Notes: generated by a model from the sequence alone, not told the origin. 64,000 nt of DNA from Oculina patagonica (GCF_052425735.1 NC_135765.1:33356001-33420000), one strand, 5' to 3'. Shown: positions 1-64,000, numbered from the stretch's first letter. Made by a program: numbers and translations.

Positions 1-52
1 ACGTGAAACATTTTGTGGGGACTCAAAACGAAAGCTTCCCTACTCCTTCCCT

Positions 53-272
53 NNNNNNNNNNNNNNNNNNNNNNNNNNNNNNNNNNNNNNNNNNNNNNNN
101 NNNNNNNNNNNNNNNNNNNNNNNNNNNNNNNNNNNNNNNNNNNNNNNNNNNNNNNNNNNNNNNNNNNNNNNNNNNNNNNNNNNNNNNNNNNNNNNNNNNN
201 NNNNNNNNNNNNNNNNNNNNNNNNNNNNNNNNNNNNNNNNNNNNNNNNNNNNNNNNNNNNNNNNNNNNNNNN
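53..272. other. Assembly gap
   Basis: N run. Confidence 1.
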
Positions 273-3200
273 CTGGCACAGATAGGAAAAGCTGTGCTTG
301 GAGTACAATACTATTGATATTCCGTTAGCGGCTTACTACATGGTGAGTGTCCTTTTTCCTAGCCTATTTTCGGTTCTAAATTTTTAAAATTAATTTTTTT
401 CTATGACAAGAAGTCGTTATCAATGGATTGAAAAAGTGAAATATTCTATTTTTATTTACGATTTTAAGTCAATATATATTCAAATTTCCTTAACGATATT
501 TAACCAGTATTCAATATCCATTATTCCACTTCAACTACCCCGAATCAATTTCATGCTCGCTCCGGGTTAGTTATGAGTCAGATTGTGTGAACAACAAAAA
601 TTACTAGCAGCTTTTAATGTGCGTTTTCCCTGCTATTGATTACATCTGATCCGTCTATAACTAATTTGACGAATGCACAGCTACCTTAGAGTTATAACAA
701 TTATAATGTTATGACGGATTTACTGAAATGACGGTGGCATTATAAAAAAAACATTGCATACATTTGTAACTAATTCACATTTTGGCTGGAACATATTGAT
801 CGATTGGGCACGTAGCTTTTGATTTTAATAATCGATGTAGCAGCTAGATTAACAGAATTTAAAAATAAAAATAACCAGATTATAAACTTTTGTATATTGA
901 CTTGATATACAGAATTAATAAACGGATTCTGAGGCCGAATATATACAGAATTAACTATATATCATTTCGACATTGGAGTTGTTTGGGTTTGCCTCGATCA
1001 GTCGATCAACACCCGAGTAAGGGCTTTGAGTTTCACGAAAAATGAAAGAAATTAAGCCAAGTGTACACTAAGCAGTTGAAACCTACCGAAAAAAGGAAGG
1101 ATTCTCTCTTGTTTTCCTTCATGAGAGCTTGATCTTTCGAGACAACGCTGTTATTAGCTGCGACATTCATCAAAGGCGGTGTCTTTAGCCCACCTTCACA
1201 TCCGTGTTTGCTATTGCGTTGCCCACAACTTTCATTAGCTTTTTTTATTTACGAAGTCATCTATAAACAGATTTGTGTTAGCTGTCAGCATAGGCCGTCT
1301 GAAACCGCCTTTAAATTAGAAGCGAAAGGGAATACATTTAATTCCCTGCCGACTTCTGTGTTTCATTAAAAAGTTGCTTAAACCCGGCGCCCAGTTCTTG
1401 CTGTGCGACAAATTTTCGTTCAAAGTAAACGTAGATAATTGTGTTCTTAAAAGAAAACTTTAACTTTTTCTTTTAGGAGAGTTAAATCATCTAAGAAGGC
1501 CGATAAAAGAAGAAATATATTAAGGAAGTTGAATTGCGAACATGTCATCTGCTCATGCGAGGATGTTTTAAAACCCTGCTGATATCAAATTTATTAGCTG
1601 GAAGTTTTCCTGCTAAGTTATGGCTATGAGCACAAAATTGTTTATGCTAATTTAAATGGGTTCCATATTCCTGTGTAAACAACTTAGGTAAAATAGCCCG
1701 TCGAAAAACTTGGTAGGTCCCGAACCTAAAAATCGACTCTGCGAGAATATAATTTTTCAGCACGCAAGTTTTTTAATTAAGCTGTGAAAAGAGAAATACC
1801 TAGCTTAAACGCTAACCGTTAACTAAAAAACGCTCAGAGCCGAAGGAAGAGTGAAAAAATTAAATGTTAAACTAATCAAAACTGCTTCAGACCCCATGAA
1901 ATTCCGAGGAACTTACCATATATTGAACAAAATTTCCACTTTTGTTTAAGCCTTGGCAAGATTGAAAAATTAATGTAATATTCCCAAGAACTTCGATACT
2001 TTAAATTAAATTTCCACTTTTAATTTTATTAAAATGAGACCTTGGGAAAGGGAAAAAAATATTAGAATCGATAAACATTTTAATATGCGCGTTGAGTCTG
2101 TGGTTTCGTTCAGACAGTTGACTTAGCTAGTTGTAGCAATGTGTTTTTACTATAACCTAAGATTGTAGTTTCCTTTTTCTTGACAGACAAAGCTTTTTTA
2201 TTGACATTTTAATGTTGAAGCGATTATCAATTTCCATATCAAAGAGAGCGCGCTCAAGGGATAAAACCTAAAATGAAAGATGTCATGAATGCAAGAGTTT
2301 TTCAGGGAGGGATTAACATCCTGAAAAGGAAATATTATTTTCCTAATATCCCTTATCAACTAAATGGGAATTCAAATAAATTACCTGGACTGGACTATTA
2401 AAAACTTGGATGGTAGAACAAACTCAAGTAAAAACAAGAACTTTTATATTTTATAACAAATTCCTAGCTTGTAGTTATAGGTTAATCTTTTATCTTTCTC
2501 ATCGTTAATCCTTTGTAGCAGTAAAAATAGTAAAGTAGCTCTCCTCAATTTTGTTTAAAATTAAAAAAATTCAACCTTTTGCTACAATAAACCTTGCCTC
2601 TTTTAATTCCCTAGTCCGTTTTGAAAGTCCAGTCCGGGTTTCAGAGAGTCCTCGCGGTTTTGCTGTCTTCTAAAGAACATTGGTCAACATTCGGTGTGAA
2701 TCAAAAACGTGAATATCTCGTCAAATAAACAGAATGAAAAACAGTCAGTGGCGAGTTAGAAGAATGAAAAGATAATTTTGAAGTGGGCCAGTTTGAAGGT
2801 TTTCATTCTATAGGTTAAAAAAACAGAGTAACAAAATACACAATTCATCTTACCCAATTGTTAATCCTATCCGCCTAGCTTACGTTTTCCTTTATCTTTT
2901 GTTTTACTTGAATCCTCACTGGCAAATGTTTTGTTTACACAAAATGATAAATTCCCGCCCCGGGAGGGAAAATGAAATTATATGCCTTTTGAAATTATGC
3001 CATTAACTACAGGCCAATTTTAGATCAGACTGCCGTACTGTGCAAACAGTATAGAATGCCAGAATTACTTAGAGTCTAGAATTAAAAACGATTTCAGCTT
3101 AATTGTTTCACTTTTAATATCCTGTCTGTGTGCAAAAAAACAGGTATATTTAATTTGATTTTATTTGACTTAACAGTTAAAGCCTCTCTTTAGAGATACT

Positions 3201-3391
3201 GACATTTCACTTGCAAAGCTTGAGAAAAGAAAATTTGTGTGTTATTTAGCTTTAAGGCCCGAGAGGGGGGGGGGGGGGGTACTCTATATTGTGGACTTCA
3301 CGTTGCTTAAACGTTTGTAAAAGTTTCAATAAACATTCCTGTAACAACTGAACTTCAGCAAATTTAAAACTTTCTGTTTCAACAGTATAAG

Positions 3392-3802
3392 TACAGTAGT
3401 ACCCAGGTACCTCGAACTATGAAGGAAAACGAAAAACATGCAGTTCGAGTAAGCGGGCTTTCGGGTTACGGGGTCGATTGAATATTTAATTTGCCAAGTT
3501 AATAATTGATAGTTGACTAATTTTTCAGCACTTCAGTATACAGTATAGTGCAAATTGAACTTATCTCGTCAGAAACTCTAACACGACCATACATTCTTAT
3601 GATAAGAGTGGAAAACGGACTGTCCAATACGTGATCTGTACGTTCGTTGCTCTAATCAATGGGCATCCGTGGCGAGTTGCAAGAACTGGAATTCGAGTAT
3701 CGGGGTAAATTTGACCTAAATTTTGATCAGGGGAAACGATTTGAAATTTTGTTCGAGTTAGCAGGATCATGTTCGAGTTCAAGTTACCGGGGTTCTAATG
3801 TA
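3392..3802. mobile_element. Degenerate TA-flanked MITE
   Basis: tacagtagtacccaggtacctcgaact ... agttcaagttaccggggttctaatgta; internal ttcgagtt repeats. Confidence 0.5.
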
Positions 3803-4176
3803 TCTATTTGACTTTTAGGACCCGGAACATTTTCTGACCTTTTTTGTGCAGTTAAAATATTATGTAAAAGTAAAAGTAAAACAGAAAAAAAACTGTTTTT
3901 TTTTTAATTTCTTCTTTTATGTCATAACGTCTGTTTACAAGCCTTAACTCTTTCGAACTCTTGATCCAAGCGTGTGTGATTTCTTACATGTAATTGCTAC
4001 CTCTATTAATATCACTTCAGTCTGACAAAGAAATTGTGAAGCAATAGCATGAAAACAGCATAACAAATAAATTTCGGACTCACATAAACTTCAGGAACCT
4101 AGCCCCAACGATTCAGCTTTACACATAATAATGTACTCCCACAAGTTAAATACAAACGAAGTTAAAATATTATTAA

Positions 4177-4767
4177 CCCTCGGACGTACAAGGGGGGGGG
4201 GGGGGTGGATGCCACCCCCCCCCGTAAGGTTTTTTCCAAATTTTGAAAAAAGCATTTACCATACATTGCTGAAACTTTCGGTAGCTGTTCATTCATCTTT
4301 TGCGGAAATTTTGATATGTCAACCATATGTCCATGGTATATGACGTTGCCACGGCAACGTCATAAATACAAGCAGGTCTTGCCAAAAATCGTCATTTTTA
4401 ACATTTTTCTTGATTTTTTCCAGTTTTTTAAAACAGAAGTGCAAGATTTGTTTATTTTTACATTCCATAAGCATTCTAGCTTGATTTTACATCAATTTCC
4501 GTTATTTTGTGACTTTTTAAGAAAATGTTGAAATCCAAGATGGCGGATCCAAGATGGCGGCTCTTATGACGTCACGTGACGTCATATGACGTCACAGCCA
4601 ATTAAAATTATGTCATCTTGTAGAGTAAGCTTAGGGCTTTCTTCTCAGAGCAAAATAATTTCGCTACGCCTTAATATAACGAAAACTCCGGGGAGGGGTT
4701 CCATCCCACCCCCCCCCCCCCCCCTTGTACGACGATGGGGGTATGAGTTTGCTTGTACGTCCGAGGG
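4177..4767. mobile_element. piggyBac-like MITE
   Basis: ttaa|ccctcggacgtacaag ... cttgtacgtccgaggg|ttaa. Confidence 0.8.
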
Positions 4768-4913
4768 TTAAGAAATTATTTAACAACCTACATCAACTAA
4801 TTGTAGGAGGTAGGAAAAAAATACATAACATACGCGAAACATACGCAAGATGCATACTTGGAGTGCAGTTTGTTAATTGTCATGTTTCTCATGAAAAGTT
4901 TTCTCGGACAGTT

Positions 4914-7176
4914 TTATCCGGGGGCTGTCAAAGCTTGACGAGAAGGCCCAGCAAGGGCGAAAAAACCACCAATGAAAGAACCAATAGAACGAACAACGGA
5001 CGTGAAGCCATCCCACATGTAGCGGAGGAAAGGTTTACGGACATTACGGCCATAAATACGACCATCTTCTTCTTCTGCGAAGAAAAATTCCCAGTCACCA
5101 TTTCCCGCCCGAATGAGGAACTCTTGTCCAGGCTGCGACAAGATAAAGGCAGCATTGCGCATGTCACCACCATCATTCTGTGCATCAGGGATGAAGGAAA
5201 TGGCTGTACGCAGAAATCGCAGAGTTGTGTAGCCTGTTTCGTCTAGGTACGGATGCTGCCCTTCGTTTCCGCATCTTCTTATAAGTTCTCTTCCCAGAAC
5301 TGGAGCAGTGATTTCGCGCACGTAAATTTTTACGTCATTCGAGTAATGCTGAAAGAGAAGGAGAGAAATAAATGTTTGAAGCGTTATGCATGACTGGCGA
5401 AAACTTAAATATGTATTCTTTGAAGAACTAGGGTAATGTCGGCATAAATGCCCTGCTTATTTTTTAAGTACCTTTCCATTAGACTTCCGGCAAAAATTTC
5501 CGAAAAATTGGATAATATAGAAAGCACCCTAGGGACGGTTCATTTTTTATGAGATAGGGGGAGCTGGTAGGATTTGAGGGGGGGCTATCCCCAAAATATT
5601 GGCTTCAAAGGGGGGGTCAGCCAAAAAAATATGGACTGTAAGGGGGGGTCACTAGAAATAATTATACTTTTAAGTGTTGTAAATAGGCTTCTGTAAGAGT
5701 AAAAATGCTTGCCAGAATGCCCAAAATAACATTCCTGAGGTTCTGAAAATTCAAATTTTCCCGGGGGATCATACCCCCGGACCCCCCTACTTTGTTATGT
5801 ACCAAAACTTAACCCAACAGCTTATTGGTTACAAATGCAGACAACCCATACCAACAGATGGCATCCACAATAAACAGTTAAGGCAATGCCAGCTATTTGG
5901 GGTTGTGATTTTTTTACACTGATACATTCTTTAGTCACAAGGCTCGATATATTTTAATTTCACTTGAGTATTGTTTTTTTTTTGTTGTTGTTGTTGTTTT
6001 TTTTGGGGGGGGGGTCATCGAAAAAATTTGGATTTTGAGGGGGGGGGGGCCAGGTAAAAATTGTCGTTGAAAAAGGGGGGGCCATTATATATAACAGTGA
6101 CTATCTATCAAATCCCACCAGCCCCCCCCCCCTATCCCATAAAAACTGAACGGTCCCCTAGGAGTAGAGGCCTTATCACGGTTTTCGACGCCATCTCGAC
6201 GGGTAGGCAACGCGGTTAAAAATTACAGTGTTTGTATGGGAATCCGACGGCAAATATCTTTTACAAAAATTAAATTCTGGAAAACTTATAAACTGTAAAG
6301 TTAAAAAAAGGCAAAAGCTTTTATTCACTAAGTTTTAAGGATGTAGCTGGGCTAGAAAGCGCTCGGTTACGTTTTTAATTTCCCATACATTTGTCTATAT
6401 TTTTTCCGCAAATTGACATCTTTCGCGGGAAAAAAACGTAACTAAACGCTTTCACATCCTTGGCCAAACTTGGTGAATAAAAACGTTTGCCTAGTATCTT
6501 AACTTTACAATTCATAAGTTGTCCAAAATTCAATTTTTGTAAAAGATATTTGCCGTCGGATTCTCATACAAACACTGTAACCTCTAACCACGTGGCCTAC
6601 CCGTCAAGATGGCGTCGAAGACCGTGATAAGGCCTATTGCTTTAGGCACACTGGACGGGATTCTAGTCATAGCCGAACTCGTTAGTTTAGCTTTACAGTT
6701 AGCTGTTAGCTTAACAGTACGTCGGTATCCCGGTTGAAAAGAGGCACTATGTGAAAAGTGTCTTGCTCCTGAACACAACACAATGATCCCGGCCAGCAGG
6801 CTGTCTATTCGGGCGCAACGTGAATCTCTCTTTGAGCGCCGAAGGCGCGATCTGTGAAGACGCGAGTTTTGGCGAACAAAGTGAGCCGCTGGGCGAGCGA
6901 ATAGAGAGCAGAGAGAGCCTGCTCGCAGACAAGGACCGCTCGATCCGGAGTCTGAAAAGACTACCGTAGGCCTGACCGTAAAAATATAAAATTATATACT
7001 GTTCCTTCAAAACCCTGGGAGCAATTTTGCATGGCTAGGCAAAAATACCGAAAATATTACGTTCTTTACAGCGGCTATTGTCATACCTTTGCCGTTCTTC
7101 CTCTTCCCAGAAAGCCTGAAGATGTCGGTGGCCTCTCTCGCGTGGGACGATAATCTGTTGACCCAAAATTTCCCAT
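4914..7176 (-). CDS. Uncharacterised 174-aa protein, copy A, with predicted N-myristoylation and C-terminal amphipathic helix; exons 7176-7087 and 5348-4914
   Basis: Exon 1 encodes MGNFGSTDYRPTRERPPTSSGFLGRGRTAK and ends at AAG|gtatga. The acceptor cttctctttcag joins in phase 0 to HYSNDVKIYVREITAPVLGRELIRRCG...GPSRQALTAPG*. Two paralogs in the window have the same exon structure, with synonymous changes in the core. Confidence 0.88.
5530..6160. mobile_element. MITE in the intron of copy A
   Basis: TIR tagggacggttcattttttatgagataggggg / ccccctatcccataaaaactgaacggtccccta. Confidence 0.7.
6168..6635. mobile_element. Long-TIR MITE in the intron of copy A
   Basis: aggccttatcacgg ... ccgtgataaggcct with inverted arms longer than 100 bp. 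Confidence 0.75.
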
Positions 7177-7367
7177 CTCCGAAAATGCTTTATAGTGCGA
7201 TCAATTGCAACTGGCAAAAAAAGCGTTTTATCTAGTCAGTTGTCTAGTATTCAGCGACTTAACGGGCGATATGTTTTCAACCTCTCCTATCTGTGCCGAG
7301 TTTGAAATGGCATCTTCGACTCTCGGTCACTAATTTTAATATCTTATGCTAATTGCAGTGTTGTCTA

Positions 7368-7825
7368 CTTTCAGTTTTTTTAGGGTTTTTCCCCGACTTC
7401 TCCTGTCATCAATAAACAATGCCCCCTTCAATTTTTGGGATTTTTCCCCATCTTTTATTTCGCAAATTATGGGATCTTGACGAGTGTCAGTACATGTCGA
7501 ATTTGTTTCAAATGAAATTTACCCAATTCATAAACAGAACATGCAAAATGGAGTTAGAATTTGCTAGAAACGATACACTGCTAGAAACGGTCACTGATCT
7601 TTAATATGGTAATCGAGTGTTGTTTACAGTTCATTTTCTTACGGTTTTTTCCCGACTTCTGCTGTCATCAATAAACAATGTCCATTCAAGTTTTGGTTTT
7701 TCCCCCATCTTTTATTTCCCAAATATGGGGATGATTCAGTACATGTCGAATTTGTTTCAAATGAATTCAACCGATTCATAAACAGAACATGCAAAGTTTA
7801 GTTTAGAACTTGCTAGAAACGAAAC
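7368..7825. promoter_or_regulatory. Proximal promoter of copy A: ISRE-like ACTTTCAGTTT and NF-kB-like sites in a ~190-bp module present twice
   Basis: GGGTTTTTCCCC at 7383-7394 and GGGATTTTTCCCC at 7437-7449; the block ~7380-7575 recurs at ~7640-7825. Confidence 0.5.
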
Positions 7826-8079
7826 ATTCAAAAGTTTTACCATTGAGATTTTTTAGTGTATTATTAAATTATTATTGCAAAGAAGGCTGAATTACTGAAT
7901 TGTAGTACGATTTGTTTGCTTGTTTTATTTGACTCGAAAGACTCTAGCCTTAGCACTAACGTCTCCTATATTAATATAGCTATTTCTATTGTCGCACACG
8001 TGTCTGTTTTCCTCGTGAGGAAATAAGAGGTCAAATAGCAGACAGTCACACGCAGGCTGTAAAAAGGACCAGAAAGGCT

Positions 8080-8111
8080 CGAAACTGAAAGTGATTATAC
8101 TTTCGGTTTCG
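8080..8111. promoter_or_regulatory. Inverted pair of IRF/ISRE-like sites upstream of copy A
   Basis: cGAAACTGAAAGTgattatACTTTCGGTTTCg: two matches to GAAANNGAAAGT about 0.9 kb upstream of the copy A ATG. Confidence 0.6.
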
Positions 8112-8705
8112 CATCCAATATATTGGCGCCAATCGATTAGTCAGTTCTGACTCGACAGCTATTTACCGGTAATTAAAAATTGTGTTCACTCTATTCTGTC
8201 TAGATTTCAAAAGTATCAATAGTTTGACCGCTCACGCGCAGGGAAAAAACCCTTGCTGTATGAACGATTCATCGTGTATGACAACGCAGGCACTAATCTG
8301 CTAAGATGAAATCGTAGCGTTTCTCTTATTAGCGACATCAGTCAAACGAAAAAAAAACAACCAAAAACACTGTCAAACAATCCAATTCTCATTTCGGTTC
8401 ATTTAGTATTAAAGGCAATTCTTTTGAAATCCGTAACGATACAATTTCAATTTAGCTAATATTTTGTATTGAGTCGTTAGGAAAAAGCAACCTTTTGTAT
8501 GAAACCTGTCTTTGAGCCCGCGATTCTCGCAACATTGAACGTGACGTCACCTTGTGACGACAATCAGACATAAAACACTTCGTACGATCGTGGGTGTTCG
8601 TGCAATTGTTTGATGGGCTAACGCCAGCGACCGCCAGCCAGAACGTCTTCGCTTTTTTCCGACGAGGATTTGTGAACCATCACCAGTGCTTGTCTACTAC
8701 AAAGA

Positions 8706-11700
8706 TCAAGACGCTATTTTTGGTTCCTTGCCAGCAAATTCCAGTAAACGTTCTCCAGTAAGGCGATACAACTGCCACTCGTCCAGACACACTGCTCCAA
8801 GCTTCTCATAGAAATCCTTGGCTGTTTTATTCCAATTTAAACAATTCCAGTCAACTCTGACACAACCTTTCTCCACAGCTATCTGGAATTATAAAGTAAA
8901 ATTCAATTTAATGTGAATAAGAGGGGTGGACGCTTATGGCTAGTTGCATTCGTCCCCACTCCTTTCTCTTCTCTCCCTCTCCCATCTCAACACTACGTAT
9001 ACTATCTGTCAATAGGCCATTTTACAGTTGTCTGCTCAGTAACCTGGCCTTTGAATGGAAGTGAGGCTGAAGGTGACCTTGTTTTGATACAGACCTCACT
9101 GCTTTTGTTGTGTTAATCGTGTTGTTCTGATGCTAACTAGTTTTCATTTACATGATAAAGCAGACAGGTTTGTATCAATGCAAGGTCACCTCCAGCCTCA
9201 CTACCATTTAAAGGCCAGGCCACTTGGCAGCCAACTGTAAAATGGACTATTACAGGAGAGTAAGAGAACATGTGAAGCAATAATGTTAAATCTTCAAATC
9301 TGAAAAAATAAAGCCAATCATTTTCCCTGCATGACGGTCACCATGAATGGGGTGTAAGAAGGGGGGTGGGAAGGGGAAAAGAAGGGGGGAGGGGAGGGGT
9401 CAGAGAGGACGAGGATGAGAGGAAGGAAGATTGTAATATATTCTCTGTGCCAGTTAAAGGGAACCTCTGTTGTTTAGGCAAGTTGACGTTGAGTTGTTTG
9501 AAATAATGCCTAAACTACAAATTTTACAGGACAGGGGAGAAGCAGCATTTAATAACAACCGTAAACGGAAAAGATTATGGCTTTTAAATTTCCCGCTCGG
9601 CGCCATTTTGGAATTAATTTTATGACGTCAGTGCGTTGCCCAATTGTTTCACACAAAAGAACCTCTGCTTTCTAATAAAAGCGGCAACGCAGTGACGTCA
9701 TAAAATTCAAAATGGCGGCGCGAAGGAAATTTAAAAGCACAAAAATTGACAAATCCAGTATTCTAATGAAAAAAGGAATCCGCGACTTTAAACAACCAAA
9801 ACGATTTTAGACTGTGGTAAACTTATTATTTTGACCAGAACTGTTTTACAGTCGAGGTTCCCTTTAAATAATTGATGGAAGGCTCACTAGAAAAAGGTGA
9901 GGCCAGTTTTGATATCAACATGAAGTGACAAGGATAGGAGCCCATAGGCTCCTAGGGGTATTGCTGCTTTCCCAATGAATTTAATGATTATACTACAGTG
10001 CCTATATAGCATGACTTGGGTCACCATGCAATACTGAACTCTTGAAGCAAAGTGGAAAAAAGAGATTGGCAACTGCAAACTAAATAACATTCTCATTCTC
10101 ATTTTTTTTGACTTAATATATCAACAACTAGCGTGGATAACTTTGTTTGTCTTACATGACACCATGCATTTCACCACCAGTATGTAAGACCCGATCAAGC
10201 TACATATAAATTCATCATTGTTTTTACATACAACAAGGAATCTGTAAAAATTAAAGGACTTTACAGGTCTAAAAAAGTCTCAACCTACCGACGAGACTCG
10301 TCTTAACATCTCTGTGCCAATACCTTTTCCTGTTAAAAATTGAAAATAAAATTAATTAATATAAATGGATGAACAAAAACAAACAAACATTCCAAATGCT
10401 TGAAAATTCAGCATGAATTGGAGCACAATAAGAAATTATTAATTTCTGACAAATTATTAAAAAACTGATCTTTTATAATGCAACGACAACAAGCACTCTC
10501 AAAGGAAGTGTCTCCAAAAAAAAAATGAAAACTAAGCATTTCAAAGGTACAGATAAATTTCAGTATTTTTGTTGGACATCCCCCTTTATGACACTTTAAG
10601 ACTTATGCCTAAGTTGGTGTATGAGAGGTACGGTGGCCTATTAGTGGTTAGGGCACTGGACTCATGATCAAACATTCTGAGTTCAAGCCCTGCTGGGGTC
10701 ATTGTGTTACAAGTGTTCTTGGGCAAGACACTTTACTCTCATCGTGCCTCTGTCCACCTAGCCTGGGTACACACACGTATTTTTGGCTGTTGTTTCCTTT
10801 TGCCGAAAAATAACTATTTTTCAGTGGAGAGAAATGAGGGTCAGAAATACGTCTGTGTTCGCAGGCTACTGTCCACCCAGGTGTACAATTAAATGGGTTA
10901 ATAACCAGAAAATTTAATGTGGGTAACCCTGTGATGGACTAGCATCCCAAACAGGAGGGAGTACAGTAGAAATAGCCCTAGTCACTTCATGCTATTGAAA
11001 ATGGGATAGTTTCCGGCCTGATGGGCCACTAGGGTCAAACACAGACTGTACCTTTTTACCTTAGTTGGTGTAACTCTTTTTTAGACCAGCTCTGAGTGGG
11101 GGTGGGGTGGGGGGGGGGGATATCAGAAGATCATCACTATTAGGTGTATTTTAAATAAAAGGAGTCAGCTGAGAAGCAGTTGAATATTGTTAAGTGACCA
11201 TTGTCTTCTAAAGTGTTTTAACTTCTTTTGTTGCCAATAATCGCAGATATGCACCTGCTCAGGGGATAAAAATGCTTAAACAGGCAACAACAACCTGATA
11301 CTGATGTAGAGTGCTTATTATTACAGTTGTATACATAACACATTAATCAACTAAGTTCTGTATCAACTTCTGAGAGTTATTAAAAAGGTTAAAATAATGT
11401 CAATTACAAAATAATACAAAATAGGTTCTGTTGTTTACACTGTACCTCTACATGTTGGGTCAACATAAAGGTCTTCCAGATATAGAGACCGCCCCTCCCA
11501 CGTGGAATAGATGTAAAAAAATAATGCATAACCAACTGCCTTTCTCTTTGGTAAACAATGATTTTCCTCAGGGGAGTGAAGCTCTTCTGCTATCAGACTT
11601 CCAAACCACGGCTTCTCCTCTCCGAACCCATCTCTCAGCATTTCTGCAAGATACCATAATGATAAGAATTGATTTAACACCCTCCTTCCAATAAGAGGCA

Positions 11701-13726
11701 TTTTCCAATAGGCACTCCCCCTTATAGCTGATGCCCTCTTTTAAATTAGCACCCCTATCCCAATAAGCATCCCCTTCCAGTAAGGGTCTCTATTGTAAAA
11801 GTGACATTTAAGACATATTTAGATGAGCGAATTGTGTAGTCTGCTTTCCCATCTGAATTAAATATTAAACACTTGAACAAGGAAATGGTGTTATGACTAT
11901 GTGAACCCCTATTGTTACAGTTGAGTATCTGTCAGTATCAGATGTTCATTAAAGTGCTTTATCGCATAATCTGAAAAGAAAAATAAGTGCTCTGTTCCTA
12001 ATAGCACTCTTCTACATGTGTATAAGCACTCGCCCTTGGGCTTCCAAGATCTAGAGTAAATTAACACTCTGAGCACTAAATTTAATCATGGCAGTATACA
12101 AAACTGTTGATTGTATGTTTGTGATTGAGCCAGTAGTGCACATGCAGACAGTTTGGAACAAGTTTCCATACTCCCAGCATTTTTGAGGTTGTTCTAAACA
12201 GCAATTTTTTATCAATACACTTTTACATAGTCATTAGTCAAGTATAAAGAGATCAGGTCGTCACATGGCTGGAAGTGTTGGTTTGAGTGCCTGGGGGATA
12301 AGGTCAGGTGGTTCAGAACATGGTTCAGTTTATTTGTTGATAAAATTAACCTACACCACAAAATGGCATCCAAAAATAATTTAAATTTTGTATCAGTTTA
12401 TTTGGCTCCCCACCCATATTCTTTTGGGTAGAGTCCTTCTGTAAGTGGACAGTCTCTGTACTCAGTCATCAGATGTCCCAGCTACATGTACATACACAGA
12501 TTATTCATTTTCACCTACCCATGAGCAGACAAATAAATTCTAATTGCAGACACTTTTTCGGTCCCTGAGGGTGTCCGCTTATGGAAGTTTGACTGCAATA
12601 TTACCTTCTTCAGTGAGTTTTACTCTTGATTCAGGCTCTTTTTCATACACAGCTAAATCCTGCAAAATCAGAATGGAAGGCGTTTACACAAACTGGTATT
12701 CTTTTTTGAATGTGAAATAAAATTTAAGAATAAGTCTAGAAAGAAGATGGGGGACCACATGAGGAAAATTGGTAAACTGGCAAATTGGATACTGACCCCT
12801 TAACCGACAACTCTGGCAAACACACTGTCATTTTTCACCAGGGTTGTAACTAGTAAGAGGCAAGACAAGGCACTTGCCTCATCTAGATTTTCACCCAAAA
12901 TTTAAAACAAAATATGTTTTGTTTGGAAAATAATCCCCAGTTGAACAAGATTGATTTTTCTCACGAAATACCTCATGAAAATGTCTCTCAAAGAGTTTAA
13001 GAGCTTCAAGGTTTAAACATTTTCTGGAGGGCATGACCCCTGAGCCCCAAGCGAAATCTGGCCTCGTCTATGGCAAAGGTCTTGCTTGGGCTCTGTTCAC
13101 AGAAGCGGATACAGTCAACTCTCTCTGAAATGGACATCTTCAGGACTGGCTCGTCTCATAGTGAGTTTAGTTACAGTAAAATGGGTGACAAAAGGCGGGG
13201 ATGGGACCAACGCCAGGTGTCTGTCTTAGAGAGGTGTCCGCCTTATAGAGGTGTCTGTTAAGAGAGAGTTGACTGTACAACTATCAATGAGCAGAAATTT
13301 ATACTATAATATATTAGCAGCAAAATTACTGTCGGGCGGAAATGCGCATGAGCAGACCATAATTTGTAGGCCGTTATTTGTGGATCACACAGCGGGCTCT
13401 CCGTCAATGAAAAGGAAGACAAAATTGCATCAAATGATAATACAGTCTTACATGTAGAGAGGGGTTTGGGCACCCCTCCCCCCCCCCCCCCCCCACCCTC
13501 TCCCCCACCGTGTAGTGTAGTTTGGCGCGTGGACAGGCTTTTTGAATCAGCATTGAGTAAGCTTATTGATGTGAAATTCTAGTACAACTAAGCTAGTAAA
13601 CGGTGTGTAGTAAACTACTCTCGGCGCCGGTGATATAGGGTGGCACATTTTATGATTTACCTTTATCATTCGTAAAATATCTGGGACATCCTCTGCTACT
13701 GCATCACGTATCCGCCAGTTTTCCAT
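8706..13726 (-). CDS. SAT2: Diamine/thialysine N-acetyltransferase (SAT1/SAT2 GNAT family, SAT2-like), 178 aa; exons 13726-13661, 12659-12605, 11643-11446, 10329-10289, 8882-8706
   Basis: Spliced product MENWRIRDAVAEDVPDILRMIKDLAVYEKEPESRVKLTEEEMLRDGFGEEKPWF...YIYSTWEGRSLYLEDLYVDPTCRGKGIGTEMLRRVSSIAVEKGCVRVDWNCLNWNKTAKDFYEKLGA...KIAS*. All introns are GT-AG with consistent phases (exon lengths 66/55/198/41/177 nt). DGFG, YSTWxG, LEDLYV, RGxGIG (acetyl-CoA) and WN..A..FY..LGA motifs are present. Confidence 0.93.
9011..9251. mobile_element. MITE in SAT intron 4
   Basis: aataggccattttacagttg ... caactgtaaaatggactatt. Confidence 0.7.
9458..9863. mobile_element. Kolobok-like MITE with TTAA target duplication
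   Basis: ttaa|agggaacctc ... gaggttccct|ttaa. Confidence 0.75.
10625..11060 (+). mobile_element. Degenerate tRNA-derived SINE with an internal insertion
   Basis: Box A-like ggtggcct..tggttag, box B-like gagttcaagccc and the conserved cttgggcaagacactttactctc core. Confidence 0.65.
13110..13277. mobile_element. Tc1/mariner-like MITE
   Basis: tacagtcaactctctct ... agagagagttgactgta. Confidence 0.7.
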
Positions 13727-13912
13727 CTTTTTTCAGTCGCAACTGACTATATAATCCTCCACAAAGGCAAGAAAAGTGTGACACAAACAATCGAATCTTG
13801 CAAAAATCAATCCGCAACCCCGCAACCGGTCAACACAACTGTCGAAGCACTTTCCGTACTCAGAGATTGTTGAGCCCCCGTTCTGTCTTACCCGCGGTAT
13901 GTTATAAAATGG

Positions 13913-15221
13913 CAATCTCGAGCCCAGAGTGTGCCCCGGCTCTCCGGTCCGTCAGCGGTTGGTCAGCGGTAGGGTCGCCGGTACACACTCTGGGAAACTG
14001 AAATGTATTTCTCTTTCTCTATTGGCCCTCACAGAACAATAGAAATCAACACGGAAGTCTGAAAATCTTCCCGGAAGTAAACCAAACCGGAAACCCTGGA
14101 AAAACATTTTTTCGTTTTCCATGATCAAATGTTCAGAAGTATCAGCTTAATTTTGTAAAAACACCTAAGAAATCGTGATATGGCTCTAAATAAATGAAGT
14201 ATTTTCTAATTCTACCCTTCTCTTTGAACGTAAAAGATACCATGAATAAAAAAAGGACTTCTTTTAAACGTCGATTCTGAACGGAGTTTTAAAACAACAA
14301 CGACGGCGTCACCATGGACAAGGTTGATTGAAAACTCAATTTATAGTTGACTTACAAATCTCGCTACAACTGCTGTTTTCATTCAAATCTCCGTTCCGGT
14401 GAAAAAACTGAATATGGCAGACAGTGCACGATTCAAAATAATTACTAATGACGCAGAATTTGAACATTACGCGTTGTTGTTTTGCTGAAGAAAAGGAATT
14501 GTACAAAAATTATAACACACGTGTGCACGTGCTGAGTCGCCAAAATGCTAATTACGCCTTTTGAATAGCGTTGACCGGTGTACATGTGGCCTTCAACGTC
14601 TTTATTAATATCACCGCCATTCAACGAGGAAAAAATTGTTTGCTCGAAAACATGCAACCTATCCTGAAAAGATGCACTGTCAGCGAGAAGCCTTTCCAAT
14701 ATACAAAAAGTCGCCAAACAAAAATATGCGAAAGTCGCCAAACAAATTTTTTTTTATGAACAGAACAATAGCTTGTCCGTGCGTTGTATATTATGTAAAT
14801 TTTTTAGCTGTCCTCTGCAAAACAACAACGGCCGGACACACGCACGCAGTCGTCACAGACGGAATCCTGGAAGGCTAACAACACCTTTGATTTAAAACAA
14901 ACATAGCAGAATGCTCACGAAAGAGACTAAAGGAAATCAAAACACCATACGCTCTTTTGTTAACTCTCTCTTTTGTTAACTGCAGGACGTTATTGTTACT
15001 TTTGTTGCTTCAATAAACACCAGTAATACTGTAGTTCAACTTTCTCGATTTACTTCCGTTCTGGGAAATTTACTTCCGCTTAGAGCTAAGAGCATGCGCA
15101 ATAAAAACCGGAAGACCAAGGTTCTACCTGGAATCGACCTGAAATTGATCTGATCGATTCCAGTTTCCCAGAGTCCATCCCATACCGCTGACCGACTAGA
15201 TGGACTCTGGGCTCGAGATTG
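13913..15221. mobile_element. 1.3-kb non-autonomous DNA transposon just upstream of the minus-strand SAT
   Basis: TIR caatctcgagcccagagt / actctgggctcgagattg; 9-bp TSD ataaaatgg; empty site at ~28892-28900 in the other SAT copy. Confidence 0.75.
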
Positions 15222-16091
15222 ATAAAATGGCAGGTAGTCGACCTAGTACCCAGCTCTCTCTTTCGGTCGAACAATATACGACGAGAGGGCAGTGCGTGTA
15301 ATGGCTGTCCCCAAGTTATGACTTACAAATGAGGAGCAATATGATAGTTTTTAAACGAGGGAGGAGATGATAAGGGGATTAGGGGGTGGGAAGTCTACGG
15401 GGTACGGACATCGGGTAGTATTTTCTCTATTTTGGGGGAAAGCAAAAAATACCTCCCCACCCCCTCCACGGCCTCCTTCTCTCAATTCCATCCTTAGTTA
15501 TACAGCGCTTCAAAACTACTCCACCTTATAAAAATAGAGGATCCCCATATACCAGGGTAGGAGCAACAGCTCCTCAGGGTCCCAAACGGGTTTAGGGCTC
15601 CAGGCCGAGTCCAGGGCCTCAGCTAAGAGCCCAAAAAGCTGTAGGGTCCAGGTCGGGCTCCGGTCCCCCAGAGCTCCGGGCTCTCTAGTAACTATTCAGG
15701 GCTCCGCATTCTGCAGCACGGGGCTCCAAGCAGCAAATTACGATGGAGACTGGGCTTAACGGCGTCGTGTTGTATTCACGACTGCTTACTAACTTTACGT
15801 TTTCTTCGAGTCACAATACTCGTTTACGAGAAAATGACGATTTACCTCCCTGACGAGCTCCAGCCATAAAAAAGCCACCATTTTTTGGTCAATGCGTTTT
15901 CGCCTATCTTCACACCACAACGATTAAAAACGGTCCTCTGCGTTTTTCCTCGTCCACACTAAAAAGCACGAAAAAAGTTGTTTTACTTGTTTATATGTCA
16001 CGTTATAAAAGGTGTATTTTTATTGAGAACGAAACATTAAAACAATGCAATGTTAGAGTGGAGAACCGCAAAGAAGTACACCGAAGTGTTT

Positions 16092-16550
16092 ACCATTTTC
16101 TCGATTAAACGTCGGACCCCGATTAAACGCCGGCCTCGTATAAACGCCTGGTCAAAATTGCTATTTTTTAAATAAACGCCGGGGCGTTTGTTCGAGGTCC
16201 CGGCGTTTATTTAAGGTCAAACTAACAAGTAAATATATTCTGTTTGTTACAAATCTTGATTGCAACATAAACTATTCAATCCGTAATAATGCATCTTTGG
16301 GAAATAATCGCCTTTGGATACCCAGGGACAGTTTTTCGGGGCAGAACGAAGAGAAAAATCGTCCCGCCTTAACAAACTGCCCCTTGGTCTCGAAGATCGG
16401 TAACAATAAATCAATCAGAAAAATTGGCAGAAAATTGCAGTCCGTTAATAAACGCCGGGCTCCGATTAAACGCCGGCTTTAAATAAACGCCGAGTTCACC
16501 AAGCCAAGTTTGAAATAAACTCCGGGGCGTTTAATTGAGAAAATACGGTA
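16092..16550. mobile_element. MITE with internal taaacgcc repeats; duplicate at ~55273-55731 and related copy at ~45824-46516
   Basis: taccattttctcgattaaacg ... cgtttaattgagaaaatacggta. Confidence 0.65.
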
Positions 16551-16893
16551 CTTCCCTAGTGGACTCCCCAGTGCTCTTCGATTCAGTTCACGATAAGGCA
16601 ATAACATCATGATGACGTCATCGCCTACAAAGCGAAACCAAACTCAAGGGATTGTGGGTCAAAATAACCAATTTGTTTGGGCAGGAGTCATGGGCTCCTG
16701 GTTTGGGAGAGAAAATAGAAAATATCAAAGCCAGACTGTAAGCTAACTTGCACTCGCAGTCTATTTTTCTCTCGAATTTCAGTCGGTACCACCATTCTGC
16801 GTTCGCATTCCTGGGGATATAAAAACGCTCGTCGGATATTGAGAAAAAAGACGGACTACAAGTAGACTAAAGCCCACTGGACCTGTACTACTG

Positions 16894-17413
16894 ATGGAGT
16901 CAGCAACGGACGCGAGGGAAAAGCCTCGAGAAACCTCCCCTCACATCAAAGTCGGCTGACGGTTCGTTTCGTTCTTTTTCACGGCGATCTCGCGGCACCG
17001 CGAGTGTGGAAGAAAAAGTGAGAAGACGACGGCAAATTCAAGAAAGAACGGAAAAACTTAACAATTGGAGTGAAAACGAACGCAAAATACAACAACAGCT
17101 TACGGAGCCAGCAACGAACAGGATAAGCCACGAGAAACGTCTTAAATTAGCTGCTTTGGCCTGGGCTTGTACCCTCACACCACCAACAGGCTTTCCCAAT
17201 GATCAGCATGAGCCACCGTCGGATGGTTCGTTTCTGACCGTTTCTCTCTTTTTCATGACGTTCTTGTAAAATTTGCACCGCTTAGCTCCATAAAACACAG
17301 CGCTAACATTAAGTTAATTTTTTCGTTTCATAGACGAGAGCCTGGAAGACAAAGTGAGAAGAAAACGGCGAGAGGCACTGTCTTACAAGTGGGATGAAAA
17401 CGAAGGCAATTGA
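16894..17413 (+). pseudogene. Other copy of the putative orphan ORF, with a 4-nt indel near 16912 that puts the ATG out of frame
   Basis: acggacgcgagggaaaag here versus acggacgggaaaag near 56090; the ATG frame ends as MESATDAREKPRETSPHIKVG*. Confidence 0.25.
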
Positions 17414-19141
17414 CATGTATTAAAGATTATAAACTAAAGTAATCGACAGGAGTTTCCGCATATTAACACCATACTAACATACTTAATTATGCATACAACT
17501 CTCATTCTATTTACAACTACGGTTTCGATACCGTTCGCCTGTGAAGAATTATGTGGAAAAATTTGCATGTTTAATTTTAACCACAAAAGTTTGGGGCTGT
17601 GCAGAAATCTTTCTCGTGTATAAATAAATTAAGTCTCTTGCTTAATTGATGGTAAGAAACTGCTCATTGTGCTCTTGTCACTGGTAACAGAAAACTTCAA
17701 GAGTGCTATAGATATCATATCCAACCCTTGGTTTGATAGAATACGAAGCCATGAGCCGTGACCTTGGAAAATTCTGCGACATATCGAGACATACATTTTC
17801 CTATCTATAGCGTTCTTCAGAGTCACTCAATATCAGCCAATATCATAGTTTGGATTGGCTAAGTTCTTTTGATTTATAAGAAGTAAAAGATAAATCGAAC
17901 TGCCGCCGAATTTCTGACCGTTCGTAACATTGGTTTGTAACTTGCTTTTAATAAAAGATAAAGCTACAGAAAATTAAAATTCAAAATTGAAAACCAGCAC
18001 TGCACATCCGTAAGTTAACTTTTTATCCCGGACCGACATTTGAATGCGATCACATGAAGTTTTTCAGCCCGTTTGCCCGGGCCATAAAATCGCAAACGTC
18101 TTTTTAAGAAGATTTCTTCTGGAGGCCGAGCTGTTTACAAATGGAGGAGGAGAACTGAAGGGATCAGGGGGCGGGAAGTCTACGGCATACGGAAAAAAAG
18201 AGAGGCCTGAGAGGGGGATGGAAATAATGAAACATTTCTCGACATCGGGTACTATGGGTCAGGAGTTGTTTAATCCATGGACCAGTAGAAAGTAGAATAT
18301 TGCTGGCCTGGTAACTAATTCAAAGCTCTTCATGTACACATAATGACACACATGACTACAGCATCCAAAGTAATATTTATTCCAATTTGATGTACTTAAT
18401 ACAACACGCGAGCTCCGCGGGGGGTCGAACTAGTTTGCTGAAGATGATATGGGATACAACAAATAAATCATGGTTTAGCAATTTTTGGCCATGACTTCTA
18501 TACTGTGGCGGATTTAATTAGAAATCAAATAAAAGTGTACTAGTTAACAGTGTAAGGTGAGAAGAAAAATGTGTCCCAAAGCTCAGTAGATACCAATGAT
18601 CATCCGACACATGGTGTTAAGGGAGTGGAGGGTGAAACAATGATTTTCCAAAGAGATCTACTCGCTATGATGGTGAAAGCAAAACGGGGATGGATTTCAG
18701 CGAGACCAATACTTTGTACTCACAAACAGCTACGCTCTTCAACCTGATTAGCTGTTGTGTCGCAAGATAAACCACCACCAGATCGACCAACAGATGTGCG
18801 TGAAAACAATAAAAGAGATTCTATCCGGCGACACAAATAACATCCTGCCTTGACATGATGTTTGGTTTTATTTCACAATTTCTATACAGTCTTAATAATA
18901 ACTTGAAGCCCAGAAGAAGTTCATGCCATTTAATACACACTGTGCAGCAAGTACTATTTTCAGGATGGAGTTTCCCAGCTAGTGATTTATTTGTAACATG
19001 ACGTCACCTTCTGACATCAATCTGACATACAACATTTGGTACGCTCGTGAGTGTTTGCCGTGTATATTGTTTAATAGGCTAGTTGCAAGTTTGAAAATCT
19101 TCCCTTTTACTAAAGAGGTTTGTGAGCCACATTGGTGCTTG

Positions 19142-21484
19142 TTACTCTATTTTTGGTTGCTTGCCAGCAAATTCCAGTAAATTTTCTCCGGTGATGCGAT
19201 ACAACTTCCACTCATCCAGACACACTGCTCCGAGCTTCTCATACAAGTCCCTGGCACTTTTATGCCAATTTAAAACAATTCCATCCACTCTGGCACAACT
19301 TTGCTCTACAGCTATCTGAAATTATAAAGTAAAATTCACTTTACCTTGTTGGTAAAGGTAAAGTCTGTGTCGGAGCCTAAGTGGCCCATACAGCCGGAGC
19401 TTATCCCAGTTTCCGTAGCATTAAGCGACTGAGAGTATTACTACTCCCCCCTGGATGGGATGCTAGTCCATCGCAGAGTTATCCCCCAGCAGTAAGTTCG
19501 CCGGTACCCATTTATACACCTGGGTGGAGAGAGGCACTGTGAGAGTAAAGTGTCTTGCCCAAGAACACAACGCAGTGCTCCGGCCAGGTCTCGAACCCGA
19601 GCCGTTCGACTCAGAGCTGATCGAGCGCGCTAACCATTAGGCCACCGCGCCTCCCATGGACCCTCATGACCTCTCCCTATTCTTTTCTCTTCTCTCTCTC
19701 CTCCCCCTCCTGAATAATTTTTCATTATAACGGAAGACAGACATTCATGAAATGAGGCAATGATGATTCAGTTCAAATCTCACAACATCCATCATTTTTC
19801 ACGACCAAAATCTTGAATGTGATGTAAGAAGGTATAAAAGTGGGCTGGGGGGGGGGGGGGGGGTATCAGAGAGTATGGAGGTCATATATCTGCAAATAGG
19901 TTTTTATAGATACAGTATTCTCTATGCCAGTTAAATCGATGAAAAACTCCAACATAATGGGACTGCATTATTAATTCATCAAATAATCAGAAAAAAAATG
20001 AAAGGTGAATTCAGTTCTGAAATCACAGTGATATCAGCATGAAGCGCCCCTGGATGGAATGGAATGGCTTCCATGTCTGGCTACTATGCCTTTATTTCCT
20101 TCTGCGATTTTATTTGGTTCACTATCAATACTTCTCCAGAAATTAGAATTAAAGAAATTAAAAAAAATAAAAAGACATAAATTTGATATTTACAATAAAA
20201 AGAGACTGAAATTTAACTACATTGTTTACAAATAATTTTAACAGTAATTCTAAAGTAAGTTAAGTAGATCATGTGCTACATAAAACACAATTCTCGCATT
20301 CATGGTTAATTTTCGGTGAAAAATTGCAGAGACGGTAAGTTTTAAAAGTTAGTTGAGATTCGATTCCACAGCATAGGTCCCATATATATGTGTTTCCCAT
20401 AGGTGACAGTATTAAATCTGGGCATGTGGAAATATATCTATATCCAAAATCTGGGCATGTGGAAATATATCTATATCCTGTAGCCTTCTTTCATAATAAA
20501 ACCAACATTTTCAAGAGAGACCATAGTTTATGTTTTTTCAAGGCTTGAGAGAGCTATGTTTATATACAATCTCCACCTACCACACAAACTCTTTTCAACA
20601 TCTCTGTGCCAATACCTTTACCTGTTAACAAGCAAATCAATATCAAATAGATAACACAAAAATAAACAAATACCAGTATATGTAAAATTAAGGTTCAGCA
20701 TAAAGTAAATTATTACAGTTCTACATGTATACAGGCTTTTAATTTAGAACTACATAAATCAACTTCTTATTGTTACTTATTTTCGCGGGACTTTAATTTT
20801 CGCGATTCTCGCGATTTTCAGAAAATTGCGAAATTAAAGTCCCGCGAAAAACGGTTCTCGCGAAAAATAAAGTCGCGAACTTTAAACCCTTCAATAAAGT
20901 TCGTTACAATTAATCAACGTTTCGGTCATTTTCTACAAAAATTTTTCTTGGTCCTTTTGGTCAGTTTTCTGCAAAATTATCTTGGTTCAGTCGTCAAACT
21001 AGCTCTACTTTATGTTAACTAGCTCTACTTTGTTACAGAGGAACATGCCAAACTGTTTTAAGTGTTGTGTCAATTTTGAGACTTACTGATTGTTATTGCA
21101 GACCAGTATTTTGACAATTTTCGTGACATTTAGCCCCTTTAAATGCATTTTTTTGGCCAAAGCTCAAAATGTGAGTCCCATGAAATATGCCCGTTCCATT
21201 TTCGCGAAATTAAGTTTCCGCAAAAATAAGTAGCAAAAGGTAATTTAATTTCAAATTGATACAAATCGGTTCTGTTGTTTACACTGTACCTCTATAAGTT
21301 GGATCGACATAAAGGTCTTCCAATTGTAGGGACCGCCCATCCCACGTAGAATAGGTGTAAAAATATGATACAAAACCAATTGCCTTTTTCTTTGGTAAAC
21401 AATTATTTTCGTCAGTGAAACATAGCTCCTCTGTTATTAGGCATCCAAACCACGGCTTCTCTCCAAATCCGTCCCTAAGCATTT
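19142..21484 (-). CDS. Divergent SAT2-like paralog, exons 3-5 only (21484-21290, 20621-20581, 19315-19142); 5' exons cut off by the gap
   Basis: EMLRDGFGEKPWFGCLITEE...YTYSTWDGRSLQLEDLYVDPTYR|GKGIGTEMLKRVCV|IAVEQSCARVDGIVLNWHKSARDLYEKLGAVCLDEWKLYRITGENLLEFAGKQPKIE*. Splice sites are intact and there are no internal stops. Confidence 0.82.
19345..19655 (-). mobile_element. tRNA-derived SINE
   Basis: Reverse strand gggaggcgcggtggcctaatggttagcg..ggttcgagacc..cttgggcaagacactttactctcacagtgcc..(tttacc)n tail. Confidence 0.75.
20762..21242. mobile_element. MITE rich in ttttcgcg/cgcgaaa in intron 3 of the divergent SAT; duplicate at ~59933-60413
   Basis: ttacttattttcgcgggac ... ccgcaaaaataagtagc; related to the 42755 family. 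Confidence 0.55.
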
Positions 21485-22113
21485 CTGCAAGATACCGCAA
21501 CAGATTTGATTTAGCACGTTCCTTTCAACAAGCGTCCCCTACCCAATGGCCAGTGCCTCTTGGGTATCGTTTTTTTTTTTCAATAAGTGCTCTTACTCCC
21601 TATAAGCATCCCCATCACAAAAGAGGCATTCGAGATATTTTAATATCTAAAAAACAGTCAAGTGAATTTTTTAGTGACTACAAAATTTACTTGACTGTTA
21701 AATATCAACTCTCCCATCTCGGGGGCGGGGAGGGGGAGGGGGAGAAGGGGGGTTCAGGGTAGCAAAAGGGTTATGCGTGTCATGTGATTTGACAAAAAAA
21801 AAAACGCGTGACACGTGAAAACAGCTCAAATCAGGCCGTGTTCCGTGAATTTCCCGTCCAGAATGTCTTTCGTTCGATTTGCTAACTTTTACGACCGTTA
21901 TTCATGATTCATGCTAAAATGTTCGTGTATAATTTATGGTAGTAAACCGAAATTGACAAACGACACGAATCATGAAGACAAAGATTGTTCTTGTGTGGAG
22001 GACAGGTTTTTCTCGGCTCGAATTATGGGGTTTAGGACTTTTTTTATACACTGAGTTTGCCTGAGAGTTCACGTCTCGCTACTTAGCTGTTACTAGGCTT
22101 TTGAAAGGTAATA

Positions 22114-22613
22114 NNNNNNNNNNNNNNNNNNNNNNNNNNNNNNNNNNNNNNNNNNNNNNNNNNNNNNNNNNNNNNNNNNNNNNNNNNNNNNNNNNNNNNN
22201 NNNNNNNNNNNNNNNNNNNNNNNNNNNNNNNNNNNNNNNNNNNNNNNNNNNNNNNNNNNNNNNNNNNNNNNNNNNNNNNNNNNNNNNNNNNNNNNNNNNN
22301 NNNNNNNNNNNNNNNNNNNNNNNNNNNNNNNNNNNNNNNNNNNNNNNNNNNNNNNNNNNNNNNNNNNNNNNNNNNNNNNNNNNNNNNNNNNNNNNNNNNN
22401 NNNNNNNNNNNNNNNNNNNNNNNNNNNNNNNNNNNNNNNNNNNNNNNNNNNNNNNNNNNNNNNNNNNNNNNNNNNNNNNNNNNNNNNNNNNNNNNNNNNN
22501 NNNNNNNNNNNNNNNNNNNNNNNNNNNNNNNNNNNNNNNNNNNNNNNNNNNNNNNNNNNNNNNNNNNNNNNNNNNNNNNNNNNNNNNNNNNNNNNNNNNN
22601 NNNNNNNNNNNNN
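22114..22613. other. Assembly gap (500 N)
   Basis: N run. Confidence 1.
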
Positions 22614-23499
22614 GTTTTAGTGTGCATGGACGAGGAAAAAAGCAGAGGACCGTTTTTGTCTCGTGTTACGTGACGGTCACGTCGTAAACGACGTGACCGT
22701 CACGTGACACGAGAATATCCTGTGGATCTGATCGGTCAGGATAGTGCTTTGTGTAAGACCTCACGTAAGGTAACGAAGTGATAAGGTCAGTGTCTTTAGC
22801 GTTCCACGGCCTGACTTCATCAGGTAACAAAGAACTAAAGAGTTTATGAACAAGTAAAAAGTGAACAACAACTAAGGAGTGAAGAACTAAAGAATTCTCT
22901 TTAGTTGTTCATTTCCTGATGAAGTCAGCCACTATTAGCTTTCTGTACGGTCAGCCCTTCTGTTTTTTATTTGTTCGTATTTATATACATTTTGCTGATA
23001 AGATGCATCAGGATGCGGTTCTTCGTATTGTGCGTTTTCTTTTCGAGTTTTAAAAGTGTTTATTTACACATGTGGATCATATAGTGAAAATGTTTGGATT
23101 ATAACGGATTCGGCTGTTAAACTTTTCTCTTCCCTTTTGAAAAAATAATGGTTTGTGTAAAATGTGATATATTACATGAAGTACTGTCTTTTGTAATGCC
23201 GCCAAATCTGATAATCAGATTTTATCGAACTGAATTAAAAAACAGATGTTGTTTTTACTTGACTGATAGTTCTGTTTATTTAAAGACGTCACGTAAGGTA
23301 ATGAAGTGACAATTACACAAGGTAGGAAGGTAAATTTGTATAGCAGGTTTTGCAGTCAGAGAATAACCTAATTGTCTCCAAAAACATGGTGACGGTGTGG
23401 ATAAATGTAAACTGTTAGATGATTTCAATTTGCTACAAGATTGTCTGAACGGCTGATGTGCTACAAGATTGTCTCACGGTCTCGTTTGGTCTTCTGCAA

Positions 23500-23920
23500 G
23501 TTTGGTCGTCTCCCTCCGGATAACCTCTTGTTGCTTTTTGACGGACTCAACTCTGGCTGGCTTGCTGAACGGCATTATCTTGTGTTAAACTTGCGTTCGT
23601 TTTCAGTTCACTGAGTTTCTGGTTCTTGAGTCCAACAACCAAGCAATCATGTCATCTTTCTGTGGGCCATATTCACAGAACTCGGCTAGGCAATGCAGAG
23701 CAGTGATAAAATTCTCACGTTCATTTTGACGTGTCACAAGTTGTTTAAATTTAGCTCGGTTTTTCAGGCCTTGATAGGAAAGAATAAGAGCTTCAAGTGA
23801 ACACTTTCCTATACGCCATCGGTAGCGAAGTCGAGAATATCATGGCGAGTTTTGCATTCTCAGAGGCAGGCGATGTAAAGCGTACGACGTGGTCAGAGGA
23901 AAGTTTGACAGTCATTTCGT
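23500..23920 (-). pseudogene. Ty3/gypsy gag remnant inside the Helentron
   Basis: Frameshifted pieces RAKF..ENFITALHCLAEFCEYG..DDMI..LVVGLKNQKLSE..AVQQA..ESVKKQQEVIR. Confidence 0.6.
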
Positions 23921-26434
23921 AGCAAAGAAGAACATGATCTACGACTACGATAACGCTTTAATCTCTTTAGCCAGCACGACCATTCTTCAGGTTTACAGAA
24001 ATTTAACGGTTTTGGTGCCTTAACTGGTAACAGAGGCTGATTTAGCTGCGACTTCTGCAGCTCCCCACGCGCTCGCCCTGGCGCCTTCTGTTGGCATCGT
24101 TGAGGAGAATAGGCGATGGATGACTGTATCGAACTGTAATGACGACTGCAGTGACGAGGACCAGGTACATAAAGTAGGTTAGGCTACTTTTGACTTTCGA
24201 CACAATGTTATGTTGGCGGAACGATTCGAAACGATCCTTTCCGTGAACACATAAACTAAACGCAGTGGTTAAAGCATATTTTTAAATCAATCAATCAGTT
24301 CAAGCAACTCAAGTTACATGTTATCTAAGTCAAAACACTTGAAGCTACTTGAGGAGAACTTTCGAGAAGCCTGAGTTGTCTTAGATTGCATTACACAACA
24401 AAGATGAGAGCTGTTGTAAAAAGCTGTTTAATTAAAATTAAACAGCTTTTTACAGCACTTAATTAAAATTAAGTGTTTGCCTTTGAAGTGACATTGATGG
24501 CCAATTTATCGTTAAGGCACCTGTATGCTTTGATATTTTATTTTTTGGTTGGCATTGCTGAAGTATGGGACGGGTTGCATGACCTGTGTCGACCTTGCAT
24601 TAGAGAATAAATCTGTTTTTTACTGGATGAACAATTTTACTCAAATTTCTGTCTGCGGTGAAAAAAACTGTTTTAGTGTGCTAGGGTCTCAATTACACAT
24701 ATGCCAAACAATGCGTCAAGGAAATATTTAATTTATCACGCAAACAAAACTGAAACATGGAACATGGAACAGGAAAAGACTTGTGGATTTTTGTGAATTT
24801 CTTGTGAAGTTTGCGGTTTATCGTAGTTTATTAAAATTCCGCCGTTATCAGGGAATTATGTTATCAGTGTTATGCGAGGAATCTTCAGCTTTAATAATAG
24901 CTATGTCATAGGATTGCGTGAATTACCGTTTGTCATAGCTAGGATTGCGTGAAGTAGTGTTTATTAAAAGTATACAGTAAATAATTGTTTGATTTTTTGG
25001 GAGATATGTAAACTTCATCTAAATAGCGTTGAAAACCGAATTTGCTATTGAATGCTACTTTTTTGTTTGAGTTATTGTTAACCGAAATTTCAAGCAGCCC
25101 GACGTAAGTACAATTTAGTACATTTAGTCACAGCAAATGCTTCCAAATGCTTACATTTAGTAGCCTGTTTTTTAGGGGAGCGGGACGGCTGTACACAGGC
25201 TAACATTTAGTTACAGAAATGCTTCCGATGTTTTTTGGAGATAGGGAACAGCATCTGCTAAGTTCTTTAATTAAACCTTTTAATACTATTTAACTTTAAT
25301 ATTTTGTGCGATTTTCCCGCTTTTGCAAGCTGCTCTGAGTAACAACTTGCGGCATATGAGTGTGTAAATTCTGCTCTATATTAGCTCGCGAGATCATTGT
25401 TTGATTTTTAGGGAGATATGGAATATTCATCAACTATATTTTTATTATTTTATGACGATTGTATACAACATTGAATATGATATTGAATGCTGTTATGCTA
25501 TTGCAACTATTAAATTTGTGTCTACTTTCAAGAAATACGACAAAATTACACTTTAGCATTATATAGTAGCAGCGAAGGGTTCACATTATGTTACGTTACA
25601 GTGTATTAAATGCTTGCGATTTTTACTGGAGGTAGGGAAAACATCTGCTTCGTTTTATAATTGTTCCTTTTAATACTATTCAGCTTTCAATACGCTCTTG
25701 AACATCGTTACATTGTTGGGTGTATTTTAAAGCGAAATTTTTATACGATTTGTCCGCTTTTGAAAGCTGCTCGAGGTCACAGCTTGCTGAGTTAATTGTG
25801 TAAAATATTTTCTCGTAAGATAGACCATTGTTTGATTTTTAGGAAGATATGGAAAATTCATCTGTCTTTTTTCTACGCCAAAAATAAAATCCAGAACTGC
25901 AAACAAGCCATTCATTAACAAACTGTTCTTCCAACTTCAAAAATAGTGTAGTGTAATTGTTAATTCCTGTAGTCTCTCTCTTTCTTCAGCCGTTTAAAAT
26001 TGACGCAAATGTCGATACAATGTATGCTAGAACAATCATCTTCGCGTTCAAGTAAACAATTTGTAAGCTGTAGTTAAGGATAACAGTCTTTATCACGCAC
26101 AAGGTGTCAGCTACTTTTATTTACGTAAAGTTTTTGACAAATTTCCTCAAAAATATGAAAGACCCCCAGTGAAATGTCATCGCTTCTGTATGTATTGCAG
26201 ACATTTATTAATCGGGAGGGCCGAAGGGTAGCAAAATTACAGCAACTTGTATCGTAAACGCTCGCTAAATGAAACATATGATCACGCATTGATAATAAAA
26301 AATATACAGAATCGTAGACTGCATGCGCGAAATCTGACATCCAAAATTTGGTTTCGAACCGCATACACAACACAGGATACCCAACACACACAGGACTACC
26401 AGAATAGTGTGCTGTCTCGCTAAGGCGAGCCAGC

Positions 26435-26655
26435 AACAAAAGACGCGCAAAAGAATTCTACCTTTCGTAACAGAATATCGCCCTTCTGTGCCTAATCTTA
26501 AGAATATTCTAATGAAAAAGTGGCACCTACTAGAGTATTAACCAGTGCTAAGAGTACAGAAAAGGGAGATCGTTTTAGGATATACTCGTTACAGCAAAAC
26601 TTTGAAGGTCCACAATTACAAATCTCGACCAATGGGAGTCGTGTTTGGCCTGTCT
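26435..26655 (+). mobile_element. 3' end fragment of a Penelope-like retroelement
   Basis: KRILPFVTEYRPSVPNLKNILMKKWHLL...YRKGRSF*DILVTAKL*, the typical C-terminus after the RT domain in such elements. Confidence 0.55.
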
Positions 26656-27209
26656 TTTTTACTTGCCACCACAGGTCTGTGGATAATTTAATTTCATTCT
26701 TTTTTATTTGTTTTTTAATTTATTTTTTATTTTATTTTATTTTATTTATTTATTTTTTTTTTTTGGAGTCCAGAGTCCAGAGTCCAGTCCATACAGTGTC
26801 TTATGAGAGTAAAATTAATAAGTTTTGTTGTGATAAATGTTGTTGTAATGGGCGAAGAGTTGTAAAAAGAATGAGCAGAAAAAGAGATAGAGCTCCATCG
26901 AGAATTTGCTTGAAGAAAATTCATAGTTTATTTCATAAAAATGTAGTTAAACGTAGTGTAAAGAAACATATTAAACGCAATGTGCCTGATTCTTCGCGTT
27001 TGAAGGCTTTTCTTCGTGCAAATGTACGTATCGATATGTTGAATCGTGCTCAGCATGTTTGCTTAAAAAGATTCTTTTATGTTCGTTTTATTTTGGTTTG
27101 CTACATTCTATTTTTGGTAGTCGTCGAAAGTGTAAAAATTATATTTTCTTCATTCTGGAATAATTTTTGGAAATTTAGTTATGATAAAAATTTTTCTATA
27201 TTTTATAAA

Positions 27210-27592
27210 ATGTTATTTATGTGTGGTAATATTGAAAAGAACCCTGGTCCTGTGTTTAATTTCGGTGAAAATATGAGGGTCAATAAGAGGGAATGTTATG
27301 ATTGTACTTCATTTTCATTACTTAGAAATAGATTACGTGCAGTTGGTCTTATTCCTTTTGATTGAGGTGGAAATTGAGACTGTTTTTTTCGAAGTGTTAG
27401 TCATCAGATATTTGGTTCGTTAGCAAATCATTTGATAGTGCGGTTTGCAGGTGCTGAATATCTTAGAAATAATTGCGAAGAATTTTTTGAGTTTTTCGAA
27501 GGACAGTCTTGGTTAGACTATTTGAGTAGTATGTGTAGAGAGGGAACTTAGTGTGATGCTCTTATAGTACAAGCTGTTGTAAATGCTTTGTC
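27210..27592 (+). pseudogene. 2A-like peptide followed by an OTU cysteine-protease remnant inside the Helentron
   Basis: MLFMCGNIEKNPGP, then GLIPFD*GGN*DCFFRSVSHQIFG..HLIVR..YLRNN..SWLDYLSSMCREGT*CD, which contains the OTU cysteine box. In-frame stops at 27363, 27375 and 27549. Confidence 0.7.
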
Positions 27593-28121
27593 GAACGCAA
27601 GAACTTCACTTATCTGTAACACGAGACAGCCCAATGGGCACTTTGATTAATCGTTGTGGTGTGAAGATAGGCGAAAACGCATTGACCAAAAAATGGTGGC
27701 TTTTTTATGGCTGGAGCTCGTCAGGGAGGTAAATCGTCATTTTCTCGTAAACGAGTATTGTGACTCGAAGAAAACGTAAAGTTAGTAAGCAGTCGTGAAT
27801 ACAACACGACGCCGTCAAGCCCGGAGCCCCATCGTAATTTGCTGCTTGGAGCCCCGTGCTGCAGAATGCGGAGCCCTGAATAGTTACTACAGAGCCCGGA
27901 GCTCTGGGGGACCGGAGCCCGACCTGGACCCTACAGCTTTTTGGGCTCTTAGCTGAGGCCCTGGACTCGGCCTGGAGCCCTAAACCCGTTTGGGACCCTG
28001 AGGAGCTGTTGCTCCTACCCTGGTATATGGAGATCCTCTATTTTTATAAGTTGGAGGAGTTTTGAAGCGCTGTATAACTAAGGATGGAAATGAGAGAAGG
28101 AGGCCGTGGAGGGGGTGGGGA

Positions 28122-28650
28122 TAGGCTTTTATAGATTGTGATCCTAAAAGTGGCATATTATGCTACTAGCAGTGCTCAAAATTTTGCCAAATTATGCAAA
28201 AATTATGCCAGAATTCCCAAATTATGCTTCTGATTTCCGAAATTATGCTCACAAAATGACGTAGATTCTATACATAGAGGTGCGCAATAACGACACCAAA
28301 TTATGATGTTTTTTAAATAAACTGTTGTTGTAAATTTATTTGTGTTTATGGCAGTTTATCACGGCCGTCAGCTGTCCAAATTAGCTGCTCGTATCTCTAA
28401 AACGTTTGTAAAATGCCTCCAACGACTTAACAATCACAATTGTATAGCTAAAACACGCATTGCAAGAACAAACTACCTAAATTTCATTTATTTCTGTAGA
28501 AAGTACACCATATTTACTACATTTTATGAATTTATGCTCCAAAAAGTGCTAAAAATTGCTAATTATGCCGTGGCAGTGCTCGTTTCACAAATTATGCTTT
28601 TTAGCTCCAATTATGCCAAAAATTATGCTAGCACAATCTATAAAAGCCTA
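28122..28650. mobile_element. hAT-like MITE
   Basis: TIR taggcttttatagattgtg / cacaatctataaaagccta; 8-bp TSD ggtgggga; empty site near 15455. Confidence 0.8.
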
Positions 28651-29079
28651 GGTGGGGAGGTATTTTTTGCTTTCCCCCAAAATAGAGAAAATACTACCCG
28701 ATGTCCGTACCCCCTAGACTCCCACTCCCTCATCCCCTTATCATCTCCTCCCTCGTTTAAAAACTATCATATTGCTCCTCAATTGTAAGTCACAACTTGG
28801 GGACATCCATTACACCATAGTTAGTAGCACGCACTGCCCTCTTGTGGTATATTGTTCGAGCGAAAGAGAGAGCTGGGTACTAGGTTACCAGCCATTTTAT
28901 AACATACCGCTGTTAAGCCAGAACGGGGGGCTCAACAATCTCTGAGTCCGGAAAAGTGCTTCGAGAGTTGTGCCGACCGGTTGCGGGGTCGCGGATTGAT
29001 TTTTGCAAGATTCGATAGTTTGTGTCACACTTTTTTTTGCCTTTGTGGAGGATTATAGAGTCAGTTTCGACTAAAAAAG

Positions 29080-32000
29080 ATGGAAAACTGGCGAGTACGT
29101 GAGGCAGTAGCAGAGGATGTCCCAGATATTCTACGAATGATAAAGGTAATCAATCACCGGCGACGAGAGAGTAGTTTACTACACACCGTTTAATTTACTA
29201 GCTTAGCTATACTAGAATTTCACATCAATAACCTAATTACTCAATGCTGATCCATATAGCTTGTCCAAGCGCCAATCTACACTACACGGCGGGGGGAGAG
29301 GGGGAGGGAGGGGGTGCCCAGTGCCCCCTCCCTCCTCTCCTCTCTAATAGCCCGCTCTCTTCATGTAAGACTTTATTATCATTTGATGCAATTTTGTCTT
29401 CGTTTTCGCCCACCCCATGAATTGATCTGCCTACAAATAGAGCAGTTTTCAATTGAGTGTCGTAAAACCAAAACCAAAGTAATTGCTCTGGCCAATCACA
29501 AAGGGCACAGACAATCCAGTGAACCAATCAAAACTCGAAGCAAATACATGTAGCTGGCACGAAGCGCGGGAAAACGTGCGCGAGCGAGTCACGATTGGTT
29601 TTGGTTTTAGTTCTGATTGGCTGAGAAAGTGGCGTGAGATTTTTAAGCCAATCACTAAGCGTAGTAATGCAAAACCAAAGCAAACGCAATTAACTTTCGA
29701 CACTCAAGTGAAAACCGCTCTAATTGTCTGCTCACGTGCGTTACCATCTGACAGTGATTTTGCTGTAAATATTCTCATGTGTATCCATGCCATCTGCGAA
29801 AAAATGGCAGTGTGTTTTCCAGAGTTGTCGGTAAGGTAAATTTGCCAATTTACCAATTTGCCTCATGTGGTCCCCCCATCTACTTTCTAGACTTATTTCT
29901 TAAATTTTATTTCACTTTCAAAGTAAGGATATCAATTTAATTATTTAATTTTGATTTTGCAGGATTTAGCTGTGTATGAAAAAGAACCTGAATCAAGAGT
30001 AAAACTCACTGAAGAAGGTAATATTGCTGTCAAACTTCCATAAGCGGACACCCTTACGGACTGAAAAAGTGTCCGCAATTAGAATTTAATTGTCTACTCA
30101 TGGGTAAGTGAAAATGAATAATTTGTGTATATACGTGTAGCTGGGACATCTAATGACTGAGTACAGAGACTGTCCACTTACAAGAGGACTCTACCCAAAA
30201 GAATATGGGTGGGGAGCCAAATAAACTGATACAAAATTTAAATTATTTTTGGATGCTATTGTGTGGTATAGCTGGTTAATTTTATCAACAAATAAACTAA
30301 ACCAATTTTCTGAACCACCTGACCTTATCTCCCCAGGCACTCAAACCAAGACTTCCAGCCATGTGACGACCTGATCTCTTTATACATGACTAATGTCTAT
30401 GTAAAAGTGTATTGATAATAAATATTGCTGGTAGGAGCAACCTCACAAAATGCTGGGAGTATGGAAACTTGTTCCAAACTGTCTGCATGTGCACTACTGG
30501 CTCAATCACAAACATACAATCAACAGTTTTGTATACTGTCGTGATTAAATTTACTGCTCAGAGTGTTAATTTACTCTAGATCCTGGTAGCCCAAGGGAGG
30601 GTACTTATACACATGTAGAAGAGTGCTATTAGGAACACTGGCACTTATTTTTCTTTTCAGATTATGTGATAAAGCACTTTAATGAACAACTGATACTGAC
30701 AGATACTCAATATCTGTAACAATAGGGGTTTTGCATAGTCATAACGCCATTTCCTTGTACAGGTGTTAAATATTTTGTTCAGATGCGAAAGCAGACTACA
30801 CAATTCACTCATCTAAATAATTATGTCTTAAATGTCACTTTTGCAATGGAGACCCTTACTGGAAGGGGATGCTTATTTAGGATAGGGGTGCTCATTTAAA
30901 AGAGGGCACCTAAGGGGGAGTGCCTATTGGAAAAGGCCTGTTATTGGAAGGAGCGTGTTAAATCAATTATGGTCATTATGGTATCTTGCAGAAATGCTGA
31001 GAGATGGATTTGGAGAGGAGAAGCCGTGGTTTGGAAGTCTGATAGCAGAGGTGCTGCATTGCCCTGAAGGAAATCATTGTTTACCAAAGAAGAAGGCAGT
31101 TGGTTATGCATTATTTTTTTACATCTATTCCACGTGGGAAGGGCGGTCTCTATATCTGGAAGACCTTTATGTTGACCCAGCTTATAGAGGTACAGTATAC
31201 CCGTTTACAGAAGCTCTTTTGTACTAATTTGTAGCTGACATTAACCTTTTTGGTCACTCTCAGAAATTGATTCAATGTGGTTCTAATTTAAAAGTCTGTA
31301 TACAACTGTACTGTAATAATTAGCACTCCATATCGGTGTCAGGTTGTTGTTGGCTGTGAAAGCATTTTTATTCCTTGAAGTTGATTACAGCAAGGCGCCC
31401 AAAAGTGTGACCACTTTTAATTTATTCACATTCTTTCATGCAGATTTAATCCAATCAAAAGCCGTGGATAGCTTGCAGTTGACTTCTGATTGGATTAAAT
31501 CTGCACGAAGGAATGTGAATAAATTAAAAGTGGTCACACTTTTGGGCGGCTTGCTGTAACAGGTGCAGATCTACATTTTCATTGGAACGCCCATTTCCCT
31601 AACCCTTGATTTTTCAAACCTCCTGATAAGTTGAACCAAAAGTTTTTCCTCTCCCCTAGTCAAACACTGTAATTTTACCCTAATTTCTCAAACTACTTGA
31701 TTTTTTGGAACCAATTTTCATTTCCTTTGGTGGTTTGAAAAATTGGGATTCCACTAGCTCTACAAAAGTAGTTGAGACACTTTAGACAATGAGTCTTCAC
31801 AATATTTACCCCCCCCCCCCTCAATATTCATGATTGTAGAGCTGCTCTGGTTTCTGCAGTCTTAAAAAGGGGTACACCAACTAAGGCATAAGTCTTTGAA
31901 GGGTCAGGAGAGGGGTCATGTCCAACAAAAAATACTGTAAATTTATCTGTGCCTTTGAAATGCTTTTTCAGTTTTTGTTTGGAGATACTTCCTTAGAGAG

Positions 32001-33474
32001 TTTCTGTTACAACTGAAGAAAACCTAAGGGGACACTTTCTCGGAAAAATGAAAGGCAGGAAGAAAGCTTGAGCCATGTGTGCAAAAGTTGGAAGAAAGCG
32101 CAATGAAGGCCACACCTTTGAAACATCATACGCGTGTGAACAGTGTGACAATTCGTTGTGTCGCCAAATGCGGGAGAACAATCGTGCTTTTCTGCGTGGC
32201 ATAATGGAAATTTATAAAAACATTTCAAGCTTAATTGAACTTGTATCATTATACTAGAATTATTAGGGATTGCAACTGTATTTCGCTGTGTAATTATGAT
32301 TGAAGCATACATGTCGCGCTTCCAAAGAGTTTTCCACTGTGTGCAGAGATAAACAACAACGAATGTTATTGTTTGGTAAATTTTATTGTTCAAAATCTAT
32401 AAATAGAAATGAATTGGCATTGTTAATAGTGAAATTATTCGTTTAGGTGAAAAGCCAAGTTTCTTAGTGCTCTTGACTTGCGAGATATTATTTTGGAGCT
32501 GCGTCTTGTGACGTGTTGTGATGTCAGCAAGTGCGGGCAAATTCAAAATTGACCTGAACAGGAAAACTTGTAGATTTCTTTCTTCTTAGAGAGAGAGGTG
32601 ACCTGTTTTTTAATGTAAGATATCAAAGAAAGCTTTCAATGTGATTCTGATGAAATAAGAATACAAATAAGAGTTATCACACTGAAAAATACTTTCAAAG
32701 CTAAATGCTACATTGCAATAAACTTGCCATACATCACAATGTTGAATGAGTTCCCCAGCTTTAAGATTTTTTTAAAGAAAGCACCATGCTTAGGTTGAAC
32801 AAAACCTACAAAAAAAGCGGCTGGGAGAGTCACTCTGCTGCGGAAAATTCGTTCTTCCATTACTTGTGCAGCTGCAGAAAGCATTTACAGGGCTATGATT
32901 ATGCCTGTTTTTACCTACTGTAGTCTAATTACACTAAGCTATTCAAATACACGCAGGCAACTGATTCACAGAATCGAACATCGTGGCCTAAGCTGCATAT
33001 CTTCAGGACTGGAAAACAAGACTGACATCCGTATTCAATCAGTTGACAGTTATTTGATAAGAAAAGTCAGTCTCTGTGTTTTTGATTGTCTACTTGGAAA
33101 TGTGTGTACTTCTTTTAAGAAGTATTTTAAAAGAGTTAATCACAGTGTCAATACTAGGAACAGATTTTCCTCCATCGAACTGCCGAAAATGAAGCTAGAG
33201 TTTGGCTGTCGGAGTTTTTCGTTTTTTAGGAGCCTCCGTTTTTAACAGTATTCCGTCGGACATGAGAAATCTGAACTCTAGGCTTCTATTTAAACAAAAA
33301 GTTAAAGAACATTTTTATTTGTAATTTTTATTCATAAGCTTTTATATGTTTTTGACCATTGTAGTTTTATTATTTGTAAACTTTTTTACCTTTTTAAATT
33401 TTTTAAATTTTACAGGAACCCTAAGATAACAGTACTCTCAAGTACTGATGGGTTAATCCTGTTAAAAATATTTG

Positions 33475-33537
<63 letters not shown>

Positions 33538-35186
33538 AAATAAATCTTTATCATATAAGAGATAACTTTGTGTAGTTTCCCTTTAGTAGGATAAATAGAA
33601 TACATTAAAATCTTGAAATATATTGGCACTAGTGTGTGTTTTCATTCGGGCAGCCATTTTCTCTGGAATTTCAGGGGGTGGTCTGGGCTCTGGGGTCTGG
33701 AGCTCAGTGGGATAAAGTATAAAAGATCAGTTCTTTTAACAATGTGCTAAAAGGAAACATTCAAAATTTGTGATTTGTGGGGAATTTTTAACTTCCTATT
33801 GTGCTCCAACTCATGCGGAATTTTCAAGCATTGACAAGTTTGTTTTTGTTCATCCATTTGACATTTATTTTATTTTTAACAGGAAAAGGTATTGGCACAG
33901 AGATGTTAAGAAGAGTCTCCTCGGTAGGTCGAGATTTTTAAATATCCTATATGTTTAACATGGTTCAGTGACTGTTAAGGTCCGGCAAAACGAGGAAACA
34001 TGTTTCCAGAAACATGCTGGAAACATGTTTCCATAATTGTTACCTCGTTTTGCCATGCTTCCATGACACACGGAAACACGAACTGTTTCTAGCGTGTAGC
34101 AGAAGCAAATTGACGCTGGGAACAATGCTTCCCGTGTGGCAAAACTGGGAAACATTGGGGAAACATGCTTGCGCTACGGATGTTTCTGGAAACATGATTG
34201 CTCTTTTTGCCAGGCGTTTAGGCGGCCCAAGTTGTGCTATATAGGCACCGTAGCATAATTATAATCGTTACTTTAGATGCCTGTGTTATACATTCCATCC
34301 AGGGTAAGATATGAGCATGATATCAGAGTATTGCTGATATTAGAACTGTCCCCTGGCCAACTATTTTTAGTGATTCTTAGATCAGTGATTTAATTGGCAC
34401 AGAGAAATTATAAAAATCTTTCTCCCTGTCATCCTAATCCTCCCTGACCACCCCCACCCCTTGTTCCTTCCCCTTCTGCCCACTCCCCCTTTTACACCCT
34501 CTTCATTGGTTTTATTTTTTTCAGATTTTAAGATTTAAACTGAATCAATTGCTAAACATGTCCTCTTACTTAGGGAGGCACGGTGGCCTAATGGTTAGTG
34601 CACCGGACTCAGGATCAAGCGGTCCGAGTTCGAGCCCCGTCCAGGGTCACTTGTGTTGTGTTCTTGGGCAAGACACTTTACTCTCACAGTGCCTCTCTCC
34701 ACCCAGGTGTATAAATGGGTACCGGCGACATAATGCTGGCGGGTACCCTGCGATGGACTAGCATCCCATTCAGGTGGGACTGGGGAGTAGAAATATTCCT
34801 AGCCGCTTAATGCTACGGAAACCGGGGTAAGCTCTGGCAGTGTGGGCCGCATAGCTCGTGGCTTCCCTTTTCTCTTACTTACCTGTTACAACAGATAATT
34901 TGATTAGAATGAAGAAGGAGAGAAGACAAAGGAGTGGGGATGAGTACAAGCAGTGTCCATGTAAGACGAGGTTAAAATGAATTTTACTTTATAATTTCAG
35001 ATAGCTGTGGAGAAAGGTTGTGTCAGAGTTGACTGGAATTGTTTAAATTGGAATAAAACAGCCAAGGATTTCTATGACAAGCTAGGAGCAGTTTGTCTGG
35101 ACGAGTGGCAGTTGTATCGCCTTACTGGAGAACGTTTACTGGAATTTTCAGGCAAGAAACCAAAAATAGCGTCTTCATGCCGGTGA
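29080..35186 (+). CDS. SAT2: SAT2-like N-acetyltransferase, second complete copy, 181 aa; exons 29080-29145, 29963-30017, 30992-31189, 33883-33923, 35001-35186
   Basis: Same exon lengths and splice sites as the minus-strand copy, with few amino-acid changes. The stop position reads TCA instead of TGA, adding SCR. Confidence 0.93.
29438..29721. mobile_element. MITE in SAT intron 1
   Basis: tagagcagttttcaattgagtgtcg ... cgacactcaagtgaaaaccgctcta; absent from the other SAT copy. Confidence 0.7.
31385..31559. mobile_element. Hairpin MITE in SAT intron 3
   Basis: ttacagcaaggcgcccaaaagtgtgaccac ... gtggtcacacttttgggcggcttgctgtaa. Confidence 0.7.
32790..33537 (+). mobile_element. 5'-truncated LINE (L2/CR1 group) 3' end with (TTA)n tail
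   Basis: KAAGRVTLLRKIRSSIT..IYRAMIMPVFTYCS..NTRN..IELPKMKLEFG.RSFSF, followed by an (ATT)n tail at 33478-33537. Confidence 0.75.
34572..34880 (+). mobile_element. tRNA-derived SINE
   Basis: gggaggcacggtggcctaatggttagtg..gagttcgagccc..cttgggcaagacactttactctcacagtgcc. Confidence 0.75.
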
Positions 35187-36420
35187 CAAGGTGTCACAAG
35201 GTGACGTCACGTTGCTTGGTAACCAATGTTACGAAAACGGCGGGGTCAAAGACAGGACACTGAAAAAGTTACTTGTTTCACACTTTTGTAATGAATGGTT
35301 CGAACTTCATTCGATTTCAATTCCTATTTGTACTGTATAAAAAATGTAAATAAAATATTTTTTGGATAACGTATTTTCAAAACTTCTCAAACGAATGTAG
35401 GACAGTTTCTTTCTCTAGCGTAAGACTGAGAAATCGTAAAAAAAGAAATTGAAGGCATTAGACATCAGGGCAACAATACGGTTATTAACCACTTATCTAT
35501 AGAAAGCTGCGTGGTATTTGGTCTCTGCTATTTGACACAGCATGTCCAGTATATTCGCAGTCAACCCTTTCTCTGAGAAAGCAACTCTCCTGAGAGCGTT
35601 GCGTGACGAATAGAACGAAAAGTTCTACCCAGATCTGTTTCTTTAATGTATGACACCCAGTTTTTGTAGAAGACCTAGAAAATTTGCTAGATCCGTAATC
35701 CGCATAACAGTTTCCACGGGTCTGTGAAAATCATTCGTTTTATAATCCGGAATACAAACATTAGTTTTTGTAAAAAAAAAAAAAAAAGGAAATACGACGT
35801 ACAGGTATTGTACAAAAGGTTGCCTTTTCCTAAGGTCTTACAACACTGTAATTGTTGCGGATTTCAAGAATAATTGCTTTGCGAAATGAATCCGGAAATG
35901 AGAATTGGATTGTGTGACGGCGTGTTGTTCAACAAAAAAAGACTGATTACGTCAAAGGTTAGTAAACTTAACAGGGATTATCAGGAACAGACTATTCAGA
36001 AAAGAAAGTCGTATTTCACTAGGAAGGCCTTTAACAGATTGCAACCGATGGCCAACTAATCGGGCAATCGCATGGGTAGGAGAATGGTATGCAATCCTTG
36101 AGCTTTATAACGGTGGAATATAAAGTCCCAGACACGGATGAATCGTTTATACACAGCATGGGTTTTTTTCTCGGCGCGCTGGGGTTCCAACTATTGATCT
36201 TTTTGAGACAGAATAGAACGAAAAAATGGTTATAAGAGATTTACTTCCCTAGAACGATGTTTTAAAAATCGAAATTTCCATTTTGGGTCTGTATATAAAA
36301 AGTATTCGAGGGACACGTGCGTTGTTGTCGAGTCTGAACTGACCAATCAATGGTCGTCAATGTGTTGGGTGCAAAACCCAAAGTATTTACTTTCAATTTC
36401 GAGTCGCGATTTATTTGACT

Positions 36421-36482
36421 CGAAACTGAAAGCAAATACTTTCAGTTTCGTACGAAACTGAAAGTATTTGCTTTCAGTTTCG
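36421..36482. promoter_or_regulatory. Perfect 62-bp palindrome made of four GAAACTGAAAG ISRE-like sites upstream of copy B
   Basis: cgaaactgaaagcaaatactttcagtttcg-ta-cgaaactgaaagtatttgctttcagtttcg equals its own reverse complement. Confidence 0.65.
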
Positions 36483-36892
36483 TACTACAATTCAGCATTC
36501 TTTACAATTTTTACGTACTAAAAAAACAGTGGATAGCGTTTTTTGGCACGCGCTGATTACTCAAACTCCGAATATCCTTTGCTATTCACCTCCGAGTAAC
36601 GCAGGAATAAATTAGTCAAAAACAATCCTTTCGGACTATATTATCTCATATACTCGCGGCTCGGTAAATATCCACCACTAGCCACCTAAACTTAGTTCGG
36701 TGAATAGTTGTTAAACATCCGTAAATGCGGTGACTTTTGAATGTATGATCGTTTAAAGGAGATTTTGAGCTATATTTTTCATGTTCCTTTAAGTAAAGAT
36801 ATCTGTTTTTAAATGGCGTGAATTTCAATATCGAAACAAATTGGGAAACTGAACCGAATATTAAATAACCGAGTATTTGGGAAATAGAAGTT

Positions 36893-36990
36893 GGGGTAAA
36901 AACCCCAATACTGAAAGTAGGCAATGTTTATCAATAGGAGTAATAAGAGAAGTTGGGGAAAACCCCAAAGCCCTAACTTGGGGTTTTCCC
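36893..36990. promoter_or_regulatory. Cluster of NF-kB-like sites upstream of copy B
   Basis: GGGGTAAAAACCCC (36893), GGGGAAAACCCC (36955) and GGGGTTTTCCC (36980), plus ACTGAAAGT, 190-285 bp upstream of the ATG. Confidence 0.5.
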
Positions 36991-37176
36991 GACTTCTCCC
37001 TTTGTTCTAGGCAAACAACGGTACCTATTACCACAAGATCAGTATAAAATCATTGACCAAGACTGAAGGGGCCATTCCAAACTCGAACAGGAAGAGGTTG
37101 GAATCACCGCGCGTTCACTCGGTTGAGTCAGATACAACGTTTTTCCCTTGCCAGTTGATCACACTAAGCTTCGAAA

Positions 37177-38708
37177 ATGGGCGGAAATTCTAGTTCAAAA
37201 AACAGTTACAGTCAACCACGACAAAAGCCACCGACATCTTCAGGCTTTTTGGGAAGAGGACGAATGACACAGGTATGAAAACAGCCGCTGTATAGAACGT
37301 AACATTTCTGAGGAGGGGTGAATCTAGGTTCGCGAATCGGCGTATTTAGCTTTGCGTTAAATTGAGCTTATTCGCGGAATTTGCGGACCGCGGATAAGCC
37401 AAGAATTTTCTCCTGGATTTTGGTCTCTATCTGTTTTGAAGCTCGGATTGTGGATAGTGAAAGAAAATGACGGGTCTTAGGTTGGCCTTGGTCGGTACTC
37501 TGGCATTTTGTTTATTCGTTTTTCGGACGAAACTACAATATTGCAATCTTTGACCTTGTCACAGGAACTGTCGACGCTTTACATAATAACGAAATGCTTC
37601 ATGTTTCTGAAAACGGGGAAAGCGACGCCAGATATGGGCTATTTGGGCTCATGATTGCTATTTAGAATTACAATCGTTCAAAATCTTTTTAGAGAGAAAG
37701 CCGAGTATAGTATAGCGGGGGCTTGTCACGCAGTCTTGCCAGCGAAAACAAATTTGCAGTGATCGAAGCTGGATCCTGGGTAGACTTGCCCCAAGTTAGT
37801 TATAGTTACTTAAATAAAATCGCTTTGAAATAAAATCGCTTTGAAATCAAGCGCGAAAGAATCGCCTTTGAAATCGCGCGCGAGAGATCGCGCGGGATTC
37901 ATTTCTGTGCACGCGCACGCGAAGGAAAACAAATGACACTTGCCGAGGAATGGCTCGGAACGAGCGACTTGTGTCACTTGCAGGACATCGATTCTAGCTG
38001 ACGTTTTTTGCCGCGAAAATATTGCATCATTTCGTGTACATTGAGTTGGTTTCTTTTATCGTGTTGACGTCAGTTTCGTGCGCCGTGAGCAGCTGACGTG
38101 CGCTGTGGCGTGTGTTAAAATTGCGGTTTTCTTCCCTTTTTTGTGAAAAATCATACTCAAGGCCCTTGATGGCTTTCTCATTTCTGTAAGATTTAAAAGG
38201 GACAGGCACAAAAGAAGACATTTGTAAAGTTTGTTCCCAAACTGGTTTAAACTGCCGATGTGAGAAGGAAACAAGTCTATTCAAGAGGTAAAAAGTTAAA
38301 CTTTGTTTTGTCTTCAAATGTGTATCTGGAGGTGCTCCGGTCCAATTACAACACTTGTGGACGGAGCAGAAGACTAATTACAATCTTAGAAGGAAAAATT
38401 GCTTGTCAGTACCAAGACCAAAGACTGACTTTCTCAAAAAGTCGATTACTTATGAAGGGGCCACATTATGGAATTCTTTGAATAACGAGGCCCGCCTTAA
38501 AGAATCGTTGGCAAGTTTCAAGGGTGCTTTAAAAGTATTAGGGATTTAGAGGCTGTGTATTTTCGTTTGTTTGGAATGCTTAGTTTGTTGTCTTTATTTG
38601 TTATTTAAGGGTTTAGTTAGCTTCAATAGTAATTTGTAAACACGACCACATCAGCTATGCTGCAAAACATTTATCGTGTATAAATAAAAGCTTTTATTAT
38701 TATTATTA

Positions 38709-38752
<44 letters not shown>

Positions 38753-39885
38753 TATTAAACGCAAGCTTGTCTCGCGAGCAGCGCGCGCTTAGTTGGCAAG
38801 CAGAGCGCGCTCAGTAAGGTCGCGCGTAATAATATGATTGACATAATCTTGATGGCGTTAGTTACCGGTGGAAAAATCCACCGGTGACGCCACATTTCAG
38901 AATTGGCGCGCTGCAGGTGAGACAAGCCGCTCCGCCATTTAGTTTCTCATGCCCGCGCACGCCCTCCCTTTCCGTATCCAGCGGTCTCCTGCGAATCTAA
39001 CGAGCGACTTGTAGCAAGTCTAGGTCCTAGGCTTTGACAGGCCTGAGGGGAGAAAGCACAATGAAAGCCAATTTGGCAAAAAGTATCTGCATAAAAACGT
39101 AAATTTTAAAAAAAGAAACGAGAAAACAAAAAAAATCGACTACAGGAAGTAAAGAAAACCGGCAAAACAAGTAGAGAACTTTTCGGTTGTCGGCTATTAA
39201 AATAGTTCCTGGTTTAGACGTCCATTTGTAGTTTTCGCTAATTGTTAGCCTCCTGCGCAGACACTCCTTTGGCTCGTCACACAATCTTTTCTAGATTGTC
39301 ACACAATCTTACCCCGACACGCAATTTTTCCTCGTCACGGAATCTTTTCGAAGTTTTTTCGATCGTGTGACGAGCCAAAAGAATGTCTGCGTAGGAGGCT
39401 AGCTAGTTGACTGTCTCGAGCATTTTATTTAATTCCTTTCCTTTTTTTAATTTCAGCAATACCATCGTGACGTAAAAATATATGTGCGCGAAATCACTGC
39501 TCAAGTTCTTGGAAGAGAACTTATAAGAAGGTGCGGAAACGAAGGGCAGCATCCCTACCTAGACGCTACAGGCCGCACAACTCTGCGATTTCTGCGTACA
39601 GCCATTTCCTTCATTCCTGATGCTCAGAATGATGGTGGTGACATGTGCAATGCTGCCTTTATCTTGTCGCAGCCTGGGCAAGAGTTCCTGATTCAGGCGG
39701 GAGATGGTGACTGGGAGTTTTTCTTCGCAGAAGAAGCAGACGGTCAGATTTATGGCCGTAATGTCCGAAAACCTTTCTTCCGCTACGCGTATGATCGTGT
39801 CAAGTCCGTTGTTAGTCGTATTGGATCTTTCATTGGGGGATTGTTCTCCATTGCTGGACCGGCCTCTCGTCTTGCCTTGATGTGA
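37177..39885 (+). CDS. Uncharacterised 174-aa protein, copy B; exons 37177-37272 and 39457-39885
   Basis: Exon 1 MGGNSSSKNSYSQPRQKPPTSSGFLGRGRMTQ|gtatga; acceptor tttttttaatttcag|CAA; exon 2 QYHRDVKIYVREITAQVLG...SRLALM*. Homologous to copies A and C. Confidence 0.88.
38340..38756 (+). mobile_element. LINE (L2/CR1 group) 3' end in the intron of copy B
   Basis: NYNLR..LSVPRPKTDFLKKSITYEGATLWNSL..SLASFK followed by a (TTA)n tail. Confidence 0.7.
39246..39401. mobile_element. Small MITE in the intron of copy B; decayed counterpart in the copy C intron (~51830-51966)
   Basis: tagcctcctgcgcagaca ... tgtctgcgtaggaggcta. Confidence 0.6.
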
Positions 39886-40292
39886 TGTCCGAGGAAGCTT
39901 GCCATTTTCGTCTCACACACCATGCAGCACACCGTAGCAAACGCGTAAACCGAGTAGTCAGAGAAGTATTGCTAGCTCCTCCAGAGATTGTAGTAGGGGT
40001 CAGTTTCGAACCATTAGTCCAGACCCATTAGTTGGCACAGCCTAGCCTTGAAAGTACGTGCTTTTTGAACTGTATAAGTATGTATCTTGCGTAATTTTTG
40101 CGCTGTGTCATTAAGTTCTGCTCACTTTTTTAATGGTTCTTGTATTTTTCTTCAACTTTGCTCGTAACTATTAAACATGTAGGAACACATTTTGTGTAAA
40201 GTTTGAATCGTTTCCGCATACACTAGAATCACGATTTCTCGTACCTTCCGATTCCGACAACTCGAACAACGAAAACTGTTAGAAACAGTCAC

Positions 40293-41904
40293 GAGGCGCT
40301 GTTAGGATAGGTATACATGTCTCTCGTCTCAATTTCAAAGCTTGTCATGTCGCAACTAAGAATGGTCCGCATGTCGCTGTTGTAATTTCGTCATTTCGCC
40401 TAAAGACGGACGCGAGTAACAGAGCAAAAGTTTCTCAGATATATTAATTTTTTCAACCAATTAAAAAATGCGTGAGTAACCTAGGTACACAGAGCAGGAG
40501 TTTCTCTGGTATTTTCAGGGGCACCCAACGAGAAAATTTTACTATAGGTGGCGGAACATCGTTTTTACGTTATAAGTGTCCTTTTTGTGCGATTTTTAAA
40601 AAGCCTTATTTTTAAATACTACGAAAAGTGTATCTTTTCGGATACGCTAGCTAGAACTTTCAAACTTCAGAAAATTTTAGGGACCGAAATACTATTACCA
40701 GAATTTACAACGAAACGGTCTGCTTGGTGCCCCTGTATTTTAAAAAGGCGGTTCATTTTTTTAATATCTGGACCAATTAAAAACGACAATAGTTTTCGAG
40801 CAATTAAAAAACGACGTGACTCTGAACTAAGTACACAGAGCAGAAGTTTTTTTGTGCATTTTGAAAGAGCCGTTAAAATTACCTTATTTCATTATTTGCC
40901 AGATAAAAAGACGGCGCCCTAACTTTAGAATACAATACACGCGAGTAACCTGCATGGGTGCACCGCAGAGCAGAACTTTCTCCGGTGTTTTTAAAAGGCA
41001 GTTAATGTTTTTAATGTCTCGACCAATTATTAAAAAACGACGTGACTAAATTAGGTACGCAAAGCAGAAGTTTCTCGGGCAACAAAAACTTAACGGTGCA
41101 TGTTTTAAATTTTTCGACCAATTAAAAAACGACTTAAATTTTTTGACCAAATAAAAACGAGCAGAAGTTTTTCGTGCATTTTAAGAGAGACGTTGAAATT
41201 AATATAATTTTATTCTTTGACAGATTAATTAAAAACGACGTGTTCTCAACTGATCAAAAATTCTCGATCGCAAAACATTTCTCCACCGATTTCTCTGTTT
41301 CAGGCATTCACTGTCAATTTTTCAAAGGTGGGTTTGATGTCGCTCGGCTGAAATGACATCTGGGCTTATTTGTCGTATTTCCTTATACCTTGCTATGCTT
41401 TATCAGGACGAAGTACGTTAGTTGGTTGCCAGCTCAGTGATTATAACAGCAACATTCCCGCTCTTTCGCTATAATGCAACCCCTCATTAGTTTAGCCTGA
41501 GTTTGTTCCTTTCAACTTTTTTTATTAAATTTATAACTTTTTGATCAGCCACAGCCATAACGAATAAGGTTCTGTCATCTTCTACTCTTTATAGCAAAAT
41601 ACTAGTGAGTAGGACAAGCAAAGAAAGTTTTTCACTGTTTGTGTTTATCCGCTTTTCGACTTGATAGCTGCGGGACCTAAAAGCATGCCTGGTCCTGCAT
41701 GCTGATGGTGCAGGGGATTTGTGTCGATTTGTGACTACTTCAGGTTCGCCGTCGAACATTTAAGAAACCGAGAGAATGGCCGTAGTGCTCTTATTTAATT
41801 GTTTCCTTCACTGTCGCTATCTTGTCGTTCGTCGCCATTTAATTTCTTCCATGTCGCTGTTTAAACGCCGTGTCGCTTGTCGGAATTTACCCTAAAAGGG
41901 CCTC
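40293..41904. repeat. Composite non-autonomous element with degenerate ~100-bp internal tandem units and a nested MITE (~40517-40733)
   Basis: Ends gaggcgctgttagg / ccctaaaagggcctc flanked by agtcac; recurring gaccaattaaaaaacgac..gagcagaagttt units. Confidence 0.5.
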
Positions 41905-42754
41905 AGTCACACGCTGCAATTTTCCTCCCGGCGGTGTAATACTCAAACTCCCCAAATTCTTGAACCAATTTTCCTTTCCCATGTAGCTTCAAAAAAATTG
42001 TGATTTCACTGTATTTGTTGACACTAGACACAACTGACTAGACTCTTGAAGTGTGAGTACGAAATGTGGTTGTAAAGTTGTTTTCACGTTCATGCAGCTA
42101 GGCAACTTGTTTGTCTTTCGCTCTTTTCATTCTAGTACGCGCTTGCATCTGATTTCTTTACTTTGAGCCAGGTGCGATTTGAACTGTAGACTTATATTCG
42201 TGTGAAGCCTTCCCGTCAGTCTCCATATAGTCCACAATAGGAAGTCCCCCCGGATCTCGTAGCTAAATAACAGAAACATTTTCCTTTTCTTTCCGAGTAA
42301 AATGACAGTTACTATAAAGAGAATTTTTTAACTGTAAAGACGTCTTTTTAACACTGCGCCTTGAAAATCAATGAAAATATGACACAAATATACCTGGATT
42401 TTTGCGCACAAACAGGATATTAAAATTGAAATTAAACCATTAAGCTGAAATTGTTTTTAATTCTAGACTCTAAGTTATTCTGGCATTCTATACTGTTTGC
42501 ACAGTACGGCAGTCTGATCTAAAATTGGCCTGTAGTTAATGGCATAATTTCAAAAGGCATAATTTCATTTTCCCTCCCGGGGCGGGAATTTATCATTTTG
42601 TGTAAACAAAACATTTGCCAGTGAGAACTCATGCAAGTAAAACAAAATATAAAGGAAAACGTAGACTAGCCAGATAGGATTTACAATTGAATTCGCTTAA
42701 TTGTGTTTACCGATCAGTCTGGCATGTAGTTTGTTTAATATTTGTATTTTGTTA

Positions 42755-45700
42755 CCTTATTCTTACTAATTTTCGCGAGTACTAATTTTTGCGATTTCAA
42801 ATAATCGCGAAATTTAGTACGCGCGAAAAAAGCATTGCGCGAAATTTAAACACGCGAAACTTAGTACCATATTTTATATCAAAACAATAAAAATTTGGAA
42901 TATTTGGAACTGCACCTATCTACCTTTAAAAATATATCTCTCCATCCTGTTTTTGACTAGCACCCTTCCTCTGATTACTGTTTCGAGCTTGTACATTGGT
43001 TCAAAACCTCTTAAGAGCACAGGTTTCCTACGGTCAAACATATGTCGGTAAGAGTCCTTAAATGGATTTCGCTCATACTCTTACCATGGGTAGGTCTCAA
43101 TATGAAATAAATCACAGTATACTTTGTTTGGCTGAATATCGATTTGTTTTCGAGAAAATCGATAATTCTAAAATCCAGCAAAATTGACGCTTTCGGAGCT
43201 CAAAATTTATGCCGAGTTTGTTAGCTTCGCGTCGTAAAATAAAGCACTCTGGAAGAAAAATACCTATTTAATATCGAAGAATAACATCAAATTAGTACGT
43301 CGAAAGCAATTTCTGCTCTTGAAGTCCTTTTATCTACAAAATATAATTAAATTTATTCGACACACTTTTGATTTAATTCAAAATAGGTCAAACTTATCGC
43401 TTTATTAAAGTATGAGCGAAGCGAAATAAATGGCCGAAAATTTGGTACTAGACAGATAAATGATTGTTCTTTTCGATACTAAAAGGATTTCCTAGGGAAA
43501 TGATTTAGTGCGATGCTTTCAGATCTCAAAGTTGCTTAAAATTCGTTAATTTAACCGACCGTGACATTGTTGATCTTATCAACATTATGTAAACAATCCA
43601 CGCAAAGGTTAATTTTCCCCATGTGAACTTCAACTGAGTAAAATAAAAACATAGACTTGCTTACCGTGGTGTTCGCTGATACATTGTAAATCCTGTTTTC
43701 CTCATTTACGACAAAACCTAAGCCCTCGGCGAAGCTGTTATCCAATTTTCTTGACGCGCCATTTGTAACTGATTTCCACGTCTTGAAGTGACAGTTCTTT
43801 TCCATGCATTCTTGAAAACAGTCCAGTCTTAACTGATCAGCGTAAACAGGAATACGAAGTACTTTGCTTTAAATCAACTTAAAGCTTAGCAGCAGGGGTA
43901 GATAAATCGATACGGCCGGCGAATCTTCGTTTCGAAAACCGTCATTTGAGATTTGTCGGCCCTTTGTCCTGCGGTATGCAGATAATTAATTCACACTTGA
44001 GTAACTTCCGGCACATGAAATCGACAACCACCGTGACCAGATAGCACCTAACCTGCGATCAGGCTTACCCCTCCACCGCGAGAAAAATAACGCCTGATCG
44101 CAGGTTAGATAGCACCCAACTTTTCGAAATATTGGTCGAGGCACTATTTTTATCATTTTAACATAAGCTCTCAATGAAAAACTTTTGGGCTGAACTTGTA
44201 ATAAAGTTTCACTTCAGTTAGCCACCGTTCGAGAGAGTTGTTAAATCATGAAATCCGGGTGGAAAGTTCTTCTGTTGCGTTGCTTCGCTTTGTTTCATAT
44301 TTTTTTATCCAGTTCTTACCCTTGTTCAAATTCTTGTCCCTTCTTCAGTGGAAAATTTGAAACGACGTTAAAATCCGAACTGAGTTGGAGCCGGTCCCGA
44401 AGGTACCCGTTTCAGAGAGAGTTGGCTGTGGTTGGATCCGTCTCCCGTGAATGTCAGTTAAAAATATATATTCTGTGTAGTCTAGCCTGTAAACAAGCTC
44501 TCCTTCTTTCTCCTGTGGAGATTGGGCGAAATAAAAGCGGGAAGGAAAGGTGGGGAAGGAGTGGGGGAAAAAGGGACCATATATCATGTATATGCAGTTG
44601 TAATACCAGTCACGGTAAACAATTTATAATAAAACGCTGAACATTTATGACTGTTTACACCAAGGTGTATATTGGTGTAAAAATAAAGGAAAGGGTGCTT
44701 TTCACTTCATTAGATTAAAGCTAGGTGAGGAAAAGTACACGTAATCAGAAGTTTGTTATGGACTTCTGACGTGATGCCATATTTTGTATTTATTTCTGCA
44801 AAGTACAACAAAGCATTTATACCAAAGTAGCATTATTGAAAAAAAAAATGAGCATAATTACAGTTGAGCATTATATCGGACAAAAAACAAGCATTGTTAG
44901 AAGCATAACATTCCCTTTTTACCAGCGTAATTGGAAGGGCTTCTGGTATTCAGTTAGAAAGAACTTGCATTCAAAAGATACCGCGTTCTAGAAACAAGTC
45001 ACCCCGTTTTGGCTGCTGATATTTTGTAACTTTTGTGTGTTCAAAATACCATATCTCGTTCTAGATATCGTCTGATATTGAAAATCCCGTTCTAGATCGG
45101 GAACCCAAAACCACGATCTCATTGGACGGCACAGAGCCGTTTTTGGGGAATACCCCAGCTTCGACAACTCCTTCCCAATAAAGTTCGCCTATTGAATTGA
45201 GAATTAAGGTGATTATAAAGTTATTACTTTATATCTCTTGTTGTTTGGAAACTTGAGTCGTATTATAATTACAAACGTCTTATTTACGAAGGAATATAAT
45301 GCGGATAATATTTGAAACTTAAACCGTTTTTCCCCTAATAGCTTCCAAATCAACTCAAAAACACACCGGAAAACAGGTTTAAAAACAAAATATTTATATA
45401 ATGACTATGATATTTTTAATACATTTGGGTCCCCTGACGGCGAGGCGCTTGTCTCTCCCCGCAAGCTCTGGCGGGGGACACCTTCCCTTGTTTTCGCCGG
45501 ACCCCAACAGAATATATATATGGTCATATTTTTTAACATTCACAGAAGACGGATCCAACGATAACATCTTAGATTTTGCTTTCACCTGTTTTGCCTTGAC
45601 CTAATCAAGAACTTGGACAAAGGTAAGAACAAAAAAAACTATAAAGCGAAGCAACGCAACAGAAGAACATTAGACCCAGGAGTTAAAAGCGCTGCCATGA

Positions 45701-48624
45701 AACTATTTAGCAACTTTCACAAACGGTGGCTACCTGAAGTGAAACTTAATTACATGTTCAGCCCAAAAGTTTTTCATTTAGAGCTTATATTAATATAGCA
45801 ATAATATGGTGCCTCAACCAATACTACGGTATTTTCTCGATTAAACGCCGGGCCCCGAATAAACGCCGGGTCTCCAAGCTCTATTTGAAAATAAACCCTT
45901 TAAACAATTATTAAAAGTTTAATATGCTTTAAAAATAATGTCGAATTATAAAGCTTTCAAAAATAATGAATAAAAATCATTTCTTAGATACATAGGGCCT
46001 GAAAAAACTCCTGGAATCAAATAAACGCCGGCCCTATCGGGCCAAGTTTGAAATAAACGCCCGGGGGGGGGGGTACTCCATATAATGGCCTATACGGGGA
46101 GGCTCCGCCCGAAAGGGGTACCTTTTTCAGGCTTCAGGTATATAAAAGGGTAGGGATTTCACAAGTTTAGGTATATGAAAGGGTATGTAAATCCGTGTTT
46201 TAGGGTTTTAAAAGGGCCTTGAATTAAAATATTTGAACAGACGCACTTTATGACTGTATTATTTTAATTTATAAAGCGCAGCATGAAAATGACAAGAAAA
46301 CGTCCTGTTCTAAGTCTATGCCATGTCTTTTAGGTATATGAAAGGGGTACCTTTTTTCAGTAAAAGGTATACGAAAGGGGTACAATTTCAGTCTGTAAAA
46401 ATGGTATATAAAAGGGTAAGGGGTAAGAGCTTGGGGCGGAGCCTCCCCGTACAAAACTTTTTTGAGTGCCCCCCCCGGGAATAAACGCCGGAGGCGTTTA
46501 ATGGAGAAAATACGGTATATCAAAACGCAGGGTGCTATCTGGTCACGGCGGTTGTCGATTTCATGTGCCGGAAGTTACGCAAGTGTGAAATACATTATCT
46601 GCACACCGCAGGGCCGACAAATCTCAAATAGCAGTTTTCGAAAAGAAGATTTGCCGGCCGAATCGATTTATCAACCACTGCTGCTGTCCGGAACGTTTCG
46701 GTCCGATTTTCGGATAGGATATGTCTTCTGTTTACACGGATAGGATAGGCCTTCTGTTTAAACGGGGCCGTTCTGGAACCGGTGCGGGACGGAACCAAAA
46801 CTGGACCTGCTATTTTGCAGGTCAAGTTATGGAACCGTTCCGGACCGGTTCCAGAACCGTCCTGTGTAAACACATGGATCGGTGCCAAACGCTTCCGTGT
46901 AAACAGAGGCCGATCCTGTCCGGTCCAGTTCGGAACGGCTCCGGTCCGGTCCCGTGTAAACGTAGCCTAGCTGGTTAGAGTATAAAAATGACTGAAAAAA
47001 CGGCAAGGACAGGACCAACACCAGGTGTCCGTCTTATAGAGATCTTCAATAAGGGAGAGTTGACTCTACAACTGCTTTGCCTTAGCCTAATCAAGAATTT
47101 GAACAAGGGTAAGAACTGGATAAAAAATATGCAGCAAAGCGAAGCAACGCAACAGAAGAACTTTCGACCCGGAAGTTAAAAGCGCTTTCATGCAACCATT
47201 TAACAACTCTCTCGAACGGTGGCTTACTGAAGTGAAACTTAATTACAAGTTCAGCCCAAAAGTTTTTTAAGAGAGCTTATGTTAAAATAATAAAAATAAT
47301 GCCTCAACCAATACACCAAAAAGCAGGGTGCTTTCTGGTCACGGTGGTTGTCGATTTCATGTGCCGGAAGTTACTCAAGTGTGAATTAATTATCTGCATG
47401 CCGCAGGACAAAGGGCCGACAAATCTCAAATGGCGGTTTTCGAAACGAAGATTCGCCGGCCGTATCGATTTATCTACCACTGCTGCTAAGCTTTAAGTTG
47501 ATTTAAGCAAAGTACATCGTTTTCCTGTTTACACTGATCAGTTAAGACTGGACTGTTTTCAAGAATGCATGGAAAAGAACTGTCACTTCAAGACGTGGAA
47601 ATCAGTTACAAATGGCGCGTCAAGAAAATTGGATAACAGCTTCGCCGAGGGCTTAGGTTTTGTCGTAAATGAGGAAAACAGGATTTACAATGTATCAGCG
47701 AACACCACGGTAAGCAAGTCTATGTTTTTATTTTACTCAGTTGAAGTTCACATGGGGGAAATTAACCTTTGCGTGGATTGTTTACATAATGTTGATAAGA
47801 TCAACAATGTCACGGTCGGTTAAATTAACGAATTTTAAGCAACTTTGAGATCTGAAAGCATCGCACTAAATCATTTCCCTAGGAAATCCTTTTAGTATCG
47901 AAAAGAACAATCATTTATATGTCTAGTACCAAATTTTCGGCCATTTATTTCGCTTCGCTCATACTTAAATAAAGCGATAAGTTTGACCTATTTTGAATTA
48001 AATCAAAAGTGTGTCGAATAAATTTAATTATATTTTGTAGATAAAAGGACTTCAAGAGCAGAAATTGCTTTCGACGTACTAATTTGATGTTATTCTTCGA
48101 TATTAAATAGGTATTTTTCTTCCAGAGTGCTTTATTTTACGACGCGAAGCTAACAAACTCGGCATAAATTTTGAGCTCCGAAAGCGTCAATTTTGCTGGA
48201 TTTTAGAATTATCGATTTTCTCGAAAACAAATCGATATTTAGCCAAACAAAGTATACTGTGATTTATTTCATATTAAGGCCTACCCATGGTAAGAGAATG
48301 AGCGAAATCCATAACAGGGCTCTTGCCAAGAATTTTCATTTTTGTTTGAAATTTGTGCATATGTCCTCTTAAGTATACAGTCACTAAAGTTTCCGTTTGC
48401 AGACTCCTTGTTGTTACATTGAGACAGACCTTTGTGTATTTCCAGTGGTTTCTTATAATGTTAGTCTTTGACAACTGATCCATAAAAACACTGACAAAAT
48501 CGCGAAATTTAATACACTTTTCCTCTAATTTTTCTTGCAATCACGAAAATTAATACTCGCGAAATTCGCCTCTCGAATTTTCGCGAAATTTAGTACGCGC
48601 GAAATTAACTTAGTAAGAATAAGG
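42755..48624. mobile_element. TA-flanked MITE (TIR ccttattcttact) interrupted by the TTAA element
   Basis: ta|ccttattcttact ... agtaagaataagg|ta; the empty site is at ~2825-2835 (reverse strand). Confidence 0.7.
43015..48368. mobile_element. TTAA-flanked (Kolobok-like) element with ~1.2 kb inverted arms, nested in a MITE
   Basis: ttaa|GAGCACAG ... ATGTCCTC|ttaa; the empty site cctcttaagtac is in the sister MITE near 54345. The arms ~43062-44337 and ~47091-48312 are reverse complements. Confidence 0.65.
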
Positions 48625-50539
48625 TACTCTGTTTTTTTTACCTAGAATGAAAACCTTCGAACTGGCCCACTTCAAAATTATCTTTTCATTCTTCTAACTC
48701 GCCACTTTTTTTTATTCTGTTTATTTGACGAGATATTTACGTTTTCATTGATTCACACAATGTTGACCAATGTTCTTTAGAAGACAGCAAAACCGCGAGG
48801 ACTCTCTGAAACCCGGACTGGACTTTCAAAACGGACTAGGGAATTAAAAGAAGCATGGTTTATTGTAGCAAAAGGTTGAATTTTGTTAATTTTAAAAAAA
48901 AAATGAGAAAACCCACTTTACTATTTTTACTGCTACAAAGAAGAAACGACGAGAAAGATAAAATGTACTCCTATAACAACAAGCTAGGATTTTGTCATAA
49001 AATATGAAAGTTCAGGGTTTTACTTGAGTTTGTTCCGCCATCCTTGTTTCAATAGTCCAGTCCAGTATTTTATTGAAAACTCCATTTAGTTCAGGGATAT
49101 TAGGAAAATAATTTTTTTCTTTTCAAGATGTTAATCCCTCCCTGAAAAACCTTTATTTTGCCTTTGAAAACTGTTGTGTTATGCGTTTGACTTGACCGTC
49201 GCATAAATGTGATACTTATAATAACCCAGCACCAGCCATTTTTAAGCGATGACGTCAGGAAATTGCTTATTGTCATCGCACGATGGGCTCTTTTACTCTG
49301 TTAGGGCGATCGAACAGAAATCAAGTTTAACTTCACAAGAAATCGCCGCGTAGAATACAAAAGCAAAATACTCCCGTGCAGTCAGAATGGAACACTACAA
49401 TGTATAAACGAAAGAGACTAATTTTATAATGTGGTATATATTAGATTTAGTAGACAGAAATTTCTAATTCTTATAATACAGGGCCGCTGTAAACAAGCAG
49501 AAACAAGAGACCGTTTGACCTTTCTCGCAGCTTAAAAGCTAACTCCCGCGTATCGCGCGTATGTCGTTTATCGGATGTCACACACTACAATATAACGCAA
49601 TCTACTGTGTCTACGAAGAAAATGTATTATTAACTTTGTATCCTTGGCCTGTGAATTAATAACTACTGTATTTATTTGAATTCCATCAGATCCTAGCTAT
49701 GCTATTAAGACAATCACCAACATTGCTTCTTAGATTTAAAAAAAGAACACTGCAATTGGATAACAGTTTTTATCACGCACAAGGTGTCAGCTACATTTAT
49801 TTACGTTGAGTTTTTGACAAATTTTTCTCAAAATTATGTTAGACCCTTTGTGAAACGTCATCGCTTCTGCATGCACTGCATGCCGTTTATTGAGGCTGAT
49901 GTCACCTTAATCTTGTGTGTTAAAGTTACAAAGATCGTGTATATACATCAAATGTTAGCAGCCAATAAAGATGGATGGTTTTCAGCCGAATTTTTAAAAA
50001 TATCGCAAAGTCAGAAATATTTCACTGACGTCTTAAATTAGTACATAGTTTGCCTGGTACGATAAAAAATAGCGAGGTGCATGTGGCAGACTTGTTTGTT
50101 CGAATATAAATCTTTTTCTGAGATATTAGTACGGTATTTAGTATCTAAACTTAGTCATTATTGATGCTGTAAAGTCACAAATAAAAAAGGTACAGAGATT
50201 ACACACGAGTGCGTGAATAGTATTTGTGCAACTTCCGAAGCCTTCTGAAAATTATCCAAACAAGCTTTCCAACCTTTTCCAAGCTTTCCAAGCCTTTTTC
50301 GACGAGTTTCCAGCGCAGTGATCCGAAGATGCTTCGACTAATTTTAATTATTATGTTTATATTATTATCATTTTATTTTTTTAAATTTGTTACTATATTT
50401 TTTTTTATTTTTTCCGCAGTCCGCTGTCCGCCATCCGCCGTCCGTTTCCTCACTTTACTGAATATGAGACAACTTTTGAATGTATGATCAGTTAAAGGAG
50501 ATTTTGAGCTTGTTCTTTAAAGTTAAGATATGTTAAATC

Positions 50540-50676
50540 GGGGGAATTTCAATATCGAAAAAAATTCGAAAAATGAACCGAATGATTCATTAACATTTCC
50601 TTATTTAGCCTTATTTTGAATATAGATGCTAGGGGAAAAATAAAACTGAAAGTGGGCAGAATTCGGGAAAAACCCC
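50540..50676. promoter_or_regulatory. NF-kB-like and IRF-like sites upstream of copy C
   Basis: GGGGGAATTTC (50540), AAACTGAAAGT (50643) and GGGAAAAACCCC (50665). Confidence 0.5.
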
Positions 50677-50864
50677 TTATCCGGACTTCCGCCCATTGTT
50701 CTAAGCAAACAACAGTACTCCAATTACCATAAGATATATATGACCAAGGCTGAAGGGGGCACTCCAAACTCGAACAGGAAGAGGTTGGAATCACCGCGCG
50801 TTCACTCGCTAAAGAGATACAGCGTTTTTCCCTTGTCAGTTGATCGCAGTAAGCTTCTTCGGAA

Positions 50865-52451
50865 ATGGGAAATTCTAAGTCAAAAAACAATTATTGTCAA
50901 CCTCAACAAAAGCCACCGACATCTTCAGGCTTTATGGGAAGAGGAAGGATGACACAGGTATGAAAACAGCCGCTGCAACTTTTTTGAGGAGGGGTGAATC
51001 CAGGTTCGCGAATCGGCGGATTTAGCTTCAAAAAGCGCACGGTTTATGGTCTTTGCGTTAAATTGAGCTTATTCGCGGAATTTGAGGACCGCGGATAGCT
51101 AAGAATTTTCTCCTGGATTCTGGTCTCTATCTGTTTGATGTTCGGATTGTGGATCGTGAACGAAGTTTGATTTTCTAAACTTAGGTCGTCTTAGCCTGCG
51201 TAGCTGGCGGTATTGTTTGGTTTTAATCACGGCTGCGGAGCTCGTTGTCGCGGCTTCACCGCTTGCTTGTGCGCACTTTAAAACCCAAAAATACCGCCAG
51301 CTACGCAGGCTAAGGTAGTCCTTGGTCGGTACTTTGGCGATTTGTTTATTCGTATTTCGGACGAAACTTCAACTGCAATCTTTGACCTTAAGCTTTTTAC
51401 TTGAACAAAATGACGGAATGCTTCATGCACTGAAAACGGGAAAATGCACGGCAGGTATGGGCTATTGGAGCTTATGATTGCTATTTAGAATTACAATCGT
51501 TCAAGATCTTTTCACAGAGATAGCTGAGTAGCAGGGGCTTGTCACGCAGTCTTGCCAGCCAAAACAAATTTGCAGTGATAGAAGCTGGGTCCTCCCTTGC
51601 TAAAAAGTAGGGGGAGTCAGTTAGGTATGGGAGAAAAACAGGCCCGAAGAGAGAAAGCACAATGAAAGCCAATTTGACAAAAGATATCTGCATAAAACAC
51701 AAATTTTACAAAAAAAAACAAAATCGACCACAGGGAGTAAAATAAACCGGCAAAACATGTAAAAAACTTTTCCGTTGTCGGCTATTAAAAAAGTTCCTGG
51801 TAAGAAATCGACTTGTAATTTTCACTTGTAGTTTTCCTGCGCAGACATTCCTTTGGGTCGTCACACAATCTTTTTTAGATTGTCACGCAATCTTTTCTCG
51901 TACGCAATCTTTTCAAGATTTTTAGATTGTGTGACGAGCCAAAATAATGTCTGCGTTGAAGGCTAGCTAGTTGTCTGTCTCAATCATTTTATTTAATTCC
52001 TTTAATTTTCCTTTTTCACTTTCAGCATTACGATAGTGACGTAAAAATCTATGTGGACGAAATCACGGCTCCAGTTCTTGGAAGAGAACTTATAAAAAGA
52101 TGCGGAAACGAAGGGCAGCACCCCTTCCTAAACCGTACTGGCCGGAAAACTCTGCGATTTTTGCGTGCAGCAATTTCCTTCATCCCTGATGCTCAAAACG
52201 ATGGAGGCGACATGTGCAATGCTGCCTTTATTCTGTCGCAGCCTGGGCAAGAGTTCCTGATTCAGGCGGGAGATGGCGACTGGGAGTTTTTCTTCGCAGA
52301 GGAAGCAAACGGTCAGATTTATGGTCGTTGTGTCCGTAAACCGTTACTCCGCTACATGTGGGATGGTGTGAAGTCTGCTGTTCGTTGTATTGGGGGCCGA
52401 TTGTTCTCCGTCGCTGCACCTGTTTCTCGTTTTGCCTTGCTGTGGTATTAG
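50865..52451 (+). CDS. Uncharacterised 172-aa protein, copy C; exons 50865-50957 and 52026-52451
   Basis: Exon 1 MGNSKSKNNYCQPQQKPPTSSGFMGRGRMTQ|gtatga; acceptor ttttcactttcag|CAT; exon 2 HYDSDVKIYVDEITAPVLG...RFALLWY*. Intron and 3' flank are shared with copy B (tandem duplicate). Confidence 0.88.
51192..51312. mobile_element. Hairpin MITE in the intron of copy C
   Basis: tagcctgcgtagctggcggtatt ... aataccgccagctacgcaggcta. Confidence 0.65.
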
Positions 52452-54073
52452 TGGTACTTCTAATAACTATGTTCTGATGATATCCGATGAAACTTGTCAT
52501 TTTTGTCTCACACAACGGAACAAACACGTAAACCGAGTATAGAAAAGCTAATTCCTCCAGAGGTTGTAGTAGGGGTCAGTTTCGATCCATTTATCCGGAC
52601 CCATTAGTTGGCACAGCCTAGCCTTGAATATATGTGCTTTTTTAACTGTCAGAAGTATGTATCTTACGTAATGTTTCGCTGTGTCAGTTCTGCCCACTTT
52701 TTAAATGGTTCTTGTATTTAACTTCAACTTTGCTTCTAACAAACTTGTAGGAATACATTTTCTGTAAAGTTTGGATCGTTTCCTCTGTATTTGTTGACGC
52801 TAGACTCTTAAAGTTTGACTACGAAACGTAACTTAGTTGTACATGTTGTTTCATGCCCATGCAGCTGAAAGCAGCTAAGCAACTTCTTTGTTGTTCGTTC
52901 TTTTATTCTAGTACGCGCTTAAATGTGCGTCTGATTTCTTTACTTTGAGCCAGGAGCGATTTAAACTAGACTTAACACACGAAGCAATGTGCTTTAATTA
53001 TAAACTGACGTAAATTTTAGAGGTTGACGAATGGCGAGCAGTTAAGAAATCACACATACTTTGACAATTCAAGAAGACATGTAAACAGTCGTTATGAAAT
53101 AAACCGATGCATTGAAAACAAAACGGTTTTTTTTTTTTGCTTTAATCTTATAAATATTTGAGGGCCAAGAAATGCACTTCCTACCAAAAACATTAACAGC
53201 AAAGTAGGTATTATACTAGTACTGTTAAAAACTTACAATTTAAATTCCTAGTAGTACAAATTTTAAGGCAACAAAAGCCGGAATTCGAAGTGGTGTTGCA
53301 TTTTGCGTTTCCCACTGCGAACTGCTGATTCTTGAACAGAAGGTGCTAAGCATGACGAGCAACCATGATACAGACAGCTGGGGGCTTCAATGAAAACCTT
53401 TCAGGGAAATTTTTCTTTTCTTAACTTTTCACTTGAATAAACCCTTAAAATACTTAAATGTATCGAATTGTTCGGTAGGTCCGTTCGAGACATGTTGAAA
53501 GGTCCTTTTAAATACCGAAATGACAGTTTACCCCGATATCCCCATGCCCACTTCGGGCGGAGACTCCCTGTCAGTCCACAATAGGGAGTCCCCCCGGGTC
53601 TCGAAGCTAAATAACACAAACATTTTTTTTTTCTTTCCGAGTAAAATGATAGTTACTCTAAAGAGAAATTTTTCCTTTGAAGGCGTCTTAACACCGCGTC
53701 TTGAAAAACCAATAAAATATACCTGAGTTTTTGCGCACAAACAGGATATTAAAAGTGAAACAATTTCCTGAAATAGTTTTTAATTCTAGACTCTAAGTTA
53801 TTCTGGCATTCTATACTGTTTGCACAGTATGGCAGTCTGATCTAAAATTGGCCTGTAGTTAATGGCATAATTTCAAAAGGCATAATTTCATTTTCCCTCC
53901 CGGGGCGGGAATTTATCATTTTGTGTAAACAAAACATTTGCCAGTGAGAACTCAAGTAAAACAAAATATAAAGGAAAACGTATACTAGGCGGATAGGATT
54001 TACAATTGAATTCGCTTAATTGTGTTTGCCGATCAGTCTGGCATGTAGTTTGTTTACGTTTTGTATTTTGTTA

Positions 54074-54598
54074 CCTTATTCTTACTCATTTTCGCGAGTA
54101 CTAATTTTCGCGAGTACTCAGTATTTTCGCGATTTCAAATAATCGCGAAATTTAGTACGCGCGAAAAAAGCATTGCACGAAATTTAAACACGCGGAAATT
54201 AGTACCATATTTTATATCAAAACAATAAAAATTTGGAATATTTGGAACTGCACCTATCTACCTTTAAAAACATCTCTCCATCTTGTTTTTGACTAGCACC
54301 CTTCCTCTGATTACTGTTTCGAGCTTGTACATTGGTTCAAAACCTCTTAAGTACAGTCACTAAAGTTTCCGTTTGCAGACTCCTTGTTGTTACATTGAGA
54401 CAGACCTTTGTGTATTTCCAGTGGTTTCTTATAATATTAGTCTTTGACAACTGATCCATAAAAACACTGACAAAATCGCGAAATTTAATACACTTTTCCT
54501 CTATTTTTTTTTTTGCAATCGCGAAAATTAATACTCGCGAAATTCGCTTCTCGAATTTTCGCGAAATTTAGTACGCGCGAAACTTAGTAAGAATAAGG
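54074..54598. mobile_element. Uninterrupted copy of the same MITE, duplicated with the B/C gene unit
   Basis: Same TIRs, TA flanks and flanking sequence as 42755-48624. Confidence 0.75.
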
Positions 54599-54647
54599 TA
54601 CTATGTTTTTTTAACCTATAGAATGAAAACCTTCGAACTGGCCCACT

Positions 54648-55147
54648 NNNNNNNNNNNNNNNNNNNNNNNNNNNNNNNNNNNNNNNNNNNNNNNNNNNNN
54701 NNNNNNNNNNNNNNNNNNNNNNNNNNNNNNNNNNNNNNNNNNNNNNNNNNNNNNNNNNNNNNNNNNNNNNNNNNNNNNNNNNNNNNNNNNNNNNNNNNNN
54801 NNNNNNNNNNNNNNNNNNNNNNNNNNNNNNNNNNNNNNNNNNNNNNNNNNNNNNNNNNNNNNNNNNNNNNNNNNNNNNNNNNNNNNNNNNNNNNNNNNNN
54901 NNNNNNNNNNNNNNNNNNNNNNNNNNNNNNNNNNNNNNNNNNNNNNNNNNNNNNNNNNNNNNNNNNNNNNNNNNNNNNNNNNNNNNNNNNNNNNNNNNNN
55001 NNNNNNNNNNNNNNNNNNNNNNNNNNNNNNNNNNNNNNNNNNNNNNNNNNNNNNNNNNNNNNNNNNNNNNNNNNNNNNNNNNNNNNNNNNNNNNNNNNNN
55101 NNNNNNNNNNNNNNNNNNNNNNNNNNNNNNNNNNNNNNNNNNNNNNN
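54648..55147. other. Assembly gap (500 N)
   Basis: N run. Confidence 1.
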
Positions 55148-56074
55148 CACGAAAAAAGTTGTTTTACTTGTTTATATGTCACGTTATAAAAGGTGTATTT
55201 TTATTGAGAACGAAACATTAAAACAATGCAATGTTAGAGTGGAGAACCGCAAAGAAGTACACCGAAGTGTTTACCATTTTCTCGATTAAACGTCGGACCC
55301 CGATTAAACGCCGGCCTCGTATAAACGCCTGGTCAAAATTGCTATTTTTTAAATAAACGCCGGGGCGTTTGTTCGAGGTCCCGGCGTTTATTTAAGGTCA
55401 AACTAACAAGTAAATATATTCTGTTTGTTACAAATCTTGATTGCAACATAAACTATTCAATCCGTAATAATGCATCTTTGGGAAATAATCGCCTTTGGAT
55501 ACCCAGGGACAGTTTTTCGGGGCAGAACGAAGAGAAAAATCGTCCCGCCTTAACAAACTGCCCCTTGGTCTCGAAGATCGGTAACAATAAATCAATCAGA
55601 AAAATTGGCAGAAAATTGCAGTCCGTTAATAAACGCCGGGCTCCGATTAAACGCCGGCTTTAAATAAACGCCGAGTTCACCAAGCCAAGTTTGAAATAAA
55701 CTCCGGGGCGTTTAATTGAGAAAATACGGTACTTCCCTAGTGGACTCCCCAGTGCTCTTCGATTCAGTTCACGATAAGGCAATAACATCATGATGACGTC
55801 ATCGCCTACAAAGCGAAACCAAACTCAAGGGATTGTGGGTCAAAATAACCAATTTGTTTGGGCAGGAGTCATGGGCTCCTGGTTTGGGAGAGAAAATAGA
55901 AAATATCAAAGCCAGACTGTAAGCTAACTTGCACTCGCAGTCTATTTTTCTCTCGAATTTCAGTCGGTACCACCATTCTGCGTTCGCATTCCTGGGGATA
56001 TAAAAACGCTCGTCGGATATTGAGAAAAAAGACGGACTACAAGTAGACTAAAGCCCACTGGACCTGTACTACTG

Positions 56075-56590
56075 ATGGAGTCAGCAACGGACGGGAAAAG
56101 CCTCGAGAAACCTCCCCTCACATCAAAGTCGGCTGACGGTTCGTTTCGTTCTTTTTCACGGCGATCTCGCGGCACCGCGAGTGTGGAAGAAAAAGTGAGA
56201 AGACGACGGCAAATTCAAGAAAGAACGGAAAAACTTAACAATTGGAGTGAAAACGAACGCAAAATACAACAACAGCTTACGGAGCCAGCAACGAACAGGA
56301 TAAGCCACGAGAAACGTCTTAAATTAGCTGCTTTGGCCTGGGCTTGTACCCTCACACCACCAACAGGCTTTCCCAATGATCAGCATGAGCCACCGTCGGA
56401 TGGTTCGTTTCTGACCGTTTCTCTCTTTTTCATGACGTTCTTGTAAAATTTGCACCGCTTAGCTCCATAAAACACAGCGCTAACATTAAGTTAATTTTTT
56501 CGTTTCATAGACGAGAGCCTGGAAGACAAAGTGAGAAGAAAACGGCGAGAGGCACTGTCTTACAAGTGGGATGAAAACGAAGGCAATTGA
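56075..56590 (+). CDS. Putative two-exon orphan ORF of about 135 aa (exons 56075-56402 and 56511-56590), charged, with an internal repeat
   Basis: Donor GATG|gttcgt, branch-like gctaac and acceptor tttcgtttcatag join in frame. The repeat units are ASVEEKVRRRRQ..NWSENE and ESLEDKVRRKRRE..KWDENE. No homology recognised. Confidence 0.3.
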
Positions 56591-58318
56591 CATGTATTAA
56601 AGATTATAAACTAAAGTAATCGACAGGAGTTTCCGCATATTAACACCATACTAACATACTTAATTATGCATACAACTCTCATTCTATTTACAACTACGGT
56701 TTCGATACCGTTCGCCTGTGAAGAATTATGTGGAAAAATTTGCATGTTTAATTTTAACCACAAAAGTTTGGGGCTGTGCAGAAATCTTTCTCGTGTATAA
56801 ATAAATTAAGTCTCTTGCTTAATTGATGGTAAGAAACTGCTCATTGTGCTCTTGTCACTGGTAACAGAAAACTTCAAGAGTGCTATAGATATCATATCCA
56901 ACCCTTGGTTTGATAGAATACGAAGCCATGAGCCGTGACCTTGGAAAATTCTGCGACATATCGAGACATACATTTTCCTATCTATAGCGTTCTTCAGAGT
57001 CACTCAATATCAGCCAATATCATAGTTTGGATTGGCTAAGTTCTTTTGATTTATAAGAAGTAAAAGATAAATCGAACTGCCGCCGAATTTCTGACCGTTC
57101 GTAACATTGGTTTGTAACTTGCTTTTAATAAAAGATAAAGCTACAGAAAATTAAAATTCAAAATTGAAAACCAGCACTGCACATCCGTAAGTTAACTTTT
57201 TATCCCGGACCGACATTTGAATGCGATCACATGAAGTTTTTCAGCCCGTTTGCCCGGGCCATAAAATCGCAAACGTCTTTTTAAGAAGATTTCTTCTGGA
57301 GGCCGAGCTGTTTACAAATGGAGGAGGAGAACTGAAGGGATCAGGGGGCGGGAAGTCTACGGCATACGGAAAAAAAGAGAGGCCTGAGAGGGGGATGGAA
57401 ATAATGAAACATTTCTCGACATCGGGTACTATGGGTCAGGAGTTGTTTAATCCATGGACCAGTAGAAAGTAGAATATTGCTGGCCTGGTAACTAATTCAA
57501 AGCTCTTCATGTACACATAATGACACACATGACTACAGCATCCAAAGTAATATTTATTCCAATTTGATGTACTTAATACAACACGCGAGCTCCGCGGGGG
57601 GTCGAACTAGTTTGCTGAAGATGATATGGGATACAACAAATAAATCATGGTTTAGCAATTTTTGGCCATGACTTCTATACTGTGGCGGATTTAATTAGAA
57701 ATCAAATAAAAGTGTACTAGTTAACAGTGTAAGGTGAGAAGAAAAATGTGTCCCAAAGCTCAGTAGATACCAATGATCATCCGACACATGGTGTTAAGGG
57801 AGTGGAGGGTGAAACAATGATTTTCCAAAGAGATCTACTCGCTATGATGGTGAAAGCAAAACGGGGATGGATTTCAGCGAGACCAATACTTTGTACTCAC
57901 AAACAGCTACGCTCTTCAACCTGATTAGCTGTTGTGTCGCAAGATAAACCACCACCAGATCGACCAACAGATGTGCGTGAAAACAATAAAAGAGATTCTA
58001 TCCGGCGACACAAATAACATCCTGCCTTGACATGATGTTTGGTTTTATTTCACAATTTCTATACAGTCTTAATAATAACTTGAAGCCCAGAAGAAGTTCA
58101 TGCCATTTAATACACACTGTGCAGCAAGTACTATTTTCAGGATGGAGTTTCCCAGCTAGTGATTTATTTGTAACATGACGTCACCTTCTGACATCAATCT
58201 GACATACAACATTTGGTACGCTCGTGAGTGTTTGCCGTGTATATTGTTTAATAGGCTAGTTGCAAGTTTGAAAATCTTCCCTTTTACTAAAGAGGTTTGT
58301 GAGCCACATTGGTGCTTG

Positions 58319-60655
58319 TTACTCTATTTTTGGTTGCTTGCCAGCAAATTCCAGTAAATTTTCTCCGGTGATGCGATACAACTTCCACTCATCCAGACAC
58401 ACTGCTCCGAGCTTCTCATACAAGTCCCTGGCACTTTTATGCCAATTTAAAACAATTCCATCCACTCTGGCACAACTTTGCTCTACAGCTATCTGAAATT
58501 ATAAAGTAAAATTCACTTTACCTTGTTGGTAAAGGTAAAGTCTGTGTCGGAGCCTAAGTGGCCCATACAGCCGGAGCTTATCCCAGTTTCCGTAGCATTA
58601 AGCGACTGAGAGTATTACTACTCCCCCCTGGATGGGATGCTAGTCCATCGCAGAGTTATCCCCCAGCAGTAAGTTCGCCGGTACCCATTTATACACCTGG
58701 GTGGAGAGAGGCACTGTGAGAGTAAAGTGTCTTGCCCAAGAACACAACGCAGTGCTCCGGCCAGGTCTCGAACCCGAGCCGTTCGACTCAGAGCTGATCG
58801 AGCGCGCTAACCATTAGGCCACCGCGCCTCCCATGGACCCTCATGACCTCTCCCTATTCTTTTCTCTTCTCTCTCTCCTCCCCCTCCTGAATAATTTTTC
58901 ATTATAACGGAAGACAGACATTCATGAAATGAGGCAATGATGATTCAGTTCAAATCTCACAACATCCATCATTTTTCACGACCAAAATCTTGAATGTGAT
59001 GTAAGAAGGTATAAAAGTGGGCTGGGGGGGGGGGTATCAGAGAGTATGGAGGTCATATATCTGCAAATAGGTTTTTATAGATACAGTATTCTCTATGCCA
59101 GTTAAATCGATGAAAAACTCCAACATAATGGGACTGCATTATTAATTCATCAAATAATCAGAAAAAAAATGAAAGGTGAATTCAGTTCTGAAATCACAGT
59201 GATATCAGCATGAAGCGCCCCTGGATGGAATGGAATGGCTTCCATGTCTGGCTACTATGCCTTTATTTCCTTCTGCGATTTTATTTGGTTCACTATCAAT
59301 ACTTCTCCAGAAATTAGAATTAAAGAAATTAAAAAAAATAAAAAGACATAAATTTGATATTTACAATAAAAAGAGACTGAAATTTAACTACATTGTTTAC
59401 AAATAATTTTAACAGTAATTCTAAAGTAAGTTAAGTAGATCATGTGCTACATAAAACACAATTCTCGCATTCATGGTTAATTTTCGGTGAAAAATTGCAG
59501 AGACGGTAAGTTTTAAAAGTTAGTTGAGATTCGATTCCACAGCATAGGTCCCATATATATGTGTTTCCCATAGGTGACAGTATTAAATCTGGGCATGTGG
59601 AAATATATCTATATCCAAAATCTGGGCATGTGGAAATATATCTATATCCTGTAGCCTTCTTTCATAATAAAACCAACATTTTCAAGAGAGACCATAGTTT
59701 ATGTTTTTTCAAGGCTTGAGAGAGCTATGTTTATATACAATCTCCACCTACCACACAAACTCTTTTCAACATCTCTGTGCCAATACCTTTACCTGTTAAC
59801 AAGCAAATCAATATCAAATAGATAACACAAAAATAAACAAATACCAGTATATGTAAAATTAAGGTTCAGCATAAAGTAAATTATTACAGTTCTACATGTA
59901 TACAGGCTTTTAATTTAGAACTACATAAATCAACTTCTTATTGTTACTTATTTTCGCGGGACTTTAATTTTCGCGATTCTCGCGATTTTCAGAAAATTGC
60001 GAAATTAAAGTCCCGCGAAAAACGGTTCTCGCGAAAAATAAAGTCGCGAACTTTAAACCCTTCAATAAAGTTCGTTACAATTAATCAACGTTTCGGTCAT
60101 TTTCTACAAAAATTTTTCTTGGTCCTTTTGGTCAGTTTTCTGCAAAATTATCTTGGTTCAGTCGTCAAACTAGCTCTACTTTATGTTAACTAGCTCTACT
60201 TTGTTACAGAGGAACATGCCAAACTGTTTTAAGTGTTGTGTCAATTTTGAGACTTACTGATTGTTATTGCAGACCAGTATTTTGACAATTTTCGTGACAT
60301 TTAGCCCCTTTAAATGCATTTTTTTGGCCAAAGCTCAAAATGTGAGTCCCATGAAATATGCCCGTTCCATTTTCGCGAAATTAAGTTTCCGCAAAAATAA
60401 GTAGCAAAAGGTAATTTAATTTCAAATTGATACAAATCGGTTCTGTTGTTTACACTGTACCTCTATAAGTTGGATCGACATAAAGGTCTTCCAATTGTAG
60501 GGACCGCCCATCCCACGTAGAATAGGTGTAAAAATATGATACAAAACCAATTGCCTTTTTCTTTGGTAAACAATTATTTTCGTCAGTGAAACATAGCTCC
60601 TCTGTTATTAGGCATCCAAACCACGGCTTCTCTCCAAATCCGTCCCTAAGCATTT
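58319..60655 (-). CDS. Second, essentially identical copy of the divergent SAT paralog, exons 3-5 (60655-60461, 59792-59752, 58492-58319); exons 1-2 not in the window
   Basis: Lies in the near-identical duplicate of 15968-22113; same translation. Confidence 0.8.
58522..58832 (-). mobile_element. tRNA-derived SINE (duplicate of 19345-19655)
   Basis: Same sequence within the duplicated block. Confidence 0.75.
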
Positions 60656-61288
60656 CTGCAAGATACCGCAACAGATTTGATTTAGCACGTTCCTTTCAAC
60701 AAGCGTCCCCTACCCAATGGCCAGTGCCTCTTGGGTATCGTTTTTTTTTTTCAATAAGTGCTCTTATTCCCTATAAGCATCCCCATCACAAAAGAGGCAT
60801 TCGAGATATTTTAATATCTAAAAAACAGTCAAGTGAATTTTTTAGTGACTACAAAATTTACTTGACTGTTAAATATCAACTCTCCCATCTCGGGGGCGGG
60901 GAGGGGGGGGGGAGAAGGGGGGTTCAGGGTAGCAAAAGGGTTATGCGTGTCATGTGATTTGACAAAAAAAAAACGCGTGACACGTGAAAACAGCTCAAAT
61001 CAGGCCGTGTTCCGTGAATTTCCCGTCCAGAATGTCTTTCGTTCGATTTGCTAACTTTTACGACCGTTATTCATGATTCATGCTAAAATGTTCGTGTATA
61101 ATTTATGGTAGTAAACCGAAATTGACAAACGACACGAATCATGAAGACAAAGATTGTTCTTGTGTGGAGGACAGGTTTTTCTCGGCTCGAATTATGGGGT
61201 TTAGGACTTTTTTTATACACTGAGTTTGCCTGAGAGTTCACGTCTCGCTACTTAGCTGTTACTAGGCTTTTGAAAGGTAATATATATA

Positions 61289-63660
61289 TGTTATTTGCCG
61301 GCCGGGAGGTCCGTATTGGGAAAAACTGTACCTGAGGTCTTGAGTTCGGCCCGAGGCCGCAGGCCGAGGGCCGTGCTCAAGACCGAGGGTACAGTTTTCC
61401 CAATACGGACCGACCTAGGCCGGCAAATAACATTTTTATTTTTTTTTCTACGGTTTACTGATTATTTCTTCAAAAAAATGTGCGCAAGCGGTGAAAGCCG
61501 TTCTCAAACTTGGCGCGCGAGTGGATTCCACATCTCGGCCATGAAAGAATTCTGTTTGCAGAATGTTTACCCAAGGAGATTAAGATTTCTGCTGATTTAA
61601 CGTATCAAAATGAGAAATAAGCAATAAGCGGTTGTTTTTTTACCTATGTGACAGAAAAAGGAATTATTGCAAAGAAAGGATAATCAGGAAAAACGGCACA
61701 CATTCAGGAAAAAAAATTATAAATGGCTTTATTTATGGTCATACAAGCCAAAACGTTACCTACTCTGGTTAAAATCAATGAAGTGTAAAAACGCCACTCA
61801 AATGCTTTTAAATGCCTCTCAAATGCTAAAAATGTCACTCAAATGTCACTAAATGTCGCCCGAATCCATAAAAGGGAAAATCACCTGATCTGTTCATGAC
61901 AGAAAGTTGTCAAAGCTTACAAATTTATTCATTTACAATCTGCCGAAAGTTTGCCGTGTTTTCGCAAAGCTAAGAAAATCTTTTCAAATACTAATGTATG
62001 TAAACTTTTTAAACACGTTTCAAAAGGAAAACTTTGTCCTCAATGATTTTTAATCCGAATCGGAATCATCGCTTATGATCGCGACGCGTTTCTTCTTTCT
62101 TGAGGGCCACGAGGTGCTGTCTTCTGAACTCACCGGCGCTGCAGAGGACATAAAATTGAAGGTACATCCTTCGAACTTGCCAATCGTGGCTCCTGAGAAA
62201 AATCCTTCAGTCTTCGAGGAAGAGGCTTCTTGCTGGACTGACTGACACATCTTTTCTGTTTTCATCTCAGAGTTACCAGAGAAACTGGCGGAGGACCGGC
62301 TCAGCACCATTGACATTCGTCGCTGATGACCTTCAGATGCTGCCTTGTATGAATCTAAACTTTTCAGGTTTTTGTGTCCGCTGAGTTGGGCTACGTAGTT
62401 TTCCGGGAGGTCTGCATCCATTAAACGAGATATACATGTTTTTCTTACTGAGTGGTTACTGATTTTTCCGGATAGTCCTGCGGCTTTGGCTGCGTTTACG
62501 AGGAATTTACCGATCGCATTCTTACCGAGAGGACTGTTGCAGTACCATATCTGTGAATCTGGCTTCCTCTTGTGGTTAATGGCCAAAAAGAACGGAGAGT
62601 CCGGGTGTTTCATCTTTTCCGAGCGATGAGCGGCGAACATCTTGTAGAGCTTTACAGGGCAACGCTCGTTGTTTGTGGGCCGCGCGGTTGGATTAAATGC
62701 TCTTTGGTGCGTACCTTCGCCATGTCTTGTTTTTGAACCTCTCTCAGCTGCCCACACCAGAACTTCTTCATCACGTTCAGGATCTTTTTCAATGACAATG
62801 TCTCCCCATCTTAATTTCCGGGACTCGTCTCGAGCTCTGAAGCCAAAATGCAGGGATAAAACCCACCAAACGGTTCGCTGCAGTACCTCTGGGTCGTGGT
62901 CACCGAACTGTTTCGTACGAAACAACAAATCTTCTTCACTATCGGTGATTGCCCTTGCCGCTTGTGGGCGATTTCCCTTGGCGTGCTTCTCAACCAGCTC
63001 TCTTTTCTTTGCAAGGAGGACTTCTCTTGACTTTGCAAACTCCATGTCTTGGAAGATATTAAAAGATGAATGTTTGTCCTTTAGTTGCCGCTAAATACTT
63101 CTTTGGAAAGAGGTCAGGGAAGAGGGTTCGTAAACACCGCCATCTTTTTTTCTCACGTTCATGAAAAATTTGCACAGCAGTACGTTCAGTTCGTTGGCTG
63201 AGATATTTTCCAGATTTCTACGCTCACCGATTGACAAACAATATCTGTTCCAGACATTTATGTCATATCCTGTTTTCTTGGTCGTATTTTCCGGTCTCTG
63301 TTTTTCAATGTACTCTTGGATTGTGAGCATTTCATCTTCTTCGTTGTCGTTCCTCGCGTTTCCGTAATTTGTGTTGGCTGAAGGTATGTTTTCCTCATCT
63401 GGATAATAGAATTCATTTCGCTATGATAGCTATCGCTGTCAGAAGCCATAACAGTTTTAGTTTTTCTCGTTAGTGTTTACATTTTTCTTTTTTTAGTGTA
63501 ACAAAAACTTCTCGAAAAGTTGCAAAGCTGGAAAACTCGGAGCGGTCCGTAACCGGGGTCCGGTTGAGAAAAACCGGACCGCTGCGGCGCGCGCAATTAG
63601 CCAATCAGATCCAAGGATTCAGGATTCCGGACCGCTGAGATGCTTGAGAAAAAAATAATT
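61289..63660 (-). mobile_element. Crypton-type tyrosine-recombinase transposon
   Basis: Terminal ~144-bp hairpin at 61289-61432 and an internal DUF3504-type YR ORF; located upstream of exon 3 of the divergent SAT. The right boundary is approximate. Confidence 0.7.
62050..63449 (-). pseudogene. Crypton tyrosine recombinase (DUF3504; KCTD1/ZMYM/QRICH1-related), disrupted by one stop codon and one frameshift
   Basis: Catalytic R-K-H-R-H-Y are all present: GFRARDE, GSKTRHG, NHSVRKT, SGHK, LDSY. ORFs 63091-63330 and 62050-63045 are in frame across a single TAG (63091-63093). A 1-nt frameshift near 63416 separates MASDSDSYHSE from EFYYPDEE. Confidence 0.85.
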
Positions 63661-64000
63661 AACAATTATTCGCCGAAGGCGAAGTGATTATTGTTGAATA
63701 ATCACTGAGCCTGAGGTGAATAATTGTTTTAGTAAAATTTTTAGAGGTGATCATCAAGAACTAAAAAAATAACGATAGCAAACAAGAAAACAGCAAACAC
63801 AAGTGTTCGCTTGCATACAGTGTAAACCAGTTTAATGCTTCTGGTTTAATTCATCGATTGCAATCAGAATTTATTTAGTTAAAGCAATAAAACGGAACAA
63901 AACAAACACTATGAGAAAGATAGATGTCCGGTACCTTTGTATGATTGTTGATGACTTCTAAGCGAATGTGCGAATCCTCTCGAAAATGAGTAGCTCCGGT

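What the first reader, a model, noticed from the sequence alone, without database searches (positions are those of the whole stretch)
7368..50676. All three copies have promoters rich in IRF/ISRE and NF-kB motifs, like interferon-stimulated genes
Seen: copy A has GAAACTGAAAGT and GAAACCGAAAGT (8080-8111), ACTTTCAGTTT (~7368), GGGTTTTTCCCC and GGGATTTTTCCCC. Copy B has four GAAACTGAAAG (36421-36482) and GGGGAAAACCCC / GGGGTTTTCCC (36955-36990). Copy C has GGGGGAATTTC, AAACTGAAAGT and GGGAAAAACCCC (50540-50676). A GAS-like TTCGCGGAA is shared in the introns of B (37371) and C (51072). Established: GAAANNGAAA is the IRF-binding element and GGGRNNYYCC the kB consensus; anthozoans encode IRF, NF-kB, STAT, STING and RLR homologs but no interferons. 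Inference: the genes are direct outputs of nucleic-acid-sensing pathways. Some kB matches have one extra central base, so they are imperfect.
Basis: partly seen in the sequence, partly recalled or inferred. Interest (0 to 1): 0.8.

Follow-up and report, generated by a model that had tools for sequence, protein, structure and literature searches.

The report
Immune-style promoters of coral genes
Three neighbouring copies of an unstudied stony-coral gene carry, just upstream of their start sites, paired DNA motifs like those that NF-kB and interferon-regulatory factors use to switch on antiviral genes in vertebrates. Distant copies and other corals keep the pairing, so these genes are good candidates for infection-induced genes, but induction itself has not been tested.

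Summary
ISRE and kB-like motifs are far above chance in the window; the GAS-like site is not. The genome is Oculina patagonica.

The three copies encode a roughly 172-aa, two-exon protein that is restricted to stony corals. It has an MGxxxS N-terminus, no Pfam match and no solved-fold match. The splice of copy B is confirmed in two RNA-type runs.

The core of each promoter is a kB-like site (GGG-W4-5-CCC, Dorsal/p50 type) next to an ISRE-like site, 25-60 bp upstream of a conserved TATA box. The same kB-then-ISRE module recurs in at least four further promoters of the 12-member family, in orthologues from other corals, and upstream of this coral's viperin gene and one IRF gene. It is absent from 160 kb of control promoters.

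Copies A and B also share a distal inverted ISRE pair. In B it is joined by a perfect 62-bp palindrome that is unique in the genome. Copy C lacks both.

The cis-regulatory reading is well supported. TF binding and immune induction were not tested. The assembly gap does not touch any promoter, but the block duplicated at both gaps leaves the locus layout uncertain. The scan's first readers noted similar ISRE/kB grammar on other DNA of this genome; those notes are unchecked.

The parts
4914..5348 (-). Copy A, coding exon 2 with stop
   Evidence: Open frame and acceptor site. Homologous to B and C.
7087..7176 (-). Copy A, coding exon 1 (30 aa, starts MGNFGS)
   Evidence: A-specific letters across the splice junction appear in RNA-type run X15 at depth 107 (table 5c).
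7334..7345 (-). Copy A TATA-like box (AAGATATTAAAA)
   Evidence: Aligned with the TATA boxes of B, C and the orthologues.
7367..7394 (-). Copy A proximal composite: GGGGAAAAACCC, 5 bases, then AAACTGAAAGT
   Evidence: Kept in the orthologous locus L067.
7437..7449 (-). Copy A second kB-like site (GGGGAAAAATCCC)
7588..7826 (-). Tandem duplicate of A's promoter module, with degenerate kB-like sites
   Evidence: 82% self-match of 7324-7577 to 7588-7826. Absent from L067.
8081..8110 (.). Distal inverted ISRE pair between A and neighbour X1
   Evidence: Identical in L067.
35000..35356 (-). First exon of divergent neighbour X2; transcribed, no long open frame
   Evidence: RNA-type contigs of X15 and X18 cover it (table 8). 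Frames checked.
36368..36403 (.). B-side homologue of A's ISRE pair: one arm decayed, one intact (GAAATTGAAAGT)
   Evidence: 81% local alignment of A 8157-8078 to B 36326-36403.
36421..36482 (.). Perfect 62-bp palindrome with four GAAACTGAAAG
   Evidence: Equals its own reverse complement. Folds at -35 kcal/mol, z -9. Pattern unique in the genome.
36893..36918 (+). Copy B degenerate kB-like site followed by ATACTGAAAGT
36955..36990 (+). Copy B proximal kB sites GGGGAAAACCCC and GGGGTTTTCCC
   Evidence: They lie 52-87 bp upstream of the TATA box.
37042..37049 (+). Copy B TATA box (GTATAAAA)
   Evidence: mRNA-type contigs begin at 37046 and 37082.
37177..37272 (+). Copy B coding exon 1 (32 aa, starts MGGNSSS)
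   Evidence: The GT..AG splice to 39457 is seen in X15 (depth 330) and X18 (depth 203).
39457..39885 (+). Copy B coding exon 2 with stop
   Evidence: 100% match to the 174-aa O. patagonica protein P0001.
50632..50676 (+). Copy C proximal module: degenerate kB-like site, AAAACTGAAAGT, GGGAAAAACCCC
50731..50742 (+). Copy C TATA-like box
50865..50957 (+). Copy C coding exon 1 (31 aa, starts MGNSKS)
52026..52451 (+). Copy C coding exon 2 with stop
   Evidence: Corresponds to P0005, 172 aa.
37371..37379 (+). GAS-like TTCGCGGAA in B's intron (twin at 51072-51080 in C); no evidence of function
   Evidence: Present, but the motif class is at chance in the window. It is shared because the introns are paralogous.

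Best explanation
The three genes are members of a 12-gene family, all on one chromosome of Oculina patagonica and found by sequence only in stony corals. The family encodes small proteins that are probably N-myristoylated.

Each gene has a TATA-box promoter. Its main upstream element is a Rel/NF-kB-type site (GGG-W4-5-CCC) placed 2-13 bp from an IRF-type site (GAAANNGAAA-like), about 60-170 bp upstream of the transcription start. Copies A and B also share a distal inverted ISRE pair in the intergenic region they share with a divergent neighbour. In B a 62-bp palindrome has raised the count to five good ISREs.

The most likely working is co-operative activation by the coral's NF-kB and one or more of its IRFs after pattern-recognition signalling, as at vertebrate ISG and IFN-beta type promoters but without interferon.

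Shown here: the motifs, their enrichment, their ordered conservation, the gene models, transcription and the approximate start site.
Inferred: which factors bind, and that expression is inducible.
For: Enrichment over shuffles.

Proximal module and TATA box:
- Shared by A, B and C.
- Kept in Desmophyllum pertusum, which has three kB-like sites and a perfect GAAACTGAAAGC.
- Kept in two other coral assemblies, L006 and L008, and in the close orthologue L067.

Deep paralogues at about 45-60% protein identity carry the same kB-then-ISRE order pointing toward the gene:
- L066, about -140 from the ATG.
- L063, about -100.
- L062 and L065, about -490.
- C8:25866481.

Controls:
- 0 composite modules in 160 kb upstream of 40 Ras-family genes. 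The chance rate is about 0.0012 per kb, from 7 kB-like and 43 ISRE-like sites.
- One module each upstream of viperin and of one IRF gene. That IRF promoter also has GGGGAAAACCCC and the classical GGGGATTCCCC.

Genome-wide, composites number 203 against 71 for the reversed controls.

Transcription: splice junction and 5' ends.

The genome has at least six IRF genes. Literature: the Dorsal-type consensus (PMC4617966); p50-like specificity of anemone NF-kB (PMC5700166); cnidarian-specific, NF-kB-dependent, cGAMP-induced genes exist in Nematostella (PMC8713801).
Against: - No expression comparison under immune challenge was possible, so constitutive or cell-type-specific use is not excluded.
- Single-motif enrichment at the viperin and IRF promoters over control promoters is only modest: 4 sites in 26 kb against 6 in 160 kb, P about 0.02.
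- The module was not seen upstream of the Porites, Acropora and L009 homologues, nor upstream of paralogue P0185.
- Copy C, and the proximal sites of A and B, have imperfect ISREs.
- IRF knockdown had no measurable effect on the cGAMP response in Nematostella (PMC8713801).
- Paralogy inflates the apparent replication within the window.
Confidence: 0.52

Rival explanations
1. The motifs are functional but do a different job. They could set constitutive or cell-type-specific expression (for example in immune-like cells or cnidocytes, where cnidarian NF-kB acts in development). They could also be bound by other factors with overlapping specificity, such as NFAT-type Rel proteins, PRDM1/Blimp-like repressors or ETS-IRF composites.
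For: - Conservation shows constraint, not which factor binds.
- Transcripts are readily found in ordinary, apparently unchallenged RNA-type runs, with contig depth 200-330.
- NF-kB has developmental roles in Nematostella (discussed in PMC5700166).
- IRF knockdowns had no effect on the cGAMP response (PMC8713801).
Against: - The same module sits upstream of viperin and an IRF gene.
- TATA-box promoters with kB plus ISRE are typical of inducible genes (general knowledge).
- ISRE tandems elsewhere in this genome lie beside conflict-type genes.
Confidence: 0.25
2. The distal ISRE clusters (8081-8110 and 36389-36482) mainly serve the divergently transcribed neighbour X, or both genes, rather than the A/B family.
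For: - They lie between head-to-head genes. In the A locus the cluster is about 430 bp from X1's homologous start and about 800 bp from A's start. In the B locus it is about 1.05 kb from X2's start and about 0.6-0.7 kb from B's.
- Copy C, which has no X partner, lacks the cluster.
Against: - X3, a third X copy with no family gene beside it, has no ISRE upstream.
- X was not found next to the orthologues in other corals, while those orthologues keep ISRE-like sites.
Confidence: 0.15
3. The motifs have no function: chance matches carried along by recent duplication of one promoter.
For: - A, B and C promoters are alignable paralogues.
- L067 is about 90% identical throughout, so its conservation says little.
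Against: - The ordered module recurs in paralogue promoters where I saw no shared sequence beyond the module, and in other genera.
- None in 160 kb of control promoters.
- In B, decay of one ancestral ISRE arm goes with a gain of four new ISREs.
Confidence: 0.06
4. The 62-bp palindrome is a hairpin-RNA (miRNA-like) gene or a structural or recombination element, not a transcription-factor site array.
For: - It folds as a perfect 29-bp stem, z -9.
- Below-threshold hits to several miRNA models.
Against: - All Rfam hits are far below gathering scores.
- No RNA-type coverage over 36272-36455 in four runs.
- The arms are exact ISRE consensus copies, homologous to the A-side ISRE pair.
Confidence: 0.04

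Closest known systems
Vertebrate ISG and IFN-beta enhanceosome-type promoters (adjacent IRF and NF-kB sites, PRDI-PRDII)
   Same: IRF-type GAAANNGAAA elements directly beside kB elements, close to a TATA box. Multiple ISREs are present.
   Different: - There is no interferon in cnidarians.
- The order here is mostly kB then ISRE.
- The kB sites are the 10-12 bp GGG-W4-5-CCC type.
- Binding and induction are untested.
Drosophila Dorsal/Dif/Relish kB sites (GGGWWWWCCM and 11-mer variants; PMC4617966)
   Same: The coral sites GGGAAAACCC and GGGAAAAACCC fit this consensus exactly.
   Different: The fly immune promoters I know of pair kB sites with GATA sites, not ISREs (from memory; flies lack IRFs).
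Cnidarian-specific genes induced by 2'3'-cGAMP through NF-kB in Nematostella (PMC8713801)
   Same: Lineage-restricted genes of unknown function with a predicted NF-kB input.
   Different: - No sequence relative of this family was found outside stony corals.
- That study reports no promoter motif analysis in its main text.
- Induction is not shown here.
IRF-driven Vago and IFN-like systems of shrimp and oyster (PMC4602278, PMC8218723)
   Same: Invertebrate genes proposed to be switched on through IRF sites in their promoters.
   Different: Those rest on reporter and knockdown experiments; this rests on sequence evidence only. The product here looks intracellular and membrane-anchored, not secreted.

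Membership tests
ISG-type (IRF plus NF-kB) inducible promoter | ISRE/IRF-E consensus GAAANNGAAA(C/G)(T/C) in the promoter | tested here: met
   Perfect 12-mers at 8081, 8099, 36389, 36438 and 36454. The proximal sites of A and C have one mismatch, and B's has two. Copy C has no perfect site.
ISG-type (IRF plus NF-kB) inducible promoter | kB consensus: GGGRNNYYCC, or the Dorsal/p50-type GGG-W4-5-CC(C/A) | tested here: met
   B has two 10-mer matches. A, B and C all have GGG-W4-5-CCC sites. Consensus taken from PMC4617966.
ISG-type (IRF plus NF-kB) inducible promoter | Motif density above a promoter background | tested here: met
   Against 160 kb of control promoters: kB-like P about 4e-7 in the proximal 450 bp, and ISRE 12-mers P about 1e-8 in 1.5 kb. 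Composite modules: 0 in the controls. The copies are paralogous, so these P values overstate independence.
ISG-type (IRF plus NF-kB) inducible promoter | Sites conserved in orthologues and paralogues | tested here: met
   Seen in Desmophyllum, L006, L008, L067 and at least four further family promoters in the genome. Not seen in Porites, Acropora, L009 or P0185.
ISG-type (IRF plus NF-kB) inducible promoter | Same grammar at canonical antiviral genes of the same genome | tested here: inconclusive
   Composite modules lie upstream of viperin and one of six IRF genes. Single-motif enrichment is only P about 0.02, and the start sites of those genes are unknown.
ISG-type (IRF plus NF-kB) inducible promoter | Binding by IRF and NF-kB proteins | not testable with these tools
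   Needs EMSA, PBM, DAP-seq or ChIP.
ISG-type (IRF plus NF-kB) inducible promoter | Induction by viral or nucleic-acid stimuli | not tested
   Reads were laid on the gene model. No paper names these genes.
STAT (GAS) regulated gene | GAS sites TTCNNNGAA above chance | tested here: not met
   30 observed against 30.3 expected.
Known protein family for the product | Match to a curated domain or a solved fold | tested here: not met
   - No Pfam family.
- No Foldseek PDB match at E <= 0.001.
- Best VIA-align Z 3.7.
- AFDB cluster matches are all uncharacterised proteins.

The most novel reading that the evidence does not exclude
The kB-then-ISRE composite may define an interferon-independent, NF-kB/IRF co-dependent regulon of roughly one to two hundred loci in this coral. 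This stony-coral-restricted family of small myristoylated proteins would be its most heavily marked member and a new class of antiviral or antibacterial effector. The B-specific ISRE palindrome would then be a recent adaptive gain in enhancer strength.
Probability: 0.25. Interest if true: 0.75.

Novelty: new member of a known kind. Interest (0 to 1): 0.55.

Why it matters
How cnidarians wire their antiviral response without interferon is an open question. In Nematostella, NF-kB explains only part of the cGAMP response and single IRF knockdowns showed no effect (PMC8713801). My literature searches found no description of ISRE-type promoter grammar in a cnidarian.

A compact composite element gives a concrete target for reporter, EMSA and DAP-seq work. 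It is conserved across a gene family and shared with viperin and an IRF gene. It also nominates an uncharacterised coral gene family as a candidate immune effector and marker gene.

Tried and rejected
- Protein identity. No result from Pfam, Foldseek against PDB, VIA-align wide or the ESM Atlas feature search. AFDB clusters returned only uncharacterised coral, mollusc and reptile proteins. Larger homologues gave no informative domains.
- Literature. No paper names the Acropora, Desmophyllum or Oculina gene identifiers.
- Exact look-ups of P0001 and P0033 found no record.
- Neighbour X. No convincing open frame in its first exon and no homologue beside the orthologues. Its nature, protein-coding or non-coding, is unresolved.
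- Rfam on both intergenic regions returned only below-threshold miRNA-like hits caused by the hairpin.
- The idea that the motifs belong to a repeat family is rejected. GGGGAAAAMCCC is rare and not enriched genome-wide (203 against 199 for the control), and the ISRE palindrome pattern is unique.
- The Ras-family control promoters have about five times the genome-wide density of the kB-like motif, so they are a conservative background.
- Three promoters of the C8:25.8 Mb cluster and the loci of other composite modules could not be fetched.


Full report
**What is there**

The window is chromosome piece C8:33356001-33420000 of Oculina patagonica.

A self-comparison shows three paralogous units:
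- Copy A lies on the minus strand at about 2300-7340.
- Copy B lies on the plus strand at about 37045-43015.
- Copy C lies on the plus strand at about 50470-54350.

Each unit has two coding exons.
- Exon 1 encodes 30-32 residues beginning MGxxxS. That start is kept in the full-length members of the homologue alignment and fits an N-myristoylation signal.
- Exon 2 encodes about 141-143 residues with the invariant stretches RCGNEG and GDGDWE.

The B model equals the annotated 174-aa protein P0001. Its GT..AG intron (37273-39456) is spanned by contigs of two RNA-type runs, at depth 330 and 203. A-specific letters across the equivalent junction show that copy A is spliced and expressed too (table 5c).

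The product has no Pfam match and no solved-fold relative. By sequence it was found only in stony corals: Oculina, Desmophyllum, Acropora, Montipora and Porites. The genome holds 12 members, all on C8.

**Check of the observation**

| Motif | Observed in window | Expected from shuffles |
|---|---|---|
| GAAANNGAAAST | 6 | 0.97 |
| GGGWWWWNCCC | 9 matches (5 sites) | 1.36 |
| TTCNNNGAA (GAS) | 30 | 30.3 |

Five of the six ISRE matches lie in the two clusters. The GAS-like claim therefore carries no weight.

Genome-wide, the kB-like 12-mer is rare and not part of a repeat. The inverted ISRE pair built on GAAACTGAAAG exists only at the two places in this window. Among about two dozen relaxed inverted ISRE pairs in 529 Mb, three are here.

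**The gap**

The finding spans the gap at 22114-22613. Nothing shows continuity across it.

The 6.1 kb to its left is repeated at 99.8% immediately after the second gap (55148-61282). Neither copy runs on across its gap. This looks like overlapping contig ends with a 32-kb contig (X2, B and C) placed between them. So it is not settled whether A and B are paralogues on one haplotype, divergent haplotypes or a scaffolding artefact.

All promoters lie well inside gap-free sequence, so the motif claims do not depend on this.

**Anatomy of the promoters**

The three proximal promoters align over about 450 bp. They share a TATA-like box: A at 7345-7334, B at 37042-37049 and C at 50731-50742.

mRNA-type contigs of B begin at 37046 and 37082. 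That places the start near 37075. B's two kB sites then sit at about -85 to -120, and its ISRE-like ACTGAAAGT at about -160.

In A the arrangement is GGGGAAAAACCC, five bases, then AAACTGAAAGT, about 25-50 bp upstream of the TATA box. In C it is AAAACTGAAAGT, eleven bases, then GGGAAAAACCCC.

GGG-W4-5-CC(C/A) is the working consensus for Drosophila Dorsal (PMC4617966), and anemone NF-kB proteins bind like vertebrate p50 (PMC5700166).

**The distal ISRE clusters**

A and B each lie head to head with a repeated unit I call X. X2's first exon (35000-35356, minus strand) is transcribed but has no long open frame.

The two intergenic regions are colinear homologues.
- A's inverted pair (8078-8111) corresponds to B's 36368-36403. 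There one arm has decayed to AAAACCCAAAGT and the other remains GAAATTGAAAGT.
- Next to it, B alone has a perfect 62-bp palindrome (36421-36482) that adds four exact GAAACTGAAAG.

Loss on one side and gain next to it fits turnover under selection for ISRE content, but it is a single event.

A closely related genome assembly (L067) has A's pair unchanged. This confirms the pair independently of this assembly. At about 90% overall identity, L067 says little about constraint.

Copy C has no distal cluster. The third X copy, which has no family gene beside it, has none either. The cluster therefore belongs to the A-X and X-B intergenic regions and cannot be assigned to one partner.

**Conservation beyond the window**

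This is the strongest evidence.

Orthologous promoters:
- Desmophyllum pertusum has three GGG-A4-5-CCCC sites and a perfect GAAACTGAAAGC within 80 bp.
- Two unnamed coral assemblies (L006, L008) keep kB-like sites at -130 to -305. L008 also has GAAATTGAAAGT.
- The Porites, Acropora and L009 homologues showed no such sites.

Paralogues within the genome, at about 45-60% protein identity, carry the same ordered module with the kB-like site first, the ISRE 2-13 bp downstream and both pointing toward the gene:
- GGGAAAACCCCCATCGAAACTGAAAAC at about -140 (L066).
- GGGACAAATCCCTTGAAAGTGAAAGT at about -100 (L063).
- GGGATTTTTCCC, 13 bases, then GAAACGGAAAAC at about -490 (L062 and L065).
- GGGATTTTCCCTCGAAACTGAAA between a divergent pair at C8:25866481.

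One paralogue (P0185) has none.

**Controls**

I took 4 kb upstream of 40 Ras-family genes, 160 kb in all. They contain 7 kB-like sites, 43 ISRE-like sites and no composite within 40 bp. That implies about 0.0012 chance composites per kb.

Upstream of viperin and six IRF genes, a composite is present at two:
- Viperin has GAAACAGAAAC, 24 bases, then GGGAAAACCC.
- One IRF gene has GAAAGGGAAAAACCCC. Its promoter also holds GGGGAAAACCCC, GGGACTTTTCCC and the classical GGGGATTCCCC.

On single motifs alone, these immune promoters exceed the controls only modestly, at P about 0.02. I therefore treat this as suggestive.

Genome-wide, the two composite arrangements give 97 + 106 matches against 35 + 36 for the reversed patterns. 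Five of the matches belong to this family and one to viperin. Many others fall in tandem gene arrays that I could not inspect.

ISRE tandems elsewhere lie beside an NLR-like gene with GT4-conflict, TRADD-N and LRR domains, and upstream of HEPN_DZIP3 genes.

**Interpretation**

The data show a constrained, ordered kB-plus-ISRE element at proximal-promoter distance in a TATA-box promoter. The element is shared across a gene family and with at least two canonical antiviral genes.

The simplest reading is joint control by NF-kB and IRF proteins after immune signalling.

What is missing is any measurement of binding or induction. The transcripts are easily found in ordinary RNA-type runs, so basal expression exists. 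Constitutive or cell-type-specific use of the same sites is the main rival. I put the immune-inducible reading at about one half.

**Comparison and novelty**

The architecture works like vertebrate ISG and IFN-beta type promoters and uses Dorsal/p50-type kB sites. It is a new instance of a known kind of regulatory element, in a phylum where I found no published description of such grammar, in front of an uncharacterised gene family.

The scan's first readers flagged ISRE/kB grammar at several other places in this genome. Those notes are unchecked and I used them only as leads.

Noticed in passing
15967-22113 and 55148-61282: A 6.1-kb block repeated at 99.8%. One copy ends exactly at the first gap and the other starts exactly after the second gap. 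This looks like overlapping contig ends around an inserted 32-kb contig, so the layout of A relative to B and C is uncertain.
   Followed up: partly
8538-15927 (+), 27647-35178 (-), 18995-21532 (+), 58172-60703 (+): Repeated unit 'X', head to head with A and with B. Its first exon is transcribed (35000-35356), has no long open frame and carries a conserved TGACGTCA (CRE-like) site. I could not tell whether it is protein-coding or a non-coding RNA.
   Followed up: partly
36558-36687: A short dispersed repeat between the ISRE palindrome and B's proximal promoter. It has very high summed depth in the RNA-type runs, with loose ends on both sides, so the reads come from copies elsewhere.
   Followed up: no
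13990-14125: A compact cluster: GAAACTGAAA, an inverted CCAAT box, two ETS-type GGAAGT sites (one is CCGGAAGT), a perfect GAS TTCCCGGAA and TTTCGTTTTC. It lies inside a 1.3-kb stretch present in X1 but not in X2 and may be another promoter.
   Followed up: no
7588-7826: O. patagonica copy A has a 240-bp tandem duplication of its promoter module. The closely related assembly L067 lacks it.
   Followed up: partly
L013 4923-4970 (G000 C4:29.98 Mb): Six overlapping ISRE units in tandem, inside a locus that encodes GT4-conflict glycosyltransferase, TRADD-N and LRR_6 domains (NLR-like conflict gene).
   Followed up: partly
L012 5220-5243 (G000 C8:29.5-30.0 Mb, nine copies): A tandem ISRE pair (consensus GAAATGGAAAGTGAAATCGAAACT), repeated nine times over 500 kb. 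In the one copy fetched (L012, GAAATAGAAAGTGAAATCGAAACT) it lies about 2.3 kb upstream of a gene with a DZIP3-type HEPN domain.
   Followed up: partly
G000 C4:21.49-21.64 Mb, C11:18.55-18.59 Mb, C12:16.87-16.90 Mb, C4:5.02-5.03 Mb: The kB-plus-ISRE composite recurs at regular spacing in several tandem arrays, for example TTTCACTTTCATTCGGGGAAATCCC six times. The flanking genes are not identified.
   Followed up: no
P0091 and P0203 (Montipora foliosa, 885 and 1055 aa): The family's domain also occurs at the C-terminus of a much longer protein with no Pfam domains. Structure search links the fold weakly to uncharacterised mollusc and reptile proteins.
   Followed up: partly
43047-44048 and 47327-48327: A 1-kb inverted repeat at 98% identity between copies B and C, with further related pieces at 45583-47487.
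   Followed up: no
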